NCBI GenBank assembly: GCA_963795265.1
Contig: CAWCHF010000014.1
Location: 77,461 to 141,460 of the forward strand
Origin: an uncultured Actinomycetota bacterium
GTDB taxonomy: Bacteria > Actinomycetota > Actinomycetes > Streptosporangiales > Streptosporangiaceae
Length of the DNA: 64,000 nt
Reading direction: 5' to 3'
In this document: positions 1 through 64,000 of the stretch, piece by piece
Position numbering within the stretch: position 1 is the stretch's first letter
Layout: each line of letters starts with the position of its first letter
Made by a program: the position numbers and the translations under genes
Notes under the pieces: generated by a model
Database searches by the model: none
Seen by the model: the letters and a program-made list of their open reading frames with translations, nothing else
What the model was told of the DNA's origin: nothing

Positions 1-109
1 TAGTGATTCGGAGCAACGTTCCGGATCGGAGCAATGCTCCGGAACCTTCATCATGCCAGATCGATGCGGGACGGGCCATCATGCGCCCGGCGAGGAAGGT
101 ATTCATCCC

Positions 110-1042
110 ATGAGCGACACAACATCGGCCGATGCCGGCACCGACGTGACCACGCCGATCATCTCGGTCAGGCCGGTCACGCTCGCGGCCCCCCACCGCG
201 GCCAGGACCTGCAGGTACGGGTCTCAGCGCCGACGACCGGCCGCGACCTGCCGGTCGTCGTCTTCTCGCACGGCATGACCTTGACCATGGACAGTTACGC
301 ACCGCTCGCAGAATTCTGGGCCGCCCGCGGGTTCGTCGTCATCCAGCCCACCCACCTCGACTCGCTCGGCCTCGCCCCCGATGACCCGCGGACCCCGCTG
401 ATCTGGCGCACCCGGACCGACGACCTGACCGCCATCCTCGACCGACTCGACGCCATCGAAGCCGCCGTACCCGGCCTGGCCGGACGCGTCAGCCACGGCC
501 GCATCGCGGCCGCCGGGCACTCGTGGGGCGCACAGACCGCGAGCACGCTCGCGGGCGCGCGGGTCACCGACGCTGACGGCACGCCCGGCGAGAGCATGGC
601 TGACCCGCGAGTCACGGCGGCAGTGCTGCTCTGCCTGCCCGGAACCGGCGGCGCCGACCTTGTCCCGTTCGCCGCCGAGTACTTCCCCTTCATGAGCCCT
701 GACTTCGCCGAGATGAAGACGCCGAGCCTGATCGTCGCCGGCGACCACGACGACTCCCCGCTGACCGTGCGCGGCCTGGACTGGTTCACCGACGGCTACC
801 TCCTCAGCCCGGGCGCCACCGACCTGCTGACCCTTTCCGGCGCGGAACACGGGCTCGGCGGCATCCACGGTTACCACGACACGCGCACCACCGACGAAAG
901 CCCCCAGCGCGTCGCGGTGGTCCAGCAGGCCACTCTGGCGTACCTGCGCACCGCGCTGGCCCTCGACGACGACGCGTGGCCACACGCCCGTGCAAGACTG
1001 GCCGCGACCAGCGCCCCGCTGGCAAGGACCGACTCGAAGTGA
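110..1042 (+). CDS. alpha/beta hydrolase (chlorophyllase / PAF-acetylhydrolase-like)
   Basis: ORF 53..1042. Internal ATG at 110 is preceded by GAGGAAGG about 10 nt upstream. GHSWG nucleophile-elbow motif and VVVFSHG oxyanion-type motif. Confidence 0.75.
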   Translation: MSDTTSADAGTDVTTPIISVRPVTLAAPHRGQDLQVRVSAPTTGRDLPVVVFSHGMTLTMDSYAPLAEFWAARGFVVIQPTHLDSLGLAPDDPRTPLIWRTRTDDLTAILDRLDAIEAAVPGLAGRVSHGRIAAAGHSWGAQTASTLAGARVTDADGTPGESMADPRVTAAVLLCLPGTGGADLVPFAAEYFPFMSPDFAEMKTPSLIVAGDHDDSPLTVRGLDWFTDGYLLSPGATDLLTLSGAEHGLGGIHGYHDTRTTDESPQRVAVVQQATLAYLRTALALDDDAWPHARARLAATSAPLARTDSK

Positions 1043-1929
1043 CCAGCCCCCTCGCGCCGGCCCGCGGGCCCAGCTTCGGAATCCTGACCGCCCCGTCGCA
1101 GGTCGCCTACGACGACGTCCTGCGCGTCTGGCGCGAGGCGGACCGCCTCCCGCAGATCGAGCATGCCTGGCTGTTCGACCACCTCATGCCGATATCCGGT
1201 GACCCGAACGGACCCACCTTCGAGGGCTGGACACTGCTGTCCGCTCTAGCGGCCCAGACCGAACGGCTACGCCTCGGGCTGCTGGTCACCAGCAACAGGT
1301 TCCGCCCGCCTGCCATGCTGGCCAAGATCGCCGCCAGCGTCGATGTCATCTCCGGCGGCCGGCTCGAGTTCGGCATCGGCGCAGGCTCCCGGCCCGACGT
1401 ACCACTGGCCCGGCGTGAGTACGAGGCTCACGGCCTGCCCTTCCACGACGCCGCCTACGCGGTCGGAAGCCTCGCCGAGGCGTGCGCGATCATTCGCCGG
1501 CTGTGGACCGAAACGGTACCCTTCGACTTCCACGGCAGCCACCACCAGCTGACGGGCGCGTTCTGCAGTCCCAAACCCGTGCAGCAGCCCTACCCCCCGA
1601 TCATGATCGGCGGCCGGTCCACCCCGACCATGCGCGTGGTGGCCGAGCATGCCGACCGGTGGAACATGCCCGGCGGCAGCATCGACGACGCAATCGCGCG
1701 GAACATCACGCTGGACCGCCTGTGCGCCGAGATCGGCCGCGACCCGGCCGAGATCACCCGATCGATTGTCCTGCCCGCTTCATACGACCGGCCCAGCGAC
1801 ACCCGGCACGCAATCCGCGCGGCGCTCGACGGCGGGTTCAGCCACATCGTGCTCAGCCTCGGCCCGCCGTATCCGGTCGAGGTCGCGCGCTGGGTCGCTG
1901 ACACCATCATCACCGCCACCACCCACTGA
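1039..1929 (+). CDS. LLM-class (luciferase-like) F420-dependent oxidoreductase
   Basis: ORF 976..1929. GTG at 1039 overlaps the upstream stop (GTGA coupling). Sequence ...EHAWLFDHLMP...RLRLGLLVTSNRFRPPAMLAKIAASVDVISGGRLEFGIGAG... is typical of the LLM family. Confidence 0.75.
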   Translation: MTSPLAPARGPSFGILTAPSQVAYDDVLRVWREADRLPQIEHAWLFDHLMPISGDPNGPTFEGWTLLSALAAQTERLRLGLLVTSNRFRPPAMLAKIAASVDVISGGRLEFGIGAGSRPDVPLARREYEAHGLPFHDAAYAVGSLAEACAIIRRLWTETVPFDFHGSHHQLTGAFCSPKPVQQPYPPIMIGGRSTPTMRVVAEHADRWNMPGGSIDDAIARNITLDRLCAEIGRDPAEITRSIVLPASYDRPSDTRHAIRAALDGGFSHIVLSLGPPYPVEVARWVADTIITATTH

Positions 1930-2179
1930 CCCAGGCCATCGTCGCTCGACCGGTCTACCGGGCTACACAAGAACCCGTCGGCGCTAGAACACCTATGCCA
2001 GCCACTTTGACAGCCTGCTGCGCGAGGCACCTGAGGGTCTGTCAGGATTGATGACCGAGACGCGCGAGGGCCCCTTCTGGGTCGCCGTGAGAGGCAGAGC
2101 ACCGCTGCCGCCAGCGGCAGTAAGATTCGTTTACCGATACGACCCTGAGCTGGGCTGCCCTACTTCCTCGGAGTCCGCA

Positions 2180-2779
2180 TCAAGCTGAAAGGCGGGACGC
2201 GAGGACGAGTTCGGCGGCACGCGCCTGCAGGTCGCTGAAGGCTGCATCGGCCAAGGGCGGGAACGGTTCGTCATCGGTCGCCTTCATCCAGCGCTCGAAC
2301 GCGACGCTGAAAGCGAGCATGCCCATCTCCGCCCCCAGTCGCGCGGTGAGTTCGTCTGTGCCTCGCTCGCACAGGGCAGCGGTGACCGACTGGGTGATCC
2401 GGGCGTGCTTGAGTAGTCCCCGCTCCTGCAACTCGCTGTTCGCCGCGACCACCAGTCTGCGCCGGGCGGCAGCGGCCCGCAGTTGCGGGGTCATCGCGAC
2501 CCCAGCCGCCGTGAGCGCCGCCCGCAGGTATTCGGTGAGCGTCCCTCCAGGCGGCGCAGCCCGGATGGCGTCGGCGAATAGCCCGGCCAGCACGTCTTCC
2601 CCGCCGAAGAGGACCTCGCGCTTGTCCGCGAAATGCCGGAAAAACGTAGCGCGGTTCATTCCCGCGCGGTCCGCGATCTGCGCGACGGTCGTCTGCTCGT
2701 ACCCGGCCGCCACGAACAGGTCCAGTGCGGCGGTCTCCAGCCGCTCGCGCGCATTCGGTGCCCATCTGCTCACTGTCAC
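2180..2779 (-). CDS. TetR family transcriptional regulator
   Basis: 199-aa ORF with an N-terminal HTH (TTVAQIADRAGMNRATFFRHFADKREVLF). Divergent from the SDR gene. Confidence 0.85.
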   Translation of the reverse strand: MTVSRWAPNARERLETAALDLFVAAGYEQTTVAQIADRAGMNRATFFRHFADKREVLFGGEDVLAGLFADAIRAAPPGGTLTEYLRAALTAAGVAMTPQLRAAAARRRLVVAANSELQERGLLKHARITQSVTAALCERGTDELTARLGAEMGMLAFSVAFERWMKATDDEPFPPLADAAFSDLQARAAELVLASRLSA

Positions 2780-2796
2780 ATCCTAAGCGACGCGAT

Positions 2797-2869
2797 CGGA
2801 TCGCATCACTTGCGAGTCGATGCGACGCGGTCGCATCGACGTGGTAGGGTAATGCGACTGGATCGCATC
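2797..2869. promoter_or_regulatory. array of TetR-operator-like half sites (GATGCGA / TCGCATC), including a perfect 23-bp palindrome at 2817..2839
   Basis: TCGATGCGAC-GCG-GTCGCATCGA read directly at 2817-2839. Further half sites at 2801-2807, 2852-2858 and 2863-2869, all in the TetR/SDR divergent intergenic region. Confidence 0.55.
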
Positions 2870-2934
2870 GTTCTGGTCGCGGTGCCTGCGCCGCGCATCC
2901 TCGTCACCTGCAGCACAACCAAGGAGAATCTTTC

Positions 2935-3817
2935 ATGCGCATCTTCGTCACTGGCGCTTCGGGCTGGATCGGCTCGGCCGTCGTCCCCGAGCTCGTCGGT
3001 GCCGGCCACCAGGTCGTCGGCCTGGCCCGCTCGGACTCCTCCGCCAAAGCAGTCGCCGCCATGGGCGCCGAGGTGCTACGCGGCGACCTGAACGACACCG
3101 ACGTGCTGGGCGCCGGCACCCTCGACAGCGACGGCGTCATCCATCTGGCCTTCGTCGTGCCCAGCGTGAGCGAGGCTGCGACGCGGGCCGACGCCAGGGC
3201 CGTCGAGGCGTTTGCCGCCCGCCTCGCCGGCTCCGGCAAGCCCCTGGTGATCTCTGGCGCAACGCTCGTGACACCCGGCCGGCCCGCGACCGAACGCGAC
3301 GAACTCATCGCCGCCGGGCCCATCGCGGCCCGCATCACCAACATGCAGGCCGCCCTCGCTGCCGCGGACAGCGGCGTCCGCTCCTGCCTGGTCATGCTGC
3401 CCCGCTCGGTGCACGGCCAGGGGGAACGTCACGGCTTCGTCCCCCAGCTCATCGCCGCGGCCCGGGCTAAGGGCGTCTCCGGCTACATCGGCGACGGGGC
3501 CAGCCGCTGGCCCGCCGTCCACGTCAAGGACGCCGCACGCCTGTACCGGCTGGCCATCGAGCAGGCTCCCGCCGGCGCAGTGCTCAATGCCGTCGGTGAC
3601 GAAGGCGTGCCGGTCCGGGAGGTCGCCGAGGCCATCGGCCGGCACCTGAACCTGCCGGCCAGGTCCCTGCCCGCCGAAGAATTCGGCGGCATGCTCGTGC
3701 CCCTGCTCAGCACGGGACATGCCCGCTTCTAGCACCATCACCCAGGAACTCCTGGGCTGGAAGCCCACCCATCCCGGCCTCATCGAGGACATCGAACAGG
3801 GCCACTACTTCACCTGA
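2935..3817 (+). CDS. NAD(P)-binding SDR / NmrA-like oxidoreductase, frameshifted near 3711 as sequenced
   Basis: N-terminal MRIFVTGASGWIGSAV Rossmann motif. ORF stops at 3732, but the next frame continues ...STITQELLGWKPTHPGLIEDIEQGHYFT* to 3817. One extra G in ACGGGAC explains the shift. Confidence 0.75.
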
Positions 3818-3936
3818 CCAGCCCCATACGCGGTTCCGGGGGAATAAGGACTTGGCGAGCTGCGGTCGACAGGATCCGGCGGGGGCGACGCCTAGGCCAG
3901 CAGCCGGCAGCGCACCGTTTAGGAGAATGCGGTGGC

Positions 3937-4001
3937 GTGATCGGCGGCGAACTCAAAAGCCAATGCGTTCTCAGTAGCGTTTTCGCACTTCAGGGCACGC
4001 T
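3937..4001 (+). repeat. recombinase-tail repeat, copy A (partial)
   Basis: Shares ...AAGCCAATGCGTTCTCAGTAGCGTTTTCGCACTT... with copies B and C. Immediately precedes a DUF2637 remnant. Confidence 0.55.
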
Positions 4002-4178
4002 GTGACCGCGCGGGCCGATCGGTGGATTCGGCGGACCACTATCGGCTGCGTCAGCATACTGGCGTTGATCGCCGGGACAGTTTCGTATCTGCATGCACAT
4101 CGGGACCAGGTACAGCCGCCACGAGCGGTGGGGCGGATGGTGAAGCAGTCCGGCGTGGCGGGGGAGATCGGCTCGTGA
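4002..4178 (+). pseudogene. DUF2637-family gene remnant with a ~0.5 kb internal deletion
   Basis: Reads ...RADRWIRRTTIGCVSILALIAGTVSYLHAH then jumps to the C-terminal ...GRMVKQSGVAGEIGS*. Both ends align to the intact copy at 7573..8250. Junction lies at shared ACAT microhomology. Confidence 0.7.
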
Positions 4179-4400
4179 GGCTGGACTGCTGTGCGGTGGG
4201 CTGGCTGGAAGCCCAGACATCGACCCCGGAAAGGCCTGAGGCCCATGATCATTGCAGGCCGTGGACCTCCCTCGGACCGCCTTCCCGACGCGGCAGGCTC
4301 CGTTGGCTGATCCTGGCCGACTCGCCATCCCAGGCTCTCAACCTTGCATGTACTACAGCCTTATTCTAGGTTGAAAGGTAACCTATAACAAGGAGGTGAG

Positions 4401-5686
4401 ATGGCAAAGGTTATCCGTAAGCACTGGATCAGCGAAGCCAGCCCAGGGGTGGCTCGACGCGACCGGCCATCCTGCGACTACGAAGCATACGTCCCTGACC
4501 TCCTCACTGGCCGGAAGCAGAATATTCGAAGGGAGCACGGCAGCTGACATCGCCGATGCAGAGCGCGCTATAGCCGTCTTGGACGCTCAAGCTTCTACAT
4601 TGGTCGATACAGAGGCACTTGCTCGTATCCTGCTTCGCGCAGAAGCTGTCGCTTCCTCGCGCATCGAAGGACTAGAGGTCGGCGCACGTCGTCTGCTCAG
4701 AGCAGAAGCAGCCATTGACATGGGCGAACAGCCAACCGACGTCACCGCTGCCGAAGTCCTGGGGAACATCGAAGCGATGGCATCTGCGGTCCAGCAGATC
4801 GCGCCGGGAGACCCGATCACCGTCAACATACTTCTTGACTTTCACAAGCGGCTCCTCAGCGGTACCAGGCTGGAGACCTACGCGGGTCGTACTTCGGTCT
4901 GAGCAGAACTGGATAGGAGGTAGCAACTACAACCCCTGCTCGGCAACATTCATCCCGCCCCCGCCGGAATGCGTCCCTGACTTGCTCGAGGACCTTTTCA
5001 GCTTCTGCAACGACGACGCGCTGCCTGCCGTTGCGCAGGCGGCAATGGCGCATTCGCAATTCGAGACGATCCATCCCTTCGTTGACGGCAATGGCCGAAC
5101 AGGTCGGGCTCTGATTCACTTGATCCTCCGCCGACGTGGCTTGGCAACCCGCGTGCTGCCACCGGTTTCGCTCGTCCTTGCAACGTGGGCAAAGGACTAT
5201 GTAGATGGGTTGCAGGCAACCAGGTATAGAGGCCCGGCATCGTCGACTGCCGCGCGGAATGGGATTAATCTCTGGGTCGCTAGATTCGCTGCCGCCTGCC
5301 TCCGTGCTGTCGCTGACGCATCCGACTTCGAGAGACGATCACAATTGCTTCAGGAGGAGTGGCGAGAGAAGCTCGGCTCAGTCCGAGCTAACTCGGCTAC
5401 CGATCTGCTCCTGCGCGCCTTGCCTGGAGCGCCGCTCCTCACAGTCAAGTCTGCAACGACGCTCATCGGACGCACGTTCCCGGCCGCCAATGATGCGATT
5501 AAGAGACTTGCAGACGCAGGGATACTGCGTCCAATCAGTTTGGGCACCCGAAACCGAGCCTTCGAAGCTACGGCGGTGATTGAGGCATTCACTGCCCTCG
5601 AACGGCAACTCGCTAGCCCCGAAGGGAATACTCTGAGCAGCGAGCCGTCGCGCCGGGTGCCATACCGACAAGTGTCCGTCAACTAG
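4401..5686 (+). pseudogene. Fic/DOC family protein (AMPylase-type), two frameshifts as sequenced
   Basis: AAGGAGG RBS at 4391 and ATG at 4401. Canonical Fic motif HPFVDGNGRTGRAL. Frame breaks near 4515 and 4887 (LETYAG|VLRSEQNWIGG). About 53-58% GC, lower than the flanks. Confidence 0.8.
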
Positions 5687-6274
5687 CGGCAATGCGTTCA
5701 AGGTCCTCAGCCATGTGGGACGGTGTTGTCGAAGTCTGCCTGGTCCTTGGGGCGTGCGTGCTTGGCCTTGAAGAGCAGGACCAGTTCGGGCGCCAGGTAC
5801 GGGATGCCGCCGGGCGTGTGGTGAATGATCTCGCTATAGGGAAGCCGGATCGTCTCGTCGTGCCGGCAGATCCAGGTCTCGCCGTCATGGGGTTCACGGA
5901 ACACATCGAGCAGGTAGTTGCCGGTGGTCCGGGTCGCGGAGCCAGGTCTGGTGTGTGGCGGCCAGCATGTCCGGTGATGCTTCCTCCCAGATCCGGCCGT
6001 TGCCTACCGCGTCGAAGGCGTATCCCGGAAACCGGTCGCGGATCCGGGGAAAGCACGCCGCGGGGAGCGCGATCTCGATGTCTCCGTGGTGGCGCGTCTG
6101 CGCGCCGCGGAACAGATCCAGAGCCCATCCCGCAGCCACGCACCATGGTGTGGTGATCCCGGCCAGGTGCTGCGCGACCTGGCGCGGGGACCAGCACGAT
6201 GACCACCTTGCATCCAGGGCATCGATCTCAGCGGGTGACAACTCGATGCCACCGCCACGCGGTTGCGCGTCCAC
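5679..6274 (-). pseudogene. nucleotidyltransferase-fold protein (aminoglycoside-2''-adenylyltransferase-like family), frameshifted
   Basis: ORFs 5894..6274 and 5707..5904 join into one protein: ...WCVAAGWALDLFRGAQTRHHGDIEIALP... then ...DVFREPHDGETWICRHDETIRLPY...LLFKAKHARPKDQADF. Break near 5900. Confidence 0.6.
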
Positions 6275-6284
6275 AGGAAGGAAC

Positions 6285-6868
6285 CTACCAGCGAGATTGG
6301 GCCGGCAGCCGTGCCTGACCTGGGCCAGGCCAGTAGGTACTTGCCGGGCGGTGAATGCGCTCGAGTGCTTCGCGGAGGTCGTCGGGTAGCGGGTCGGCGG
6401 CGGTGAAGGCGTGCGGCCCGGCCTGGATCTGAATGGTCCGGTAGCGGCGGGCGGTCTTGACGAACTTGCGGATCGACCAGCCGGTTCGTGCCTCGATCCA
6501 GCGGCTGACCGCCAGGGCGGCGAACACGATGGTCAGGTGCGCTTCGATCGAGTCGCGGGTGCGGTGGTAGATCGGCCGGGCCTGCAGGTCGCTCTTGGCC
6601 ATCCGGAATGACTTCTCGATCCGGAAGAGCTGGTGGTAGGCGCCGATCACGAACTCCGCGGTCACCGGGATGCCGTCCGGGCAGGCCCGCAGGTTGGGGA
6701 CGTAAGCCTTTCAGCCCGGCCAGCGCCCGGCCCCTGGCCGCGAGGTCGCGGTTGCTGGTCCGGTTGCCGCCGGACAGCTTGACGAACCGGTTGCGTTCCA
6801 GGTGCAGCAGCTGCTGATCTCGCGGCGAGCCCGCACCGGCCCGCGCGAGCGCATCCGCACGCGCCACG
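6285..6868 (-). mobile_element. IS1634-family (IS4 superfamily) transposase, C-terminal fragment only, frameshifted
   Basis: ...NRFVKLSGGNRTSNRDLAARGRALAGLKG / YVPNLRACPDGIPVTAEFVIGAYHQLFRIEKSFRMAKSDLQARPIYHRTRDSIEAHLTIVFAALAVSRWIE... The N-terminal two-thirds are absent. Confidence 0.7.
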
Positions 6869-7500
6869 TCTACGCCCTGGCTGGCCAGGTTGTCTGCGAC
6901 GCCTGCGACCGGAAGATGCAGGCCAGCCGAGCAAACGGATACGTCTACTGCCGCTGCCGGTTCGCCGCCCAGTAGGCGATCGTCAACAGGATCAGCCATC
7001 CCCGCGACATCCTCATTCGCGAGGCCGAGCTGGTGCCCGCACTCGACGAATGGCTGGCCAGCCAGTTCGAGCCGGACCGCGTCGAGGCCACCATCGATGT
7101 CCTGACCTTGGCGCAGGAAGACCCTGGCGCCAAGCGGCAGACCATCCTCCAGGCCAGGCAGATCATCTGCGACTGCGAGGCGAAGACGGCGCGCTACCAG
7201 GCCGCGATCGACGCCGGCGCGGACATCCAGGAGATCAGCCGGTGGATAAACGCCACCAAGGCCGAGCGCCTGGCCGCCGAGGCAATGCCGCATTACCAGT
7301 GACTGCCCGAGCCGGATGACCCGCGACGAGATCACGACCCTCGTTCACCGGACCGCCAGCTTCACCGCAAGCGCTAAGGGACGCCGACATGGCGGACAAG
7401 GCAGCCCTCTATAAGGGACTGAACCTGCGGCTGACCTACGAGCACGTGACTGGGGTCATCCGGGCAGAAGCGCAGCTAGGCGAGGGCCCGTTTTGAATAA
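6845..7500 (+). pseudogene. large serine recombinase, C-terminal half only (zinc-ribbon and coiled-coil), in-frame stop plus frameshifts
   Basis: ...HVYALAGQVVCDACDRKMQASRANGYVYCRCRFAAQ*AIVNRISHPRDILIREAELVPALDEWLASQF... with TAG at 6973-6975. Tail ...DKAALYKGLNLRLTYEH... lies in other frames. N-terminal catalytic domain replaced by the IS fragment. Confidence 0.7.
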
Positions 7501-7501
7501 A

Positions 7502-7572
7502 GTGCGTGTCCGGGGGGAGCGCGCCAATAGCCAATGCATGATGACGGGTGAGTTCGCACTTGGGGGCGCGCG
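7502..7572 (+). repeat. recombinase-tail repeat, copy B (reference copy, terminal codons of the recombinase pseudogene)
   Basis: GTGCGTGTCCGGGGGGAGCGCGCCAATAGCCAATGCATGATGACGGGTGAGTTCGCACTTGGGGGCGCGCG. Translates VRVRGERANSQCMMTGEFALGGAR*. Confidence 0.65.
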
Positions 7573-8250
7573 ATGACCGGTCGGGCGGATCGGTGGATCC
7601 GGCGCACGACCATCGGGTGCGTGGGGATGCTCGCGCTGATCGCCGGGACCGTCTCCTACTTGCACATGCACCTGCTGGTGGAGCTGCACGGCCAGCCCGG
7701 CTGGGTTGCGGCGCTGACGCCGCTGTCCGTGGACGGGATGATCGTGGCCGCGTCGACGACCCTGCTCGCCGACTCGCGTGTCGGCGGGCGGGGTGGGTTC
7801 TTGCCGTGGACACTGCTTGTGGCGGGCAGCGCCGCGAGCCTGGCCGCGAACGTGGCGGTCGCCGAGCCCACGGCAACTGGACGGGTGATCGCCGCCTGGC
7901 CGTCGTACGCGTTGATCGCCGCATATGAGCTCCTTATGCGCCAGGTCCGCAAGGCGTCGGAGAACGCTGTGGCCGGGCAGCGGTCAAGGAGGTCACTTGG
8001 CGCGGTGACTGCCAGTGGCGGCAAGCCGGGTTCTGCAAGCCGGGCCGCGGCACCCGAACGCAGGGCATCGGGGCGGGACTTGCGGCTGGAAGCGTGGCAG
8101 TGGGCTCAGGACAACCGGGCTGCCGATGGCTCGCTTCCCTCGGGTCGGGACATCGGGACCAGATACGGCCGCCACGAACGGTGGGGGCGGATGGTCAAGC
8201 GCTCGGGCCTGGTCGGCGATCTAAGCGAGATCAGCTCGACACGTAGCTAG
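7573..8250 (+). CDS. DUF2637-family membrane protein (intact copy)
   Basis: 225-aa ORF. TM segments IGCVGMLALIAGTVSYLHMH, VAALTPLSVDGMIVAAS and LLVAGSAASLAANVAV. C-terminal HTH-like ...LPSGRDIGTRYGRHERWGRMVKRSG. Confidence 0.75.
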   Translation: MTGRADRWIRRTTIGCVGMLALIAGTVSYLHMHLLVELHGQPGWVAALTPLSVDGMIVAASTTLLADSRVGGRGGFLPWTLLVAGSAASLAANVAVAEPTATGRVIAAWPSYALIAAYELLMRQVRKASENAVAGQRSRRSLGAVTASGGKPGSASRAAAPERRASGRDLRLEAWQWAQDNRAADGSLPSGRDIGTRYGRHERWGRMVKRSGLVGDLSEISSTRS

Positions 8251-8301
8251 CTAGCAGGCGATATTCCTAGGTTGGGCATTACATCGCGATATGAAAGTTT
8301 C

Positions 8302-9190
8302 ATGGCTGCAGACCAGAGCACACCGGTGACTGAGCCTGTATCTGCCGATGGCGGACCAACCGAGACGATCTCTCAGTTCGTTGCGCGCGTTCTAGATCAG
8401 TTGTCGTTGAGCGCATGGCTACCGGCCGCGGCACTGCTGCTACTGCTGGACTTCATCGTGCAGCTAGGCGTTGCGTTGGATGCCAAGGGGGAAGGGCCCG
8501 GCCTGGGTAATTGGCGATGCTCTGACCCGGATGAGCGCGATTGGCATAGGCGGCGCCGTGCTGCTGGTGATCGCAGTAGTGGTCGTCACGATCTTGACGC
8601 AAGCTTTTTCTTTCGAAGCGATCAGAGGTTGGAGGGCTACTGGGGCACGACGGATGCTGTGGAGTCGATCGCGCGGTGGCGAGCAAGTCGACATCGCGGT
8701 CACAAGGGCAAGCTTGACCGTCGTCGGCGGAAGCTGACCGAGGATGCGTGGGCAGTTGCGAAGGCGAAGATCATCGAGATGGAGGATGGCCGTCGGCAGA
8801 ATGGACTGCGGCCTGATCTGACTCCCATCATGATCGGTCGTCTGGAAGCTCGGGTGTTGAAGACGTTTCCGGTCGGTCGGTTGACGCCGAAGCAGCTGGA
8901 GCGCGTTCGTCGATACGATTGGGCAGCGCCAAGCGCCGAGCTCAGGCTTGCTGCGGCGAAGGGTGAAAGTCGGCAAGCAAATGAACGATTTCCCCAGGCC
9001 CGAGCGCACTCTTCCGACGAGGCTAAGGCAACATCCTGCGCGCACATGAGGATCAGATCGAGCACTGAGGCGGTTCGAGCGTTTCATCCAGGATGTCTTC
9101 GATGAAACTGGCCGCGGTGACTTCAGAAGGATCACGGACGAGCAACGGAATACCGCCTTGAGCGTGTACTGTTCTCTATTGTCTTCTTAG
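8302..9190 (+). pseudogene. hypothetical 2-TM membrane protein with charged coiled-coil-like C-terminal part, several frame breaks as sequenced
   Basis: ATG at 8302. TM1 LSAWLPAAALLLLLDFIVQLGVAL. TM2 (AIGIGGAVLLVIAVVVVTILTQAF) is readable only in the +1 frame (ORF 8471..8737), then returns at ...EAIRG|LEGYWG. Tail frames change again after about 8965. About 60-65% GC. Confidence 0.5.
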
Positions 9191-9774
9191 TCGCCGTTGA
9201 GCGGAATAGTAGGGAATTGCTAGGTTCACACCTCAGCAGCTGGCCCTATGCAACTGGCAGTGCCACCGCGGCCAACGGTGGAATTTGGATCATGCACCGC
9301 GCAGCTCTCGCCACGGCGCGAGCATATCGGTGAGCTACTGGTCGCAATCGCGCGGAGAACATACACCTTGACCATTGGCCAGTCTGGATGCCGCGGACAT
9401 GGATCAGGTTCCGGAGCAGGCGGAGCCTCGACCTCGTAGGGGCAGCGAGGCTTGCCGCAGCGCCAAATCACATCCCGGCGCTCGGGAGTCGGCACCCGCC
9501 TGTCATTCACGTGCTTAGCGTGTGCCCCTCGGCTACGAATGTCGACAGCGCCCGGCGGTTCTTCCGCGTATCGAAATCTCCCAGGCAGTGACGTGGCTGA
9601 GCAAGAGGGCGGGTGGCAGAGCGGCGTGGTACTGCCGGGGTGCCCATCAGGCACGACCGACGCGGGAACGAGCACAGGCGACACACTCCCAGATGGCCGC
9701 AGTGACAGCGTGCGGACTCGCACGGCAACCAGACCGGGCGTAATAGCGGAGCCCAATCGCAGTAAATTGATGCC

Positions 9775-10408
9775 GTGCGCATCCTTGGGCCATCCAGCCG
9801 AGACGAGCTCATACTCGCTTGGCTTTACAGCGAGTGGCCCCGGACCGACTCTTTGAGGCCGCTAGTCGATCATCCCGATCTCTCTGACGCTGTGCAGAAC
9901 ACCGCTAGGGTCCAGATGCTGTTTAGCATCAGGGCAAACATTATCCAGGAGCTTCCCCACGGGATGCGGCCAAGACTTGGTCGATATCGAAGACGCTGAC
10001 ATAGCTAGCCTCTACATCCTTCCTTGCCGCGAGTGGTATCTCGACTCCGGTCGCACCTTCCGCCTCGCTGACGTGCCCGCGAACCTGGCTCCCGGTCGCC
10101 ACCCTGTCGGTCACCTCGCCAAAGTCGACGCCATCGCTCCATCGCTCGCCGACTATGAGGCCGCTACAACACGTGAAGTGCTCATCCTGAACGCCGCGGA
10201 GCAAACTGGACCGTACACGATCATCGAGGGCACTCACCGCGCTACTGCGCTTTATCGCAACCAACTCGGTAAGCCCAACATGCCCTGGAGGGCCATATTG
10301 GTTGCCGACCCACTCATTAAGCAATCTCCCTGGCACATCGAATCGCTCCGGGCGGGGATCACTCTCAACCTGTGCGCTTGGGAGGCCGAGCTAGGACAAC
10401 TGCGGTAA
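9775..10408 (+). pseudogene. hypothetical protein with ParB/Srx-fold, DGQHR-like motif (IIEGTHRATALY), one frameshift near 9975
   Basis: ORFs 9775..9999 and 9977..10408 join at ...ELPHGMRPR|LVDIEDADIASLY (one extra G). Motif GPYTIIEGTHRATAL resembles the ParB N-domain / DndB DGQHR box. Confidence 0.5.
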
Positions 10409-10439
10409 CGAGTACGGGCGCGACGCAGACCCTCCCTTC

Positions 10440-11239
10440 TCAGTGCCAGCGCGATCGGATGTACTGCCTGAGTTGGTTAAGCTGCGCTGGGGTCAGCGGC
10501 GCGCAGTTCACTTTCAGATCGCCGCGTTGGTTTGGGTGCGGTAGCTGCAGCACCATGCGGTCCGCGCCCTCGAGGCTCAGCGGGCCCGTCATCGGCACCC
10601 CGGCGGGAATCCGAAAGGTGTCGCGGAAGGCCGTCCGGGCATGGGCACCGAACAGCACGATCACCGGCGCTAGGGCAACACGGACGACTGGGCGGAGCCA
10701 GGTCGCAACGCACTGGTCGAGCGCCTCCGCCACTCCGAGCTCCCCGAGCTGACTTGCAGTGGACGACTTCGGTGAGAACAAAGTGTCGGCCCGGTTCGGC
10801 GGGACGCTCGAGTAGTTCAGCTGCCCGGGCTCGGGTCCTAGACCAGAAAACTGTTGAAGTGGCTCGATGCCTTGGCGGCGTGGTGGCCAGTAGGGGCCGC
10901 AACCGCTGATCGACCCAAGGAACCGTCCGCCGATCGAAGCGTCCGTCGAAGAAGTCAATCCGCTGTCCCCCATCCCAGGATGCCGTCGGATAAGCCTCCC
11001 GCGCGGTCGATAGACGGATTGCTGCTGACGAACAGAATCGGCGCGCGAGAAATGTGTCCGCTCCACGGTTCAGGAACGTGGAACTCGTCAGGCCCAGCCG
11101 CGTCCTGAGACCTCACGATGGCCGAGCATGAAAGATGTTCGCCCGCCAGGCAACGCTCGGCTGTTGGGCATCGGGTAATCCGGACGAGAAGCGAATTAGG
11201 GGCCGATGTCAGGTCAAGGTCATAGGAGAGATCCTCCAC
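10440..11239 (-). pseudogene. uracil-DNA glycosylase superfamily (UDG-like) protein, at least 2 frameshifts
   Basis: The N-terminal part has PEPWSGHISRAPILFVSSNPS (ORF 10955..11239). The middle has FVLTEVVHCKS (frame of ORF 10477..10902). The C-terminal part ...VIVLFGAHARTAF...LQLPHPNQRG lies in ORF 10440..11066. Confidence 0.6.
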
Positions 11240-11317
11240 GACCAGACGACCGGGCGCAGGTTACGTGACGCCCTTAGAGCATCCTGTCTTCGCCGCATGC
11301 GAATAGACGGCCGCACG

Positions 11318-11408
11318 ATGATCTTCGATGGGGCCTCGGCGGTAAGGGGGGAGCGCACCCATAAGCCAATGCGTACTGACCGGTGAGTTCGCGCTCGGCG
11401 GTGCGCGC
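11318..11408 (+). repeat. recombinase-tail repeat, copy C
   Basis: ATGATCTTCGATGGGGCC...GGGGAGCGCACCCATAAGCCAATGCGTACTGACCGGTGAGTTCGCGCTCGGCGGTGCGCGC aligns to copies B and D. No recombinase body upstream. Confidence 0.65.
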
Positions 11409-12092
11409 TTGACCGGGCGGACCGATGGGTGGATTCGGTGGACAACGATCGGGTGCGTCGGCTTCCTGGCGCTGATCGCCGGCACCGCGTAGTATCTGCA
11501 TATGCACCTGCTGGTTGAGCTGCACGGGCAGCCGGGCTGGCTAGCGGCGCTGACGCCACTATCAGTAGACGGGATGATCGTGGCAGCGTCGACGACGCTG
11601 TCGGCCGACTCGCGTAGCGGCGGCCGAACCGGGTTCCTGCCCTGGGCGTTGCTTGTGGCGGGCAGCGCGTCAAGCCTGGCGGCAAACGTTGCGGTTAGCG
11701 GAGCCGACGGTCACTGGCCGCATCATCGCGGCCTGGCCGTCGTTTTCGCTGATCGCCGCATTCGAGTTGCTGATGCGCCAGGTCAGGCGCGCTGCTGCGA
11801 CACCTTCGCCCACAAAGTCATCGCGGCGGCCCGTCCAGGTTCTGGGCGCGGTCCCGGTCGCCGGCAGCGGACCTGCCAGAACAGGCTGTCCTGTCGCGAG
11901 GTACTACCACGCCTCGGCGCGGGACGTCCGGGACAAAATGCCCGGCTGGAGGCGTGGCTGTGGGCTCGGGACAACCGGGCAGAGGACGGCGCGCTTCCCT
12001 CAGGCCGGGAAATCGGCACCAGGCATGGTCGCCACGAGCGGTGGGGACGGATGGTCAAGCAATCCGGGCTGGCCCGCGAGATTGGTGCGTAG
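11409..12092 (+). pseudogene. DUF2637-family gene, degraded copy (TTG start, in-frame TAG at 11490-11492, two frameshifts)
   Basis: Collinear with 7573..8250: ...WIRWTTIGCVGFLALIAGTA*YLHMHLLVELHGQPGW... The frame leaves near 11700 (correct frame is in ORF 11653..12138) and returns near 11940. Confidence 0.75.
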
Positions 12093-12163
12093 GGTCGGCA
12101 GGACTGACCCGCGCGGTTGTGGGATGCTGCCGGGATGATCGTGCGGTGGTTGCTGGTGTGCGC

Positions 12164-12801
12164 ATGAGCTCGGACGTGCCTGTCCGGGTGATGCGCGGGG
12201 ACCTGCCCGGTGACCTTGCCGATGCCTTTGCGCGCTCAAGTCGAATCGCCTGGGACATCGAGACCACGGGCTTGGACTGGCGGCAGGAAAGGATCGGGAC
12301 TTGCCAGCTGTTCTCGGAGACCGTGGGCGTGGCCGTGATCGGTATCGGCCAGGACAGGCCCGCTCGGCCTGGCGGCCCTCCTTGAGGACAGCTCAGTTGA
12401 AAAGGTCTTTCATCACGCGCCATTCGATTTGCGTTTCATGGCTAGCGCCTGGCGAGTGTCACCCACCGCCATTCGGTGCACGAAGGTCTGCTTCCAAGAT
12501 CCTTAATCCGGAGGCGCCGAATGAGCACCGACAGCCTCCAACGTCTTGTCGGCAGGTCTCTTGAGGTCAAGTTCCCCAAAGGCGCAGTTCGCGTGAGCGA
12601 TTGGTCGGCGGCAGACCTGACTGATGAGCAGATCCGCTATGCGGCGAACGATGTCGTGCACCTCCCGCGCTCTCCTTGACGTCATGGAGCAGGCACTCCT
12701 GGCGAGCGGTCGCGAAGACCTGTATGCCGCCTGCTGCGCGTTTCCTTCCAGCAAGGGTGACACTTGAGCTGGGTGGCTACCCCGACGTGTTCTCCTACTG
12801 A
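12164..12801 (+). pseudogene. RNase D-like 3'-5' exonuclease (DnaQ/DEDD fold), multiple frameshifts
   Basis: IAWDIETTGLDW (ExoI), KVFHHAPFDLRF (ExoII) and SDWSAADLTDEQIRYAANDVVHL (ExoIII) are read across ORFs 11954..12385, 12301..12564 and 12476..12679. Tail ...ELGGYPDVFSY* ends at 12801. Confidence 0.65.
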
Positions 12802-13629
12802 CCTTCGGCCAGCAGCTCCCACCGCTCGCTGGTGAAGAAACGGAAACCAGGAGTCGGCGCGGCCCGGAGCCGGGCTGAGCACGCGAAGATGCCACGGCGC
12901 CTCAGGGCCGTTGACATGATCAGCGATTACATGCACCTGAGCACGCTCCATAAGGCGATGCAGATCCTCGACCAGCAGGTTGGGAACCCAGCCGATCGGG
13001 ATCAGCGGCGCTGCTGTAACGACTATTGCCAGCGGGTTGTTCGGATTCTCTGGCTCAGGGACCATGCCGAGGTCATCACCGCCATGGAGGCTTTCGAGCG
13101 CGGCGTCGACCTGATCACGGGTAACTTCTATCCGGACGCCGCTGAGGATCTTTGCAGTCCTGTGCGCATGGCGTACGCCGTGAACGAGGAACTGGCAGCT
13201 GATCCCCGCGAGGTCGATGGTCGGCTCAGGGGATAAGCTGGATTGTGTCGCCTTCCCTATGCCCCTGGGATCGTGCGATCTGTTCCCACGGACTAGGGTC
13301 GCCTTCCAGGCCGAGTCGGCTGACGTACCGCTCGTAGTCTCGGCCATAAGGGGGTCCATAGCGCGCTGCGCGAAAAGCGGGAACAGCTCGTCAGAGCGAT
13401 AACTGGCGCGCTGGTCATCGAAACCCAGAAGTCCAGGGAAGTCATGCACCGTCAGTGCATTCCGTATGTAGCTGAATCGGTAGCCCTGATCATCGCAGGA
13501 CAAGAACCCCACGGGCTCGATCGAGCGCTCGACAGGGTGCTGCCAGGCCACGACGAGCCGACCGGGCACCTCGGCGGATCGGCCTGCGGGCTTGCGCCGC
13601 GCAGTTGCTAGAACGCTATCGGCAGACAT
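12795..13629 (-). pseudogene. HIRAN-domain protein with HipA-N-terminal-like region, three frameshifts as sequenced
   Basis: N-terminal ...PVGFLSCDDQGYRFSYI...ELFPLFAQRAMDP. HIRAN-like core FLVHGVRH...LHGGDDLGMVPEPENPNNPLAIVV...IGWVPNLLVEDL...VNGPEAPWHLRVL. Alternative-frame tail ...PGFRFFTSERWELLAEGQ* ends at 12795. Start overlaps the upstream kinase stop by 14 nt. Confidence 0.6.
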
Positions 13630-14533
13630 CGAGCACCCTCCTCCGATTCACCTCAAGCACTCTGCCTGCAAAGGTACGCGCGGCCTCTGACATTCGGGGC
13701 ACCCTGACCAGGACGCGCCTTATATCATCGCCGCTGACCTCCTGTAGCTGGGAAATCCAGTGGTCGTGAGCGGGTGGCGAGGCCATATCCAAAGCAATCT
13801 TGGCTGCGTCGACTAGCCCTGGGCGCCCTTCCAGCCGATTCGCCCGCCCCCTTAGGCACCAGCCCTCCACGCCGGCCTCTCCGAACCGAGGAGCTGATCA
13901 AGCCGGGCATCACGCTCGCCGAAGGCAAGGGCGCTGGCATGGTCGTACGAGCCGCTGAGCAACGACGGCCCGCTCACGCCGGACGTTCCTGGGACCAAGA
14001 CGGACCAATTATGATCATGACGATCCTGATTCGCAATCCAGGCATCAAATACTATATAACCAGCAAATATATCGAAGGCCGTCGCGTTAAACGGCAGATT
14101 GTAGCTGGGAGGCAGCCCGCATCCCGTAAGCGCGTCTTTGATGTTGGATAGCGAGTGACCGGGGTGATCCTTGCCGGCCTCTTTGTGGACGTAGCCCGGT
14201 GCGTTGACAGTCTCGAGGAGTGCCTGACCAGGCTGCATCTGATACTCGTCGGGGCGCAGATTAGCTGATATGCAGCCGCGCAGGCCGTGCCAGACAGCGA
14301 GCTCGACGCGGGCAGCGGGAATGCCCAGTGCCTCGGCCAGATGCGAAGCAGCCTTCTCAGCCCAGTCCTCGCCATGAACATGACCGTTCTTGACGGTTAC
14401 GGTTTTGAGCAGCCAGCGGACCTTGTTGCCAGGTTCCTCGAGCCATACCTTGGTCTTCAGCACCTGACGTTTCTTCGTCAGTGACATCCCAGGCAGTGAC
14501 GTCAATCTTCGGGAACGGCAGATCCTCGGGCAC
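13616..14533 (-). pseudogene. HipA-like Ser/Thr kinase (C-terminal kinase core only), two frameshifts as sequenced
   Basis: GEDWAEKAASHLAEALGIPAARVELA and the catalytic-type motif FDAWIANQDRHDHNW. N-terminal VPEDLPFPKIDVTAWDV is in another frame (GTG 14533). C-terminal part lies in ORF 13616..13870. Confidence 0.65.
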
Positions 14534-15025
14534 GACGAAAGCCTACGGGCTCATCGCCGCCGGTTCTCCTCTGGGCCGTGCCCTGCGATGCACGTCCGCC
14601 AAGGCCAGTTCCCGGTGGCGGCGTCGCGGAGGTGAAGCAGGGTGGCAGGACCGCGCATCACCGGGAACACCGCCCGGCGGTGTGTTCGCTGGGCGAGACG
14701 CTGGCGATCTATTGGGGGAGGCACGGGTCGGCTGCACATGTTTAGCGCGGTGCCGGCCTGGTTCCGGTTCGTGAGGTAAAGGCATGCCACGACACTGGCC
14801 ATGCTGGCCGAAAGCTTCGAGGTGGTGGGCGGGTGCCAGGACCGGGTGCTGGCCGACCGGGATGGGCTGCCAGAAGGGCGACCGGATGGGCTGCACGAAG
14901 GCCGGTGTCGTTGCGAATGTGGGATCGCCCGCTCGGGACCATGTCCGGTCCGCGACCACCTACGGATTCCGGCCGGACTTCTGCGAGGCTCATGCCCCGG
15001 AATCCAAGAGTAAAGGCCTTTCAAG

Positions 15026-16296
15026 CTAATTCTGGCCGGACGCTGCAGCGCTTCGTGGCGGAGGTGGTCGTCCTGTCCGACGAAAGCTTTGAACGGTAAC
15101 TAGCCGGTAAGCGTCCCCGGACTTGCGCGTTTCGATTTCAATATGGAAGTCGCGTTTGAGATGGGCTAGCTGCCGCTCGAACGCCGGGACGTCGACGGGC
15201 GCAGGAAGGCGGCGCAGGATCTGCTCCATGGTCAGGAAGCCTGCGTGTTCGCGGAGAACCTTGTAGATCGGGTCGTGTGCCGCCGGGAGCTTGCTTGACG
15301 GCGTAACGAGTGTCGCCCGTGTGATCCAGAGCAATCCGGATCTGCTGGCCGATCGCCCGAGCCATGGGCGGCGGGGATGTCATTGCCTATCTGCCGGTAG
15401 TTCGAGGGTTTTGCGGCCAGTGAACAACCACCTGTACTCGCGGTCGTCCCACCCTTGGAGCCTGGCGACCATCTCGCAGGTGAGCTTGGGCAGCAGATCT
15501 GCAGGATCACTCGCCGAGGGGGCTGCGTCCGCGACTCCGAGCGCGTCCACACCCATCGCCCGCCAGGCGCGCTTGGCGCGGGTGGGGCCGAGGTCGGCAC
15601 CACCGTGTTTCTTCGAGCCGCCGACGATAGTGGGGGCGATGTCGTTAAGCTTTTCCCAGCCCACGCGATCGCACCGGGCCAGCCGTTGGTCGCCATCAGG
15701 TAGCGCAGCGTTTCCCCGACCGTGGGAGGTTCGCCCTGGCGTTTCGGCCAGGTGAAGTGCGCAAGGTCATCGGGGCACATGGCGATGAGCACGAACCGGG
15801 GCCGCAGCTGCGGTACGCCGTAGTCGAAAACGTGGAGCAGCTGCCATTCAGCTGCGGTAGCCCAGCTCGGCCAAGCGGTCCAGTACATGCTGGCGGTAGG
15901 CGGCAAAGCGGGGCAGCGGAGAGGGCCGCGGACGTTCTCTAGGAGCAGCGCACGAGGGCCGATGACACTGCACAATTCGACAGCCCAGGCAAACAGGTCG
16001 CGCTCGTCAGTCGCGCCTAGCTGTCGGCCAGCGATCGTAAACGGCGGGCAAGGCACGCCGCCCGCGAGCAAGTCAATACCGGCGTAGGCGACGGGGTCCC
16101 AGACGTCGACGCTGGCGACGTCCCCTTGGGCAACTTTCCAAGAGGGCCGATTGTGCCTGAGGGTGGCGCATGCGTTCGGGTCTAGTTCGATGCACAGCTC
16201 ATGCTCGAAGCCGGCCAGCTCAAGCCCGAGCGACTGCCCGCCTGCCCCGGCGCAAATCTCTACCACTCGGTACAACGTGATCGCCTCCGTGACCAA
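15026..16296 (-). pseudogene. DNA (cytosine-5)-methyltransferase, M.NaeI-like, at least 5 frameshifts
   Basis: Motif I EICAGAGG, motif IV GGVPCPPFTIAG, motif VI ENVRG, motif VIII QLRPRFVLIA. The block TIVGGSKKHGGADLGPTRAKRAW (ORF 15380..15664) and motif X YRQIGN...PPPMARAIG lie in other frames. Confidence 0.75.
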
Positions 16297-16442
16297 CGGC
16301 GGGCGGCTCGACGCCCATATGCAGAATCATGCCGGAACACTGCCATCGGATGGCGGACCCCCAGCGCATTTGGAAGGTGTGTTCGAAGGCGGCCTAAGCT
16401 GGCTGCCTGACATCGGGCAGTACTGGCGCTGGCTCCACGGGA

Positions 16443-17280
16443 TCATCGGGCTGCGCGACAACCCATTCGCGGCCATCGAGCGTCACCGAAGGCAGCCCCA
16501 TGATCGGGCCTCTTCCGGGCTAGCCGTACACTCACTGACTCACCGGGTCCGGGTACCGGTATCGCCAGTGCCTGCGCGATCCGCCGGTGACTGTCGTACT
16601 GGCCGAGGATCACGATCCCCTCCGGGCGCAGGCTGGTCCGGGATCCGCCGTTGCCCCGAACCCGTTTCATGTAGTCCTCCTGCTCAGCCACGGTCGCAAC
16701 AACGGTCCGGCTGATGAGGCGCCGCTGCGCTAGCCGGAACAGCATGTCCACCCGCCTCGTCCCGCTGGGACACCCGAAGATCGCCTGTACATCTGTGGGC
16801 GGTATCCGGAGCAGCGCGTTCTCCGGAAGTGCGCGGTAGTGATAGATCCAGGTGACTTCTGCCCTGCCTGCCGCCGACAGGCGTCGCTTGAGATCCCGGT
16901 TTCCCCGCGAGCTAGTCAGGAGGTGATCTGCGGGCGCGAACAAGGCCCAGAGACCATCTGCCCTGATCATCGCTAGCCCACAGCCCGAGAAGGATCTGTC
17001 CCACAGCTTCGGGAGGGATCATCCAGTCGGCCAGGCCCTGCGAGTACTTGCAGTCAACGTCGTGCCCGCAGATGGCGAAATCCATCGCCGTCGCCGTCGG
17101 CGAAGCCGAACTCGCGCTGCAGGTTGATCTCCCCAGGGTGCCGAAATGAGTCTTCTCGGTCTTGTAAAGCTGATCCCAGCGGTACCTCCCGGTGTGCTGG
17201 CCATCGAGAAGCATGTCGTAGGTGCGGCGCAACACCCTGGCGACTTTCGATCCGTCTGGATCATGAGCAAGTGAGCTCAT
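16443..17280 (-). pseudogene. NaeI-family type II restriction endonuclease, frameshifted
   Basis: TGRYRWDQLYKTEKTHFGTL, DVDCKYSQGLADWMIPPEAVGQILLGLWASDD, NRDLKRRLSAAGRAEV and VATVAEQEDYMKRVRGNGGSRTSLRPEGIVILG closely parallel R.NaeI. Split over ORFs 16912..17280 and 16443..16970 with an internal out-of-frame patch. Confidence 0.75.
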
Positions 17281-17511
17281 CCCCTACGGCTCTCAGGGCC
17301 GGGTCGTCCGGGGGCATCAATGAGTCGAAAAGTGATGCATTCGCTATCACCAATGCAGCGTAACGATCAGCGATTCGGGCCGAGCCCTGATTGTCGGGGT
17401 TTCGTGGCGAATTGACTGTGACATGGCTCGCCGGAAGTTGGCGGGACCGGGCAGTATGTGCATGTGGCACCGAGCTACGTGATCCGCAGGGCGTTAACCG
17501 GTGAGCTGAGC

Positions 17512-18389
17512 ATGAAGGACTCGCCGGTCCGGCAGTTCTTTGACGTCAGGTTCCTCACAGGTCTGCGTGATGTCCAGGCACGGTTCCGGGCCGGCGCGGG
17601 TCCTGTCCTCGTCGCGGGTGCGCCGCAGGCGGAAGCGAACGCAGGCACGATTGGGACGGCGACCGACTGGCTGCTGCGGTTCCTGGTTCACCCAGCCCCG
17701 TCCCTGCACCTGGCCGCCCTCGGAGCGCGGCTGTGCCAGAGGCTGCCGGCCCTTGACGGGAGATCGCGAACTCGCTCGCGGTACACAGACACCGGCGCTG
17801 AGCTGTTCCGCGGCCCGAGACCGGGCAGCAGGGCCGATCCGGACTACCTGAACCGGGTGTGCTGGGCGCTCGCCTTGCTCTCGGAGGTCTACCGCAGCAG
17901 CGGCATGGCGCTTGCAGGCGGCCCGATAACCAGGCTGCGGGATGAGTCGGCGGGCAGTCTGTTGGCCGGCGGCACCTGAGGCTGGACTTGCCCAGCTCGC
18001 TGCGCTGCGCGCCGTATTGGAGACCTTGCTCCTGCCGCATCTGGCGCGCCGGGACGGGATGTGGGCGGTCGGGCGACGATGGCCGGCTCGGAGCTGATGG
18101 CAGGCGACGCGGACCTGATCGCCGGGGGGCTGCTGCTGGAACTGAAAGTGTCGGCCAAGCGGCGTTCCCTGGCCGTGACCGATGCATGGCAGGTGCTGGG
18201 CTATGCCCTCATGGACTATACCGACGAATTCGGGATAGCTGACGTGGCCGTATTCGCGGCCCGGTACGGCTACCTGGCCACCTGGAACCTGGAGGCTCTA
18301 CTCTCGGAACTGGCCGGGCAGGCCCGCGTAACGTGAGCGAACTGCGAACGGAGTTCCGCGAGCTGCTGGAAGCCTGTCAGGAACGGTAG
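17512..18389 (+). pseudogene. hypothetical protein with C-terminal PD-(D/E)XK-like motif (GDADLIAGGLLLELKVS), at least 3 frame breaks
   Basis: ATG at 17512. ORFs 17458..17979 and 18061..18336 are bridged by ...APEAGLAQLAALRAVLETLLLPHL... in the third frame. Tail VSELRTEFRELLEACQER* runs to 18389. Confidence 0.45.
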
Positions 18390-18521
18390 CGGCGCGCGTT
18401 ACCAGGGCAGGTGCTGTGTCAGGGCCCAGCTCCACAGTGGGAGGGATGTCGTTACTCGCGACTCGCAGGGCGACCTTCCTGTCTGCGGGCAACTCCCTGC
18501 CGCAGACCAAATGGCGCTGGT

Positions 18522-19350
18522 TCATGCTGCAAATCGAGATGGCCGCCGACCGGACCGCGTGGCCCAGCGCCGAATGGCGGCACCGCTCCGAGTGCGGCCG
18601 GAGACGCGCTCGAGACGGCCCATCATGTAGCGATCCCAGCGATCACCGCCGGAATCCGAGAATCGGGCAATACAGAAGAACTGGGTCGGGGCCTGTCCGC
18701 CTGAGTCTCTGGGTTTCAGCGTCAGGTCGCAAGTCTCACCTGCGCTGAGCATTGCGACTGGCTTCCCGCTGTCGGCGAAGATGCCGCGTGTGACCTTGTC
18801 CTCGATCCTCACTGCGACCGCGTATATGTGCTGTGAGCTGCCGTTGAAAACCCGAGCATTCTCGAGCCGGTCACCGAGAAGAGTCACCCGCACGCTCATC
18901 GCCTGTGCATGCCGCCCGGCTGGCTCCAGCAGGCCCATCATGTACCGATGCCAGCGGTATCCGTTTGAGTCCGAGAACTGCGCTACGCAGACGTAGGATC
19001 TCGGCTCTGGCGAACTAGGGTCCTGGCGCTTCAGCCTGAACTCACGTGTCTCGCCGGCATGCATCAGGTCGACGAGCCGTCCGCTGTCGGCGAAGACAAC
19101 GCCCGTGACCTTGTCCTGAATGACCACATTGATCATGTAGATGTTCTCGGAACTGCCATTCAGCACGCTGGGCGGCCTCGATCTGGTCACCAGCCAGAGC
19201 CACGCTGACGTTCTTGGCCTGCATCCGGCGGCGGTCATCGTCGGCCAAGCGGCCGCGCTCGACCTGGCGCCGCATCGTGAGGGCGGTAAATCCGAGAGCG
19301 CCGACGGTCCCCACTGCGCCGACCCAGGTCGCAAGATCACCGATTTCCAT
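18522..19350 (-). pseudogene. N-terminally anchored membrane protein carrying two tandem ~95-aa repeats of an uncharacterised domain, one frameshift near 19160
   Basis: MEIGDLATWVGAVGTVGALGFTALTM (TM segment, ORF 19042..19350). Repeat 1 is NVSVALAGDQIEAAQRVLNGSSENIYMINVVIQDKVTGVVFADSG...FSDSNGYRWHRYMMGLLE. Repeat 2 is SVRVTLLGDRLENARVFNGSSQHIYAVAVRIEDKVTRGIFADSG...FSDSGGDRWDRYMMGRLE. Confidence 0.55.
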
Positions 19351-19496
19351 CTAACGTACATTCCCCCGGCCGCGCAGGGCTGCCGCCGTCTTCGAGCACG
19401 CTGTATATCCCAGACTCAAGTCAAGGAGGAGACGCAATTACGACGCGCGCAAGAAACTGCCGGTTGACCCGGCATCTCCGGGCGGGCTGTCTCTTG

Positions 19497-19572
19497 ATGA
19501 TCTTCGACGGGGCTCCAGCCGCCAGGGAGGAGCGCGCCAATAGGCCAATGCACGCTGACGGTGAGTTCTCGC
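19497..19572 (+). repeat. recombinase-tail repeat, copy D (abuts the jetD 3' end)
   Basis: ATGATCTTCGACGGGGCTCCAGCCGCCAGGGAGGAGCGCGCCAATAGGCCAATGCACGCTGACGGTGAGTTCTCGCTC. Translates ...MIFDGAPAAREERANRPMHADGEFSL. Confidence 0.65.
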
Positions 19573-19607
19573 TCAGAAATGCACGGTGCCGGGCCAGCAG
19601 CGAACGC

Positions 19608-20766
19608 TCAGGGCTGCGAGAGTTGGTCGGCAAGTCGCCTGGCTGCCCAGTTCCAGTCGATGCGCTCCTGCTCGAGCCGGACGCGTTCCCCGAGGCGGTC
19701 AGTAACCAGGTCTTGGTAGAGCGCCTGTTCCTCCGCGGTGAGCCAGTCCAGCCGGGAGATGGCGGGCGAAGCTTCGCCGACCCATCGGTCACGATGCGCT
19801 AGCAGCGTCTCCCGGTCCATGAGCAGCGACCGGGTGCTGGGTAGCCAGGCGCGCAGCTGATTCAGGATCGCGAAGCCATGGGTGTCGAGATCACCCCAGT
19901 AGATGACGTCCGCGTCGGCCAGCCAGGGCAGGGCACCGACGCGATCAACTTCAAAGCCCTTGCCCCAGAACGCGACCCCGTCGCGCGGGACCGGAGCGCT
20001 GAGGAACGTGATCTCGTTCTCGATGACCAGTGCTCGCTTCGCCTTGACAGGCAGCGCGGCCAGCTCGGCCACCCTGACCGTGAGATCGGACAGCCCTGAG
20101 GCAATCCCCAGCGAGGGATCGGGCCGGATCCGCAGCGTGTCGGGCTTGGTGCGCAAACCCAGTGCGGTGAGAAAGCCGGATGCGGTCGAGGAAACGCCGA
20201 GCAATTGGGCCAGTACCTGGCGGTGGCGCTCCACGAACTTCGTGTCAACTCCTGGGGCGGTGATCTCCCGCAGGTAGTGTCCGGAGCCTCGTGCGGCGAT
20301 CAGCCAGTCATAAGCGGACAAGAGGGCTGGCCACGATGCGCTGACCTCGAGCGCCCGCAGGGGATTTGCCGTAACCCACGCCGCGACGGCTGGCTCGGCG
20401 GCGACGGTGGATAGCACGGCACGGTAGGCCTTGACGTCCTCGGCGACCCCAATCAGCGCGATCGCCTGCTCGTATGACTCGATAACCGCGCGGCTCGGCA
20501 GCTCGTTACGGCCGATCAGCCGACCGCCGACTGGCGAGTAGCGGAGCGTGTACCGGAGCATTTTCGCGGCTGCCGGCCTCGAGTGCCGCGACCCACACGC
20601 GGACCGCCTCGATATCATCACCAATCCTGCCAGGTCGCGGCCCGCGCAGCGGCATGTTTATGACCGGGAACGGCGACGCCGTGGCCAGCGCGGTCAGGAT
20701 CGAGCCGTCATCCCAGCGTCTGCGCACCCGGGCGCGGATGTCCGAAGCCGTTGTCCAGGCGGTCAT
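19608..20766 (-). CDS. jetD: Wadjet JetD (DUF3322 plus Toprim-like DUF2220), single frameshift near 20570 as sequenced
   Basis: ORF 20506..20766 (N-terminal ...RRRWDDGSIL...VRVWVAALEAGS) joins ORF 19608..20624 (...KMLRYTLRYSPVGGRLIGRNELP...). Toprim-type motifs VIENEITFL and IYWGDLDTHGFAIL. 4-nt overlap with jetC. Confidence 0.85.
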
Positions 20767-23700
20767 GCGAGGTGACCAGCCTGATGTTCGCGAAACTCCT
20801 CGATCGTCAGAGTCTGCAGCCGTGAGTAGTTCCCGGCGGGATTGTCGACGAACCCGATGGCGCGGACATACGGCTCAATCACGTGCACCTTCTGAAGCGG
20901 AGTGACGATCAGCAACTGCAAGCCCAGCCGCGCGAACAAGTCGAGCGCGTAGCGGGTCGACACGTCCGAGCCGCGGCCGAATGCTTCATCGATCACGGCG
21001 AAACGGAAGTCACGAGATTTCTCGACCCCCCATTCGAGCCCGAACTGATACGCCAGCGAGGCAGCAAGGATCGTGTAAGCCAGCTTCTCCTTCTGCCCGC
21101 CCGACTTGCCATCGGAGTCGCGGTAGTGCTCCCACTCCTCGTCGGTGTCGCGATCACGCTCGGACGCCGAGAAGGTGAACCAGTAGCGGACATCGGTGAC
21201 CCGCCGGGTCCAGGCACGGTCCGCGTCGGCGTGGCCCTCGCGTGCACGGAAGCGCTCGATGATCCGCTGCACGTCCAGGAACCGTTGCTCGGAATAGTGA
21301 TCATCATCCATCGACAGGGTGTCGTCGGTTGCAGCCCGCAGCTCGCTGCGGAAGTCCTGGACCTCGGTGTTCACCGTGCGCTCGGTGACAAGCAGGATGT
21401 ACCGGCCCGGGCTGTAGTCGATCGCGCCCAGCGCCTCGTTGATGCGATCCACCCTGGCATGGATCTCCTCGGCCTGGCGGCGCAGCCAGTTGTTGAACTG
21501 CGCGAGCTCACGGATGGTATTCGTGTTCAGCTGCCGCTTGAACTCGCTCTCGAAGCGCGGCAGGTCGTCGGTTGCCACCCGGTCGTGAAACGCCAGGAAC
21601 TCGCCGCGGGCCTCGACGCTCGCGTCCATCTCGGTTGTCGCCTCGGGCCAGCGGCGGCGTACCTCGCTCATGGCCTGAATCATTCGCTGGGCGTAGCCGA
21701 CAAGCTCGCGGCCGACTCGGTCTATTGCAGACTGCAGCCCGGCCGTCAGCGACTCGCCGGCGGCCGCGCAGGCTTCGGGGGACCGGGGCATGCTCTCGCC
21801 GAGCCGCTCGGTGAGCTGGTCAAAGGAAAGGCGGGCGGCGGTCAGGCGTGATGCCTCGACGGTGGCCAGAAAGCGCTGTTCCGCCGTCCGGGCCTCGGTC
21901 GCCCGCCTCAGGAGCTCCTCCTGGACGCGAACGTCACCGCTCAGCTTCTGAAAGACGGTCTGGGACTCAGCAGCGGACGCCTTGTTCTCCTCGAGTTGGC
22001 GCTCGACCTCCGCCAGCGCAGAAGATCCCGAGACGAGTCGCTGACGTTCCTCTTCCGCGGTGGCAGCCCTGCTGTCCGCCTCGACCCAGTCGACCTCGCT
22101 CCACGAACGGAAGGTCGCAAGGCCGTCCAGCGCGGAGCGCCGGCCGGTCAGGTCATCGCGGTTACCGCGGAGCCGGGCGTACTGCGCTTCTGCCTCCAGG
22201 AGCTGCTCCTGCAGCCCCGTCATATAGTCCGTCAGCGCGGCAATCTTGCGCTCGTTCATCCAGCCAAGTACCCACGAGCGCGGATCGTCGACGCGGGACC
22301 GATCGTCTTTCTCATGGCGGTCGCCTGAGCGCATCTGTCCTTCGCGGGTAACAGCCCGGTGCTCATCACGGAACTGCTCGATCGTGTTAACGCAGACAAA
22401 GTCGGCCCGGCGGATCAGCTCGTCACGCAGGTAATCCCGGAACGGGCCCCCTGCGATCTCGATTGTGTCCGCGAGCAGCAAGACTCCGCTGCCGGTTCGT
22501 GCCTGCAGCGGCACCCGACGGGCCGACACCCGCTCGTACACGAGCCTGCTGCCCGCGGTCTGGCCGCCGCTGCGCTGGTAGGTGAGCCGGTGCTCGTTCA
22601 CCCAGCGCGAGACGCGGTCGTAATGGTACTGAGGGACGAGCAGCGACAGCGCAAAGCTGCGCAGTACCCGCTCAGCCGCGCCTCGCCAGATCGCGAACTG
22701 CTCCGCAACGTCGAGCAGCTCGCCGGCAAACGGCAGCTCGCTTTCGTCGATGCCCTCATCGAGGCAGAGCATGGCGCGAATCTCAAGCTGCGCAGGGGGC
22801 AGGTTGTTCTTCCGGCTCGCCAGGCTCATCAGCTCCGCGCGGGCTTCCTCGCCGGCTTTCCGCAGTTCCTGCCGCGATGCGATCACGACCTCGAGTTCTT
22901 CCTCGACCGTCAGGAACTCGGTCTCCAGCTGCATGCGCGCGGCCGTCACGGTGCCGTCCAGCGCCGCGAATGCCGTCGAGTCGGTGACATCGGGCAGCTG
23001 AGCGGTCTGGGTGAGCGAGTCGAGATCCTGGCGCCGCTGGCGCCGCTCGGCCGCCAGCGTGCGCGCGACTCTGATCTGGACCTCGAGCTGGCTGAGCCGA
23101 TCACCTCCGGCCGCGGCGCGCTCGATAATCAGCGATTCGCGCTCGCGGACTAGTGCGGCGCAGATCTCCTGGGCTGCCGCCGCTGCCTTGGCCTGGCGCT
23201 CGCGCATGATCTTGTGCTCGGCAATTTCCTCTGTCAGCAGGCGCGCTCGCAGCTCGGCGATGAACAGGCGCACTGCGTCACGCTGCTGCTCCAACTCATC
23301 GCGCCGTCCCAGTGCTTCGTCGTAGTGCTTGCTGCTGACAACCAGAGGCTGGAGTGCTTCGAGCTGCTCGCGGGCGCGTTTGACGGCGTCGTGGGCCTTG
23401 GTGAGGTCCTCGAAGTGGGCAACGATGTCGCGCACCTTGTCCGCGGCGTCGGCTGGCTCCAGCATGTGGCTGCGGACAAACTCGTTGAGGTTGCCGACCG
23501 ATTTCATCGAAACGGTCTGGTGGAACAGTTCCATCGCCTGCTCGGATTTGATCCCGAGCAGGCGCCGGGCCCGGCGTGCGTAATCGGGGAACACGGTGTG
23601 GATCTCAGCTCCGCCTGCTCGGAGCCGCCGGCGCAGGTCCGTCAGGTCCGAGCCGAAGTCGGTGAAGTCCGTCTCGATCGACAACTGCTTCTGCGATGTC

Positions 23701-24164
23701 ACAAAGAACCGATCCGGCTGGCCGGCCCGGTCTTTCTGATGGAATACCTGAGCCAGCGTGATCGACTCATCGAAGCCGTCATTGGCGAAGACGCCGAGGA
23801 TGACCGAGTAGTGGCGCTGATCGCGAAGTCCGACCGGTCGGGACGTGCCGGTAGCCTCGACCCGCTCCGACTTGTAGTGACCCTCCACGTAGGACCGCAG
23901 GGTGCGCTCCCTCGTGTCCGCGCCCGCCGCCTTGTTATAGGCGATCCGGTGAGCCGGCAGGAGCAGCGTGCTGAGGGCATCGACCAGCGTCGACTTACCG
24001 CTGCCGATGTCGCCTGTAAGCAGTGCAGTTGCACCGCCCGCGGACAGCCGCCATACCCGCTTGTCGAAGGTCCCCCAGTTGAAGACCTCGAGTCGCTGCA
24101 GGCGATAGCCGGCCCGGCGACCTCCGGCGCCCAGCTCGATCGTGGAGAAAAGGCCATCACTCAA
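20763..24164 (-). CDS. jetC: Wadjet JetC, SMC-like ATPase
   Basis: Intact 1133-aa ORF. Walker A LTGDIGSGKSTLVDAL, long coiled-coil middle, Walker B FRFAVIDEAFGRGS. Overlaps jetB by 8 nt and jetD by 4 nt. Confidence 0.9.
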   Translation of the reverse strand: MSDGLFSTIELGAGGRRAGYRLQRLEVFNWGTFDKRVWRLSAGGATALLTGDIGSGKSTLVDALSTLLLPAHRIAYNKAAGADTRERTLRSYVEGHYKSERVEATGTSRPVGLRDQRHYSVILGVFANDGFDESITLAQVFHQKDRAGQPDRFFVTSQKQLSIETDFTDFGSDLTDLRRRLRAGGAEIHTVFPDYARRARRLLGIKSEQAMELFHQTVSMKSVGNLNEFVRSHMLEPADAADKVRDIVAHFEDLTKAHDAVKRAREQLEALQPLVVSSKHYDEALGRRDELEQQRDAVRLFIAELRARLLTEEIAEHKIMRERQAKAAAAAQEICAALVRERESLIIERAAAGGDRLSQLEVQIRVARTLAAERRQRRQDLDSLTQTAQLPDVTDSTAFAALDGTVTAARMQLETEFLTVEEELEVVIASRQELRKAGEEARAELMSLASRKNNLPPAQLEIRAMLCLDEGIDESELPFAGELLDVAEQFAIWRGAAERVLRSFALSLLVPQYHYDRVSRWVNEHRLTYQRSGGQTAGSRLVYERVSARRVPLQARTGSGVLLLADTIEIAGGPFRDYLRDELIRRADFVCVNTIEQFRDEHRAVTREGQMRSGDRHEKDDRSRVDDPRSWVLGWMNERKIAALTDYMTGLQEQLLEAEAQYARLRGNRDDLTGRRSALDGLATFRSWSEVDWVEADSRAATAEEERQRLVSGSSALAEVERQLEENKASAAESQTVFQKLSGDVRVQEELLRRATEARTAEQRFLATVEASRLTAARLSFDQLTERLGESMPRSPEACAAAGESLTAGLQSAIDRVGRELVGYAQRMIQAMSEVRRRWPEATTEMDASVEARGEFLAFHDRVATDDLPRFESEFKRQLNTNTIRELAQFNNWLRRQAEEIHARVDRINEALGAIDYSPGRYILLVTERTVNTEVQDFRSELRAATDDTLSMDDDHYSEQRFLDVQRIIERFRAREGHADADRAWTRRVTDVRYWFTFSASERDRDTDEEWEHYRDSDGKSGGQKEKLAYTILAASLAYQFGLEWGVEKSRDFRFAVIDEAFGRGSDVSTRYALDLFARLGLQLLIVTPLQKVHVIEPYVRAIGFVDNPAGNYSRLQTLTIEEFREHQAGHLA

Positions 24165-24753
24165 CGGGTGCCGCCTTGCCTGACACCGTCGAGGCGTATT
24201 CGGCGAGCTTTCCGGCGAAGTCCGACAGTGTTTGCGCGTCCACGTAAGCCTTGAGGATCCGGCGCACCTCCCACTGGTCGGACCGCCCGCGCAGCTGGCG
24301 CAGGAATCCCAAGTCGGCCGCCCGACGGATGGTGGTGTCGGCCTGATCGACCACCCGCGCCTCGTTGGTCGATTCCGTGAAGAATAGTCTCAGCATCTCA
24401 ACGATCTGATCGCGGCTCAGCACAAGCTTGCCCTCGGCGCCAGCTGTCTCGAACTCGACAAGCCGTTTGCGGAGAAGGACCAGGAGCAGGCTCAGGTTGT
24501 AGCCGAGGGTGCGGCGGTTTACAAGCCGAGGCAGCGGTTCCTCGCCGTCGGCTTCCGGCCGAGTCTGCAGATAGGCATAACCTTCGGTGTCGTGGATGAC
24601 CACGTCGACGCCGATCGCAGCAAAGTGATCACGGATCGGCGGCGCACTGCGGTCCAGGGTGGTCCATGTCGTATCGTCCTGCTCCCGGTAGACGACACCC
24701 CGCATCAGCTGGATGATCGCGGAGGCTGTGGCGTGTTCTTCGGCGGACCTCAC
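24157..24753 (-). CDS. jetB: Wadjet JetB (DUF4194, MksE-like)
   Basis: 198-aa ORF positioned between jetA and jetC with overlapping stop/start codons. Sequence IIQLMRGVVYREQDDTTW...LLLVLLRKRLVEFE... is typical of JetB. Confidence 0.8.
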   Translation of the reverse strand: MRSAEEHATASAIIQLMRGVVYREQDDTTWTTLDRSAPPIRDHFAAIGVDVVIHDTEGYAYLQTRPEADGEEPLPRLVNRRTLGYNLSLLLVLLRKRLVEFETAGAEGKLVLSRDQIVEMLRLFFTESTNEARVVDQADTTIRRAADLGFLRQLRGRSDQWEVRRILKAYVDAQTLSDFAGKLAEYASTVSGKAAPVE

Positions 24754-26177
24754 TTTCGGGTCACCGTTACCTTCGGCAGCCGTGCTCGACGGGTGCCATG
24801 ATCAGCGACGTAGTCGATGCACGTCTCATCGTGTTCGTCCACCGAGACCTCGAGATCCTCCTCAGCCAGCGCAAGGTAGCCGACAATCTCAGCGGCGCCT
24901 TGCTCGACTGGATAGGCAGCAACGACGTCGCTCAGCAACGCCGAGCCGCGCTCTGGCACTGCGGAGCGGATGTTGGCGGCAAGCCGTGCCTGGTTCACGA
25001 AGGTCTGCTCGAACAAGGCGCTCACATCCGCCTCTGTCTCGGTGGTCGGGTCCAGCAAGCTCTCGACCCGCGCGCTGGGGCGGGGGTCATACAGCGGCCG
25101 TTCGAACGGCAGGGCGATGGTGACTCCCGGCTCGTAAACTTCAAGCCCGATGGCAGGCGGAGTGTCCCGGCAGGAGAGCGCCTTGGCCTCGATCAAACGG
25201 ACGAGATCGAGGACGCGGCGATTCTCCAGCCACACCTGATCATCCAGGAAGCGGCGCAGCTGCTCTGAGATCTGACGGACGGTTCGCTGGGTACGCTCGG
25301 CGGCCTCGGACCAGTCGTGATGCACTGTGCGCAGTCGCCGGTCCGTTTCAACCTGTTCCAGCGCCTGAAGCCGGGCCAGCATGTGCGCTAGCTCGTCCTG
25401 CCTCGTCTCGGACAACAGAAAGTCATAAAACGCCCGAAAGCTTTGGCCTTGGTCAGAGCTGTCTATGTCGGCGCGGCTGTTGACAAGCTCGGCGAGCAGA
25501 TCGCCTTTGCGGCCCGCCCAGGACGCGATACGCTCGCGTATCGCGCGATCGAGACTGCGGAAGTTCTCCTCCACCTCGCGGAAATCCGACAGCAGTTCGC
25601 GGGCCGTAGACGCGAACTGCTGATAGCGGTCACGCAGCGCGGTGTCGCTGAGAACGGTTAGCTGGCCGGCCTCGACCGCAGCTATCTCCTGATTGACTTC
25701 GTCCCTGCGGCGCTGCAGTTCAGCCAGGCGGAGCTCCGGGTCGGTCTCGGTACCGTGCACGATCTGGCGCAATAGCTCAACTACCGTGTGCAGCCGCGAC
25801 TCCGTGCCGACGAATGGGCGGACGCCCAGCCCAATGACCCAGCCGTAGGCTTTCTCGAAGGCCGGAGTCGCGTCGTAATGTACCTCGTCTGACCCGAGCG
25901 GGTAGAAGCGGCGTAGCCAGCCTGCATCCGGGTGGGCCCAGTCCTCCAGATAGTCGATGGCCGACTTCGGATACCGCGCAGCGCTCGGGTCAGCCGCGTT
26001 AAGCGCATAGAGCTCGTCGTCCAGCGCCACGGCCAGAGCCGAAATGGATGTAGCACCGTGGTTACTTTCGACAAAGTAGCGGCCGAGGAAGGCCAGGATG
26101 AGCGGCGCGTTGGCGGCGCGGAGCAGCCGCCAGGCCGGATGGCGGTCGCGGAGCCGCTCGACATCACTATGGTCCAT
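24750..26177 (-). CDS. jetA: Wadjet JetA (DUF3375, MksB/kleisin-like)
   Basis: ORF 24750..26363. Likely start is ATG 26177 (MDHSDVERLRDRHPAWRLLRAANAPLILAFLGRYF...). ATGA overlap with jetB. Confidence 0.8.
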   Translation of the reverse strand: MDHSDVERLRDRHPAWRLLRAANAPLILAFLGRYFVESNHGATSISALAVALDDELYALNAADPSAARYPKSAIDYLEDWAHPDAGWLRRFYPLGSDEVHYDATPAFEKAYGWVIGLGVRPFVGTESRLHTVVELLRQIVHGTETDPELRLAELQRRRDEVNQEIAAVEAGQLTVLSDTALRDRYQQFASTARELLSDFREVEENFRSLDRAIRERIASWAGRKGDLLAELVNSRADIDSSDQGQSFRAFYDFLLSETRQDELAHMLARLQALEQVETDRRLRTVHHDWSEAAERTQRTVRQISEQLRRFLDDQVWLENRRVLDLVRLIEAKALSCRDTPPAIGLEVYEPGVTIALPFERPLYDPRPSARVESLLDPTTETEADVSALFEQTFVNQARLAANIRSAVPERGSALLSDVVAAYPVEQGAAEIVGYLALAEEDLEVSVDEHDETCIDYVADHGTRRARLPKVTVTRK

Positions 26178-26316
26178 GGGCCCTCCATGCTCAGCTGTGC
26201 TCAGCCTAAGGAGCAGCACCGACAGTGCGGGTCGATACGACGTGGGCCGTGCACCGTCACCGATGAGAGGCGGACCGCACACGCGATACCGAGATGAGTT
26301 CCGCGCGACAGAGGGT

Positions 26317-26388
26317 GGCTGACCTCCTTGACGCAGCCCGGCGCAGGTCGCGGAGCGAGTCAATAGGCCGATATGTGATGGCGGCGGG
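26317..26388 (+). repeat. recombinase-tail repeat, copy E (most diverged), upstream of jetA
   Basis: GGCTGACCTCCTTGACG...GGAGCGAGTCAATAGGCCGATATGTGATGGCGGCGGG aligns to copy D, with about 17/20 identities over GGAGCG.G.CAATAGGCC. Confidence 0.45.
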
Positions 26389-26522
26389 CCGCTGTGGGCG
26401 GCACTCTTCCGCAGGGCACTCCTTCAGGTGTCAGCCTTGACGTACTGCACGACGATCACGACTTGCCTGCCCGGGGTCTCGGTGACCCGTGTAGGCCGCC
26501 GGAGCCGGGCGGGCCAGTTCAG

Positions 26523-27002
26523 CTAGATCGGCTCGCCGAGGTCTCGCGACATCCAGCCGGGTGTGTCGAGGCGCACGGGCGGAGTGCCGATCAGCTCTGT
26601 CAGGTGCGTCTCAAGGTTCTCGAGCTCGGCGGGACCGATCTGCCGCTCCCATTGATCGCGCAGCTCATCGAAGATCGCTTCACCTGTGCGCAGCACCTCG
26701 AAGCCGAGCGGGGTGACCTGAAGGCGCATGCGGCGGGCGTGGCGGGGGTCGGTGTCGCGTGTCACGTATCCGCGCTCCTGCAGGACCGCGATGGTTTTCG
26801 CCGCTGCCTGCTTGGAGACGGACAGGCGGCGGCCGAGTTCTGAGGCGTTGCCGGCGCTGGCGGCGATGGCCCGCATGGCGAAGTCATGGACGGGACGCAC
26901 ATCCTCGTAGCCGCGGCGGGCAAGCTCGGCTGTCGCGCCGTCTACCAGCGAGCGGAAGCCCCCGAGCAGGAGCAGGGCGAGATCGGCGCCGGAGCGGGAC
27001 AT
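26523..27002 (-). CDS. MarR family transcriptional regulator
   Basis: 159-aa ORF with winged-helix region ASELGRRLSVSKQAAAKTIAVLQERGYVTRDTDPRHARRMRLQVTPLG. Confidence 0.85.
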   Translation of the reverse strand: MSRSGADLALLLLGGFRSLVDGATAELARRGYEDVRPVHDFAMRAIAASAGNASELGRRLSVSKQAAAKTIAVLQERGYVTRDTDPRHARRMRLQVTPLGFEVLRTGEAIFDELRDQWERQIGPAELENLETHLTELIGTPPVRLDTPGWMSRDLGEPI

Positions 27003-27028
27003 GGGAGAAGACTACGGCAGCGATTGGA

Positions 27029-27071
27029 CAGTGACAACCAGGTTGGCTAGAGTCAGTGACATCCAGGTTGT
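27029..27071. promoter_or_regulatory. two direct 18-nt MarR-box-like repeats, each containing an AACCAGGTT-type palindrome
   Basis: CAGTGACAACCAGGTTGG (27029-27046) and CAGTGACATCCAGGTTGT (27054-27071), 16/18 identical, in the MarR/hydrolase divergent intergenic region. Confidence 0.45.
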
Positions 27072-27088
27072 CCAAGCAAGGAGAAGGA

Positions 27089-27976
27089 ATGGACGTCACG
27101 CCAGCTGGTCCCGTGCTGCCGGGGATCACGCACCACTATGCGGAGGTCAACGGAACCAGGCTGCACTACGTCGCCGCCGGGACTAGCGGATCGCCGGTCC
27201 TGCTGGTCCACGGGTTTCCCGAGACCTGGTGGGCCTTCCGGAAGCTCATCCCGCTGCTCGCGGCCAGCCACCGCGTCTTCGCCGTCGACCTGCGCGGCTT
27301 CGGTGACTCCGGCAACGAGCCCGGCGAGTACGGCAGCACCACCTCGGCCGAAGACCTGCACCTGCTCATCAGGCACCTCGGCGTCGGCCCGGTCCACCTG
27401 ACCGGGCAGGACATCAGCGGGGCGACGGTCTTCCGCCTCGCGACCGCGCATCCGCAGGACGTGCTCAGCCTCACCGCCATCGAGATGGGCCTGGCCGGCT
27501 TCGGCCTGGAGATGCTGGCCGACGTCACCCACGGGGGCACCTGGCATATCGGCGTTCTCGCCGCGCCCGGCATCCCCGAGATGCTGCTCGCCGGCCGCGA
27601 GCGCGAGTTCCTGGGACAATTCGCGTTCCCGGCGATGAGCGCGACGCCGGGAGCGATCACCGGCGCCGACATCGGTGAGTTCGCCCGCACCTACTCGCGC
27701 CCCGGCGGCTGGCGCGGAGCGGCCGGCCTCTACCAGTCGATGCTGCGGGAGGGCCCCGACATCAGGGCTCTCGCCAAGACGCCCGGGCTGACTGTGCCTG
27801 TGCTTGCGGTAGGCGCAGGCGGAGGCTCCTTCACGGCCGGCACCATGTCTCAGGCCGCGTCGGGCGAAGTCAGTTCCGTGTCACTCGACGGCGTCGGCCA
27901 CTACGCCGCCATGGAGGCCCCAGACGAGCTGGCGAAGGCTCTTCTCGACTTCACCGCAAGCCTCGATGACGCCTGA
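27089..27976 (+). CDS. alpha/beta hydrolase (epoxide hydrolase / haloalkane dehalogenase-like)
   Basis: AAGGAGAAGG RBS then ATG at 27089. [10 protein letters not shown] and LTGQDISG nucleophile region. Confidence 0.8.
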
Positions 27977-28465
27977 CAGCGCTACTGCCCGGATCAGGAA
28001 GCCCAGTCAGGCCTCCCGGCGTGCTCCTGCCGTAACGCGGCGTGGTCGCAAGGGGATAGACCGCATGGCGGCCAGCGGGCTGTCGGCCAGGCGATGGGTT
28101 GCGGATCTTCCCCAGGTCGGTGGCCGGCCGACCGATGTGGGTGGCGCCCGAGAACACACGGGACCTTCGGTCGCGGGTGTCAGCGGAGGGTCGGCCGGAG
28201 GTGGCGGGCGGCGCTCGATTGTCCGGTGGGACCGCCGCCGAGGCGGCCGGCCTTGGCCCGCCGCACCGCCGTCGTGCTCGGCAGGATGACGGCCAGAGCC
28301 GGATGACGCATAGCATGGCGGCGCTGCTCGGCCCGCGGCGGCCGCTGCAGGCTGTAGCAAGCTACCGGCTCGGAGCGCCGTGGGTCGCGACGGTATGTGG
28401 TTCCCGGCGAGATGCACCGAGCGTTGCCGCTAAGGCGTGTACCTCAGGGGAGCATCTCTGTTCTC

Positions 28466-28494
28466 AATGTAAGCTCATGAATAACAATCGGCAA
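28466..28494 (-). promoter_or_regulatory. sigma-70/HrdB-like promoter element, copy 1 (TTGCCG-N17-TACATT on the minus strand)
   Basis: -35 at 28489-28494, -10 at 28466-28471, 17-nt spacer. 23/27 identical to the copy at 40333-40359. Confidence 0.4.
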
Positions 28495-28830
28495 ACCCGA
28501 TCTCACGATGGGCGCGGTTCAGGGACGAGTAGTCAGCAGACGATCACCACCGAACTGGCTGAAGGCCGCCGCATCAGGCGGCCTCAGCTCACCCAGGACG
28601 GCCACGCAGTCGCAGGGCAGGGCGCGGACGCCTGAGAGTGGGCATGCTGACTGTGGGCGGGGCCAGCTGATGGCCTGAGGCGGCTGCCGGTACGTGGTCA
28701 GACAAGCTGAGGCGATCTCGGCTCCGCGGAGCGCTCGTCGGCATCGCAACGGATGGCTCGGCGGCTGCCACCGCGCTGCCCAGCATCACAGAAGTGCATG
28801 CAGCATTCGACAAGTTCAGGGGGCAAGACA

Positions 28831-29310
28831 ATGGTGAAGGATCATCACGCCTCAGGGCATCGCATCGTCGTCGGGGTGGATGGTTCGCCGTCGTCCGGGG
28901 CCGCGCTGGATTGGGCTGTGCGACAGGCGAGTCTGACTGGCGCAACGATCCAGGCGGTAACTGCCTGGCACTACCCGACGGTAGTAGGCGGGTATGCCTG
29001 GGGACCTTTAGCGGTAATTGAGAGCGCTAACTTCGAGGAAATCGCGACGAAGATGGTCAGCCGCGTCGTTGCTGACCTCGAGGCTGCAAGTAACGTCAAT
29101 ATCAGTATTGCGGTGCGCAAAGGCAACGCCGCGCAGATCCTCATTGACGAATCCAGAGGCGCCGACCTGCTCGTGGTAGGCAGCCGCGGGCACGGCGGGT
29201 TCAGCGGCGCGCTCCTCGGATCTGTGAGCCTGAACTGCGCACACCATGCATCATGTCCCGTGGTCATCGTCAGGGACGGCAAGGCCCCCGAGGTCGGCGA
29301 GTCATCCTGA
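28831..29310 (+). CDS. universal stress protein (UspA family)
   Basis: MVKDHHASGHRIVVGVDGSPSS...LLVVGSRGHGGFSGALLGSVSLNCAHHASCPVVIV. Confidence 0.85.
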   Translation: MVKDHHASGHRIVVGVDGSPSSGAALDWAVRQASLTGATIQAVTAWHYPTVVGGYAWGPLAVIESANFEEIATKMVSRVVADLEAASNVNISIAVRKGNAAQILIDESRGADLLVVGSRGHGGFSGALLGSVSLNCAHHASCPVVIVRDGKAPEVGESS

Positions 29311-29440
29311 CCACTGAAGCAGATCCGTGGCGATTGACACGTTATTGTCTCGGAGCGCGGATTGAGGGTGGCTTCAATCGGCGCGGCAGGACCTATTACC
29401 GTTCTAGATAGGACCTGTGGCCAGTTCTGCGGGCCTCGAC

Positions 29441-30340
29441 ATGTCCGATGATTCGGTGGTGAGGATACGGCACGTGGCGAGTGTTGCCGGGACCTTGATG
29501 ATGATCGCGTCGCTGGCTGCATGCGGCTCGAGTTCGCCTGCTGCGGCACCGGTCCGGTCGATGGTTCCTGCGGTGGCGTCGGGAACGGTCGGTGCGCCGC
29601 CTACGCGAAGCCCGGCACCGCCGTTGCCGGCGCAGTCTTCAACCGCTGCCGCCATCCCATCTCACAGCACGGGCTCATCGCCGTCGGCGCATCCCGCGGT
29701 CAGCGGTCGCCTGGGGGGAGTGGACTGGACCTCGATCCCGACGTCCCGGCACGTGGTTGCACTCACCTTTGACGCCGGCGCCAACGCCGATGGCGTCGCC
29801 TCGATCCTGGCCACATTGCACCGTCAGCAGGTTCGGGCGACCTTCTTCCTGACCGGCAACTTCGTGCGGGACTTTCCGTCCGCAGCGCGGGCGATCGCCA
29901 CGGCTGGTGAGCGGATCGGCGATCACACGGTCAGCCACCCGTATCTCACCCGCCTGAGCGACGCGGCAGTCCGGCAGCAGATCCTCGGCGCAGCTCAGCA
30001 GATCATCGCGGTGACCGGCCAGAACCCCGCGCCGCTGTTCCGGTTCCCGTACGGCGACGCCGACGTGCGGACTATCGCCATCGCCAACAAGGCCGGCTAC
30101 GTGCCGGTCCGCTGGACCGTCGACACCCTCGGCTGGGAAGGAACTGCCGGGCATATCAGCACCGCGGTCGTGGCCGCGAGAGTGCTGGCCGGGCTGCGTG
30201 CCGGCGAGATCGTACTCATGCACGTCGGCTCGAACCCAGACGATCACACCACGTTCGATGCCGACGCCCTCGCTCAGGTGATCAGCGAGCTGCGGGCCCG
30301 CGGCTACTCGTTCGTCACCCTCGATGCCCTGACCGGCTGA
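29441..30340 (+). CDS. polysaccharide deacetylase (NodB homology) lipoprotein
   Basis: Lipobox LMMIASLAAC|GSS. NodB motifs ALTFDAG and HTVSHPYL, plus LFRFPYG. Confidence 0.8.
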   Translation: MSDDSVVRIRHVASVAGTLMMIASLAACGSSSPAAAPVRSMVPAVASGTVGAPPTRSPAPPLPAQSSTAAAIPSHSTGSSPSAHPAVSGRLGGVDWTSIPTSRHVVALTFDAGANADGVASILATLHRQQVRATFFLTGNFVRDFPSAARAIATAGERIGDHTVSHPYLTRLSDAAVRQQILGAAQQIIAVTGQNPAPLFRFPYGDADVRTIAIANKAGYVPVRWTVDTLGWEGTAGHISTAVVAARVLAGLRAGEIVLMHVGSNPDDHTTFDADALAQVISELRARGYSFVTLDALTG

Positions 30341-30425
30341 ATGTTCCCGTACGCCTGGCCGGGGGAATGCCGCTGACCACTAGGTAGCAAGGGACCGGTC
30401 ACGGTGCCCGCAGGGAGGTAACCAC

Positions 30426-30749
30426 ATGCCATGGTTCCTGATCGTAGTCGCCGGGCTGTTCGAAACTGGCTTCGCGATCCTGCTAAAGCAGAGTCATAAC
30501 TTCACCCGGCTGTGGCCGACCGCCGGCTTCGCAGCGTGCGCGCTGATCAGCTTCGCGCTGCTGAACCTTGCGCTGAGCCGGCTGGAGGTCGGTCCGGCTT
30601 ACGCAGTGTGGACCGGGATCGGCGCTGCTGGGACAGCCCTGGTCGGCATCATCGCGCTGGGGGAGTCGAGCTCGGTCCTCAAGCTCACGTCGATCGGCCT
30701 GATACTGGCCGGGGTGGTCGGGCTGAACCTGTCGGGAGTCACTCCCTGA
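30426..30749 (+). CDS. sugE: SMR-family efflux protein SugE (quaternary ammonium / guanidinium exporter type)
   Basis: 107 aa with 4 TM segments. MPWFLIVVAGLFETGFAILLK...AYAVWTGIGAAGTALVGI. Confidence 0.8.
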   Translation: MPWFLIVVAGLFETGFAILLKQSHNFTRLWPTAGFAACALISFALLNLALSRLEVGPAYAVWTGIGAAGTALVGIIALGESSSVLKLTSIGLILAGVVGLNLSGVTP

Positions 30750-30765
30750 TCGGCGCCGACAACCA

Positions 30766-31490
30766 TCAGCCGCTCGAGATGTCTGGCGAGTGAGCCGATG
30801 CCGTACGTCACGGCCATCGCGAGCAGCCCGCCGGCGACGTTGCGGAAGATAGCCGGGCCGCGGGGTGCCTTGCCCAGCGCGGCGCCGGCCGCGCCGGCCG
30901 CGGCCAGTGCGGCGAGCACGGCTGCTGCGGTGACGGCGACCCGGGCGGCTGCTGGTGCCAAGGGTGATGGCCAGCAGCGGGAGGATCGCGCCGACTGTGA
31001 AGGACAGGAAACTGGCCGCGGCGGCATGCCACGGGCTGGCAATCTGCTGCGGGTCGATGCCCAGCTCTGCCCCGGTGCGCCGCGAACGCGTCATGAAGCC
31101 GTCAGCTGCCGGGCGTACTTCCCTGGCCAGGCCCGGGCCAGGCCCTTGGCCTGGTACAGGCCGGCCAGCTCGGCCAGCTCGGCGGCGCCGGACTCGGCGA
31201 GCTCGCGCCGCTCGAGGCGGAGCATGGCGCGCTCGGAGTCGCGCTGGCTGCTGACCGACACGTACTCGCCCGAGGCCATGGCCAGCGCCCCGGCGAACAG
31301 CCCAGCCAGTCCGGCGGTGAGGATGGCGGTCGCCGATGGGGTCGCCCCGGCCACTCCGACCACTAGGCCCGCGGTGGACACGACCCCGTCGTTGGCGCCC
31401 AGCACGGCGGCGCGAGCCAGTTGAGCCGTACCGCCAGGCCGCCGCGGTGCGCCTCGTCATGACGGGCGGGTGGGCCTGCAACGGGCTGCA
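30766..31490 (-). pseudogene. VIT1/CCC1 family iron/manganese transporter, at least 3 frameshifts as sequenced
   Basis: LGANDGVVSTAGLVVGVAGA...AMASGEYVSVSSQRDSE (ORF 31091..31405). ELGIDPQQIASPWHAAAASFLSFTVGAILPLL is in another frame. ...GGLLAMAVTYGIG is in a third. Ends are approximate. Confidence 0.6.
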
Positions 31491-31495
31491 CGTGC

Positions 31496-32415
31496 TCACC
31501 CGGCCGTCATGAGCTGGGTGGCGATCGCGTAGGCGGTGCTGATCGGGATGGCGAAGCCGACGCCGATGCTGCCGGACTGCTGGCCGACGTAGCCGCCGCC
31601 AAGAGAGGCGATCGCGGTGGTGATGCCGATCACGCGGCCTTTGTCATCGACGAGCGCGCCGCCGGAGTTGCCGGGGTTGATCGCGGTGTCGGTCTGGATG
31701 ACGTCTTTGAGCTGTTCCGCGGTCCCGGCTGTTTGTCCCGGCTGGCCGCCGTACGGCGAGCCGTGGCGGCCGGCGCTGATGGTGCGGTGCAGCGCGGAGA
31801 CGATCCCGGCAGGTGACCGTCCCCGACAGGCCAAGCGGGCTGCCGATCGCGACGACCGTGTCCCCGATGCGCAGTGCGGATGACGTGCCGATGCGTGCGG
31901 GCGTGGCCCCGGATCACGCCGACAGCACGGATCACGGCTAGGTCGGCGGCCGGATCCTGGCCGATGATGGCGGCGGCGACGGAACGACCGGTCGCGAAGA
32001 TAACCCTGATCGCGCCTGTCCCGCCCGCTGCGGCCTCGATCACGTGGTTGTTCGTCACGATCGTCCCGTCCGAGCGCAGGATCACGCCGGATCCCTCGCC
32101 GGTACCGCTGGAGGTGGTCACGACGATCGTGACCACGCTGGGCAATGCGATGGCGGCCGCCCTGACCAGCTGGCCCTGCGAGATCGCAGCAGCAGCGGCC
32201 GCAGCCTGCCCGGACGGGGCCGCCGACGAGGTCGCCGTCGTCTTGCCCGCGAAATGCAGTGCGATCGCAGCGCCTGCACTGCCACCTGCTGTCGCCAGGG
32301 CCGTGGCCGCGACGAGGGCGAGCAGGTACCTGGCTGGTTTCGAAGGGCGCCGGGCGTGGCGAGTGGCAGCCGCCTGGTTGTCGGCTGTTCGCTGGCTATG
32401 CGGCTGGCGCACCAC
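31496..32415 (-). pseudogene. trypsin-like serine protease (S1C / HtrA-like, no PDZ seen), two frameshifts
   Basis: N-terminal TM, then GSGVILRSDGTIVTNNHVIE (His) and DLAVIR (Asp). C-terminal ORF 31496..31834 has TDTAINPGNSGGALVD (Ser). Confidence 0.7.
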
Positions 32416-32693
32416 GGCCCCGGCGGGCCGCGTGCGCGCCGTCCGGGTCTGCCGTGCGCGCCTGGTGCTCTTCTAGCTGAGCCATCCCTGCGCCTTTCGC
32501 CGGGCGCCCCGCTCGGGAACACGGGCGCGTGCTCGCCAGAGTCGCCGGCGCTGCCGCCCCTGTGGCAGGGGCGAACGTCCGAGCGATGCAGGACCACGGC
32601 ATCAGCGTCACGGCGACTGTCTGGGCCGAAGGACCCGGCGGTGGCGGGCGTTCGGCCCTGGGGTCGTCGGGCGACAGCCAGGAGAGTGGGTAG

Positions 32694-35071
32694 ATGCCCA
32701 GATTCTTGCGTTGGCGAGCCTCGGCTGCGTGGATGCGCCGGCATGGGCCGGCTGGCGTGCTTGCGGTGACGGTGGCCGGGCTGGCGGTCGGCGGCGGCCT
32801 GCACCTGGCCGGTGATCCTGGCGCTGGCGACGTCGCCTGGCTGGCGGTGAGTGCCTGCGGGCTGTTGTACGCGGCGTGGGCGATGGCCGATAGCCTGCGC
32901 AGGCGCCGCGCCGGGGTGGATGTGATCGCGCTGCTGGCGCTGGCGGGTGCTGTCGCGGTGGGTGAGCTGCTGGCGGCCGCGGTGATCACGGTGATGCTGG
33001 CCAGCGGGCGGGCGCTGGAGAGCTGGGCTGCGGGCCGGGCGCGCCGTGACCTGACCGGGCTGCTGCGGCGCGTGCCGAGGACGGCCCGGCGTTACCGCGA
33101 CGGCGAGCTGGAGACGGTGCCGCTTGCCGACATTGTCCCCGGCGACGTGGTGCTGGTCGCGCACGGCGACCTGGTGCCCGGTGGACGGCACGGTGACGGG
33201 CGGCAGCGCGGTCCTGGACGAGTCGGCTCTGACGGGCGAGCCGGTCCCGGTCGAGCGACCCGACGGAGACGCGGTCCGCAGCGGCGTGGTGAACGCGGGC
33301 GGCCCGTTCGACCTGGTCGCGACCGCGAAGGCGGATGAGAGCACCTATGCGGGGATCGTGCGGCTGGTTTCGGAGGCGGAGGAATCGCAGGCGCCGTTCG
33401 TGCGCCTGGCCGACCGCTACGCGGTGTGGTTCCTGCTGGTGACCCTGGCAGCGGCCGGGATCGCGTGGGTGGCCGCGGGCGCGGACCGGGCCGTGGCCGT
33501 CCTGGTGGTGGCGACTCCGTGCCCGCTGATCCTGGCCGCGCCGGTCGCGCTGGTCTCGGGGATGTCAGTCGCGGCCCGGCGCGGCGTGGTGGTGAAGGGC
33601 GGCGGGGTGCTGGAGCAGCTGGCCAGGTGCACGACGCTGCTGCTGGACAAGACCGGGACGCTGACCAGCGGCCACCCCGCGGTCGCGGCGACGGTGGCGG
33701 CCGGCGGCTGGCCGGCGGCGACGTGCTGCGGCTGGCGGCGTCGGTGGATCAGGTGTCCGGTCACGTCCTGGCTGGGGCGGTCCTGACCGCGGCGAGGCAG
33801 CAGGGCTGCGTCCTGAGCCTGCCGCGAGCGACGCGGAGGAGGTTGCAGGTCAGGGGATCCGCGGCGTGGTGGACGGCCATCTGGTGACGGTCGGCAAGGC
33901 CGCGTGGTGCGGGATCGGCGGGACCGCCGGGACGCCCCGGTGGGTGAAGGCCGCGCGGCGCCGTGCGCGGCTGGACGGGGCGCTGACGGTGTTCATCGGC
34001 GTCGACGGCGAGCCGGCCGGGGTCCTGGTCCTCGACGACCCGGTACGGGCAGACGCCGCCAGGACTGTCCGCGCGCTGCGGGCCGGCGGCATCGACCGCA
34101 TCATCATGGTGACCGGGGACCGCGCCGAGGTCGCCGAGACAGTCGGCGCCATCATCGGCGTCGATGGCGTGCTCGCGGAGCGGACCCCCGGCGAGAAGCT
34201 GGACGCCGTCCGCGCCGAGCAGGTCCGCGGGCCGGTCGTCATGGTCGGCGACGGCATCAACGACGCTCCCGCTCTGGCCCTGGCCGATGTCGGCGTCGCC
34301 ATGGGCGCGCGAGGCGCCACCGCCTCCTCGCAGGCAGCCGACGCCGTGCTCACCGTCGACCGCATCGACCGGCTCGGCGAGGTCATGACCGTGGCCCGCA
34401 GGACGCGGCGGATCGCCCTGCAGAGCGTGCTCGCCGGGATGGCCATGTCCCTGATCGCGATGGGCGCCGCTGCCGCGGGCCTGCTGCCCGCCGTCTGGGG
34501 CGCGCTGCTGCAGGAGGGCATCGACGTGGCCGTCATCCTCAATGCCCTGCGCGCGCTGCGGCCAGGCGGGCAGGCCAGCCATCTCGAGCCCGCCGACGCC
34601 GCGCTGACCCGCCGGTTCCGGGGCGAGCACGAGGTGATCCGGGCGGATATCGAAGAGCTCCGCGCGGTGGCCGATTCCCTCGGCTTCACCGCCCCCGGCG
34701 AGGCGATGGCCAGCGTCCGGCACGCGCACCAGATGCTGGCGGACCAGATCGTGCCGCACGAGCAGGCCGAAGAACGGGAGCTGTACCCGGCGCTCGCCCG
34801 CATGCTCGGCTCGGCGGAGGCGACCGCCACCATGAGCCGCGGCCACGCCGAGATCACCCGCCAGGCCAGGCGGCTCGGCCAGCTCATCGACGACATCGGC
34901 GCCGGCCCGCCCGACGACGCCGACATCGCCGACCTGCGCGCCCTGCTGTACGGGCTGCACGCGGTCCTGCGGCTGCATACCGCCCAGGAAGACGAGAACT
35001 ACCTGTCCCTGGCCGGCGACACCCACGACGGCGAGCCGCGGGCCGAGGCACTGGCAGGCCGGACTGGCTGA
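32694..35071 (+). pseudogene. P1B-type heavy-metal ATPase with TPCP TM motif and C-terminal hemerythrin-like domain (P1B-5-like), at least 3 frameshifts as sequenced
   Basis: LDESALTGEPVPV, VVATPCPLILAAP, LLLDKTGTLT, MVGDGINDAPALA. C-terminal ~150 aa has HEVIRADIEEL...HEQAEERELYP...HAEI...HTAQEDENYL His/Glu pattern. Spans ORFs 32694..33338, 33124..33786 and 33866..35071. Confidence 0.75.
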
Positions 35072-37479
35072 CTACTCGGGTGGCCGCTCTTCGCCTCCGC
35101 GGCCGCGCGGCCGCAGAAACAGCCAGACAGCTGTCAGCGCGGCAGCGCCGGCCGCCGCGATGAGCCAGCGCGGTGCCGAGATAGCCGTGCGGCAGGTCCA
35201 GCTCGTAGAAGCGGCGCACTACAGCCAGGGGGAACAGCAGCGCGAACCCGGCGATCATCGCTGCTACCAGCAGGACTCGGCGCCAGGTCAGCGGGATCGC
35301 CAGCAGGACCAGCACGCACAGGCTGAGCGCCAGGGTCACCAGAGCCGCAGCAGTACGCTGCTGCACCAGCGGCAGGCCATGCGCCGCGCGCTAGCGCATA
35401 TGCCGCGAATGTCGCCGCGGCGATGATCACGCCGGCCGGGATGGCAAAGCGCAGTACCCGGCCGACGAAGCCAGGCAGGTACCGTCGCCGGTTGGGAGCG
35501 AGCGCCAGGAAGTAGGACGGGATCCCGATGGCGAGCGTGTCGATGATCGTCAGGTGGCGCGGCAGGAACGGGTACGGCAGCAGCGTGATTCCCACCGCCA
35601 CCGCGAGCAGCGTCGCCCACACCGTCTTGGTGAGGAAGAGGTTGGCAACCCGCTCGATGTTGGCGGTGACCCGCCTGCCTTCGCCAACCACGCCGGGCAG
35701 GGTGGCGAAGCTCCCGTCGAGCAGCACCAGCTCGGCGACCGCCCTGGTGGCCGGGGCGCCGGAGCCCATCGCGATGCCGATGTCGGCGAGCTTGAGCGCG
35801 AGCACATCATTGACCCCATCGCCGGTCATCGCGACCGTGTGGCCGCGCGCCTGCAGCGCCCTGACCATCGCCTGCTTCTGATGCGGGACGACCCGGCCGA
35901 ACACCGAGTGCTCCTCCAGCATCCGGCCGAGCTCGCCCGGCTCATCGGGCAGGCCCTGGGCGTCCACCGGGTCGCCCGCACTCGGCAGGCCCGCGCGTGC
36001 AGCGACCGCGCTGACCGTCTGCGGGCTGTCACCCGAGATGACCTTGAGCGCGACGCCCTGCGCGGCGAAATACCCGATGGCTTCCGCGGCGTCTGGCCGC
36101 AGCCGCTCGGTCAGCAGGACGAAGGCAGCCGGGCGAAGGCCCGGCGGCAGCGACTCGCTGCCATCCAGGCTGTCCGCGCGGCCCAGTAGCAGGACCCGCA
36201 GTCCGGTCGAGGCCAGCTCCGCCGCCTGCGCCAGCAGCGCGCGGTCGTCCGGCCGGCAGCATCATCTCCGGTGCTCCGAGCACCCACGCGCCGTGCCCTG
36301 CGTAAGCTCACCGCGCTCCACTTGCGCGCTGACGAGAACGGCACCGCCGCCTCGGGCACCCAGCCGTTGCTCGGCGCCGGGAATGCCTGCCCGATCGCGG
36401 TCAGCGTCGCGTTGCGGTTCTCGTCCGCGCCGAGCGCGCCGAGCGCCGCCTCGACCGGCGCCTGCGTCGTCGAGGCGGATAAGCCTGTCGAATGCGATCG
36501 TTCCGTCGGTGAGAGTCCCGGTCTTGTCGAAGCACACCACATCGACCCTGGCCAGGCCCTCGACAGCGGGCAGCTGCTGTACCAGCACCCGGCGGCGGCG
36601 TCAGGACGACGGCCGCCACGCCGAAAGCGACGCTGGTCAGCAGCACCAGGCCCTGCGGCACCATGCCCACCAGCGCCGCGACCGTCCCGGTCAGCGTCGC
36701 CCGCCAGGTGGCGCCTCCGTGCCGCTGGCTGACCAGCAGCAGGACGGCGACCGGCACGATCGCCCAGGTCACGTACCGCAGGATCCGGTTGATGCCGTCC
36801 ATCAGCTCCGACCGCACCAGGGTGAACCGCTTCGCTTCGGCGGCGAGCTTGCGGGCGTACGACTCGGCGCCCACGCCCGTGGCCTGGTAGCCGCCGGATC
36901 CGGCCACCACAAAGCTGCCGGACAGCAGCTCGTCGCCCGGCCGCTTGTCTGACCGGCTCAGACTCGCCGGTCAGCAGCGACTCATCAGCCTGCAGGCCCA
37001 TGCCCGTCCGCACGACGCCATCCGCCACGAGCTGATCGCCCGGGCGCAGCTGGACCAGGTCGCCGGGCACTAGGTCCGCGACCCGGACGTCGCTAGGCGT
37101 CCCGTCGCGGACGACCCGGACCGTAGGTGCGGTGAGAACAGCGAGCCGGTCCAGCGTCCGCTTCGCGCGCAGCTCCTGCCCGATGCCGATCGCCGCGTTG
37201 GCGACCAGAATGATGCCGAACACGGCATCCTGCGGCTCGCCCGCAGCCAGGATCACGGCCAGCAGCACACCCAGGATGAAGTTGAACCGGGTCACGATGT
37301 TCGCCCGCAAGATCTCGCCAACCGAGCGGCTGGTCGCGCTCGGCAGTGGCATTCGCTCGCCCCTGCCTGCGCCGCTGCGCTACCTCGATGCTGCTCAGCC
37401 CCGCGGCCGGCGTCACATCGGCAAGCGCCGCGGTCGCCGACGGCGATGCCGCAGCGTTCGCCCTGGCAGGCAGGCTCAT
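35072..37479 (-). pseudogene. cation-translocating P-type ATPase (HAD-IC, P2-like), at least 6 frameshifts as sequenced
   Basis: [45 protein letters not shown]. Pieces lie in ORFs 36111..37352, 36401..36910, 36262..36588, 35134..35967 and 34884..35366. Alternative-frame tail ...WLIAAAGAAALTAVWLFLRPRG...PE* ends at 35072, abutting the convergent ATPase stop. Confidence 0.7.
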
Positions 37480-37652
37480 GCCGGGCGCCGGGCCGGCGGC
37501 CGCGGCCCGGCGCACAGGTCCCACGATCAGAGCCGCCGACACCGCGGCCAGCACGACGCCCGCCACCAGCATCCCCATCGCCAGCTGGAGCAGGAACGAG
37601 GCGGAGAAGCCGACACGCGCCCGCACGGTCAGTCCCGCCGAACCATCGGCAT

Positions 37653-38000
37653 TCATGGCCGCCACGGTCCAGGTCCAGGTAGCCAGCGGCCATCGCAGGA
37701 GAGCTGAGCGGTCCAGATGCCGGCCGTGGTGGGCTGCTTCGGTACCGCGGTGCCCGAGTGGGTGATGACGCTGCCGGACCAGCCTCTGATCGTCGCGTAC
37801 CCGGTACCCGAGAGCAATCGGCAGATCTTGTCCGGCGGAGCTAGTCCCAGGAACACCGGCGTGGACGGCCGGGTCGGCGTAACCCGGATCTGGGCGCGCC
37901 CGATCTTCGGCTCAGGGATCTTCCAGCCGCCATGAAGCATGATCAGCCCGCTGGCCAGCGCATTTCCGCTGGTGGAGAACACGGCTGTCCTCGTCATCAC
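37653..38000 (-). CDS. hypothetical protein fragment, probably part of a longer frame-disrupted membrane-anchored gene (~37480-38240)
   Basis: ORF 37653..38000. A TM-like VIALLMGSVLALLSLGW lies upstream in another frame and LLQLAMGMLVAGVVLAAVSAALIV downstream in another. No family recognised. Confidence 0.3.
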   Translation of the reverse strand: MMTRTAVFSTSGNALASGLIMLHGGWKIPEPKIGRAQIRVTPTRPSTPVFLGLAPPDKICRLLSGTGYATIRGWSGSVITHSGTAVPKQPTTAGIWTAQLSCDGRWLPGPGPWRP

Positions 38001-38449
38001 GTAACCGCCCTGCCGCTGCGTCTGGTCAGCCCAGACCAGGGTGCCACCGCCGGCGACCAGCCGAGCGAGAGCAGTGCCAGTACCGAGCCCATCAGCAATG
38101 CAATCACGCGGCCTGCTGTCCAGGTTGCCTGGCGGCCGGGCTCGCCCAGCCAGGCTGCGGAGACCTGGTCGCGGTATCAGCCGGGGACGAGCCGGCCCAC
38201 GGACCCAGGAGGGTCAGGGATCCTGGATAAACCATGATCACCACCCCGCGTCCCAGTGCGCGTCCGGCAGTCCGGACGGCCAGAACGCTACGCACACGTG
38301 CGAGTCCGCAACAGGGCGTCGGCGCGTCCAGTTGTTCCCAGCAAGGAATTCAGCGAGCTCACGGCGCATCTTGGCGGCGCTGGCACCGTTACCTGGAGAA
38401 CCGACCGCCAGCAATCGCCGAACGTGCTACTCAGCGCTCGTGCAACCTT

Positions 38450-38936
38450 TCACCGGCGGATGACGAGCACCGGGCGGTGCGCGTGCACGATGACGGCAGA
38501 CGACACGCTGCCCAGGAGCACTGACTGGACGCGCGACAGGCCACGGGCACCGACCACGATCGCCTCGGCGTCAAGCTTCTCAGCCTCGTCGCAGATCGCA
38601 CGCCAGCTCTTGCCCCTCGCGACACTGCCCCGAGCCGCGAAGCCGGCCGTGCGCGCGAGCCCTACCCCCCGGGTCTGATGTCTCGCTGGCGACCTGGCTC
38701 ACGATCTCATCGAGGCCGAGTTCCCTCGAAACTAGCTTTGACACGACGGCGGACAGAATCGTGGCTGGATCATATGGCTCCCACAGCGCCACTGGCTCCC
38801 ATACGGTGAGCACCACTGCAGTGCGCGGTCCCAGCAGCTCGCCCGCCTTCGCGATGGCGGCAGCAGCGTCGTCCGACCCGTCGAAGCACAGGAGCACCGG
38901 GCGCGCGTCTTTCGCTCGGCTCGCGTCCTCGGTCAT
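38450..38936 (-). pseudogene. universal stress protein, frameshifted
   Basis: MTEDASRAKDARPVLLCFDGSDDAAAAI...AVVLTVWEP (ORF 38580..38966). C-terminal ...IVVGARGLSRVQSVLLGSVSSAVIVHAHRPVLVIRR* is readable only by frame switching. Confidence 0.6.
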
Positions 38937-39437
38937 CGCTTCATCATCCCGTATCGCTTCCCGCATACGAACCCGATGCGTCTAAGGCGCGACTGCGGAA
39001 AACGCCGCGGCGTCAGCCACCGCCTAGCCGGACCGCCTTGACGATCAGCAACAGCACCGACACGACCAGGTAGCCGCGCAGTACCACCATCGCCAGCCGG
39101 GTCTCCGGCCACCAGAGCACCGGCGTGAGCAGGGCAAGCGGCGGGATCCGCCAGGTGGCACGCTCCTCCAGCGCGATCCGCGCGACGGGAGCGGCGGGGG
39201 CGCTCCGGGCGTGGCGGATCCGCAGCCACCCGCCGGCCGCCCGATCCCGCGCTGACCAGCACCGTCATTCCTAGGCATTCCCAGGGTCGCCGTCGTGGCC
39301 TGCACGTGCAGCAGCGCTATGGTGCGCTGGACGTGGGGCCGGCCCCTATGGTGCGCTGGGGTCATTCACTTGGGCGCAGCACGAGAACCGCTGGGCGCCG
39401 GTGAACCGCAGCAACATGCGTTCCGGGAATGGTGCCC

Positions 39438-40263
39438 TCAGCCTGGCGGGCTAGGAACTTGCGTCAAGTGGCTTGCGACGCCGCCCGGAACGGGTTCTGC
39501 GCTGTGCTGCGTGCCGTCCGGACCGTAGCCAGGCCGTCCTGACTGCCATCGGCCGGGACAGAGCGGATGCGGCTCCCCTGTGAGCGCCATGAGCGCTGCG
39601 GCCACCTCGTGCACGCCCCGGACATAAGTGGCCGTGGCGCTCGCGTCCCTGGCGTGGTCAGAATGCCCGGCGTACGCCTGCGCGACGGCGAAGCCGAAGC
39701 TGCGCTCGACCCAGGTCAACGTGGTGTGCCGGAGCCAGTCAGTGCTGATCTGCTGTGCGGCCGCCCAGGGCAGATGCCGTCCCACGCGCTGCCACAGGTA
39801 GTCATACCGCCGCGCGGTGATCGGCGTGCCGTCGGCGTAGCGAAGCAGCCGTTCAGTGGCATCCGGCCCGCCCCTGGTGTCGCAGTGGGCGAGCAGGTGG
39901 GGCATGAGGGTAGGGGAGACCGGCTGCCAGCGACGGCGAACCGGTAGGCGCATCGCAGCGCGGCGATCAGGTGCCCGGCTGCGCTGCGGCCGCGAGCAGG
40001 ACGTTGTCTCCTGCGGTGATGACGCACCTGTGGCGCGCACTGGCGGGGATGACGATGTAGGGCACGCGCGGAGCCTTGAGCATGCCGTCCGGAGATTGCC
40101 GCAAGATGATCGCCGAGGCGGTCACGCTCACGTCGAGGCGATGCCGGGGATTCCAGCCCAGAGCCAGCGAGATCTCACGGTGCGCGACTCGCCCGGATGT
40201 GTCCACCCGCGCGATGCCGTACAGCATCGAGCCGTCGCGCGGCAGCTGCGGCAGCGTGGTCAT
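39438..40263 (-). pseudogene. tyrosine integrase remnant with internal deletions (AbrB/SpoVT-like N-domain joined to catalytic C-terminus)
   Basis: MTTLPQLPRDGSMLYGIARVDTSGRVAHREISLALGW...IVIPASARHRCVITAGDNVLL. Then ...HLIAALRCAYRFAV jumps to RWQPVSPTLM...WLRHTTLTWVERSFGFAVAQAYAGHSD...TYVR. Three frames are used. Confidence 0.6.
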
Positions 40264-40330
40264 CGGCAGCGGAATGGTGCGCTGTGCCGGAATGGGCGTG
40301 ACCTCGGCAGGGATAGCGCGGCTACTAGCT

Positions 40331-40359
40331 AGTGTAAGCTGATGAATTACAACTGGCAA
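40331..40359 (-). promoter_or_regulatory. sigma-70/HrdB-like promoter element, copy 2 (TTGCCA-N17-TACACT on the minus strand), upstream of the integrase remnant
   Basis: -35 at 40354-40359, -10 at 40331-40336, 17-nt spacer. About 65 nt upstream of ATG 40263. Confidence 0.45.
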
Positions 40360-40476
40360 CCGTGATGGCAGCAGTGCGCAGCAGGCCGACATGGACTGTC
40401 AGCAGCTAGCCGGACGTTCTCGAGTCACTCGCGCTGGGACACTGGAGCGGTGCCTGACGCGGCGAGAACCCAGTCG

Positions 40477-40923
40477 TCAGTCGGTGTCGTCGGACGTGGC
40501 GCCGACGGGCGGCAGGCCCGCGAGCGTCCGGGCGCTGTCGGTCATTTCCTGGATGGCGCGCAGGGCGGCCGGCGGTAGCCCGTGGGCGCGCAAGGTGATG
40601 TCGCGGACGGCGTCGTCGGACAAGGCGAGCCTGGTGGCGGGGTCGAGCGGCTCGTCGCCGGGAGCGTCGAAGAAGTAGGCAGGGGACACGCCGAAGAATG
40701 CCGCGAGCGCTGCTACCTGGGTGATGTTCGGGTTGGTCTTCTTGCCCTGGCGGAGCTGCCACAGGTACCCGTGGGAAATGACCTGCTCGCCTGCGGCTTC
40801 GTTGATCTCGTTAGCGACCTGGCGTATGGAGTAGGGCTTGGGCCTGCCCGGGTGGACGGTCTGGAACAGCTGCTCCAGACGCTCGGCGAGCGTTCCCGGC
40901 GCGGTGGCGGGGTCAGCGGTCAC
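40477..40923 (-). CDS. XRE-family HTH regulator (EspR-like)
   Basis: GTG at 40923 with GGAGA RBS. LAERLEQLFQTVHPGRPKPYSIRQVANEINEAAGEQVISHGYLWQLRQGKKTNPNITQVAALAAFFGVSPAYFFD. Confidence 0.75.
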   Translation of the reverse strand: MTADPATAPGTLAERLEQLFQTVHPGRPKPYSIRQVANEINEAAGEQVISHGYLWQLRQGKKTNPNITQVAALAAFFGVSPAYFFDAPGDEPLDPATRLALSDDAVRDITLRAHGLPPAALRAIQEMTDSARTLAGLPPVGATSDDTD

Positions 40924-41118
40924 GCGGTCATCTCCGAGGTTCTCGCGGCGGCAAGCGCGTGTGGATGCGCCGTCGGTCGTGCTCGCTTTCTGCATACACC
41001 AGATTACACACGAGCGAATATTATCTACACTAGCTTCCACGAGTCCGGCGGGTAGGCGCTCCGCCGGGTAGCAGCGCGCCTTCGTGCCTGCACCTGGTGC
41101 GGGTACAGAAGCGAAGCC

Positions 41119-42238
41119 TCATGCGGCCTGACGGGCGGGCTCCACGAGCGCGGCCAGGGCGCTCTGGATGATGCCGGCCCTGCCGGAGCCGACATGCAGG
41201 TCGCGCTTGATATCGCGGATGGACGGTGGTCTGCCGCCGGCAAGCCGCGCAGCGTAGAGCTTGCGAGCCTCGTCCAGCACAGGGTCCGCAGGCGGCCCAG
41301 GCACGACGAACTCTCGGCCGGCGGCAGGAGTCCTCGTGATCTTGCGCTGCCGGATGAGGAGCTCGAAGCAGCCGCAGGCGAGCGACCAGGTGCTCGGCTG
41401 CGCACCGCCCTCCACGGCCGTTGCGCCTTACGACCACGGTGGAGCGGACGTGGGCCATCAGCTAGCGGATCTCCGATGGCGTCGGCTCGTCCAGCCGCCG
41501 CCCGGCCCACTGGTCCAGGACCTTGGCCCAGTAGGAGCCGTAAGCCCGCCGGGTGCCCGCACTCACCGACGCTGATACCACTGGTGAGTAGTCGGCGAAC
41601 GTCGGCACCTCGCGCAGCGGTGATGCGGCGGCGGCCAGGTCGGCGGGCGTGAGGCCCATCCGATCCAGCAGCAGCAGCGCCGCCTGGACATCAGCCCGTC
41701 TGCCGCTCGCCGTGCTAGCGGCGCCCATCGCGCACCGCCGTCCCCCGGCCGGGAATGCAACCTGGGCTCGGATGGCGTGATCGACCACAGCAAGCGAGCA
41801 GGCTGCCAGCATCCGCGCATCAGGGTGGCCGATGAGCAGCACCTGTGAGCCCGGCTCCAGCCCGCACCGCTGGCGCAGGGCCATAGGAATCGTCAGGTGC
41901 GGGCTGCCACCGACAGGGATCAGGCCGGCCGGGTCGAGGCGCGCCAGGACAACGCCGCGGCCGGCCGTGACTGTCAGCATTTCGCCCGCCTGCCAGCCCA
42001 TTGCGCGCATCACGTCGCGGTCGCCGACGCGGCCCGAGGCGTCGACCCGGCCCATGCCGTACACCAACTCAGATGGGGACGCCGGGCTGTCGGGCGGGCT
42101 CGCCAGCGGCAGCGGGACCGGCGCTGGCCGGCCGCGTCCGCCGCCCCGGCCGGCCATCCGGCCGGCCGGCGGGATCAGCGGGACCGTCAGCTGCTCAGCC
42201 ACGGTCGCCTCCTGCACGGAAGCGGGCAGGCCGCGCAA
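41119..42238 (-). pseudogene. decayed tyrosine integrase next to tRNA-Leu: AbrB/SpoVT-like N-domain and core-binding domain retained, catalytic half replaced by an unrelated HTH-like tail
   Basis: ...ELVYGMGRVDASGRVGDRDVMRAMGWQAGEMLTV...LTIPMALRQRCGLEPGSQVLL...YSPVVSASVSAGTRRAYGSYWAKVLDQWAGRRLDEPTPSEIR* then MAHVRSTVVVRRNGRGGR.AAEHLVA. The reading then switches to ...DPVLDEARKLYAARLAGGRPPSIRDIKRDLHVGSGRAGIIQSAL*. Confidence 0.55.
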
Positions 42239-42311
42239 ATACCGTGCGCGTGTTCAAGCGGGGCACGCGCGTGTTCAAGTGGTACTGGTTTAGGGGAAAT
42301 TTCACCGATTT

Positions 42312-42399
42312 TGGTGTCCGAGGGGGGACTTGAACCCCCATGCCCTTTTGGGGCACTAGCACCTCAAGCTAGCGCGTCTGCCTATTCCGCCACCCGGAC
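42312..42399 (-). tRNA. tRNA-Leu (anticodon GAG), CCA encoded
   Basis: Hand-folded: acceptor GTCCGGG/CTCGGAC, anticodon stem CTAGC/GCTAG with loop TTGAGGT, long variable arm GCCC-CAAAA-GGGC, T-arm GGGGG-TTCAAGT-CCCCC, then ACCA. Confidence 0.9.
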
Positions 42400-42518
42400 G
42401 TGGGCCTGGCCTGAAGTCAAGCCGGCCTCACGATAGCAAATGCGGGCACCTTCCTGCGACGTGGCTTTGGTCGCCAGGCGGCCGTGCGGCTGCGGACAGA
42501 TGGTGCAACGATGACTGG

Positions 42519-43851
42519 ATGACCGACAACACCCCTGTCCCCAGCATCAAAGGCAGCGCCGCCCAGGACGAGGTGGCCACCCTGGCCAGCGACCTGATCA
42601 GGATCGATACCAGCAACCCGGGTGACCACTCAGGTCCGGGCGAACGGGCCGCCGCCGAGCACGTGGCCGCGCTGCTGGCCGAGGCGGGGCTGGAAGCCAG
42701 GATCTTCGAGTCCCATCAGAAGCGAGCCAGCGTGGTGGCCAGGATAACGGGAACGGACTCGTCCAGGCCCGCCCTGCTTATTCACGGCCATCTGGATGTC
42801 GTACCCGCGGATGCGGCTGACTGGCGGGTGCACCCGTTCTCGGGCGAGATCACCGAGGACTGCGTCTGGGGCCGCGGCGCGGTGGACATGAAGGACATGG
42901 ACGCCATCATCCTGGCGGTACTGCGGCAGCGCCTCGCCGAGGGGCGTCGCCCGCCGCGTGATGTCGTCGTCGCGTTCCTCGCGGACGAGGAGGCGGGCGG
43001 GAACTGGGGCGCCCGGTGGCTGGTCGATAACCACCCGGCCGAGTTCGAGGGCGTCACCGAGGCTATCGGCGAGGTTGGCGGCTTCAGCGTCACCATCGGC
43101 GGCAAGCGCCTCTATCTTCTCCAGACCGCGGAGAAGGGCATGGCCTGGATGCGGCTGACCGCGCGCGGCACGGCCGGGCACGGTTCCATGCTGCAGCCGG
43201 ACAACGCGATCACCGAGATCGCGGAGGCCGTCGCGAGGCTTGGCAGGCATGAATGGCCGGTGCGGGAGACCGAGGCAGCGTTTGCCTTCGCGCGGGAAGC
43301 ATGCACCGCACTGGGAGTCGAATTCGATCCGGCCAACGTGGCCGCCGTGCTCAGCAAGCTCGGGCCGATCGCCAAGATGGTCGGCGCCACCTTCAGCAAC
43401 ACTGCCAATCCCACCATGCTGTCGGCTGGCTACAAGGTGAACGTGGTGCCGCAACTGGCTACTGCGCAGGTGGATGGCCGCTTCCTGCCCGGCCATGAGG
43501 ACGAGTTCTTCCGTGAGGTTGACGCGCTGATCGGCCCTGGCGTGACACGTGAGCAGGTCCACCATGACATCGCGGTGGAGACCAGCTTCGACGGTGATCT
43601 GGTGGACGCGATGGCGGCTGCGCTGCGGCGCTGAGGACCCCGACGGCCGGATGGTGCCGTACTGCCTGTCCGGTGGTACGGACGCGAAGTCGTTCTCCAG
43701 GCTCGGCGTCCGCTGCTTCGGGTTCACGCCGCTGCGGCTGCCGCCCGAACTCGACTTCGCGGGCATGTTCCATGGCGTGGACGAGCGCGTGCCCGTGGAC
43801 GCGCTGCGCTTCGGGGTCCGCGTGCTCGACAACTTCCTCGACCGCTGCTAG
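42519..43851 (+). CDS. M20/M25/M40 family metallopeptidase, one frameshift near 43630 as sequenced
   Basis: LLIHGHLDVVPA, GRGAVDMKDM, FLADEEAGG. C-terminal ...PYCLSGGTDAKSF...FHGVDERVPVDAL lies in ORF 43549..43851. Confidence 0.8.
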
Positions 43852-44490
43852 CCGTTTTCCGAGGTCAGTGCGGAATGGCTGGCCTGACCGGGTTGGCCAG
43901 GGATGAGTGGGGACGCGGGCGTCTTTTCGTTTTATTGACGCATGCACGTTGAGTAGTGCTATCGTGACTCACTGTGCGGGGCTGAATCCCCGGGGCGCAA
44001 CCCCCTTTTGTTAGTGCGCACCGGTCAACGGTCTCGTGCCTTGGCGGGTCATTGGGACGACCTCTCTGTGGCCAGCGCCAGCCGGCCAGAAGAGGAGGGT
44101 CTGCCTGTGTTGCCGGAACAGGGTCGAAGCCCGGCCACGCCGGTCTGCAGGCGCGCTCGCTCGCGGCGGCACGGCGCCGCGACAGGCTGCGCGCGGATCA
44201 GGCGCCCGGGCTACAAGACGCTCCCGGCCGGCTGCGGGCAGCCGCCCGCGCTGGTGGCCACGGCTAAGGGCGCTGCTCTGGCGGCGAATCCGGCCGTGGC
44301 CACCACTGACGTGTTATCCCGCTAATCCCGCAGCGCCGCCCGGCGAGTCGGCAGGCACGCTTAGCCCGACGTAACCGGATGGTTCAGCCAGCTTCGCCGA
44401 CGTAACGCTCAGTAAGTGATCGAACGCAGAGAGCACTTAGGAGCGCAAGAGCTAACGGAAAATCGGTCCTTAACGGAGGAAGAGGAAGAC

Positions 44491-45045
44491 ATGAACGCAA
44501 TCGCTGCCCTGGCCGCGAAAGAGGCAGCCGTAGTGTCCGGGATCGGCGCCGGCTTGCTGGCGCCAAGTGCGGTGGACGGGTTCGCCGCGGGCACATTGCT
44601 GTCCGGGATCTGCGTGCTCATGGTCGTCGGCCCGGGTCGCCGGCTGCGCCGCGCGCGCCCGGGCCCCGCACCACTGTCCGCTCGCGACGGCGTGTGGGGC
44701 ACCACTGCCTACGCTGCCACGGCCGGTTACCCCGTTGCGGCGATGTCCGATCCTTATGCCGACGAATCGGCAGAGGCACTCGCGCCTCCCGCGGCCGCGC
44801 TACCGTCCGCGTTGCCCATGCCGTCGCCGGCGCTGGCCGCCTCGCCCGGCCGTGACGACGCCGGGCACGGGCACGATGGCAAGAGCAGCGGATACCGGAG
44901 CAAGCACAGATTGTCGGAGCCCGAGGCTGGCGACCGGCGGCCAGAGTCGCGCCGCAGCGCGCCGCGGCACGCCGCGCCTTCGCATGGCATTGGCAGCAGG
45001 ATGGTCGGCCGGCTCCCCTTGCACCCGCTCACAGTGCGCGACTGA
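44491..45045 (+). CDS. hypothetical membrane protein (one TM, Pro/Ala/Arg-rich tail)
   Basis: GGAGGAAGAGG RBS then ATG at 44491, within ORF 44416..45045. TM segment GFAAGTLLSGICVLMVVG. Confidence 0.45.
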   Translation: MNAIAALAAKEAAVVSGIGAGLLAPSAVDGFAAGTLLSGICVLMVVGPGRRLRRARPGPAPLSARDGVWGTTAYAATAGYPVAAMSDPYADESAEALAPPAAALPSALPMPSPALAASPGRDDAGHGHDGKSSGYRSKHRLSEPEAGDRRPESRRSAPRHAAPSHGIGSRMVGRLPLHPLTVRD

Positions 45046-45185
45046 CGAGACAGTCCGCGCCTTCATCGCAGTACTCCAGAACAGGTACCAGGCCTGACAA
45101 CATAGATAGCTCATGGTGTGCGCGGGCCCGCCGGCCGAGAGCTGGCGGGCTCCGCGCGGCTCGGCGTGCTGCCGGTCGTCCGCTG

Positions 45186-45410
45186 TCAGTATCCGGATCC
45201 CGAGGATCGCTGCGGACCGATAGCAAGCTGGGCCCGCGCCTGCCTGATGATCAGGCGGCGTAGCGTGGCCTTACGGCTTCCGTCGGGATACAGGCGCAAC
45301 CGGGATAGCTCCCAGTTGCCATACTCAGCATGATCGGTCAGGATGCGACGAGCTGTGTCCCTTGAGGTGCCGCGCGGCAAGTACAGCACCAGGTAGGAGT
45401 ACTCGGTCAT
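45186..45410 (-). CDS. DUF5703-family small protein (conserved neighbour of topA in Actinobacteria)
   Basis: MTEYSYLVLYLPRGTSRDTARRILTDHAEYGNWELSRLRLYPDGSRKATLRRLIIR. Confidence 0.7.
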   Translation of the reverse strand: MTEYSYLVLYLPRGTSRDTARRILTDHAEYGNWELSRLRLYPDGSRKATLRRLIIRQARAQLAIGPQRSSGSGY

Positions 45411-45664
45411 CAACTTATTGTGCGCGCAAGCCGGGATGGTTCAATCCTCTTGACGGAATCTCGAGCCAAGGCTAACGCAATGCAGCGACGTCGCAGGGAA
45501 CACTGCGGCGGACAACGCGAGTTAGCTTGTGGAGAGGGAACGGGGTCGTAGCGGCCAGCTGGCGCTCGCTAGCGGGTTACTGCGTGCCTCATATAAAGGC
45601 CAGTGCGCTGGGTGGCCGCAGTCTTACCTGCGGTAGCCTCCTGGGCGATTGCTGGATGTAAAGG

Positions 45665-48580
45665 GTGGGAGACGTGGCAGCAGGGACCGAGGAAACCGCC
45701 GAGAGCCCGAAGGCCAGGGCTAACGGTGGCAGCAAGCTGGTCATCGTCGAGTCGCCGAGGAAGGCGCGGACGATCGCCGGCTTCCTCGGCAAGGGGTACG
45801 TCGTCGAGTCCAGCATCGGCCACATACGCGATATGCCCGATAAGGCGGCCGAGATCCCGATGAAGTACCGCGGCGAACCGTGGGCTCGCCTCGGGGTGGA
45901 CGTCGACCACGACTTCGAGCCGCTGTACGTGGTCAACTCGGATAAGAAGCAGCAGGTCTCTAAGCTCAAGGAACTTCTGAAGGACGCCGACGAGCTGCTC
46001 CTCGCCACTGACGAGGACCGCGAGGGCGAGGCAATCGCGTGGCACCTGCTGGAGGTGCTGAAGCCGCGAGTGCCGGCCAGACGCATGGTTTTTCACGAGA
46101 TCACGCCGGAGGCCATCGCACACGCGGTGGCCTCACCGGGTGTGGTGGACCAGGGCAAGGTCGAGGCTTACCAGACCCGGCGGGTACTTGACCGGCTGTA
46201 TGGCTACGAGCTGTCGCCCGTGCTGTGGAAGAAGGTCATGCCGCAGCTGTCGGCAGGCCGCGTGCAGTCGGTGGCGGTGCGGCTCGTGGTCGACCGGGAG
46301 CGTGAGCGGATCGCGTTCCGGGCTGCCCAGTACTGGGACCTGGAGGCAGACTTCGCCCCGCAGGACGAGTCGGCGGCTGCGGATGTGTCCTCCTTCACTG
46401 CGACACTTGTGTCGGTCGACGGCCGCCGCGTCGCCCAGGGCCGCGACTTCGCCTCCACCGGCGAGCTGCGAGCTGACGGCAAGGCCGGCGAGACCGAGCA
46501 GGCCATCCTTCATCTGGACGGCGCGGCTGCGGGCGCGCTGGCCGGCCGGCTGACCGGTTCTTCGTTCTCGGTCAAGTCGGTCGAGCGCAAGCCGTACCGC
46601 CGGTCGCCGTACGCGCCGTTCCGCACCACGACATTGCAGCAGGAGGCGTCCAGGAAGCTGGGCTACTCCGCCAAGTACACGATGTCGGTGGCGCAGCGGC
46701 TGTACGAGAACGGTCACATCACCTATATGCGCACCGACTCGGTGACGCTCTCGCAGACCGCGCTCAACGCGGCGAGGTCCCAGGCGCGGCAGCTCTACGG
46801 CGCGGAGTACGTGCCGGACGCGCCGCGTGTCTACGACAGCAAGGTCAAGAACGCGCAGGAGGCGCACGAGGCGATCCGGCCGGCGGGGGACGCCTTCAAG
46901 ACGCCGGCCCAGTCCGGCCTGTCCGGCGACGAGCTCCGGCTGTACGAACTGGTCTGGAAGCGCACCGTCGCGTCGCAGATGAAGGACGCGACCGGGGAGT
47001 CGGTCTCGGTCCGCATCACCGGCACGTCCAGTCAGGGGGAGCAGGCCGACTTCGGCGCGTCCGGAAAGGTCATCGCCTTCCACGGCTTCCTGAAGGCGTA
47101 CGTGGAGGGCTCGGACGACCCGGATGCCGAGCTCGACGACAACCAGCGCCGGCTGCCCCCGATGGCGGAACGCGACCCGATGACAGTGCTCCGGATGGAC
47201 GTCGCCGAGCATGCGACCAGGCCGCCGGCCCGTTACACCGAGGCGACCCTGATCAAGGAGCTCGAGGACCGGGAGATCGGCAGGCCGTCTACCTATGCCT
47301 CGATCATCGGGACCATCCTGGACCGGGGGTACGTGTTCAAGAAGGGCAGCGCGCTAGTCCCGTCGTTCCTCGCGTTCGCGGTCGTCACGCTGCTCGAGCG
47401 GCATTTCGCGCACCTGGTCGATTACGCATTCACCGCCCGGATGGAAGACGCGCTGGACGAGATCGCCCGCGGCGAAGCCGAGCGGGTGCCCTGGCTGCAC
47501 CGCTTCTACTTCGGCGCAGACGGCGAGGAGGGCCTCAAAGAACTGGTCAGCGACCTGTCAGACATCGATGCTCGCGATGTCAGCTCGTTCCCGCTGCCTG
47601 GCTCCGACATCGTCGTCCGGGTCGGCCGGTACGGGCCCTACCTGGAGCGCGATGGTCAGCGCGCGAACATCCCCGAGGGCACCGCGCCTGACGAGGTGAC
47701 CGCCGAGTATGCAGCGGAACTCCTCGACAGGCCGAGCGGGGACAAGATCCTCGGCACGGATCCGGAGACGGGCAAGACCATCGTTGCCAAGGCCGGGCGG
47801 TTCGGGCCCTATGTCACCGAGGTGCTCGAGGAGGGCGCTCCGGCATCGGCAAAGCCGCGAACTGCGTCGCTGCTCAAGTCGATGGATCTGGACAGCATCA
47901 GCCTGGACGACGCGGTCCGGCTGCTCACCCTGCCCCGGACGCTCGGCGAGCTGGATGGCGAACCGGTGACGGTGCAGAACGGCCGGTACGGTCCGTACGT
48001 GAAGAAGGGCGCCGAGAGCCGGTCGCTGGAGTCCGAGGAGCAGATGTTCACGCTCACGATGGACGAGGCGCAAGCGCTGCTCGCGCAGCCCAAGCCGCGC
48101 GGCCGGGCCGCCCGGGCGGCAGCCGCGCCGCCGCTGAAGGAACTCGGCGACGACTCGGTCAGCGGGAAGCCCATCGTGCTTCGGGAAGGCCGGTTCGGGC
48201 CCTACGTTACCGATGGCGAGACGAACGCTTCGCTGCGTAAGGGCGACACGATCGAGTCCATCACGCCGCAGCGCGCCATCGAGTTGCTCGCTGAGCGCCG
48301 TGCGGCCGCGCCTGCGCCGAAGCGCCGGCCGGGCACCCGAACAGGGAAGTCAGCGGCGACCACAAGACCGGCAGCGGCCAAGGCAAGACCGGCGCGGCGA
48401 AAACGGGCCAAGGCCCGCGCCAAAAGAAGGCGCGGCCAAGAAGGCACGAAGCTAGGCTACGGGCAGCCGCCGGGCCGCGAAGGCTGCAGGCTAAGACACG
48501 CTTGTCACGGCCTGGTCAGCCCGAGGCTGCGTGCGGCCGGGCGTGGTCGTGGCAGCCCGTTCCCTGATGATTTGTCGTAG
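45665..48580 (+). CDS. topA: DNA topoisomerase I (type IA), actinobacterial long form with basic C-terminal tail
   Basis: KLVIVESPRKARTIAGFLGKGYVVESSIGHIRDMP (Toprim), ITYMRTDS (active-site Tyr region), repeated GRFGPYV/GRYGPYV C-terminal modules. The exact stop is uncertain because the Lys/Arg-rich tail reads plausibly in two frames after about 48340. Confidence 0.9.
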   Translation: MGDVAAGTEETAESPKARANGGSKLVIVESPRKARTIAGFLGKGYVVESSIGHIRDMPDKAAEIPMKYRGEPWARLGVDVDHDFEPLYVVNSDKKQQVSKLKELLKDADELLLATDEDREGEAIAWHLLEVLKPRVPARRMVFHEITPEAIAHAVASPGVVDQGKVEAYQTRRVLDRLYGYELSPVLWKKVMPQLSAGRVQSVAVRLVVDRERERIAFRAAQYWDLEADFAPQDESAAADVSSFTATLVSVDGRRVAQGRDFASTGELRADGKAGETEQAILHLDGAAAGALAGRLTGSSFSVKSVERKPYRRSPYAPFRTTTLQQEASRKLGYSAKYTMSVAQRLYENGHITYMRTDSVTLSQTALNAARSQARQLYGAEYVPDAPRVYDSKVKNAQEAHEAIRPAGDAFKTPAQSGLSGDELRLYELVWKRTVASQMKDATGESVSVRITGTSSQGEQADFGASGKVIAFHGFLKAYVEGSDDPDAELDDNQRRLPPMAERDPMTVLRMDVAEHATRPPARYTEATLIKELEDREIGRPSTYASIIGTILDRGYVFKKGSALVPSFLAFAVVTLLERHFAHLVDYAFTARMEDALDEIARGEAERVPWLHRFYFGADGEEGLKELVSDLSDIDARDVSSFPLPGSDIVVRVGRYGPYLERDGQRANIPEGTAPDEVTAEYAAELLDRPSGDKILGTDPETGKTIVAKAGRFGPYVTEVLEEGAPASAKPRTASLLKSMDLDSISLDDAVRLLTLPRTLGELDGEPVTVQNGRYGPYVKKGAESRSLESEEQMFTLTMDEAQALLAQPKPRGRAARAAAAPPLKELGDDSVSGKPIVLREGRFGPYVTDGETNASLRKGDTIESITPQRAIELLAERRAAAPAPKRRPGTRTGKSAATTRPAAAKARPARRKRAKARAKRRRGQEGTKLGYGQPPGREGCRLRHACHGLVSPRLRAAGRGRGSPFPDDLS

Positions 48581-48644
48581 CCCAGTCCGGCAGCTTCGCG
48601 CTGAAGCGCGACCGGTCCGCTGGCCGGGCCTATAGCCTGGCGCA

Positions 48645-50753
48645 GTGAACTTTAGATCCCCTTTGGGCGCTCGTGGTTCTGGCGTGCTGTCGATCACGCC
48701 GTTCCGCCGCCTGTGGATCGCGCTTTCGCTGTCCAGCCTGGGGGACTGGCTGAGTCTGCTGGCACTGTCGGTGCTGGCTAACAGCTCGGCGGCAAGACCG
48801 GCGGCGGGTTCGCGGTCAGCGGCGTCTGGCTGACCTCGCTGCTGCCCGCATTGCTCTTCGGGCCGCTGGCGGGAGCCGTCGCGGACAAGTTCGACCGGCG
48901 CCTGAACATGATCATCGGCGACGTGCTCAGGGCCGTGCTCTACCTCACGATCCCGATCAACGCCTCCGTCGGCTTCGCCAACCAGCTGACCTGGCTGTAC
49001 GTCGTCCAGTTCCTCGCCTCGTGCGCTTCGCTGTTCTGGACGCCGCCAAAGACGCGTCCGTGCCGAACCTGGTGCCGCCCGACAAGCTCGAGCAGGCAAA
49101 TCAGCTCAGCTTGTTCACTACCTTCGGGACGGCGCCGGTCGCCGGGCTGGTCTTCTGGGTGCTTGCCCTGGTCAGCGCCATATCTCACCCTATTTCTCCA
49201 CGAACCAGGTCAATCTGGCGCTGTACTTCAACGTAGTCACGTTCGTCGTGTCGGCGCTGACCATCTACATGCTGAAAGAACTGCGCCGACGGCCGTGGCA
49301 GCGCGATTTCCTCGCCGTCGGTGCTGAAGTCCATCTGGGACGGCTGGCGGTTCCTTCGGCCATACGCAGGTCGTGCGGGGCATCGTGATCGGCATGACCG
49401 GCGCGTTCGCGGCCGGCGGCGTGGTGATCGGCCTCGGCCCGTCCTACGTGCGCAGCACCCTGATGGGCGGCAGCGCAGGCTGGGGCGCGGTCTGGGCGGC
49501 GATCTTCTTCGGCCTGGCGCTCGGCATGTTCGCTCGGCCCGCGGATCCTGCGCGGCTTCTCGCTGCGGCGGATGTTCGGCCTGTCCATTGCCTTCGCCGC
49601 GCTGCCGCTCGCCCTGATCGCGCTGATACCGAGCCTGATCGCGGTGACCGTGCTGACCGTCGTGCTCGGTGCGTGCGCCGGAGTGGCCTACGTGACCGGC
49701 TACACGGTCATCGGCCTGGAGGTCGACGACGACACCCGCGGCCGGACGTTCGCCTTCCTGCAGTCGGCGATCAGGGTGATCCTGTTCGCGGTGATAGCCG
49801 TTGCACCGACGCTGGCGGCCGCGTTCAACGCGCTGGCGCATGCCCTCGGTATCTCGACCGTGCGGGTCGGCGACGGCGTGTACCGGAATCTTGGCTATAA
49901 CCTGGTGCTGCTGCTCGCGGCGGTGGTCGCGCTGCTGCTCGGCCGGGTATCGTACCGCGAGATGGATGACCGCAAGGGCGTGCCGCTGTGGGCGGACCTG
50001 ACCTCGGTGTTCCGCGGCGGGCGCAGGCCGCCACGCGCGGCGACAGCAACGGCGTGCCGCCGCCAGCCGCAGCCTGCCCGCCGGCCCGGCGTCTTCATCG
50101 CGCTGGAGGGCGGTGAGGGGGCAGGCAAGTCGACCCAGGCCAGGTTGCTCGCGATCTGGCTTCGCGACCAGGGCTTCGACGTAGTCACGACGCATGAGCC
50201 CGGCGCTACCAAGATCGGCATGCGGCTGCGCGCACTGCTCCTGGACAACGCCCACTCAGGGCTGGCGCCCCGGGCCGAGACACTGATGTACGCGGCTGAC
50301 CGGGCCGAGCACGTCCAGTCCGTGATCATCCCGGCGCTCGAACGCGGGGCGATCGTGGTGACCGACCGGTACGTCGATTCCTCGCTCGCCTACCAGGGTG
50401 CCGGGCGTCAGCTGCCGGTGGCCGAGATCGCCGAGCTGAACCGGTGGGCGACCGGCGGCCTGGTGCCGGATCTCACCATCGTGCTCGACCTGTCGCCGGT
50501 CACCGGCCTTGGCCGGCGGCGGTCCTCCGCTGACCGGCTGGAGGCCGAGCCGGTGGACTTTCACCAGCGGGTCAGGGCCGGGTTCCTCAGCCTGGCCGCG
50601 GCCGAGCCAGCGCGTTATCTCGTCCTGGATGCCGCCAGGCCGGAAGCCGACATCAGCCGGGATATCCAGGTCAGCGTCCGGGAACTGCTGCCGGACCCGA
50701 TTCCGCAGGCGGCCGAGGAGAACACCGGCTCGTTCCCCGCGGTCCGGGACTGA
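48645..50753 (+). pseudogene. tmk: MFS-like membrane domain fused to thymidylate kinase (long actinobacterial Tmk); several frameshifts in the membrane part as sequenced
   Basis: FRRLWIALSLSSLGDWLSLLAL..., LFGPLAGAVADKFDRR... and further TM segments spread over 3 frames. The intact kinase part lies in ORF 49572..50753: VFIALEGGEGAGKSTQ, DRYVDSSLAYQG. Confidence 0.8.
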
Positions 50754-50767
50754 CCGGCGGGTGACCA

Positions 50768-52037
50768 GTGGCGCGCGCCGATAGCGGTGCCGGACCGGGA
50801 TCCGATCCGGACGTGACCACCGATCAGGCGGCCCGCGCCGGAGCGGTTTTTGCCGGGCTGACTGGCCAGGAATCCGCGGTGGAGCAGCTGCAGCGTGCTG
50901 CCGCGGCGGCTCAGCTGCGCTGGCGCCATGGCGCAGCGGCAGCTGCCGACACGGTCGGGCTCGGCAGCGCCGGGATGACGCACGCCTGGCTGTTCACCGG
51001 TCCGCCTGGGTCCGGCCGGTCGCTGGCGGCCCGTGCGTTCGCGGCTGCGCTGCTGTGCGAGTGGCAGGGCTGCGGGCAGTGCCAGTCGTGTCATCAGGTG
51101 GCCGGCGGCACGCACGCTGACGTGCTGCTGGTGCGGCCTGACGGCCTGTCGTACGGGGTACGCCAGACCAGGGACCTGGTGCTCAAGGCCGCCGCCGCAC
51201 CGGTCTACGGCCGGTGGCGGATCGTGTTGTTCGAGGATGCTGACCGGTCGACCGAGCAGGCGGCAAACGCGCTGCTCAAGGCGATCGAGGAGCCGGCGCC
51301 GCGCACCGTCTGGCTGCTCTGCGCCCCGTACGCCGACGACCTGCCGACAACCATCCGGTCCCGGTGCCGGCTCGTCACGCTGCGGACACCGCGGACCGCG
51401 GCAGTCGCCGAGGTGCTCGGCCGGGAGGGAATCCCGCCCGAGCGGGCCAGGTCTGCCGGCTTTGGCCGCGCAGGGGCATATCGGGCGGGCCAGGCGACTG
51501 GCAACCGACCCGGAGGCAGCGCGCCGCCGTGGCGAGGTGCTCCGGGTGCCGACCCAGGTAGGCAGCCTGGGCCAGGCGCTCAAGGCGGCAGCCGCGCTGG
51601 TCCGGGCTGCGGAGGCGGAGGCCGCTGCGGTCACCGAGGAGCTTGACGAACCCGAGCGCGATGCACTGCGGCGGGCGTTCGGCGAGGGCTCGACCGGCAA
51701 GGGGGTGGCAACCGCGCTGCGGGGCGGTGCGGGTGCGCTGCGGGAGCTCGAGGACCGGCAGAAATCGCGTGCCACCCGGGTCAAGCGCGATGCCCTGGAC
51801 CGGGCGCTGCTCGACCTGGCCGGCTATTACCGTGACGTGCTGGCAATTCAGCTGCGGGCGTCCGTCGAACTGGCCAACGAGGTTCGCGACGAGGAGCTTG
51901 CGGAGCTGGCCGCAACCTCTGGCCCGGCCGACACGGTGCGCAGGATCGAGGCGATCATGGTGTGCAGGCAGCGGCTGACGGCAAACGTCGCGCCGCTGCT
52001 CGCGGTCGAAGAAATGGCGCTGGCGCTCGGTCGGTAG
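50768..52037 (+). CDS. holB: DNA polymerase III subunit delta-prime, one frameshift near 51450 as sequenced
   Basis: HAWLFTGPPGSGRSLAARAFAAALLCE, GCGQCQSCHQV zinc module, LLKAIEEP, IRSRC. C-terminal half lies in ORF 51033..52037. Confidence 0.85.
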
Positions 52038-52082
52038 CTGCTAGGTGCAGCGAATCGCGTTATGTCCCCGTAATGTTGTGGC

Positions 52083-52932
52083 GTGGGCATGATGATGGCG
52101 GTGAGCTTCCAGCGCAGCGGGCGGCTGTATTACCTGGATCCCGGCCCGTATCAGCCGAGCGTCGGGACCAAGGTGCTGGTTCCTACCGACGCCGGGCCAG
52201 AGGTGGCCGAGTGCATCTGGGCGCCGCAGTGGGTGGATGACGAGATCACCGGCCTGCCGGTGTGCGCCGGCCTGGCCACCGTGAGCACCTGAGCCGGGAC
52301 GAGGCTAACCGGGCCCGCCGCGCCGAGGCCAAGGTCGCCGGTCGCCGGCTGGTCCGCGAGCACGAGCTGCCGATGAAGATCATTGCCGTGGACTACCTGG
52401 ATCAGGCCAGCACGTTCACTATCTACTTCAGCGCGCCGCAGCGCGTCGACTTCCGCGCGCTGGTGAAGGACCTGGCAGCCCGGCTGCGCGCCAGAGTCGA
52501 ACTGCGGCAGATCGGTCCGCGGGACGAGGCCAGGCTGCAGGGCGGCATCGGGCCGTGTGGCCGCGACCTGTGCTGCGCAACGTTCCTCAAGGACTTCGAG
52601 CCAGTGTCCGTGCGCATGGCCAAGGACCAGGACCTGCCGGTAAACCCGCTGCGGATCGCGGGCGCCTGTGGTCGGCTGATGTGCTGCCTGAAGTACGAGC
52701 ATCCGCTGTACCAGGACTTCCGGGCATCGGCGCCGCGGATGGGCGAGGCTGTCGAGACGCCTGCCGGGGCGGGCACCGTGACCGGCTACAACGTGCCCGG
52801 TCCGACAAGATCATCGTCAAGCTAGCCGAAGATGGCAGGCGGACCGCCTGCCCGAAGGCCAGCGTCTGCGGCTCGCGGCAGGCGTACGAGGCCATGCATG
52901 GTGGTTCGCGGGAAGGATCTCCCGACCGGTAG
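52083..52932 (+). CDS. PSP1-domain protein (RicT/YaaT-like), frameshifts near 52285 and 52800 as sequenced
   Basis: Core lies in ORF 52262..52825: ...IYFSAPQRVDFRALVKDLAARLRARVELRQIGPRDEA...GPCGRDLCC...GACGRLMCCLKYE. Sits downstream of holB, as in other Gram-positive bacteria. Confidence 0.75.
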
Positions 52933-52967
52933 ACTCCTCTGGCTCGCGCGGTTCAGCCGCAGCGTGC

Positions 52968-53040
52968 GCCGCCTTAGCTCAGTCGGCAGAGCGATTCACT
53001 CGTAATGAATAGGTCATCGGTTCGATTCCGATAGGCGGCT
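52968..53040 (+). tRNA. tRNA-Thr (anticodon CGT)
   Basis: Hand-folded: acceptor GCCGCCT/AGGCGGC, D-arm GCTC-AGTCGGC-AGAGC, anticodon arm ATTCA-CTCGTAA-TGAAT, T-arm ATCGG-TTCGATT-CCGAT. Confidence 0.9.
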
Positions 53041-53041
53041 C
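52999..53041 (+). repeat. att-like 43-bp direct repeat, copy 1 (3' half of tRNA-Thr)
   Basis: CTCGTAATGAATAGGTCATCGGTTCGATTCCGATAGGCGGCTC, identical to 58107-58149. Confidence 0.85.
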
Positions 53042-53536
53042 CCAGGTAACGTCGTTAGTTCGAAATTAGCAGCGATCGGTTGTGCCGCGTTCGTGGAACG
53101 AGCCAGTGAGCCGCTCTGTCTCTCGGGCTGACCAGTGCTTACAAGCATCGGGTCACTTTCTGTGGTCGATGTTGGCGGCATCACAAGAGCACGCTGCGGT
53201 GCCAGAAGTTGTTATCCGGAACCAGTAGCCCGCCCCTCCTTGGCGGGCGGGGGAGGGACATCGCTACTCCATATCGCCGACTTTGCGCGACTCGCAATCG
53301 CGCCGTACGGGTCGGCCACCGCGCGCAGAACATCCAGTTCTGGATCGTTGTCAGACTGCCCCGTCATTGGCTCATGGGGTCCGGGCGAATCGCCCTGCGC
53401 CCTGCTGTACACGGCACCGGGCGGGCTACTGCTCGCCGGATAACCGCTCCCAGGCAGACTGCCTGGTGATCTGCGCGCCTGTTGGACTTGTCGAAGTATC
53501 GCTAGACGAAAAGATCAGGACGTTCGGGCGTCTCTG

Positions 53537-54940
53537 CTAAGCACTTTTGCCCCTGACCGGGACCGCAGCTGTGAAGAGCTGCAAGTCCCCGGTGCGGGTG
53601 TCGTTCCAGAGCGGGTGAAAGACGCCGGGGGTGGTGGCCAGGGCCTGATAGTCGCCGAGCCTGTAGTTCACGGTGGCGGGGTCGAAGGGCTGGTCGGTGA
53701 CCGTGATCGGGGGGCCGAAGCGCAGCGAGCCGGGCTCGGAGGTCATGAGTACCACGCTGGCCTTGCCCTGGTTCATGGCGAACGCCATCACCCCGATCCG
53801 GCCGGCGTCGTCGATCGCCACCTCGGGCTGAAAGTAGATGGCTTGGTCGTGCGGCGTCGCCGCCCTAGCGCGGGACCAGGTGCGGCCTCCATCCCGAGAG
53901 GCCGCGAGCAGCACACGGGCGCGGCTCGCGCCTGCCGCGTGGTCGATGAAGGCCGCGCAGACCTGGCCCCTGTCGGGGTGGGCGGCGATCGCGGGCAGCG
54001 CGGAGCCGGTGCCGCCGCTGAGGCCGGGAAAGGAAAGGAAATCGGTGCTGCGGCCGAGTATGATCGGCGGTTGGAACGTTTGGCCCTGATCGTGGGAGCA
54101 GACAACGGTCAGGGTCGACGGGCTGTCGGGAGCGGCACTCCCGATAGCGCCCTTGCCTGCGCTGTAGAGGATGTAAACGGTGCCGGGAGGGCCGCAGGCG
54201 ACTATGGGGTTTCCCAGCCCCGCGGTCCTGCGGGCGATGGTGCGCGGGGCGTCGAACGCTCGTCCTCCGTCGCTGGAGCGGGCGTAGCGCAGGCCGGTGG
54301 TGGATCCGGTGGCACTTCCTTCCGACCACACGATGTGAACCACCCCCGGCGAGTGGCGGTCGGTGGCCAGCCAGGGCCGGTCGAGGTTCGCGCCCTGGCC
54401 CGCCACTACCGAGCGCGTGAATGTGCGCCCGCCGTCCTCGGTGCGCCAGACGAGAACGCTCGTCCCGGCCTTCACGGCCGAGCCGAAGGACCCGCACGCG
54501 AAGCCGCGGCCGGTGCTGTCGAAGGCCGCGGACATATTGCCGCCCCCGCTGTCTGGCGGCAGCCGCAGCGTGCCGCCGCTCCGCCAGGTCAGCCCGCCGT
54601 CGAACGAGAGGTACGTGCTCAGCGGCCACGAGCATAGGGCGAGCAGGTGGCGGGGATTGCACGGGTTCACCGCCAACGATGGCTCGTAGTGGCCGCGGCC
54701 GGGGATGCCGCCGTGACTGACCTGCACGTTCAAAGGTCCGTGCAAGGGACTCTCCCGCACAAGGCTTCCGGCCGGCGTCCGGCCCCGCACGGCGGCACAG
54801 GCCTGAAGCGGCACCCCAGCCACAAACAGCGAGGAGGCGGCGAGAGCGCCACCCAGCAAGCCGCGTCGGGAGACCTGCATCGAGTTCATGGCACCCGCTC
54901 GGGGCTGGCTGCCTTCACCGCCGAAGTTGTCATTCATCAT
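53537..54940 (-). CDS. Tat-secreted BNR/Asp-box repeat protein (sialidase-fold, exo-alpha-sialidase-like)
   Basis: GGAGG RBS and ATG at 54940. Twin-arginine signal SRRGLLGGALAASSL. Asp-box motifs SFDGGLTW, TEDGGRTF, SSDGGRAF, SHDQGQTF and SRDGGRTW. Intact 467-aa ORF. Confidence 0.75.
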   Translation of the reverse strand: MMNDNFGGEGSQPRAGAMNSMQVSRRGLLGGALAASSLFVAGVPLQACAAVRGRTPAGSLVRESPLHGPLNVQVSHGGIPGRGHYEPSLAVNPCNPRHLLALCSWPLSTYLSFDGGLTWRSGGTLRLPPDSGGGNMSAAFDSTGRGFACGSFGSAVKAGTSVLVWRTEDGGRTFTRSVVAGQGANLDRPWLATDRHSPGVVHIVWSEGSATGSTTGLRYARSSDGGRAFDAPRTIARRTAGLGNPIVACGPPGTVYILYSAGKGAIGSAAPDSPSTLTVVCSHDQGQTFQPPIILGRSTDFLSFPGLSGGTGSALPAIAAHPDRGQVCAAFIDHAAGASRARVLLAASRDGGRTWSRARAATPHDQAIYFQPEVAIDDAGRIGVMAFAMNQGKASVVLMTSEPGSLRFGPPITVTDQPFDPATVNYRLGDYQALATTPGVFHPLWNDTRTGDLQLFTAAVPVRGKSA

Positions 54941-55243
54941 GCCCTCCTCAGGATTGGATGATCATGCCGGCCGTCAGCGCCGGGCCCGGATACCGCGCTC
55001 CCGGCGGTCGCGCCCGGTACCGCCGACAGTGCGCGGACTGGGTTCATGCCTGCAACCCCACACCTGGGCGGGCGACATCAGCGCTACCGATGACGCTCGC
55101 GCCGTGCCGGTACATGCTCCTTTCGGGCCAGGCGCCCGGCTTGTTCGAGCGCCGCTCATTAGCCTCGTCTTCGTTCCTGTGCTGGCCCTGAAGACCGGGC
55201 GATCTTCAGCGAGCGCTCAGGATCGGCCGGCAATAATTCTTCT

Positions 55244-55912
55244 GTGAGAACGTCGCCGCCGCGGGTGGCGCTTGTCGAGGACGAGGAGCCCGTCCGCCAA
55301 GCGGTCGCGTGGGCGCTCCGGCGCGAAGGGATCGCCGTCACCGGGTTTTCCGACTACCCCGGCCCCGGCCTGATCCTCGCCGCCGCCCCGGATCTGGCCG
55401 TGCTCGACGTTATGCTTCCCAGCGGCGACGGGTTCGAGCTGGCCCGGGAGCTACGCGCCGCCCGCGATCTGCCGATCGTCTTCCTGACCGCTCGCGACGC
55501 CGTTGAGGACCGGCTGGCCGGCTTCGGGCTCGGCGCCGACGACTACCTGGTCAAGCCCTTCGCGCTCGAAGAGCTGCTCGCCCGCGTGCGCGCCGTCCTT
55601 CGGCGAACGGGCCGCCTGGGCGCAGCGATCGAAGCAGGCGCGGTCGTCGTCGACGAGCAGGCCGGCCTGGCCGCGCGCGCCGGCTCGCCGCTCGAGCTAA
55701 CCCCGACCGAGCTGCGGCTGCTTGCCTACCTCGTCCGCCGGCGCGGCCTTGTGCTTTCCAAGCACCAGCTGCTTACCCAGGTCTGGGGCTACGACGCTTA
55801 CGATCCAAACATCGTCGAGGTCCACGTCAGCGCCCTGCGCCGCAAGCTCGAAGCACACGGCCCGCGTATCCTCCACACCGTCCGCGGTCTCGGCTACCGG
55901 CTCGACCCGTGA
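55244..55912 (+). CDS. OmpR-family response regulator
   Basis: RVALVEDEEP...DLAVLDVMLP receiver domain and winged-helix C-terminus ...VWGYDAYDPNIVEVHVSALRRKLE...IHTVRGLGYRL. Confidence 0.9.
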   Translation: MRTSPPRVALVEDEEPVRQAVAWALRREGIAVTGFSDYPGPGLILAAAPDLAVLDVMLPSGDGFELARELRAARDLPIVFLTARDAVEDRLAGFGLGADDYLVKPFALEELLARVRAVLRRTGRLGAAIEAGAVVVDEQAGLAARAGSPLELTPTELRLLAYLVRRRGLVLSKHQLLTQVWGYDAYDPNIVEVHVSALRRKLEAHGPRILHTVRGLGYRLDP

Positions 55913-57222
55913 TGAAGACCGGCTCGCTCCGCGCCCGCGTCGTCCTCACCACCCTCGCCCTGTTCGCGACCGTCCTCACCGTCGTCGTCACTGCGGTCAC
56001 CCTCGCCTACCGCGCCGAGCTCGACGGTCAGCTTCGCAGCCGACTCGCCGACGCCGGCGCCGCTGTCGATCGCTCCGACCCCCGCGACCTAAAGCCACTC
56101 ATCCCGGTCCTCGCGCTCGAGGGCTTCGTGACCAGCCTCAGCGGCCCCTCCCCGGCAGCGTCGCGTCCCGCGCCTGCAGGAACTCCCGCGACCGCAGCCC
56201 CCAAGACCGGCGCGACGATCCAGACACGCGGATCGTTGCTCGTCCTCGACGAAGTCCTCCCCGGTGGAACGCGAGTCTCCCTCAGCGCCAGCCGTACGGG
56301 CGTCGACCAAGCCGTCACCAACTTGCTCCTCATCGAGCTCCTGGTCGCCGCCCCCGCGCTCGCGCTCGCGGCCCTTCTAGTCCTCCACGGCACGCACACC
56401 GCTCTTCGCCCCCTCTCTGCCGTCATCGAGACCGCAACCCGCATCGCCCACGGCGACACCAAGCTCCGCCTCAAGCCCAGCCGCGCCGACACTGAGCTCG
56501 GCAGCCTCGCTGCCGCCTTCGACCGGATGCTCGACTCCCTGGAAACAGCCATCGAGGAGGCACGCGCTAGCGACACCGCAACCCGCCGTTTCCTCGCTGA
56601 CGCTTCCCACGAGCTCCGCAACCCCATCGCCGCGCTCCAGGCAAGCGTCGAAACCCTCCTGCGCGAGCAACCTCAACGACCCGAGCGCGACCGCCTCGAA
56701 GCGGCCGTCGCCCGTCACAGCGAACAACTCGGCCGTCTCGTCCACGACCTTCTCTCACTCGCCCGTCTCGAAGCACACCCAACCCGGTCGCCCGTCGACC
56801 TCGCCACAATCGCGCGCCAACTCGTCGAAGACGCACGAGGGCGCGCACCGGAGGCGGCGATCACCCTCAGCGCAAACGACGACACCACCGTTCGCGGTGA
56901 TCCCGATGCGCTCGAACGCGTCCTGCGTAACCTCATCGACAACGCCCTCGCTGTCATCCAGCCCGAGGGACGAATCAACGTGCAACTACGACGGCTCAAC
57001 GGATACATCGAGGCGCGGGTCGCAGACGACGGCCCTGGCGTACCCGAAGACCAACGCGAACGCATTTTCCAACGCTTCGTCCGACTCGACCCCACCAAAT
57101 CCGGCCACGGCCTTGGACTCGCCATCGCGCGCCGCGTCGCCCAGCAACACCATGGCGACCTCACCTGCGATCTCACCCCTGCAGGTGCCAGCTTCACCCT
57201 CCACCTTCCCGCGCAGCCTTGA
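55909..57222 (+). CDS. sensor histidine kinase (HAMP plus HisKA plus HATPase_c)
   Basis: Overlaps the regulator stop. H-box FLADASHELRNPIAAL, N-box LRNLIDNAL, G-boxes DDGPGVP and GHGLGLAIA. Confidence 0.9.
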   Translation: MMKTGSLRARVVLTTLALFATVLTVVVTAVTLAYRAELDGQLRSRLADAGAAVDRSDPRDLKPLIPVLALEGFVTSLSGPSPAASRPAPAGTPATAAPKTGATIQTRGSLLVLDEVLPGGTRVSLSASRTGVDQAVTNLLLIELLVAAPALALAALLVLHGTHTALRPLSAVIETATRIAHGDTKLRLKPSRADTELGSLAAAFDRMLDSLETAIEEARASDTATRRFLADASHELRNPIAALQASVETLLREQPQRPERDRLEAAVARHSEQLGRLVHDLLSLARLEAHPTRSPVDLATIARQLVEDARGRAPEAAITLSANDDTTVRGDPDALERVLRNLIDNALAVIQPEGRINVQLRRLNGYIEARVADDGPGVPEDQRERIFQRFVRLDPTKSGHGLGLAIARRVAQQHHGDLTCDLTPAGASFTLHLPAQP

Positions 57223-58106
57223 CCCGATCGACCCAAGCCCACGTCCGATCACGAATCTTTCATCCGGAAGGTCGATGGGGACGTGTCCTGCCGGCTGTGT
57301 AAGTGAATGGCCTGGCGATGAGCCGTCACGTGGACGTGCTGCTCGCGTACGCCGATCCGCCTGGCGGCGTGACTGGCACGTCCAGGATGCTCGCTGCTGT
57401 CCCTCGACCTCCCCGTCCCTGACGGCACCACTGGTCCTCGATCACCAGATGCGGCAGCGTCGTGAACAGCAGCAGGTAACCGGACGCGCAAATCGGCACC
57501 TTCCAGGTCGCAGCCAGTCTCCAGCCGGCTTGCCTGCACCAACAGCCCGGCCTGCGTCCAGATCGATCTTTCGGGCACGGCATGAACCACAAGCCCGATG
57601 ACCCACCTGCCGCCCCGAACGGCGGATCCGTGCGCGCCTCCGCGCTTCCGCCTCAGGGCAGCTGGCCATGGCCGTCCCCGGGCGGATTCGGATTCCGCTG
57701 GTCGTCGTCAGGTTCGGAGGATCCAGCCTGTCTCGACCCGGCGGAAGCCGGTCCGTCGACATCCACGAGATGCCGGCAGGCTGGCCGAACCTGCCCGCCA
57801 GACACGACAAGATCGTGTTGTCCGGCTCCACATCTTGCTGAAGGTCTGGCGCTCGCCGCGCCGGTGCCGGTGGCGATCGAGCGGCAGAAGGCGGACTACC
57901 TGTTCGACCCTGGCGATGCGTTCGCCGAGCAGACCCTTCAGCGCCGAGGCAGCGCACGCATTACTGTCTGTAGTTGACATGCCGCAGGGTACGTGGAACG
58001 AGTTGTGGAACAGGCTGCCAGCAGAAGGGTGTGCATTGAGATGCAATCCGGGCAGTTCGTCGGGCGGCCAGTGCGGCCAGCCCGTGCAGGGCGGCGCCGC
58101 GGCCTT

Positions 58107-58149
58107 CTCGTAATGAATAGGTCATCGGTTCGATTCCGATAGGCGGCTC
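58107..58149 (+). repeat. att-like 43-bp direct repeat, copy 2 (orphan tRNA-Thr 3' half)
   Basis: Perfect copy of 52999-53041. No 5' half of a tRNA precedes it. Confidence 0.85.
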
Positions 58150-58230
58150 TACCCCTGACCTGGGGAAACGTCTCACTGCAAGATCCGTGATGTTGTGCGT
58201 TAGTAGCAACGTCAGTAGCATCCGCAAGGA

Positions 58231-58560
58231 TTACTCAGCATCGCGGGGTGCCTCCGAGTCCTTCCGAAGCATCCCGCCCATCCGCCTCGCAGCGTCCTGA
58301 GTCAGCGCCGAAGACACATGGGAGTACGCCTGCGTGACGCGGATATCGCAGTGGCCGAGCATCTCCTGGACAACCGGAAGCGCCACGCCCTTGTGCAACA
58401 TGAGGGTTGCCGCCGAGTGCCGCATCGCGTGAACCCGGTGATGACGTAGCCCCGCCGCCTTCAGAATGCCGGCCCACTCCTGCCAGTCCCGGCGCGGATC
58501 CAGCGGCCGGCCATTCCACTGGCAGAACACCAAATCGCTGTCCTCCCACTCATCACCCAC
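58231..58560 (-). pseudogene. tyrosine recombinase/integrase, C-terminal catalytic fragment only
   Basis: ...DSDLVFCQWNGRPLDPRRDW...HRVHAMRHSAATLML...LGHCDIRVTQAYSHV (HxxR and catalytic Tyr regions). Upstream sequence is not readable as an integrase N-terminus. Confidence 0.7.
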
Positions 58561-58687
58561 CGTGAGCTTCGGCCTGGGATAACACCCCAGGCAAAGGTCT
58601 GGCCTTGTGGCACCCCCGCACCACGCGAGGGCGTGGCTCCGGCTTCGCTGCCGCTGCTACGTCGAGCGAGCGATCTATGTGGCACCT

Positions 58688-59032
58688 ATGGCAGTAGCCC
58701 TCTATGTGATCGACTTCACTCTGGCGCACGGAAGCACGAGCTTAGATTGCCGCGTTCCATCCCAGGTGAGCAACCTGACCAGCCTGATCGTTCTCGTCAC
58801 CCTGATCCACGTGGCCGCGTTCATGGTCATGATCGTTATTCGGGTGCGGCGGAACGAGGTCGACGGCACCCTTGGCAGCAACGCCCCCAGCACACCATGC
58901 GTTGTGTGCGGCCAGCCAGCTACCCACCGGAGATACGACGGGCTCGACCCTAACGAGCAGCGCGACCCGCACACTGGCCGCTCCTACTCCATCGACATGG
59001 CGCGCTACCAGCCGCTGTGCCCGGCCCACTAG
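58688..59032 (+). CDS. hypothetical small membrane protein with C-terminal Cys/His-containing segment
   Basis: ATG at 58688, in frame with ORF 58607..59032. TM segment LTSLIVLVTLIHVAAFMVMIVI. C-terminal CVVCGQPATHRRYDG...YQPLCPAH. Lower GC than the flanks. Confidence 0.35.
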   Translation: MAVALYVIDFTLAHGSTSLDCRVPSQVSNLTSLIVLVTLIHVAAFMVMIVIRVRRNEVDGTLGSNAPSTPCVVCGQPATHRRYDGLDPNEQRDPHTGRSYSIDMARYQPLCPAH

Positions 59033-59078
59033 CCGAGACAATGCACGATCAGTCATTTCAGCCCTGAATTCGGAGCCA

Positions 59079-59292
59079 GCGCGAGTCGACGGGCGCCTGT
59101 TCCGACCGGGCCGGCAGATCTCCGCGGCCTGCGCGGCGCGCGCCGGCCTGGGTCCCGCCAACCTGGTCCTCTACGACGTCAGCACTTTGTACTTCGAGAC
59201 CGACGAGGCAGACGGGTTCCGGGAGAGCGGCTTTTCCACGGAGCCGCGGCTGCAACCGCAGATCACCATCGGCCTGCTCACCGGCGCTGACG
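59079..59292 (+). mobile_element. IS1634-family transposase, short N-proximal fragment
   Basis: ...GLGPANLVLYDVSTLYFETDEADGFRESGFSTEPRLQPQITIGLLTGAD..., the conserved DDE-region block of IS1634 transposases. No ends or rest of the gene. Confidence 0.6.
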
Positions 59293-59453
59293 CGAAACCT
59301 ACGCTGACTGGCCGAGACATGCGGGCGGCTACTGCAGGTCCCGTCATCGGTGTCCCCACTGAACCTCCGGCAGACCGCTAACTTGACCTTGACCCTGGGG
59401 GAAGCCGCACAGTCTGGGGAGCCGGGCATCGGCCCGGCACGAGGGAGCCGGCC

Positions 59454-60299
59454 GTGGACCTGATGAGCATCGGTGAGTTCGCCAGGCTATCCCGCCTGTC
59501 GGCGAAGGCGCTGCGCCTGTATGACGAGCTGGGACTGCTGCCGCCCGCCCAGGTCGATCCGGACTCTGGTTACCGCTGGTATGCCGCCGGTCAGCTGGAC
59601 AACGCCCGGCTGGTCGCGTCGCTGCGCCAGATCGGAGTGCCGCTGGCGCAGATCCAGCTGATCCTCAGCCTGGAGCCGGAGGCCGCTGCGGCGCAAGTCG
59701 GCGCTTACTGGTCAGGGGCTGAAGCCGATCATGCTGCCCGCCGGGACCTGGCCGGCAACCTTGTTGACCGCCTGACTGGAAAGAGGAACGTCATGTACGA
59801 GGTCAAGGTCCGCGATATCCCCGCCCGCAGCCTGCTCTGCCTGCTACGGCATGCCAGCAGTCAGCAGGAAGTCTGGGACCTGGGCAAGGAGGTCATCGGC
59901 ATGCTCAAGGCCCAGCCGCAGGCTCGGGTAGACGGCGTCGCCGGGGCCGCGTTCCTGATCTACTACGGGGAGGTGAACCAGGACAGTAACGGCCCGGTGG
60001 AGTTCTGCTGGCCGGTGCCGCCGGACCTGGCCAGCCAGCTCGCCGCCAGGTTCCCCGGACTCACCCTGCGCACCGAGCCTGCGCACCAGGAGGCCTACAG
60101 TCACCTGGACCAGGACGCGACGGAGGCGCAGTGGCAAGCCGCAGGGGACTCGGCCTTGACCTGGGCAGCCGAGCAGCTGCGGCAGCCCAGTGACCTGGGC
60201 CTGCGCGTTACCCTCCTGACGACCGCCGCGCCAGTGACCGACGCCAGCAGGCGCGGCGGCAGCGACATCGCCCTCCCGCTGCGCGACCGGGCCGTCTGA
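59454..60299 (+). CDS. MerR-family regulator with GyrI-like effector-binding domain
   Basis: MSIGEFARLSRLSAKALRLYDELGLLPPAQVDPDSGYRWY HTH region followed by a ~150-aa GyrI-like C-terminal half. Confidence 0.8.
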   Translation: MDLMSIGEFARLSRLSAKALRLYDELGLLPPAQVDPDSGYRWYAAGQLDNARLVASLRQIGVPLAQIQLILSLEPEAAAAQVGAYWSGAEADHAARRDLAGNLVDRLTGKRNVMYEVKVRDIPARSLLCLLRHASSQQEVWDLGKEVIGMLKAQPQARVDGVAGAAFLIYYGEVNQDSNGPVEFCWPVPPDLASQLAARFPGLTLRTEPAHQEAYSHLDQDATEAQWQAAGDSALTWAAEQLRQPSDLGLRVTLLTTAAPVTDASRRGGSDIALPLRDRAV

Positions 60300-60305
60300 G
60301 TCGTC

Positions 60306-60419
60306 TGGGATCCCGGCCGGCTGCAGTTGCGTGCGGGGATCGTAACCGGCGAGGCGGGCGATGTTCTCGATGGGTACGCCCGCCTCGGACGGGCACGACA
60401 CGAAGTGGACCCGTAACCG
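60306..60419 (-). pseudogene. tyrosine integrase C-terminal scrap
   Basis: ...LRVHFVSCPSEAGVPIENIARLAG... (compare the RHSFVSLLS..GV.IE.IA.LVGH block of actinobacterial integrases), embedded in the shadow ORF 59844..60740. Confidence 0.4.
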
Positions 60420-60519
60420 CATTTTGATGATCGCGTCAATTGAGGCCGCGATACGTCCGGAATCAATGTGATAGTTGCTGGCGCCGGGATAACCCGGCCA
60501 CGCACGGAAAAGGAATGAT

Positions 60520-61098
60520 ATGGCCGAGGTGCTGCTGTTCCACCACGCGCAAGGACTCACCCCCGGCGTGGCAGGCTTCGCGGACCAACTCCGAGCCGCT
60601 GGCCACGCCGTGCACGTCCCCGATCTGTTCGACGGACACGTCTTCGGCACCGTGCAGGAAGGCGTGGAGTACGCGAGCAAGATCGGCTTCGGCACGGTCA
60701 TCGAGCGCGGCCAGGCCGCGGCTGCCGAGCTACCCGCCACGCTGGTCTACGCCGGATTCTCGCTCGGCGTACTGCCCGCCCAGATGCTGGCACAGACTCG
60801 CCCCGGCGCCAAGGGCGCGCTGCTGTTCGAAGCCTGCATGCCAGTCTCGGAGTTCAGCGCTTCCTGGCCGACGGGAGTCCCCGTGCAGGTGCACGGCATG
60901 GAAGATGATGAGTTCTTCGCCGGAGAAGGCGACATCGACGCGGCCCGCGCCCTCGTTCAGGCGGCGCCGGATGCTGAGTTGTTCCTGTACCCCGGTAACC
61001 GGCATCTTTTCGCCGACAGCAGCCTGCCTTCCTACGACGAACCAGCCGCCACGCAGCTCACCCGGCGTGTGCTTGCCTTTCTCGAGGGCAAGGACTAG
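60520..61098 (+). CDS. dienelactone hydrolase family protein
   Basis: 192-aa ORF: MAEVLLFHHAQGLTPGV...YAGFSLG...HGMEDDEF...GNRHLFAD. Confidence 0.7.
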   Translation: MAEVLLFHHAQGLTPGVAGFADQLRAAGHAVHVPDLFDGHVFGTVQEGVEYASKIGFGTVIERGQAAAAELPATLVYAGFSLGVLPAQMLAQTRPGAKGALLFEACMPVSEFSASWPTGVPVQVHGMEDDEFFAGEGDIDAARALVQAAPDAELFLYPGNRHLFADSSLPSYDEPAATQLTRRVLAFLEGKD

Positions 61099-61133
61099 AA
61101 CCGCCACGTCACGTGGATCGGCAGGATCGCGGC

Positions 61134-61886
61134 ATGACCTCCGGATCGCACCGACGGGCGATCGGCTCGCTGCGGGCCGTGGCGCTGGACGCCCCGGACA
61201 TCGACGTCCTGGCCACGTTCTACGAGCAGCTCGCCGGCTGGCGACGCGTCCGCGACGACGACGGGGAGGAGGAGGACGACTGGATCACGATCGACGCGGG
61301 TGACGGCTGGCGGATCGGCCTGCAATTGGCCACCGACCACGTGCCACCGCACTGGCCGGACCAGGACCGGCCGCAGCAGGCCCATCTCGACTTCCAGGTA
61401 CCGGACATCGATGCGGCGGCGGAACGTGCCCGTCAGCTCGGCGCCGGCCTGCTGCGCCGGGGCGAACGGTGGCACACGCTGGCCGACCCGGCAGGCCACC
61501 CGTTCGACCTGTGCGCCAGCTCCGGCGATCCCCGGACCACCCTGATCGGCGTCATGCTGGACTGCCCCGACGCGAAGGCGCTGAGCCACTTCTACGCGGA
61601 GCTGCTCGGCAAGCCCGTGACGTACGAGGCGGACGGGTTCGCCATGATCGGCGAGGACGGCGCGCAGCCGGTGAAGTTCCAGCAGGTGCAGCAGTACACC
61701 GCGCCGCGCTGGCCGGATCCGGCGTACCCGCAGCAGATTCACCTTGATGTGACCGTCCAGGACGTGGACGCGGCGGAACGGGCCGCCCTCGACATCGGCG
61801 CCACCCGACTGGACGGCGCCGGCCCGAACTGGCGCGTCTACGCCGATCCGGTCGGCAAGCCGTTCTGCCTGGTCTGGACGGACTAG
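61134..61886 (+). CDS. VOC (glyoxalase/bleomycin-resistance fold) protein, two-domain
   Basis: Two similar halves, ...LRAVALDAPDIDVLATFYEQLAGW...ADPAGHPFDLC and ...GVMLDCPDAKALSHFYAELLG...ADPVGKPFCLV. Confidence 0.7.
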   Translation: MTSGSHRRAIGSLRAVALDAPDIDVLATFYEQLAGWRRVRDDDGEEEDDWITIDAGDGWRIGLQLATDHVPPHWPDQDRPQQAHLDFQVPDIDAAAERARQLGAGLLRRGERWHTLADPAGHPFDLCASSGDPRTTLIGVMLDCPDAKALSHFYAELLGKPVTYEADGFAMIGEDGAQPVKFQQVQQYTAPRWPDPAYPQQIHLDVTVQDVDAAERAALDIGATRLDGAGPNWRVYADPVGKPFCLVWTD

Positions 61887-62011
61887 GGCGGAAGAGCTGC
61901 GGAGCAGTCCCACCCGGCCGGGCGGAACACGCCGAGATATATCTTGTGCCGCCGAGGTTGGAGATATATCTTGACTGGGCAATGTGGCGTGGCAGCCAGG
62001 GAGGCAGCGAC

Positions 62012-62758
62012 ATGTCCGGCGCGCAGTTGTATGACACCATCGGAGCTACTTACACCGTGACGCGGCGCACCGAGCCGCGGATCGCGGCCAGAGTCTGGGC
62101 AGCGCTTGGCGACGCGCGGACGGTGCTGAATGTCGGGGCTGGCACCGGTTCTTACGAGCCCCCCGGCCGTGACGTCATTGCGGTGGAACCGTCGGCGGTC
62201 ATGCGTGCGCAGCGTCCCGCAGGCGCGGCGCCATGCGTGGCTGCCAGCGCGGAGAGTCTTCCGTTCGAGGACCAGTCCTTCGACGCCGCGATGGCTTTCG
62301 CCACCATTCATCACTGGCAGGACCCGATCGCGGGCCTGCGCGAGATGCGGCGCGTGGCTCGCCGTGTGGTGGTGTTCACGCACGACACCACTGGAGCCGG
62401 ATGGCATCGTCGGTTCTGGCTTACCCGCGACTACCTGCCTGAGGTCGCTGATCTCCTAGCCGGCAGGCCTTCGCTGACCGAGCTGGCCCGCGCGATCGGA
62501 GCCCGTGCGGAGCTGGTGCTCATTCCGTGGGACTGTGCTGACGGCTTTTTCGAGGCGCACTGGCGGCGGCCCGAGGCATATCTGGACGATCACGTTCGTC
62601 GCGGAGTCTCGGTGTGGGCCAGAGTCGGACCGGATGCCGAGCAGCGGGCGGTGCGCAGCCTGCGTGATGACCTCCTCTCGGGCCGGTGGGCCGACCGCAA
62701 CCGCGACCTTGTCGCTCTCGATGCGGCGGAACTCGGCCTGCGCCTGCTCGTCACCTGA
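62012..62758 (+). CDS. class I SAM-dependent methyltransferase
   Basis: VLNVGAGTGSY (motif I), VIAVEPS, FDAAMAFATIHHW. Confidence 0.75.
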   Translation: MSGAQLYDTIGATYTVTRRTEPRIAARVWAALGDARTVLNVGAGTGSYEPPGRDVIAVEPSAVMRAQRPAGAAPCVAASAESLPFEDQSFDAAMAFATIHHWQDPIAGLREMRRVARRVVVFTHDTTGAGWHRRFWLTRDYLPEVADLLAGRPSLTELARAIGARAELVLIPWDCADGFFEAHWRRPEAYLDDHVRRGVSVWARVGPDAEQRAVRSLRDDLLSGRWADRNRDLVALDAAELGLRLLVT

Positions 62759-62777
62759 ACAGCGCCGCACGCGCCTT

Positions 62778-63545
62778 TCAGGCGATCTTGCGGTGGTAGG
62801 TGGCCATGGCGAGGGCGTAGGCGACGATGAGGAGACCGAGGCACCAGGCGAGGGCGATCCAGATGCCGGTGCTGACTGGCTGGTGCGTGAACAGGTCGCG
62901 GATCGTGTTGACGATGGAGGTCACCGGCTGGTTGTCGGCAAAGGCGCGCACCGGGCCGGGCATGGTGCGGGTGGGCACGAATGCCGAGCTGATGAATGGC
63001 AGGAAGATCGAGCGGGTAGGCGAACGCGCCCGCGCCGTCCACGGACTTGGCGGTCAGGCCGGGGATCACGGCGAGCCAGGTCAACGCCAGGGTGAAGAGG
63101 ATCGAGGATGCCCGCGACCGCCAGCCACGCCAGCAGCTCCCGCCCCCGTGCGGAAGCCCATGAGCAAGGCGACGAGCACAACAACCACGAGCGAGATCAG
63201 GTTGGCGACCAGCGAGGTCAGCACGTGCGCCCACAGCACCGATGAGCGTGCGATCGGCATGGACTGGAATCGCTCGAAGATGCCGCTCTGCATATCCATG
63301 AAGAGCCGGAATGCGGTGTAGGAGATGCCCGAGGCAATCGTGATGAGCAGGATGCCCGGCAGCAGGTAGGTCACGTACGAATGCCGAGCCGTGAATTGAT
63401 CGCGCCGCCGAGCACGTAGACGAACAGCAGCATGAAGGCGATCGGCATGATCGTGGTCGTGATGATGGTGTCCATGCTGCGCGTGATGTGGCGCAGGGAG
63501 CGGCCCAGCAAGACGGCGGTGTCGCCGAAGAAGTGCGTGTGTCAT
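62778..63545 (-). pseudogene. ABC-2 type transporter permease (DrrB-like), frameshifted as sequenced
   Basis: Pieces lie in ORFs 63081..63545 (...YLLPGILLITIASGISYTAFRLFMDMQSGIFERFQSMPIARSSVLWAHVL...), 62590..63582 and 62778..62978 (...FVPTRTMPGPVRAFADNQPVTSIVNTIRDLF...). Confidence 0.7.
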
Positions 63546-63547
63546 CG

Positions 63548-64000
63548 TTATTCCTTAGTCGTCCGTGCCGTCGTTGCGACACCGCGCTGCTTCGGTGCTG
63601 GCCGTATCGTTCTGCCGGTGATGGCGAGGAAGATGTCCTCGAGGCTCGGCTGCTTCTCGACGTACTCGACTTGGGCGGGCGGGAGGAGCTGCTTCAGCTC
63701 GGCGAGGGTGCCGTTCGCGATGATCCGTCCGCTCGTGGAGGATCGCGATCCGGTCGGCGAGTTGCTCGGCCTCGTCCAGATACTGCGTGGTAAGCAGCAC
63801 CGTCGTGCCCCGCCCGGCGAGTTCCCTGACGGCCTTCCACACCTCGATGCGCCCCTCGGGGTCGAGCCCGCTGGTCGGTTCGTCCAGGAAGATCACCGGC
63901 GGATTCCCGATGAGGCTCATGGCGATGTCCAGGCGGCGGCGCATGCCGCCGGAGTACGTCGACACCCTCCGCTGCGCCGCGTCGGTGAGCTGGAAGCGTG
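63548..64000 (-). CDS. ABC transporter ATP-binding protein (DrrA-like), N-terminus beyond the window end, C-terminal frameshift as sequenced
   Basis: Signature [12 protein letters not shown], Walker [14 protein letters not shown]-loop/H-loop [13 protein letters not shown]. True C-terminus ...[31 protein letters not shown]... is in another frame. Confidence 0.75.

Follow-up and report, generated by a model that had tools for sequence, protein, structure and literature searches.

How a stretch of about 22 kb came to be divided by direct repeats into segments of unrelated genes is the question raised by the window, the 64,000-nt actinobacterial DNA analysed here. The preliminary description had counted five repeats in one orientation. 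An nhmmer search of the window with a profile built from other genomes' copies only supported four of them, A to D, as real and on the same strand (E = 7e-8 to 3e-18; Table 1). The same profile gave E = 3 for copy E, which matched copy D at 19 of 31 ungapped positions, below the chance best of 20–21 in 200 simulated windows; copy E is indistinguishable from chance, so the right end of the array is undefined. The sequence in question lies in the 344-nt spacer between JetA and MarR. The extents first given were too short: homology among A, B and C runs beyond the short core across the entire DUF2637 gene (about 700 nt, 73–82% identity), C and D share an extra 25–30 nt leftward, from 11317 and 19496, and D reaches about 19595.

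Table 1 Features of the window and the evidence for each.
Feature	Position	Strand	Evidence
TetR regulator, left flank	2180-2779	-	Pfam TetR_N 5e-14
NAD-dependent epimerase/SDR, left flank	2935-3732	+	Pfam Epimerase 3e-20
Copy A	3947-4001 (profile match 3947-3999)	+	nhmmer E = 7e-8, model positions 14-66 only
DUF2637 remnant, unit 1	4002-4165	+	tblastn residues 1-33 at 85%; repeat families D6, D8
Fic/DOC gene, unit 1 cargo	Fic_N 4396-4902, Fic 4715-5686	+	Pfam Fic_N 5.5e-14, Fic 3.4e-17
ANT(2'')-like nucleotidyltransferase fragment, unit 1 cargo	5894-6274	-	Pfam Aminoglyc_resit 2e-6
IS (DDE transposase) fragment	6285-6795	-	weak Pfam DDE_Tnp_1 match
Large serine recombinase (LSR) pseudogene	6799-7572	+	tblastn, DNA identity, frame translations, Pfam
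Copy B	7506-7572 (profile match 7511-7571)	+	nhmmer E = 1.6e-14; alignments
Intact DUF2637, first gene of unit 2	7573-8250	+	Pfam DUF2637 6.7e-17
Unit 2 cargo ORFs	8272-11316		no family match
Copy C	11317-11408 (profile match 11345-11404)	+	nhmmer E = 3e-18
Broken DUF2637, first gene of unit 3	11409-12083	+	tblastn residues 1-217 at 58%; ORF 11502-12092, Pfam DUF2637 1.2e-6
Unit 3 cargo	11960-19361		Pfam/PADLOC, per gene
DnaQ/RNase D-like exonuclease, unit 3	11960-12798	+	frameshifted
HIRAN protein, unit 3	12682-13629	-	PADLOC candidate PDC-M03B
HipA-like kinase, unit 3	13852-14505	-	PADLOC candidate PDC-M03A
C5 methylase, unit 3	15232-16296	-	
NaeI, unit 3, two frames	16443-17280	-	
279-aa internally repeated protein, among unit 3's unknown ORFs	18522-19361	-	
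Copy D	19496-19595 (profile match 19522-19573)	+	nhmmer E = 1.5e-8
Wadjet operon jetA-B-C-D	19608-26178	-	Pfam, sequence: DUF3375 6e-139, DUF4194 2e-40, SbcC_Walker_B/AAA_29, JetD_C 4e-54
Copy E, possible degenerate arm	26345-26388	+	nhmmer E = 3
MarR, right flank	26523-27002	-	Pfam
Alpha/beta hydrolase, right flank	27056-27976	+	Pfam
tRNA-Leu(GAG)	42312-42399	-	ARAGORN + Rfam

The repeat is an attachment-site junction, made up of a core, a conserved arm of about 50 nt and the start of a DUF2637 gene. The 15-nt core GTGTCCGAGGGGGGA is the 3' end of tRNA-Leu(GAG) read on the opposite strand, without a mismatch. The early suggestion of serial accretion at a target regenerated by each insertion, as at tRNA genes, held nearly word for word: the tRNA end itself forms the left end of the repeat. 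Copy B, the junction between units 1 and 2, consists of a core (GTGTCCGGGGGGA at 7506–7518, 13 of the 15 bases identical to the tRNA) followed by arm and leader. In copy C, the junction between units 2 and 3, and in copy D, only the G-run of the core is left, and it is preceded by a conserved "class-2" left arm (11317–11345 in C) in place of an LSR tail; arm and leader follow, and D continues through a GTG start and about three DUF2637 codons before it breaks off, with the JetD stop 12 nt past the break. Copy A is a degenerate junction of element-side arm and leader only, in which the tRNA-derived core is unrecognisable and GTGATCGGCGG stands in its place; the sequence upstream of it (3800–3946) had no significant similarity to LSR tail or host flank. 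A core-like but mismatched stretch is present in copy A.

The class-2 left arm is common to C, D and two junctions of a related locus (L082a, L082b), with unrelated DNA to its left, and a class-3 arm is common to L003b and L005b. Homology between copies begins sharply 60 to 67 nt before the DUF2637 start regardless of the upstream DNA, and about 35 nt between arm and start codon are conserved without an obvious att role. The two halves of a junction vary independently of each other: D agrees in its left half with L082a, whose right half resembles that of A. Dyad symmetry at the junctions did not exceed that of random sequence.

Analysis of 1.5 Mb of related loci showed a DUF2637 gene directly after the leader, on the same strand, in all 27 significant leader copies except window copy D, the coding match in L075 beginning only at about residue 31. 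In the window the three genes were in the states first reported. The unit 1 gene has codons 1–33 fused to the C-terminal block by an internal deletion (4097–4165 matches 8150–8219, repeat families D6 and D8), the unit 2 gene is intact and the unit 3 gene broken. The intact product (225 aa; 2490 homologues, 70–79% identical in many soil contigs) was predicted by AlphaFold to have a membrane part of four helices, then a linker and a small C-terminal domain of three helices (mean pLDDT 66).

The array contains a single LSR, a half-length pseudogene that is the last gene of unit 1; the other units carry no integrase. Of its domains only the zinc ribbon (weak Pfam match, Zn_ribbon_recom 0.002), the coiled coil and the C-terminal tail survive, interrupted by one stop and by frameshifts. 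The pseudogene matches residues 318–540 of the intact L013 LSR over 6799–7469 (54–62% identity, tblastn) and L003 1–780 at 88–97% DNA identity. The IS fragment, whose 6348–6795 portion is 80–86% identical to copies in L013 and L028, takes the place of its N-terminal half. In copy B the LSR frame crosses both core and leader and stops at a TGA that overlaps the first codon of DUF2637 (ATGA at 7573), as also in L003a and L008; copy B was correctly recognised as a recombinase 3' end. The extension of this reading to the other copies as orphaned 3' ends failed: no LSR remnant was detectable upstream of A, C or D, and most of what the copies share, namely core, element-side arm and DUF2637 leader, comes after the point where LSR residues cease to be conserved. 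Resolvase, Recombinase and zinc-ribbon domains are all present in the intact homologues L013 and L064 (Pfam), and their family shows two frame endings. Next to the tRNA the LSR frame runs through the core and ends in ...VRVRGGT; the full-length LSR of L088, 66% identical to that of L013, runs into tRNA-Leu and ends in ...AEAQLGECPFWDKVRVRGGT. At unit–unit junctions the frame continues as ...RVRGGSAPISQCVLTGEF..GAR before its stop, about 22 codons longer than the tRNA-adjacent form.

In Streptosporangiales relatives, elements of this family are located at tRNA-Leu(GAG) in the order host flank, core, leader with DUF2637, cargo, LSR, core and tRNA, and host flank–attL, LSR–attR–tRNA and empty-site configurations were all observed. 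Many related loci hold two to four leader copies or units with differing cargo, much of it defence-related (McrBC, GIY-YIG, ScoMcrA-type HNH, SLFN/AlbA, AAA_13 and OLD-TOPRIM ATPase among units and genomes). L005 is a three-unit array whose last LSR tail is followed by the tRNA; of the two units of L092, only the tRNA-adjacent one has an LSR. A tyrosine integrase or a fragment of one lies at the right end of some integrase-less units (L034, L092 unit 1), and in L078 a unit is also present left of the host flank.

The window's own tRNA-Leu(GAG) carries the family's attachment core at 42314–42328 of the plus strand; on that strand the tRNA reads TGGTGTCCGAGGGGGGACTTGAACC, and leaders start GTGTCCGAGGGGGGAGCGCACCC. 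Flank synteny with occupied sites revealed that this site is unoccupied: the stretch on the left side of the tRNA, 39562–42328, has homologues in L007, L010, L075 and L078b that stop precisely at leader and DUF2637, and 42314–48312, comprising the tRNA and right flank, has homologues after the arrays in L005, L069 and L015. The window array lies 16 kb away in the same orientation relative to the tRNA, with ordinary genes between and no adjoining tRNA. No tRNA fragment was found at either array end, and no empty SDR–MarR site was found. The emptiness of the tRNA-Leu site 16 kb off is a puzzle for reading the locus as an array.

The repeats mark the boundaries of units with unrelated cargo, and the Fic, ANT-like nucleotidyltransferase, HipA-like/HIRAN, C5 methylase plus NaeI and JetABCD assignments were confirmed, as were the TetR/SDR and MarR/hydrolase flanks (Pfam). 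Calls of ParB-like, UDG-like and PD-(D/E)XK proteins found no match in Pfam, NCBIfam or PADLOC; nor did any of the unit 2 cargo ORFs in these databases. The Fic/DOC gene is split over two reading frames; JetD likewise occupies two frames, with DUF3322 over two ORFs and a frameshift near 20506–20624, and JetA likely starts at the ATG at 26178. G+C is 0.61–0.66 across 4–26 kb compared with about 0.70 outside (about 0.70 in the left flank at 2180–3732), and homology to L083 and L084 stops at 26498–26507 in the right flank.

Comparison with close relatives revealed a polymorphism at copy D. Window 15050–19561 is 91–95% identical to L082 (95.5% for 18807–19561 against L082 9184–9936), and past the copy D junction L082 has an intact DUF2637 gene and restriction-type cargo where the window has Wadjet, placing the breakpoint inside copy D. 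The other edge of this homology, at 15050, falls inside interval 3 and not at a repeat; exchange is therefore not confined to the repeats, and a division into four cassettes was generous. Against L001 (97% identical), seven differences cluster in 7512–7543, the core and arm of copy B, and the following 356 nt contain none, a pattern that indicates a recent exchange at the copy B site.

Taken together, the island is probably a tandem array, now decayed, of small integrative elements that normally target the tRNA-Leu(GAG) 3' end. The element family is an undescribed actinobacterial one, and the process, tandem accretion, is already known. In its circular form an element would carry attP between the LSR gene 3' end and DUF2637. 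Exchange with the tRNA inside the shared core would linearise it with DUF2637 first and LSR last and would rebuild the tRNA. New elements would insert beside the resident one and so extend the array, while older units would lose the integrase and retain their junctions, each window repeat then comprising one unit's right end and the core or G-run, followed by the next unit's element-side arm and DUF2637 leader. The LSR is the presumed catalyst of these events, and the units would have been inserted successively. Recombination of attP with attL or attR is not expected of serine integrases, which leaves the repeated insertion in need of an explanation. The array reading is also weakened by copy A, which lacks a core and has a left flank unlike both host flank and LSR tail, by the uniform class-2 edge at C and D, which random deletion of an LSR would not be expected to leave, and by junctions without dyad symmetry beyond random. 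The location away from the empty cognate tRNA, the array ends free of tRNA fragments, the undefined right end, the failure to find an empty SDR–MarR site and the L082 homology that begins within interval 3 likewise count against it.

The integrase-less units may derive by decay or be movable by the LSR of another unit. The latter would make them non-autonomous cassettes of leader, DUF2637, cargo and a short conserved right arm, excised and inserted at the core, and the array would resemble an integron run by a serine recombinase and not a graveyard of once-complete elements. The sharp edges at the G-run, the 25–30-nt class-2 arm in four junctions of two genomes with unrelated DNA leftward, the recurrent class-3 arm, the independent assortment of junction halves (D, L082a, A), the conversion-like tract at B and the lack of LSR remnants upstream of C and D all fit. 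We nevertheless consider it unlikely: neither a circular or excised form nor the same unit in different places was seen, L082 is the only locus with cargo in common and homology there starts within a unit, the tyrosine integrases or fragments in L034 and L092 unit 1 fit ordinary decay of mixed elements, and units without an integrase are already accounted for by the published CIME model (PMC5704250). Site-specific recombination might even be absent from the window: the repeat would be no more than a promoter or 5' leader conserved among paralogous DUF2637 genes, and the array would owe its growth to duplication, to homologous recombination among those genes and to the usual turnover of defence islands. 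The constant position of DUF2637 after the repeat, the conserved 35 nt before its start codon, the roughly 700 nt at 73–82% identity, sufficient for homologous exchange, and the location of the array away from a tRNA agree with this; it is very improbable, since the 15-nt tRNA-Leu identity and the attL, attR and empty-site series would have to be coincidence, and since the core is bound up with the LSR frame and coincides with the sharp upstream edges.

The preferred reading, a decayed tandem array, may be refined as to location. The array may have been built at tRNA-Leu and relocated as one composite, perhaps by excision at the outermost sites and insertion anew into a pseudo-site that lay between SDR and MarR, or by chromosomal rearrangement. 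The empty canonical site with the array 16 kb off in the same orientation, the mismatched core-like stretch of copy A, as expected for a pseudo-site arm, the unit left of the host flank in L078 and documented movement of composite elements as a unit (PMC5704250) speak for relocation; the unrecognisable right-end junction (unit right arm, then foreign DNA), the missing empty target and the pseudogene state of the sole LSR speak against it, and we regard it as possible but doubtful.

Among known systems, integrons likewise have a recombinase gene followed by co-oriented units with different cargo separated by related recombination sites, but the present family has neither an IntI-type tyrosine recombinase nor attC hairpins, its units are multi-gene, on both strands and each with a 680-nt conserved gene, and the arrays of relatives are anchored at a tRNA. 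phiRv1 of Mycobacterium tuberculosis is moved by an actinobacterial LSR whose target sequence, REP13E12, occurs in several copies; that target is a repetitive element and not a tRNA, and we know of no tandem arrays of defence units there.

The claim that no described element has such an organisation was superseded by the published accretion scheme, in which an element integrates, decays to a unit that has its att sites but no integrase, and is joined by later arrivals next to it (PMC5704250); the scheme is established for other elements (PMC5704250; PMC13651849). ICESt1/ICESt3-related islands and IME–CIME tandems share site-specific integration at a conserved gene 3' end, junctions that each carry a direct repeat of the target end, older units that retain their junctions but no integrase, addition of new units alongside, and cargo that varies per unit (PMC5704250). 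Most described cases have tyrosine integrases, whereas this family has an LSR (a tyrosine integrase in some relatives), a conserved DUF2637 gene opening each unit, no transfer or mobilisation genes seen, and, in the window, an array away from the target gene. The small actinomycete ICEs pSAM2, SLP1 and pMEA300 also integrate at tRNA 3' ends in Actinomycetota hosts (PMC2440964), but the integrase here is a serine recombinase, the cargo is mostly for defence, and none of the window units showed replication or FtsK/TraB-type transfer genes. In the integration-dependent systems of mycobacteriophage BPs and relatives, attP lies inside a gene's 3' end (PMC4557955); in BPs that gene encodes the repressor, and integration is carried out by a tyrosine recombinase. 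The core within a coding 3' end next to attP, and a product C-terminus altered by integration, nonetheless find a parallel in the LSR, which ends in ...RVRGGT at the tRNA and carries about 22 further residues at the attP-like junction.

The feature between 3.9 and 26.4 kb is real and is largely explained as a decayed tandem array of tRNA-Leu-specific integrative elements of the large serine recombinase (LSR) type, carrying defence cargo. The preliminary description had proposed five copies (A to E) of one conserved segment, and a repeat search with a five-way alignment bore out A, B, C and D as co-oriented copies. A junction profile built from 15 copies in other genomes only was then used to search the window, and it recovered the same four, with E-values of 7e-8, 1.6e-14, 3e-18 and 1.5e-8, respectively. 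Copy E is unsupported, because it matched the profile at E = 3 and its ungapped identity to D (19/31) is below the usual chance best of 20-21 in 200 simulated windows; its position falls within the 344-nt gap that separates the probable start of JetA (ATG at 26178) from the MarR stop codon. In A, B and C the homology extends far past the core, through the entire DUF2637 gene, and C and D have an extra 25-30 nt in common on the left side. The state of the core varies: B retains 13 of the 15 core bases that match the 3' end of tRNA-Leu, the G-run and the arm are left in C and D, and A has the arm only; the complete 15-nt core is present in relatives. An Rfam scan of the window returned two tRNAs only, with the repeats matching no RNA family, and dyad symmetry at the junction and attB (best 10-16 out of 24) did not rise above the random range (10-16). 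The leader alignment gave no clear signal of codon periodicity. G+C content is 0.61-0.66 across 4-26 kb, compared with about 0.70 on either side.

Read as its reverse complement, the acceptor/T-stem end of tRNA-Leu(GAG) is identical to the left end of the conserved segment, GTGTCCGAGGGGGGA, and this identity extends to GTGTCCGAGGGGGGACTCGAACC in more distant relatives. The tRNA-Leu(GAG) gene of the window is intact, and in L005, L007, L010, L015, L069, L075 and L092 (L numbers denote homologous loci or contigs from other genomes or metagenomes) a DUF2637 array lies between the corresponding left and right flanks. On the left, the DNA at 39.6-42.3 kb (39562 on) is homologous to DNA running up to the core in L007, L010, L075 and L078b, in which the core is followed by the leader and DUF2637, that is, the attL configuration. 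On the right, the tRNA and its flank at 42.3-48.3 kb (to 48312) are homologous to DNA found beyond the array in L005, L069 and L015 and represent the attR side. Judged from these sequence homologies, the window tRNA-Leu(GAG) is an unoccupied attachment site for the element family. The host flank itself (39.5-42.3 kb) was considered as an inserted unit and rejected, as its left edge is without core-like sequence; in L078, a unit is also present left of the host flank.

Two informative contigs, L088 and L092, came from an independent scan of metagenomes for an LSR tail plus tRNA-Leu. In L088 the LSR gene is full-length (5697-7400), and its reading frame extends into the tRNA, terminating in ...AEAQLGECPFWDKVRVRGGT*. 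L092 contains a two-unit array, in which unit 1 consists of a leader, a DUF2637 fragment and cargo with a tyrosine-integrase fragment, and unit 2 of a leader, DUF2637, an ECF-sigma gene, the ORF next to it (taken for the anti-sigma partner) and an LSR; tRNA-Leu follows, and beyond the tRNA lies an M20-peptidase flank as in the window. The L005 array ends in the same way, with an LSR tail at tRNA-Leu, and the array abuts its target tRNA in all three relatives (L005, L092 and L088). In locus L006, a tRNA T-loop-side fragment, ACTTGAACCCC, is located at about 16150-16200, immediately before the second junction's core, and may be a relic of an earlier attR within the array.

The LSR gene abutting copy B encodes the C-terminal part only (zinc ribbon, E = 0.002), with 54% identity to residues 318-540 of the L013 LSR; since it also contains a stop and frameshifts, it is a pseudogene. 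The homologues in L013 and L064 have all of the Resolvase, Recombinase and zinc-ribbon Pfam domains. No recombinase was found in units 2-4, no LSR remnant was detected upstream of A, C, D or E by blastn or tblastn, and local alignment of 3800-3946 with the LSR tail or host flank did not exceed shuffled sequences (z < 0.6). At about 14 loci an LSR gene lies directly upstream of DUF2637 on the same strand. At unit-unit junctions, the LSR frame runs about 22 codons through the core (...RVRGGSAPISQCVLTGEF..GAR*), and ends at a TGA that overlaps with the start codon of DUF2637 (GTGA or ATGA). Because the frame crosses the core into neighbouring DNA, the C-terminus of the LSR is set by the sequence to the right of the core. 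In L013 (8270-10747), LSR and DUF2637 form a single 825-codon ORF, since a 2-nt difference in the leader brings both into frame; either a gene fusion or an error of assembly may account for it. A Nocardiopsis locus (L034, 10067-19512) has DUF2637 first and a tyrosine integrase last, beside tRNA-Leu, without an LSR, and unit 1 of L092 (reverse strand) has the DUF2637-first layout with a tyrosine integrase in place of the LSR. It thus appears that the integrase module can be exchanged and that LSR and tyrosine types can occur together in one array.

Gene calls were obtained from Pfam, PADLOC and NCBIfam scans, in which the ParB-like, UDG-like and PD-(D/E)XK genes of the preliminary description were not reproduced. 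Unit 1 (A to B) is read as a DUF2637 remnant, Fic, nucleotidyltransferase, an IS fragment and the pseudo-LSR, and copy B as the junction of the unit 1 LSR tail with the unit 2 leader. Units 2 and 3 begin with DUF2637 and end on the right with the conserved 25-30-nt class-2 arm (the left arm common to C, D and two junctions of L082) followed by the G-run, without an LSR. Copy D retains the arm, the leader, the start codon and about three codons, and the JetD stop lies 12 nt further on. The Wadjet system is complete and in order on the minus strand (DUF3375, DUF4194/MksE, SMC-like ATPase, DUF3322 plus JetD_C), with JetD split at DUF3322 profile positions 2-62 in one ORF and 62-189 in the other.

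Features of the window, with junction-profile matches of the repeat copies
Feature	Position	Strand	Remark
TetR regulator	2180-2779	-	
Epimerase/SDR	2935-3732	+	
Copy A	3947-3999		
Fic gene	4396-5686	+	two frames
ANT-like nucleotidyltransferase	5894-6274	-	
Transposase fragment	6285-6795	-	
LSR, C-terminal half	6799-7572	+	
Copy B	7511-7571		
DUF2637	7573-8250	+	intact
ORFs	8.3-11.3 kb		no family match
Copy C	11345-11404		
DUF2637	11409-12083	+	broken
DnaQ-like exonuclease	11960-12798	+	frameshifted
HIRAN/HipA-like pair	12682-14505	-	PADLOC candidate PDC-M03
C5 methylase	15232-16296	-	
NaeI	16443-17280	-	split
279-aa internally repeated protein	18522-19361		
Copy D	19522-19573		
JetABCD	19608-26178	-	JetD in two frames (20506-20766, 19608-20624)
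MarR and hydrolase	26523-27976	- (MarR), + (hydrolase)	
tRNA-Leu(GAG)	42312-42399	-	intact

NaeI is split in the window and also in loci L001 and L082. The JetD and NaeI splits may be real decay or homopolymer errors of long-read assemblies, and, because the contig names suggest long-read metagenome assemblies, some of the other window frameshifts may likewise be assembly errors. Such errors cannot explain the internal deletion of DUF2637 at copy A or the loss of the N-terminal half of the LSR. The HipA-like kinase and the HIRAN-domain protein matched PDC-M03 strongly (2e-69 and 2e-48), making the pair an uncharacterised defence candidate. The gene for the 279-aa protein has within it a direct repeat of 69 nt (18608-18676 and 18923-18991), and its homologue in L082 is split by an insertion sequence with a Mu-like transposase, an AAA-ATPase and DUF6431 (L082 5862-9184, corresponding to window 18807-18810).

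DUF2637 (PF10935) scored 62.3 bits in copy B and 28.9 bits in the copy C fragment, against a Pfam cut-off of 22.8 bits; its structure model is of moderate confidence (pLDDT 66), and an exact look-up of the window protein found no record. The protein has thousands of homologues in soil metagenomes, many of them 70-79% identical, on contigs where several DUF2637 genes point the same way and the cargo behind them differs from gene to gene; much of this cargo is of defence type (e.g., GIY-YIG, ScoMcrA-type HNH, SLFN/AlbA, McrBC, Mrr, AAA_13 and OLD-TOPRIM ATPase). Among viral contigs there were only three distant matches, so the family is not typical of phages. A locus scan with one genome per species gave 77 loci, all in Streptosporangiales (Streptosporangiaceae MAGs, Nocardiopsis, Actinomadura, Nonomuraea and Spirillospora among them), and many of these contain 2-4 DUF2637 copies or remnants on one strand. 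The leader profile found 28 copies in 1.5 Mb of loci, all but window copy D directly before DUF2637; in L075, the DUF2637 coding match after the leader starts only at about residue 31. Homology between copies starts abruptly 60-67 nt before the start codon, regardless of the DNA further upstream.

The integrase-less units are probably remnants left by decay, but they could also be non-autonomous defence cassettes still shuffled at the tRNA-derived core by the LSR of another unit, with the leader and DUF2637 as the left end and a 25-55-nt arm as the right end. The uniform class-2 and class-3 arms (the latter from L003b and L005b) are unlike the expected leftovers of random integrase deletion. 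Polymorphism of units at junctions was observed in a single case: L082 is 91-95% identical to window 15050-19561, except for the IS insertion at 18807, and departs from it exactly after D, where the L082 sequence goes on to an intact DUF2637 and restriction-type cargo, followed by one more junction and DUF2637 gene; in the window, the beginning of a fourth unit was therefore either replaced by Wadjet or overwritten by its insertion. On its left side, the homology with L082 breaks off away from any repeat. L001 is 96.6% identical to the window over 3-18296, collinear and with the same A-C structure. Around copy B the two are otherwise about 98% identical, yet the window and L001 (7975-8010) have 7 differences within 7512-7543 (B core plus arm) and none in the 356 nt after it. 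Of the six substitutions, four bring window B closer to D, and this 32-nt cluster suggests a short, recent conversion or exchange tract. Neither attL nor attR is an expected target of serine integrases, another poor fit with the array model. We regard continued shuffling of cassettes as rather unlikely; if true, it would be a serine-recombinase analogue of the integron, and the LSR C-terminus and its translational coupling to DUF2637 would in addition switch with the integration state.

The location of the window array fits the decayed-array reading less well, as it does not abut its target but lies 16 kb from the unoccupied tRNA-Leu(GAG), across an interval with hydrolase, polysaccharide deacetylase, SMR transporter and P-type ATPase genes. 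No tRNA-Leu fragments were found at the array ends; short matches near 37.0 kb lie inside the P-type ATPase gene and were dismissed as chance. The core is absent from copy A, whose left flank is unlike the LSR tail or the host flank, and the array has no recognisable right boundary. A search through MarR homologues for an empty SDR|MarR site found none, because the sole MarR-containing relatives share just 1.5 kb. This block of MarR plus alpha/beta-hydrolase (window 26498-27997, L083 7024-8504, L084 6993-8496; 84-90% identity) is surrounded by unrelated DNA on both sides in L083 and L084, with helicase and SNF2-type genes as neighbours in L084. It is possible that the whole composite re-integrated at a pseudo-site, that the region was rearranged, or that the family has a second target.

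Integration at a gene end, loss of the integrase from a decaying unit that retains its att sites (CIME) and further integration next to it constitute the known ICE/IME scheme (PMC5704250), and the same accretion was described recently for phage-ICE tandems (PMC13651849); small tRNA-targeting elements are classic in actinomycetes (PMC2440964). The element family is undescribed, while the accretion process itself is known, and the surprise is modest. Unlike actinomycete integrative conjugative elements, the window units are without the defining replication and transfer genes: no replication, FtsK or TraB-like Pfam domain was found in any ORF of 3.9-26.4 kb. In mycobacteriophage BPs, the attachment core lies in a coding 3' end, and integration alters the protein C-terminus (PMC4557955); the LSR C-terminus here also depends on the neighbour of the core. 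The likeness to integrons is a superficial one of layout, since the island contains no tyrosine integrase, the recombinase class of IntI, the repeats have no attC-like inverted-repeat hairpins above chance, and, in contrast to single promoterless cassettes, the units are multi-gene with genes on both strands. Our literature search found no description of LSR/DUF2637 elements at tRNA-Leu, and the two papers that mention DUF2637 deal with other subjects.

The tRNA-Leu(GAG) gene in Streptosporangiales is a hotspot where small defence-carrying elements stack, with Wadjet, restriction-modification, McrBC, the HipA/HIRAN candidate and OLD-family ATPases among the stacked systems. The LSR-DUF2637 junction (e.g., L003a) and the tRNA-Leu(GAG) 3' end would form the predicted attachment pair of an undescribed actinobacterial LSR family, and such pairs are raw material for genome-engineering tools. 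DUF2637 with its leader provides a simple marker for further units and new defence candidates. A different version of the leader, GGGGGGAyTCGyCrGCTACGTACATGG..., is present within the 70 nt before DUF2637 in L010, L012, L014, L021, L025 and L028; the palindrome TACGTA in it is flanked on both sides by changes that seem to compensate each other. An inverted repeat bound by a protein, or a hairpin in the RNA, could be the explanation.

What the first reader, a model, noticed from the sequence alone, without database searches (positions are those of the whole stretch)
8251..11239. Candidate uncharacterised three-gene module: 2-TM protein, ParB/DGQHR-like protein and UDG-superfamily protein
The cargo between repeat copies B and C is compositionally distinct. 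My hand count gives about 60-65% GC over 9281-9520, against about 70% elsewhere. It encodes three proteins.
- 8302-9190: a protein with two strongly hydrophobic helices and a charged C-terminal part.
- 9775-10408: a ~210-aa protein whose only recognisable feature is GPYTIIEGTHRATAL. This resembles the ParB N-domain / DndB-type DGQHR box found in DNA-modification and defence loci.
- 10440-11239 (minus strand): a UDG-superfamily protein with PEPWSG..APILFVSSNPS and TEVVHCKS.

A nucleic-acid-binding ParB-fold protein, a base-excision-fold enzyme and a membrane protein sit together in a slot whose neighbours hold Fic, R-M and Wadjet. That context suggests a defence or DNA-modification-sensing system, and I cannot match it to a named one.

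All three genes are frame-disrupted as sequenced. About 580 bp (9191-9774) remains unassigned.
Basis: inference. Interest (0 to 1): 0.7.

Follow-up and report, generated by a model that had tools for sequence, protein, structure and literature searches.

The report
Three unrelated cargo genes, not a module
The three genes are real and probably intact, but they are independent single-gene passengers in a defence island rather than one system; the most interesting is a DNA glycosylase distantly resembling the antiviral enzyme Brig1.

Summary
The low-GC stretch (61.5% against 67.6% for the window) between two DUF2637 repeat genes does hold three protein genes.

- **No co-occurrence.** Relatives of the three genes never sit together in 57 G1, 51 G2 and 8 G3 loci. 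The only exception is a second assembly of the same element (L010).
- **No shared operon.** None of the three has a conserved neighbour, and G2 and G3 are convergent.
- **Closest G2 relative.** It lies directly after a DUF2637 gene, with no G1 or G3 nearby.
- **Frame disruptions.** Most look like long-read assembly noise. L010, 98-99% identical here, lacks all of them except one in G1.
- **G1.** It spans 8302-9439 and encodes about 378 aa with 3-4 membrane helices. This fills most of the "unassigned" DNA. No fold or family match was found.
- **G2.** It has a confident model whose best structural matches are all ParB/sulfiredoxin-fold proteins, but the matches are weak. It is not a DndB/DGQHR member.
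- **G3.** It belongs to the UDG superfamily. It keeps family-4-like iron-sulfur cysteines, a MUG/SMUG-type SSNPS motif, and an invariant Glu matching Brig1's essential E147. It is most likely a stand-alone antiviral glycosylase, which is inferred rather than shown.

Interest is modest.

The parts
7512..8250 (+). DUF2637 repeat unit B: a conserved leader of about 70 nt plus the DUF2637 gene (7573-8250). It forms the left boundary of the cargo slot.
   Evidence: Pfam PF10935 at 6.7e-17. phrog_733, in the integration/excision category, at 1e-17. About 81% identical to copy C. The leader aligns among copies A-D.
8302..9439 (+). G1: a membrane protein of about 378 aa. It has N-terminal TM helices, a helical charged middle domain and a C-terminal hydrophobic hairpin. 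As sequenced it is broken by about 12-13 indels and one in-frame stop.
   Evidence: Full-length homologues of 350-380 aa at 60% identity. Frameshift-aware alignment. Hydropathy analysis. AF2 model of homologue P0151: pLDDT 83.4, all-alpha. No fold or family match.
9440..9774 (.). Residual intergenic DNA between G1 and G2 (335 bp), with no recognised feature.
   Evidence: No Rfam match. No promoter or terminator signal above shuffles. No similarity to the flanks of other G2 loci. DNA homology with L117 starts only at 9753, 22 bp before the G2 start.
9775..10408 (+). G2: a solitary 210-aa protein with an invariant GPY-IID/EG-HR motif and a C-terminal core that looks like the ParB/sulfiredoxin fold. 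One spurious frameshift at about 9972.
   Evidence: Intact 210-aa homologues at 80% identity. AF2 pLDDT 89.7. Foldseek top hits are Srx, PadC, Noc, ParB-CDP, SerK and DndB-like proteins. SbnI matches at the motif, E 0.02-0.11.
10440..11239 (-). G3: a UDG-superfamily glycosylase of about 253-265 aa. The probable true start is the ATG at about 11207, which an inserted base destroys in this assembly. Two spurious frameshifts at about 10746 and 10998.
   Evidence: Homologues cover 94-97% of the protein and are 74-77% identical after repair. Pfam UDG in 38 of 40 members. Family-4 UDG structures at E 1.3e-4. hhalign to Brig1 gives probability 62%, E 7.5e-5. The L010 reading frame is intact.
11317..12092 (+). 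DUF2637 repeat unit C: leader plus gene. As sequenced it has an in-frame TAG at 11490. It forms the right boundary of the slot.
   Evidence: Repeat families D1, D2, D4 and D6. Alignment of copies A-D. L010 has TCG where the window has TAG.

Best explanation
The interval 8251-11239 is one cargo slot of a mosaic defence/mobile island in an actinobacterial metagenome-assembled genome. The slot is bounded by two copies of a repeated unit made of a leader plus a DUF2637 gene. It holds three genes that arrived, and presumably act, independently.

**G1 (8302-9439).** It belongs to a widespread actinobacterial family of 3-4-TM, all-helical membrane proteins. These always occur as solitary genes in variable, transposase-rich neighbourhoods. 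Its function is unknown. My best guess is a membrane-acting accessory or exclusion protein, which is inferred and weak.

**G2 (9775-10408).** It is a rare solitary protein. Its C-terminal half most resembles the nucleotide-binding ParB/sulfiredoxin fold and carries the invariant (D/E)G-HR box. It most likely binds or hydrolyses a nucleotide, which is inferred. Close relatives sit in other defence islands.

**G3 (10440 to about 11207, minus strand).** It is a stand-alone monofunctional DNA glycosylase of the UDG superfamily.
- It keeps the two C-terminal iron-sulfur cysteines of family-4 UDGs.
- Its first motif is the Asn-containing SSNPS type.
- It has an invariant Glu where uracil-specific enzymes have Asn. 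This is the same substitution as the essential E147 of Brig1.
- It most likely flips out and excises a non-uracil base, probably a modified cytosine-type base, from invading phage DNA. That would leave abasic sites that block replication, as Brig1, Brig2 and Brig3 do. The fold and residues are shown here; the activity and the target are inferred.

**Frame disruptions.** Nearly all of them are errors of a noisy long-read assembly.
For: **Independence**
- No G2, G3 or DUF2637 relative lies within +/-8 kb of 57 G1 relatives. No G1 or G3 relative lies near 51 G2 relatives, of which 28-29 have at least 1 kb of the relevant flank. No G1 or G2 relative lies near 8 G3 relatives.
- G1 has no conserved neighbour cluster. 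Its 136 sampled neighbours fall into 148 Pfam families, with transposases the commonest.
- G2 flanks match only between near-identical contigs.
- In L117, DUF2637 is followed 50 bp later by the G2 homologue, with no G1 or G3. Nucleotide homology to the window is confined to 9753-10408.
- G2 and G3 are convergent.

**Context of relatives**
- G2 relatives sit next to a DUF1156/DUF499/SNF2 cluster plus Hachiman, next to a NACHT/ThiF cluster, and next to Tn7-like genes.
- G3 relatives sit next to a serine recombinase, IS elements, and a TIR protein.

**G3 identity:**, with the roles of Brig1 residues taken from PMC11078745.

**G2 fold:**

**Artefactual frameshifts:**

**Island context:**
Against: - No activity was tested for any of the three genes.
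- G3 relatives were sampled in only about 6 distinct contexts. Some of these (L112, L114-116) show no obvious defence genes.
- The closest G1 relative (L119) lies among LysR and SDR genes, not defence genes.
- All of G2's fold matches are statistically weak and cover only about a third to a half of the protein.
- More distant G2-like domains are fused to membrane flippases. That points away from a DNA-related role.
- The G1 frameshift at about 8500 is shared by both assemblies, so it could be real.
- A lineage-specific functional association of the three genes cannot be excluded by comparative data alone.
Confidence: 0.7

Rival explanations
1. The three genes form a genuine but lineage-restricted three-component defence or DNA-modification-sensing system. 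A membrane effector, a ParB-like sensor and a glycosylase would have assembled recently in this island.
For: They are adjacent, share a lower GC than the flanks, and lie in a defence island. They are kept together in the second assembly, L010. UDG-like defence enzymes can have accessory partners, as with Brig3-BapA.
Against: - L010 is the same element, so it is not independent evidence.
- No co-occurrence was found in more than 110 other loci.
- G2 and G3 are convergent, and G1 and G2 are separated by 335 bp.
- The closest G2 relative lacks both partners.
- BapA is a beta-barrel protein, unlike G1 or G2.
Confidence: 0.07
2. G3 is an ordinary base-excision-repair uracil-DNA glycosylase, a divergent family-4 enzyme carried as a passenger. 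The slot has no defence role.
For: The best solved relatives are repair-type family-4 UDGs, and the Fe-S cysteine positions are conserved. The weak NCBIfam hits are mainly to family 4. Some G3 relatives have non-defence neighbours.
Against: - The family fails the family-4 model by a wide margin: about 12 bits against a cut-off of 125.
- Motif A is SSNPS rather than GE(A/G)PG.
- The uracil-reading Asn is replaced by an invariant Glu, as in Brig1.
- Distribution is sporadic, with no synteny, and MGE or defence neighbours appear in most sampled contexts.
Confidence: 0.2
3. The slot is decaying junk. The three genes are true pseudogenes left after an element degraded.
For: There are many frame disruptions as sequenced. 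DUF2637 copy C has an in-frame stop. IS and recombinase fragments lie nearby at 6000-7400. The G1 shift at about 8500 is shared with L010.
Against: - The indels are private to each assembly.
- They are insertion-biased (105 against 52) and clustered (20 within 440 bp), while the flanks are 100% identical. That is a pattern of assembly error, not of decay.
- After repair, the proteins align end to end with intact homologues at 60-80% identity and keep all invariant residues.
Confidence: 0.08

Closest known systems
Brig1 / Brig2 / Brig3 antiviral DNA glycosylases (UDG superfamily)
   Same: - G3 is a UDG-superfamily protein of about 250 aa. It sits in an actinobacterial defence island that also carries Wadjet, as brig1 does.
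- Both share the best structural relative, the S. tokodaii family-4 UDG.
- hhalign aligns 140 columns. These include P(E/D)PW-G, the xxNPx motif, the aromatic at the position of Brig1 Y121 (G3 F131), and an invariant Glu at the position of Brig1's essential E147.
- Its relatives occur without a conserved partner gene, in line with Brig1 and Brig2, which work alone.
   Different: - Only 20% identical. The hhalign probability is 62%.
- It fails the NCBIfam Brig1 model: about 12 bits against a cut-off of 230.
- G3 keeps cysteines at the family-4 Fe-S ligand positions, which Brig1 lacks.
- Its C-terminal motif is LPHPN.
- No activity or target is known.
Family-4 (UdgA-type) iron-sulfur uracil-DNA glycosylases
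   Same: The family profile matches 4ZBX, 1L9G/1VK2 and 1UI0 over the C-terminal half. C161 and C176 align with the two C-terminal cluster cysteines. The HP(N/S) motif is retained.
   Different: - Motif A is SSNPS, not GE(A/G)PG.
- The N-terminal CxxC is replaced by C24...C38.
- Asn82 (S. tokodaii numbering) is replaced by Glu.
- It fails TIGR00758 and NF040953 by a wide margin.
ParB/sulfiredoxin-fold proteins (ParB/Noc CTPases, sulfiredoxin, SerK/SbnI kinases, DndB, GmrSD N-domain)
   Same: G2 has a beta-strand, (D/E)G-HR, helix core. All top Foldseek matches in PDB and BFVD belong to this fold. The only profile-sequence match is SbnI, exactly at this motif.
   Different: - No match reaches significance: best E is 0.0065 in BFVD and 0.14 in PDB.
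- No hit to Pfam ParBc, DndB or DUF262, nor to the NCBIfam DGQHR model.
- The N-terminal 125 residues have no counterpart.
- There is no HTH or DNA-binding domain.
- Distant relatives are fused to membrane flippases.
Variable cargo hotspots of defence islands and integrated mobile elements
   Same: Unrelated defence-type genes (Fic, HipA, R-M, Wadjet and the three genes here) sit between repeated conserved units. GC is lower than in the host. The island is about 99% identical between two hosts whose core genes differ by about 10%.
   Different: The repeated boundary unit is a DUF2637 gene with a conserved leader, not a known integron attC or a phage hotspot flank. No integrase or att site was identified.

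Membership tests
Multi-gene defence system (conserved gene module) | The component genes co-occur as neighbours across unrelated genomes. | tested here: not met
   No co-occurrence in 57 G1 loci, 51 G2 loci or 8 G3 loci. Only L010, which is the same element, has all three.
Multi-gene defence system (conserved gene module) | The components are arranged so that they can be co-transcribed. | tested here: not met
   G1 and G2 are on the + strand with a 335-bp gap. G3 is on the - strand, convergent with G2 (stops at 10408 and 10440).
Known defence systems (PADLOC-DB v2) | A match to any component model. | tested here: not met
   No hit for G1, G2 or G3. For 31 G1 relatives there were only chance-level hits, E 0.015.
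UDG superfamily (Pfam PF03167) | A profile match to the UDG fold family. | tested here: met
   38 of 40 family members match, best E 1e-9. The family profile hits family-4 UDG structures at 1.3e-4.
UDG family 4 (TIGR00758 / NF040953) | A score above the curated cut-off, and the GE(A/G)PG motif A. | tested here: not met
   Best scores are about 11-13 bits against cut-offs of 125 and 250. The motif is SSNPS.
UDG family 4 (TIGR00758 / NF040953) | Four cysteine ligands of a [4Fe-4S] cluster. | tested here: inconclusive
   C161 and C176 align with the two C-terminal ligands. The N-terminal CxxC is absent, but C24 (at least 90% conserved) and C38 (invariant) could substitute. Cluster binding cannot be tested here.
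Brig1 (NF047634 antiviral_Brig1) | A score above the curated cut-off of 230 bits. | tested here: not met
   About 12 bits. Only 3 of 40 members show even a weak hit.
Brig1 (NF047634 antiviral_Brig1) | A Glu at the base-reading position (E147) and a stacking aromatic (Y121), both needed for immunity. | tested here: met
   hhalign pairs the invariant E157 with E147, and F131 with Y121. The roles of these residues come from PMC11078745.
Brig1 (NF047634 antiviral_Brig1) | Excises modified phage bases and protects against phage. | not testable with these tools
   Needs biochemistry and phage challenge.
ParB/sulfiredoxin fold | A structural match to the fold, with the (D/G)G-HR nucleotide-binding box. 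| tested here: inconclusive
   The motif is invariant. The top 20 or so PDB hits and most BFVD hits have this fold. However, E is 0.14 or higher in PDB and 0.0065 or higher in BFVD, and TM normalised to the query is about 0.3.
DndB / DGQHR domain family | A profile match (Pfam DndB, NCBIfam DGQHR models) and association with dnd or ssp genes. | tested here: not met
   No Pfam or NCBIfam hit for G2 or for 63 wider relatives. No dnd or ssp genes were seen in the neighbourhoods.
ParB (chromosome/plasmid partition) | An HTH DNA-binding domain and the GERRxRA CTP-binding box, with a parA partner. | tested here: not met
   No ParBc hit. The model has no HTH domain. No parA neighbour was found.

The most novel reading that the evidence does not exclude
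G3 founds a new iron-sulfur-containing branch of antiviral "Brig-like" DNA glycosylases that target a modified base. G2 is a new single-gene defence protein built on a ParB/sulfiredoxin nucleotide-binding core. The repeated unit of leader plus DUF2637 gene marks a cassette-accumulating hotspot in actinobacterial islands, into which such single-gene defences are inserted one at a time.
Probability: 0.3. Interest if true: 0.55.

Novelty: new member of a known kind. Interest (0 to 1): 0.3.

Why it matters
The proposed new three-component defence system is not there, so that lead should be dropped. The region instead supplies three candidates that can be tested separately.

- **G3.** It offers a cheap experiment: express an intact orthologue such as P0001 or P0004 and test base excision and phage protection. 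A positive result would extend the newly recognised class of glycosylase-based immunity (Brig1-3, Dag1/2) to a family-4-like Fe-S scaffold, in a family with more than 430 members.
- **G2.** It belongs to a rare family (27 close relatives among 5.8 billion proteins) that recurs in defence islands.
- **Method.** Clustered frameshifts in long-read metagenome assemblies should not be read as pseudogenes without checking a second assembly or the reads.

Tried and rejected
- **G1 fold search.** Foldseek of the G1 model against PDB returned only generic helical bundles, with E about 1 or worse.
- **Plasmid and phage databases.** tblastn of G1, G2 and G3 against PLSDB plasmids, and of G3 against GenBank phages, gave no match.
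- **Viral contigs.** IMG/VR scans for all three families gave no confirmed relative.
- **Non-coding features.** Rfam and promoter/terminator scans of 7300-12300 found nothing above chance.
- **Literature.** A search on DUF2637 elements was unproductive.
- **Frame repair.** My first hand-repaired G3 used the wrong frame in the middle third. I corrected it with tblastn against homologues.
- **BapA.** I asked whether the Brig3 partner BapA resembles G1 or G2. It does not: BapA is an ASCH-like beta-barrel protein.
- **DUF2637 with G1.** I considered a functional pair. It is rejected, because no DUF2637 gene lies near any of the 57 G1 relatives.
- **Source organism.** The lookup returned no name.
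Full report
**What is in the sequence**

The interval 8251-11239 lies between two copies of a DUF2637 gene, at 7573-8250 and about 11409-12092. The copies are about 81% identical and match Pfam PF10935 at 6.7e-17. The interval is compositionally distinct. Its GC is 0.615, against 0.676 for the whole window and 0.70/0.68 for the two DUF2637 genes. The quoted peptide motifs are all present.

- Fic at 4715-5686
- a HipA-like kinase at 13852-14505
- a C5 methylase at 15232-16296, with NaeI next to it
- Wadjet JetD at 19608-20624 and JetC at 20763-24164

**The frame disruptions are mostly assembly noise**

A metagenomic contig, L010 (ENA ERZ25039590, 19.9 kb), is colinear with window 3-19523 at 96.6% identity and is 98% identical over 8200-11520. 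The two assemblies differ mainly by single-base indels at different places.
- G2 is broken in the window by an extra A at about 9972. L010 lacks that base, but it has its own deletion at about 10296, where the window is correct.
- Both of G3's internal shifts (about 10746 and 10998) are absent from L010, where G3 is one open frame.
- An extra base at about 11205 destroys what in L010 is a clean ATG start (M-A-P-N-S-L-L-V-R-I-T-R-C-P), which matches the N-termini of homologues.
- Relative to L010 the window has 105 extra bases and 52 missing ones. Twenty insertions fall within 8921-9361 while the adjacent DNA is identical. That pattern fits consensus error, not decay.
- After repair, each protein aligns end to end with intact homologues.
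- Only the G1 shift at about 8500, in a G/C-run context, is shared by both assemblies.

A frameshift-aware alignment to homologues of 351-375 aa places G1 at 8302-9439. It needs about 12-13 corrections and has one in-frame stop. The "unassigned" DNA therefore shrinks to 9440-9774. That stretch has no Rfam match, no promoter or terminator signal above shuffles, and no similarity to the flanks of other G2 loci.

G1 belongs to a family with more than 300 members, mostly Actinomycetota such as Arthrobacter, Kribbella, Dactylosporangium and Nostocoides. The family has highly conserved motifs: LSQFVARVLDQLSLSAWLP, TQAFSFEAIRxLEGYWG, PTRLGNxLRxHED, HDEQRxRLDLYCSM and RAAxAxARAYG. The AF2 model of homologue P0151 is confident (pLDDT 83.4) and all-helical. 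It has N-terminal membrane helices, a long charged helical middle and a C-terminal hydrophobic hairpin. It has no meaningful structural neighbour in the PDB and no Pfam, PADLOC, NCBIfam or PHROG match.

**G2 most resembles the ParB/sulfiredoxin fold, but only weakly**

The repaired 210-aa protein has only 27 close relatives among 5.8 billion clustered proteins. These include intact 210-aa proteins at 80% identity. A profile search widens the family to 1098 representatives.

The motif GPY-II(D/E)G-HR is invariant, and the AF2 model is confident (pLDDT 89.7, pTM 0.87).
- The top 20 or so Foldseek matches in the PDB are all ParB/sulfiredoxin-fold proteins: sulfiredoxin, PadC, Noc, ParB-CDP, Spo0J, Atu1540 and free serine kinase.
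- The BFVD matches are dominated by ParB-like, "ParB/Sulfiredoxin", DndB-like "DNA-sulfur modification-associated" and GmrSD-N proteins.
- No match is significant. The best E is 0.14 in PDB and 0.0065 in BFVD, and only a third to a half of the protein is covered.
- The only profile-sequence match is SbnI, exactly at the motif, with E 0.02-0.11.
- There is no hit to the Pfam or NCBIfam ParBc, DndB or DGQHR models.

More distant G2-like domains carry N-terminal multi-TM regions, including MOP-flippase domains and once a STAS domain. This warns against assuming a DNA-related role.

**G3 is a UDG-superfamily enzyme with Brig1-like features**

The repaired protein covers 94-97% of homologues of about 255 aa. 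Of 40 family members, 38 hit Pfam UDG. The family profile hits family-4 UDG structures, with 4ZBX at 1.3e-4, followed by 1L9G/1VK2 and 1UI0.

In that alignment:
- C161 and C176 fall on the two C-terminal Fe-S cysteines of family-4 enzymes.
- The invariant E157 falls on Asn82 of the S. tokodaii enzyme.
- Motif A is SSNPS, an Asn-type motif as in MUG and SMUG (this comparison rests on my own knowledge), rather than GE(A/G)PG.

The family fails the curated family-4 and Brig1 NCBIfam models by a wide margin.

I took the Brig1 sequence from the supplement of PMC11078745. hhalign against it gives probability 62% and E 7.5e-5 over 140 columns. It pairs PEPWSG with PDPWVG, SSNPS with GLNPG, F131 with Y121, and E157 with E147. 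The Brig1 paper shows that Y121 and E147 are required for immunity and notes that this position is usually Asn in uracil glycosylases. Brig1 also came from an actinobacterial defence island carrying Wadjet. Brig2 and Brig3 show that UDG-fold enzymes have been recruited repeatedly for defence.

**The module hypothesis fails**

I collected three sets of loci:
- 57 loci with G1 relatives, 50 of which have at least 1 kb on both sides
- 51 loci with G2 relatives, 28-29 of which have at least 1 kb on the relevant side
- 8 loci with G3 relatives

None contains a second member of the trio. Only L010, which is the same element, has all three.

Further points against a module:
- Clustering of ORFs within 5 kb of G1 relatives finds no conserved neighbour.
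- The 136 nearest neighbours of G1 relatives fall into 148 Pfam families, headed by transposases.
- G2 flanks are shared only between near-identical contigs.
- G2 relatives sit in varied settings: beside a DUF1156/DUF499/SNF2 cluster and Hachiman, beside a NACHT/ThiF/ubiquitin-like cluster, and beside Tn7-like genes.
- G3 relatives sit beside IS elements, a serine recombinase, a TIR protein or unremarkable genes.
- In L117, the closest intact G2 relative (80% aa identity) starts 50 bp after a DUF2637 gene, with no G1 or G3. Nucleotide homology to the window is confined to 9753-10408, which is essentially the ORF alone.
- G2 and G3 are convergent, so the three genes cannot form one operon.

**Interpretation**

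The interval is a cargo slot in a mosaic island that holds three independently acquired solitary genes. For G3 I commit to a stand-alone Brig-like antiviral glycosylase acting on a non-uracil, probably cytosine-type, modified base, at roughly 45% against roughly 20-30% for a repair-type enzyme. G2 is probably a nucleotide-binding ParB/Srx-type protein of unknown role. G1 is a membrane protein of unknown role. None of these activities is shown.

**Verdict**

The module interpretation is not supported, although the fold-level calls are largely right. What remains is three uncharacterised single genes, and G3 is a new member of the known class of UDG-fold defence candidates. Interest is 0.3.

Noticed in passing
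window 3947-4170, 7512-8250, 11317-12092, 19496-19594; L117 3-461 and 2678-2839: A unit made of a conserved leader of about 70 nt (..GAGCGCGCC.AT.AGCCAATGC.T.CTGAC.GGTGAGTTCGCACT..) plus a DUF2637 gene recurs four times. It is complete twice, a fragment once and leader-only once. It partitions the island into slots holding Fic; then G1, G2 and G3; then exonuclease, HipA and R-M; then Wadjet. An unrelated contig (L117) shows a DUF2637 gene, a G2 homologue and then another DUF2637 fragment. The DUF2637 protein matches phrog_733, in the integration/excision category, at 1e-17. This may be a cassette-accumulating hotspot or tandem accretion of related elements.
   Followed up: partly
window 1-19523 vs L010: Substitution density against the second assembly is about 10% over the core metabolic genes at 1-4 kb. 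It is only about 0.5-1% over the island at 5-16 kb. This suggests the island is shared or recently exchanged between two diverged hosts at the same chromosomal site.
   Followed up: partly
window 8921-9361 and 11490-11492: A 440-bp patch has 20 single-base insertions and about 20 substitutions relative to L010, while its flanks are identical. DUF2637 copy C has an in-frame TAG where L010 has TCG. Both look like local consensus or polishing failures in a long-read assembly. They may reflect strain heterogeneity or base-modification-related miscalls.
   Followed up: partly
proteins P0310, P0334, P0348, P0352, P0313, P0323 and others: More distant G2-like domains (motif TIIEGNHR) are fused to the C-terminus of multi-TM proteins. 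Several of these are MOP-family flippases (Polysacc_synt_3), and one also has a STAS domain. This hints at a membrane or envelope-linked role for the wider family.
   Followed up: partly
L003 1-13465: A 66%-identical G2 relative sits between two gene groups. One is a large cluster of an SNF2 helicase, a DUF1156 methyltransferase and a DUF499 protein. The other is a Hachiman pair (HamA plus helicase). G2 is the lone small gene in a dense defence island.
   Followed up: no
window 6000-7400: There are fragments of a DDE transposase on the minus strand (about 6285-6665) and of a serine-recombinase zinc-ribbon or C-terminal region on the plus strand (about 6802-7302). They lie just upstream of DUF2637 copy B. 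They were read from ORF translations only.
   Followed up: no
window 12150-14505: A DnaQ/RNase D-like 3'-5' exonuclease gene (Pfam DNA_pol_A_exo1 in L010) follows DUF2637 copy C. After it, on the minus strand, come an unannotated 315-aa ORF (12682-13629) and a HipA C-terminal kinase ORF (13852-14505). This may be a split or frameshifted HipA.
   Followed up: no

What the first reader, a model, noticed from the sequence alone, without database searches (positions are those of the whole stretch)
12795..14533. HipA-like kinase translationally coupled to a HIRAN-domain partner that carries a HipA-N-terminal-like region (split-Hip architecture)
The kinase gene (13616-14533) has the HipA catalytic-type motif DAWIANQDRHDHNW but appears to lack the usual HipA N-terminal subdomain.

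Its stop overlaps by 14 nt the start of a second gene (12795-13629). The N-terminal ~110 aa of that gene (VGFLSCDDQGYRFSYI...ELFPLFAQRAMDP.RPDY...) resemble the HipA N-terminal/coupling region. Its C-terminal half is HIRAN-like (EPENPNNPLAIVV...IGWVPNLLVEDL). HIRAN domains bind 3' DNA ends in eukaryotic HLTF.

This recalls HipBST, where the HipA N-subdomain is a separate protein (HipS). Here the order is reversed, the partner is fused to a putative DNA-end sensor, and no HipB-like HTH gene is upstream. The 490 bp at 14534-15025 is unassigned.

A kinase toxin gated by a DNA-damage or replication-intermediate sensor would be a plausible abortive-infection design.
Basis: inference. Interest (0 to 1): 0.68.

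Follow-up and report, generated by a model that had tools for sequence, protein, structure and literature searches.

The report
Broken hipIN kinase–HIRAN module (already published)
This is a frameshift-broken copy of the published hipIN module (PADLOC candidate PDC-M03), a short HipA-like kinase gene followed by a HipS-like/HIRAN partner gene and a neighbouring diDNase gene, so it is real but not new.

Summary
A HipA-family kinase gene (14533→13616, minus strand) carries DAWIANQDRHDHNW. Its stop overlaps by 14 nt the start of a second gene (13629→12795). That gene's N-terminal half is HipS/HipA-N-subdomain-like and its C-terminal half has a HIRAN fold. No HipB-like gene lies upstream.

Neither gene is an intact ORF here. 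Compared with intact relatives at 96% and 83% nucleotide identity, the kinase has +1 and +2 nt frameshifts and the partner has three frame-breaking insertions.

The architecture is not novel. It is the hipIN module of Gerdes et al. 2021 (HipI kinase plus HipN, which is HipS-like plus HIRAN, with actinobacterial members). That paper also proposed the DNA-end-sensing abortive-infection idea. PADLOC lists the pair as the untested candidate PDC-M03 (E = 1.8e-106 and 4e-77).

A convergent gene overlapping the partner's 3' end by 7 nt encodes a diDNase. Its adjacency to HipA/HIRAN genes was published by Mortensen et al. 2025.

The locus lies in a low-GC stretch (~4.4–17.3 kb) where a Fic gene, a DUF2637 copy, the diDNase, hipN, hipI, a Dcm methylase and a NaeI-like endonuclease are all disrupted. 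An adjacent Wadjet system is intact.

Whether the frameshifts are real decay or consensus errors cannot be settled without the reads. Interest is low.

The parts
13616..14533 (-). hipI: short HipA-family Ser/Thr kinase gene, disrupted as sequenced (304-305 aa after frame repair)
   Evidence: Closest intact relatives are P0001 (92% aa identity) and P0002 (81%), both 304 aa. Pfam HipA_C scores 37-38 bits in intact relatives, above the cut-off. PADLOC PDC-M03A, E = 1.8e-106. hhalign places QDRHDHNW...SYDHAS on HipA TDGHAKNF...FYDIIS.
14454..14454 (-). +1 nt insertion (GAAG[A]CC) that breaks the kinase frame inside the Gly-rich loop (ETSGAE|AK)
   Evidence: DNA alignments to L001 and L002.
13880..13881 (-). 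+2 nt insertion that returns the kinase to its original frame; residues 26-218 are therefore out of frame with the start codon
12795..13629 (-). hipN: two-domain partner gene (HipS-like N-terminus plus HIRAN C-terminus), disrupted as sequenced (276 aa after repair)
   Evidence: P0121 is 88% identical and 276 aa. PADLOC PDC-M03B, E = 4e-77. Frame-breaking insertions lie at about 13341-13354 (+2), about 13228-13234 (+1) and 12877 (+1). There are no in-frame stops after repair.
13222..13566 (-). HipS-like (HipA N-subdomain-1-like) domain of HipN; approximate limits
   Evidence: hhalign of A5 against HipA 1-120 gave P = 8.3e-5. The top three PDB hits of profile A5 are HipS proteins, E = 0.05-0.08. 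A Foldseek search with the domain model found no HipS or HipA.
12830..13210 (-). HIRAN-like C-terminal domain of HipN; approximate limits
   Evidence: Pfam HIRAN scores 15-19 bits, below the cut-off. Many homologues carry a precomputed PF08797 hit. Foldseek top hits are 3k2y, HLTF HIRAN (4xzg, 5bnh, 6kcs, 4xzf) and Rad5 (6l8n), probability 0.63 (Rad5) to 1.0, with 0.95-1.0 for 3k2y and HLTF.
13616..13629 (-). 14-nt overlap of the hipI stop with the hipN start, preceded by GGAGGAGGG (likely translational coupling)
   Evidence: The same overlap occurs in L002-L004, L007 and L008.
12164..12801 (+). Convergent diDNase gene (DEDD 3'-5' exonuclease family, DNA_pol_A_exo1), disrupted by five +1 insertions; its 3' end overlaps hipN by 7 nt (12795-12801)
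   Evidence: Indels versus L002. The orthologue P0390 hits Pfam PF01612 at 3.9e-29. In the PDB it hits 9qrf 'ancestor of diDNase' at 2.7e-49 and 9f7d 'diDNase'. The gene is present tail-to-tail in 19 of 33 loci and in 4 of 4 further sampled contigs.
14534..15025 (.). Unassigned spacer upstream of hipI; not part of the conserved module
   Evidence: No Pfam hit in any of six frames. It is conserved only in the near-identical L001, with 8 small indels. Homology to L002 starts at 14551. No sigma-70-like promoter match.

Best explanation
The locus is a member of the published hipIN family (PADLOC candidate PDC-M03) with its frequent third gene, a diDNase. It lies in a horizontally acquired, partly degraded defence and mobile-element island.

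**Inferred mechanism (by analogy with HipBST and HipBA; nothing in this family has been tested)**
1. hipI and hipN are co-translated through the 14-nt overlap.
2. [quoted passage not shown]
3. A signal read by the HIRAN domain, or loss of HipN, frees HipI.
4. HipI then phosphorylates an essential translation factor, by analogy an aminoacyl-tRNA synthetase. This arrests growth, either aborting phage infection or stabilising the element.

**State of this copy**
Both genes, the diDNase and most neighbouring island genes carry frameshifts. As sequenced, the copy cannot make either protein. I put about 55% on real decay and about 45% on local consensus error.
For: **Identity**
- PADLOC PDC-M03A at 1.8e-106 and PDC-M03B at 4e-77.
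- The published description of hipIN matches point by point.
- Hundreds of intact homologues of both proteins exist.
- 1156 cluster representatives match the N-domain.

**Linkage**
- The kinase lies directly upstream of hipN in 31 of 33 genome loci.
- The 14-nt overlap is conserved.

**Domains**
- HipS-like domain.
- HIRAN fold.
- Catalytic D-x-H-x-x-N and Mg-binding D aligned to HipA.
- Gly-rich loop ETSGAEAK in intact relatives.

**diDNase**
- Family assignment.
- Published adjacency to HipA and HIRAN genes.

**Disruption**
-.

**Island context**
- NaeI is split at profile position 122, and the first Dcm ORF covers only profile positions 1-192 of 324.
- The Fic gene is split.
- Wadjet JetABCD is intact.
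Against: - No experiment on any hipIN module was found in the searchable literature. PDC systems are explicitly untested. The neutralisation, trigger and target steps are therefore all inference.
- A Foldseek search with the isolated N-domain model (pLDDT 72) found no HipS or HipA.
- Gerdes et al. report that actinobacterial HipN HIRAN domains lack most DNA-contact motifs.
- Pfam HIRAN scores are below the gathering cut-off.
- The copy in the window is frameshifted, so nothing here shows function in this organism.
Confidence: 0.85

Rival explanations
1. The organism carries an intact, working hipIN-diDNase module, and the frameshifts are consensus errors of the assembly. One way this could arise is a strain-variable or multi-copy island that was poorly polished in a long-read metagenome assembly.
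For: - Nearly all differences from intact relatives are 1-nt insertions: about 11-12 frame-disrupting insertion events in hipI, hipN and the diDNase, against very few deletions. Bacterial mutational bias is toward deletions (established knowledge).
- After the inserted bases are removed, all three genes read full length with no in-frame stop and catalytic motifs intact.
- HipN versus L002 shows 63 synonymous against 33 non-synonymous codon differences.
- Another long-read contig (L045) shows hipN and hipI fragmented in the same way.
Against: - A 3.4-kb ORF (JetC) and the other three Wadjet genes on the same contig are intact.
- So is the DUF2637 gene at 7573-8250, inside the affected stretch.
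- The second DUF2637 copy carries a TAG nonsense substitution.
- Window-branch substitutions in the kinase are 7 non-synonymous to 2 synonymous, and they hit nearly invariant residues (PPGC to PPSY).
- A transposase remnant lies in the same stretch.
Confidence: 0.45
2. The module is a plasmid or element addiction system. It acts by post-segregational killing to stabilise the integrative element that carries it, and is not a phage-triggered abortive-infection device.
For: - Related loci sit next to relaxase and NikA-like genes, integrases and transposases.
- The window has DUF2637 genes of the kind found in actinomycete conjugative elements.
- diDNase genes are reported in AICEs.
Against: - Both families were picked up by a defence-embedding screen.
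- The locus neighbours Wadjet and an R-M system.
- The two roles are not mutually exclusive.
Confidence: 0.3
3. HipN is not an antitoxin. It is a targeting subunit that brings the kinase to DNA ends or replication intermediates, where HipI phosphorylates a DNA-associated substrate rather than a tRNA synthetase.
For: - HIRAN domains bind 3' DNA ends in HLTF (PDB hits).
- The closest solved kinase by sequence is CtkA (3akj), not HipA or HipT.
- The conserved partner diDNase acts on DNA dinucleotides.
Against: - The HipS-like domain is the part most conserved across the family. HipS is the neutralising component in HipBST.
- Actinobacterial HipN HIRAN domains lack most DNA-contact motifs.
Confidence: 0.15

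Closest known systems
hipIN (HipI kinase plus HipN putative antitoxin), main clade XI of Gerdes, Baerentsen & Brodersen 2021 (PMC8262856)
   Same: A short kinase without N-subdomain-1 and with the Gly-rich loop near the N-terminus. The kinase gene comes first. [quoted passage not shown] There is no HipB. Actinobacterial subclades exist. The proposed DNA-end-sensing abortive-infection role is the same.
   Different: Nothing in architecture. This copy is frameshifted in both genes.
PADLOC phage defence candidate PDC-M03 (Payne et al., bioRxiv 10.1101/2024.01.29.577857)
   Same: Both proteins match the A and B models over their full length (E = 1.8e-106 and 4e-77).
   Different: PDC-M03 is defined as two genes. 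Here, and in 19 of 33 relatives, a diDNase gene is attached tail-to-tail.
diDNase-HipA-HIRAN gene cluster (Mortensen et al. 2025, PMC11706625)
   Same: A DEDD deoxydinucleotide-specific nuclease gene lies directly adjacent to HipA-domain and HIRAN-domain genes in actinomycete genomic islands.
   Different: None. The diDNase copy in the window carries five +1 insertions.
HipBST (E. coli O127, H. influenzae, Legionella; PDB 7ab3, 7czo, 7vkb)
   Same: The HipA N-subdomain-1 equivalent is encoded as a separate polypeptide that neutralises a truncated kinase.
   Different: HipBST is tricistronic with an HTH protein (HipB). HipS is a stand-alone ~100-aa protein encoded upstream of the kinase. Here the order is reversed, the HipS-like domain is fused to HIRAN, and no HTH gene is present.
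HipL (single-chain kinase-HipS-like-HIRAN)
   Same: The same three domains in the same order.
   Different: HipL is one polypeptide. Here two genes overlap by 14 nt, as in all intact relatives inspected. One relative (L015) has a deletion that fuses a truncated kinase to HipN.

Membership tests
hipIN (Gerdes et al. 2021) | Short HipA-homologous kinase (about 279-321 aa) lacking N-subdomain-1, with the Gly-rich loop near the N-terminus | tested here: met
   The repaired gene is 304-305 aa and intact relatives are 301-305 aa. ETSGAEAK lies at residues about 21-28.
hipIN (Gerdes et al. 2021) | Core Hip kinase catalytic and Mg-binding motifs | tested here: met
   hhalign aligns QDRHDHNW and SYDHAS to HipA TDGHAKNF (D309, N314) and FYDIIS (D332). 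HipA_C is above the cut-off in intact relatives.
hipIN (Gerdes et al. 2021) | [quoted passage not shown] | tested here: met
   Profile A5 against HipA 1-120 gave P = 8.3e-5 over 101 columns. The top three of 177,635 PDB sequences are HipS proteins, all in the same register, at E = 0.05-0.08. Caveat: a Foldseek search with the domain model found no HipS or HipA.
hipIN (Gerdes et al. 2021) | Partner with a C-terminal HIRAN domain | tested here: met
   Foldseek top hits are bacterial and HLTF HIRAN structures, probability 0.95-1.0. Pfam HIRAN is below the cut-off for the proteins scanned here, but many homologues carry a precomputed PF08797 hit.
hipIN (Gerdes et al. 2021) | Kinase is toxic and is neutralised by HipN | not testable with these tools
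   No experimental report was found.
hipIN (Gerdes et al. 2021) | Both genes intact in this window | tested here: not met
   There are two frameshifts in hipI and three frame-breaking insertions in hipN relative to L001 and L002.
PADLOC PDC-M03 | Adjacent genes matching the PDC-M03A and PDC-M03B models | tested here: met
   E = 1.8e-106 and 4e-77, tested on the closest intact relatives P0001 and P0121.
diDNase (Mortensen et al. 2025) | DEDD fold closely related to solved diDNases, and adjacency to HipA and HIRAN genes | tested here: met
   PDB hits 9qrf at 2.7e-49, 9f7g at 7.6e-49 and 9f7d at 2.1e-31. DIETTGL, HHAPFDL and YAANDV are present after repair. Adjacency.
diDNase (Mortensen et al. 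2025) | Specific hydrolysis of DNA dinucleotides | not testable with these tools
   This is a biochemical property. NrnC-type dinucleases are also close hits.
HipBST | HipB HTH gene, then stand-alone HipS, both upstream of the kinase | tested here: not met
   No conserved upstream gene in 33 loci. The HipS-like domain is fused to HIRAN and encoded downstream.
HipL | Kinase, HipS-like and HIRAN domains in one polypeptide | tested here: not met
   Two ORFs with a 14-nt overlap in all intact relatives inspected.

The most novel reading that the evidence does not exclude
The HIRAN domain of HipN reads short DNA with a free 3'-OH, or deoxydinucleotides. These would be released when DNA is degraded during infection or restriction. 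The tightly linked diDNase would clear that ligand and so set the firing threshold or reset the switch. The three genes would then form a small-DNA-fragment alarm circuit, comparable to ring nucleases in type III CRISPR. The published work leaves the diDNase-hipIN link open. Nothing here tests it.
Probability: 0.1. Interest if true: 0.7.

Novelty: already known. Interest (0 to 1): 0.12.

Why it matters
As a discovery it matters little. The architecture, its proposed role and even the third gene are already in the literature and in PADLOC, and this copy is broken.

The family itself remains experimentally untouched. It is also large: 1156 cluster representatives at 50% identity match the HipS-like domain.

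Intact relatives in cultivable strains offer a direct route to testing three open questions:
- whether a HipS-like/HIRAN protein gates a Hip kinase;
- what triggers it;
- why a DNA-dinucleotide nuclease travels with it.

Two such strains, found, are Nocardioides sp. Root1257 and Arthrobacter pascens DSM 20545.

Tried and rejected
- **PDB sequence search, narrow HipN profile.** The full-length A1 profile (Neff 1.9) found nothing relevant. hhalign of A1 or A4 against HipA was not significant. Only the diversified profile A5 gave a signal.
- **Foldseek with the N-domain model alone.** It returned only antibody beta-hairpin noise. The full-length model hit only the HIRAN half.
- **Diverse N-domain alignment with locus-derived sequences.** A3 was used instead, and its top 150 hits never left the HipN family.
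- **Lookup of the window's own 315-aa ORF.** It is not on record, so the source assembly could not be identified.
- **Codon-usage frame plot** to count frameshifts window-wide. It was too noisy to use.
- **The 490-bp upstream spacer.** I looked for a Vsr or other gene. There was no Pfam hit in six frames and no promoter-like site.
- **Supplementary tables of Gerdes et al.** The held files did not list HipI or HipN accessions or organisms, so a direct cross-check against the published members was not possible.
- **HipBST or HipL membership.** Considered and rejected; see the membership tests.
Full report
**What is in the sequence**

The window is 67.6% GC, and the stretch from 4 to 18 kb is lower at 61-65%.

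A HipA-type kinase gene lies on the minus strand.
- It starts at GTG 14533 and stops at TAG 13618-13616.
- It contains FDAWIANQDRHDHNWS.

A second gene follows it.
- Its ATG is at 13629-13627, 14 nt before the end of the kinase stop.
- It is preceded by GGAGGAGGG.
- It ends at TAG 12797-12795.

Neither gene is a continuous ORF. tblastn with intact relatives splits the kinase over frames -1, -2 and -1, and the partner over frames -2 and -3.

DNA alignments locate the breaks. The references were a short-read metagenome contig that is 96% identical (L001) and a JGI contig that is 83% identical (L002).
- Kinase: +1 nt at 14454, inside the Gly-rich-loop codons.
- Kinase: +2 nt at 13881-13880.
- Partner: an in-frame +3 near 13600.
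- Partner: +2 nt within about 13341-13354, in the invariant RRPDY motif.
- Partner: +1 near 13228-13234.
- Partner: +1 at 12877.

After the inserted bases are removed, both genes read full length with no internal stop.

**What the two proteins are**

Intact homologues are abundant.
- 310 kinase relatives, 301-305 aa; the closest are 92% and 81% identical.
- 422 partner relatives, 276-279 aa; the closest is 88% identical.

Kinase:
- Intact kinases pass the Pfam HipA_C cut-off.
- A family profile hits the HipA-like kinase CtkA in the PDB.
- hhalign places QDRHDHNW and SYDHAS on the catalytic and Mg-binding motifs of E. coli HipA.
- The Gly-rich loop ETSGAEAK sits at residues about 21-28, so N-subdomain-1 is absent.

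Partner, C-terminal half:
- An AlphaFold model (pLDDT 70) matches bacterial and HLTF HIRAN structures as its top Foldseek hits. Probabilities are 0.95-1.0 and target-normalised TM-scores 0.5-0.7.
- Pfam HIRAN scores are below the cut-off.

Partner, N-terminal half:
- Narrow profiles gave nothing.
- A Foldseek search with the isolated domain model (pLDDT 72) also gave nothing.
- An exhaustive HMMER search showed the domain family is large, with 1156 representatives at E ≤ 0.001.
- A diversified 45-sequence profile from those hits (A5, Neff 4.1) placed three HipS proteins (7czo, 7ab3, 7ab4) as the three best of 177,635 PDB sequences. E-values were 0.05-0.08, all in the same register.
- The same profile aligned to E. 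coli HipA residues 4-106 with P = 8.3e-5 over 101 columns.

I take the HipS-like assignment as supported by sequence profiles but not confirmed by structure.

**Conservation of the arrangement**

- A scan of one genome per species found 33 loci. Nearly all are Actinomycetota: Streptosporangiaceae, Mycobacterium, Frankia, Nocardioides, Kribbella, Arthrobacter, Microbacterium and others.
- The kinase lies directly upstream of the partner in 31 loci. The other two are truncated.
- The 14-nt overlap recurs in every intact contig inspected.
- No other gene is conserved upstream, so there is no HipB equivalent.
- Homology to L002 begins 18 nt upstream of the start codon. The 490-bp spacer has no Pfam match in any frame. 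It is not part of the module.

**A third gene**

A gene convergent with the partner overlaps its 3' end by 7 nt (12164-12801, plus strand).
- It belongs to the DNA_pol_A_exo1 family.
- It is present tail-to-tail in 19 of 33 loci.
- It is also present in 4 of 4 further contigs chosen from its own homologue list.
- Its closest solved relatives are diDNases: 9qrf at 2.7e-49, plus 9f7g and 9f7d.
- In the window it carries five +1 insertions but no stop.

**Comparison with what is known**

- **Gerdes, Baerentsen and Brodersen 2021** described hipIN. It comprises a short HipI kinase lacking N-subdomain-1 and a downstream HipN with a HipS-like N-terminal and a HIRAN C-terminal domain. They found 14 modules, including actinobacterial subclades. 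They proposed that the HIRAN domain senses phage DNA ends to trigger abortive infection. They also noted that actinobacterial HipN HIRAN domains lack most DNA-contact motifs.
- **PADLOC** models PDC-M03A and PDC-M03B match at 1.8e-106 and 4e-77. PDC systems are 145 untested candidates found by 'guilt by embedding'.
- **Mortensen et al. 2025** defined diDNases as deoxydinucleotide-specific DEDD nucleases. About a third of diDNase genes lie directly next to HipA-domain and HIRAN-domain genes in actinomycete islands. They left the functional link open.

Every element of the finding, and the extra gene I found, is therefore already published. I found no experimental work on hipIN.

**Likely mechanism (inferred)**

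1. hipI and hipN are translationally coupled.
2. [quoted passage not shown]
3. A signal acting through HIRAN, or loss of HipN, releases the kinase.
4. The kinase phosphorylates an essential translation component and stops growth.

Only the domain identities and gene linkage are shown here. The remaining steps rest on analogy.

**State and context of this copy**

Disrupted genes in the 4.4-17.3 kb stretch:
- a Fic gene split over two frames;
- a transposase remnant;
- a second DUF2637 copy with a TAG nonsense codon and indels;
- the diDNase, hipN and hipI;
- a Dcm methylase whose first ORF covers only profile positions 1-192 of 324;
- a NaeI endonuclease split at profile position 122.

Intact genes: DUF2637 at 7573-8250, and the Wadjet JetABCD system at 19608-26363, whose domains are covered end to end.

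Evidence for assembly error:
- The lesions are almost all single-base insertions.
- No stops remain after repair.
- The divergence from L002 looks selected, with 63 synonymous against 33 non-synonymous codon differences.
- Another long-read contig shows similar fragmentation.

Evidence for real decay:
- The neighbouring genes are intact.
- There is a nonsense substitution in the second DUF2637 copy.
- Window-branch substitutions in the kinase are 7 non-synonymous to 2 synonymous, at conserved positions.
- There is a transposase remnant.

I cannot decide between the two without the reads. I lean slightly toward real decay.

**Verdict**

It is an already published system in a broken copy. Interest is low.

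Noticed in passing
window 19608-26363 (minus strand): An intact Wadjet anti-plasmid system. It comprises JetA (DUF3375, 537 aa), JetB (DUF4194/MksE, 198 aa), JetC (SMC-like, 1133 aa) and JetD (DUF3322 plus JetD_C, 338 aa). Pfam coverage is end to end for JetA, JetB and the JetD_C domain.
   Followed up: partly
window 15232-17280 (minus strand): A NaeI-like type II restriction endonuclease and a Dcm-type C5 methylase, both frameshifted. NaeI is split exactly at Pfam profile position 122 between two ORFs. The first methylase ORF covers only profile positions 1-192 of 324.
   Followed up: partly
window 7573-8250 and about 11400-12140 (plus strand): Two paralogous DUF2637-type genes, about 80% identical at the DNA level. 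The first is intact. The second has a TAG nonsense codon and at least one frameshift.
   Followed up: partly
window 4396-5686 (plus strand) and 6285-6665 (minus strand): A Fic/DOC protein is split over two frames, with Fic_N in one ORF and the Fic core with HPFVDGNGRTGR in the next. A DDE transposase C-terminal remnant also lies here. The disrupted stretch therefore begins near 4.4 kb.
   Followed up: partly
window 12118-15187 versus L001 and L002: The frame-breaking differences from intact relatives are overwhelmingly single-base insertions, and mostly lie outside long homopolymers. That is unusual for natural bacterial pseudogenes.
   Followed up: partly
L015 5569-6822 (MAG MFD04967.bin.2.167): In this relative a deletion fuses the first ~150 residues of the kinase in frame to HipN, giving a 417-aa stop-to-stop reading frame. 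It is a decayed or HipL-like variant.
   Followed up: no
L044 4113-6756 and L045 4073-5809: Other relatives are also damaged. In L044 an IS110-family transposase gene lies where the kinase is expected, next to hipN. In L045 hipN and hipI are each called as two fragments, while the diDNase is called as a single 192-aa gene.
   Followed up: no
window 18522-19361 (minus strand): A 279-aa ORF with two internal repeats of ~90 aa (…NGSS.NIY…V.I.DKVT…FADSG…AGET…RFSDS.G.RW.RYMMG.LE) and no Pfam match. It lies between the broken R-M genes and Wadjet.
   Followed up: no
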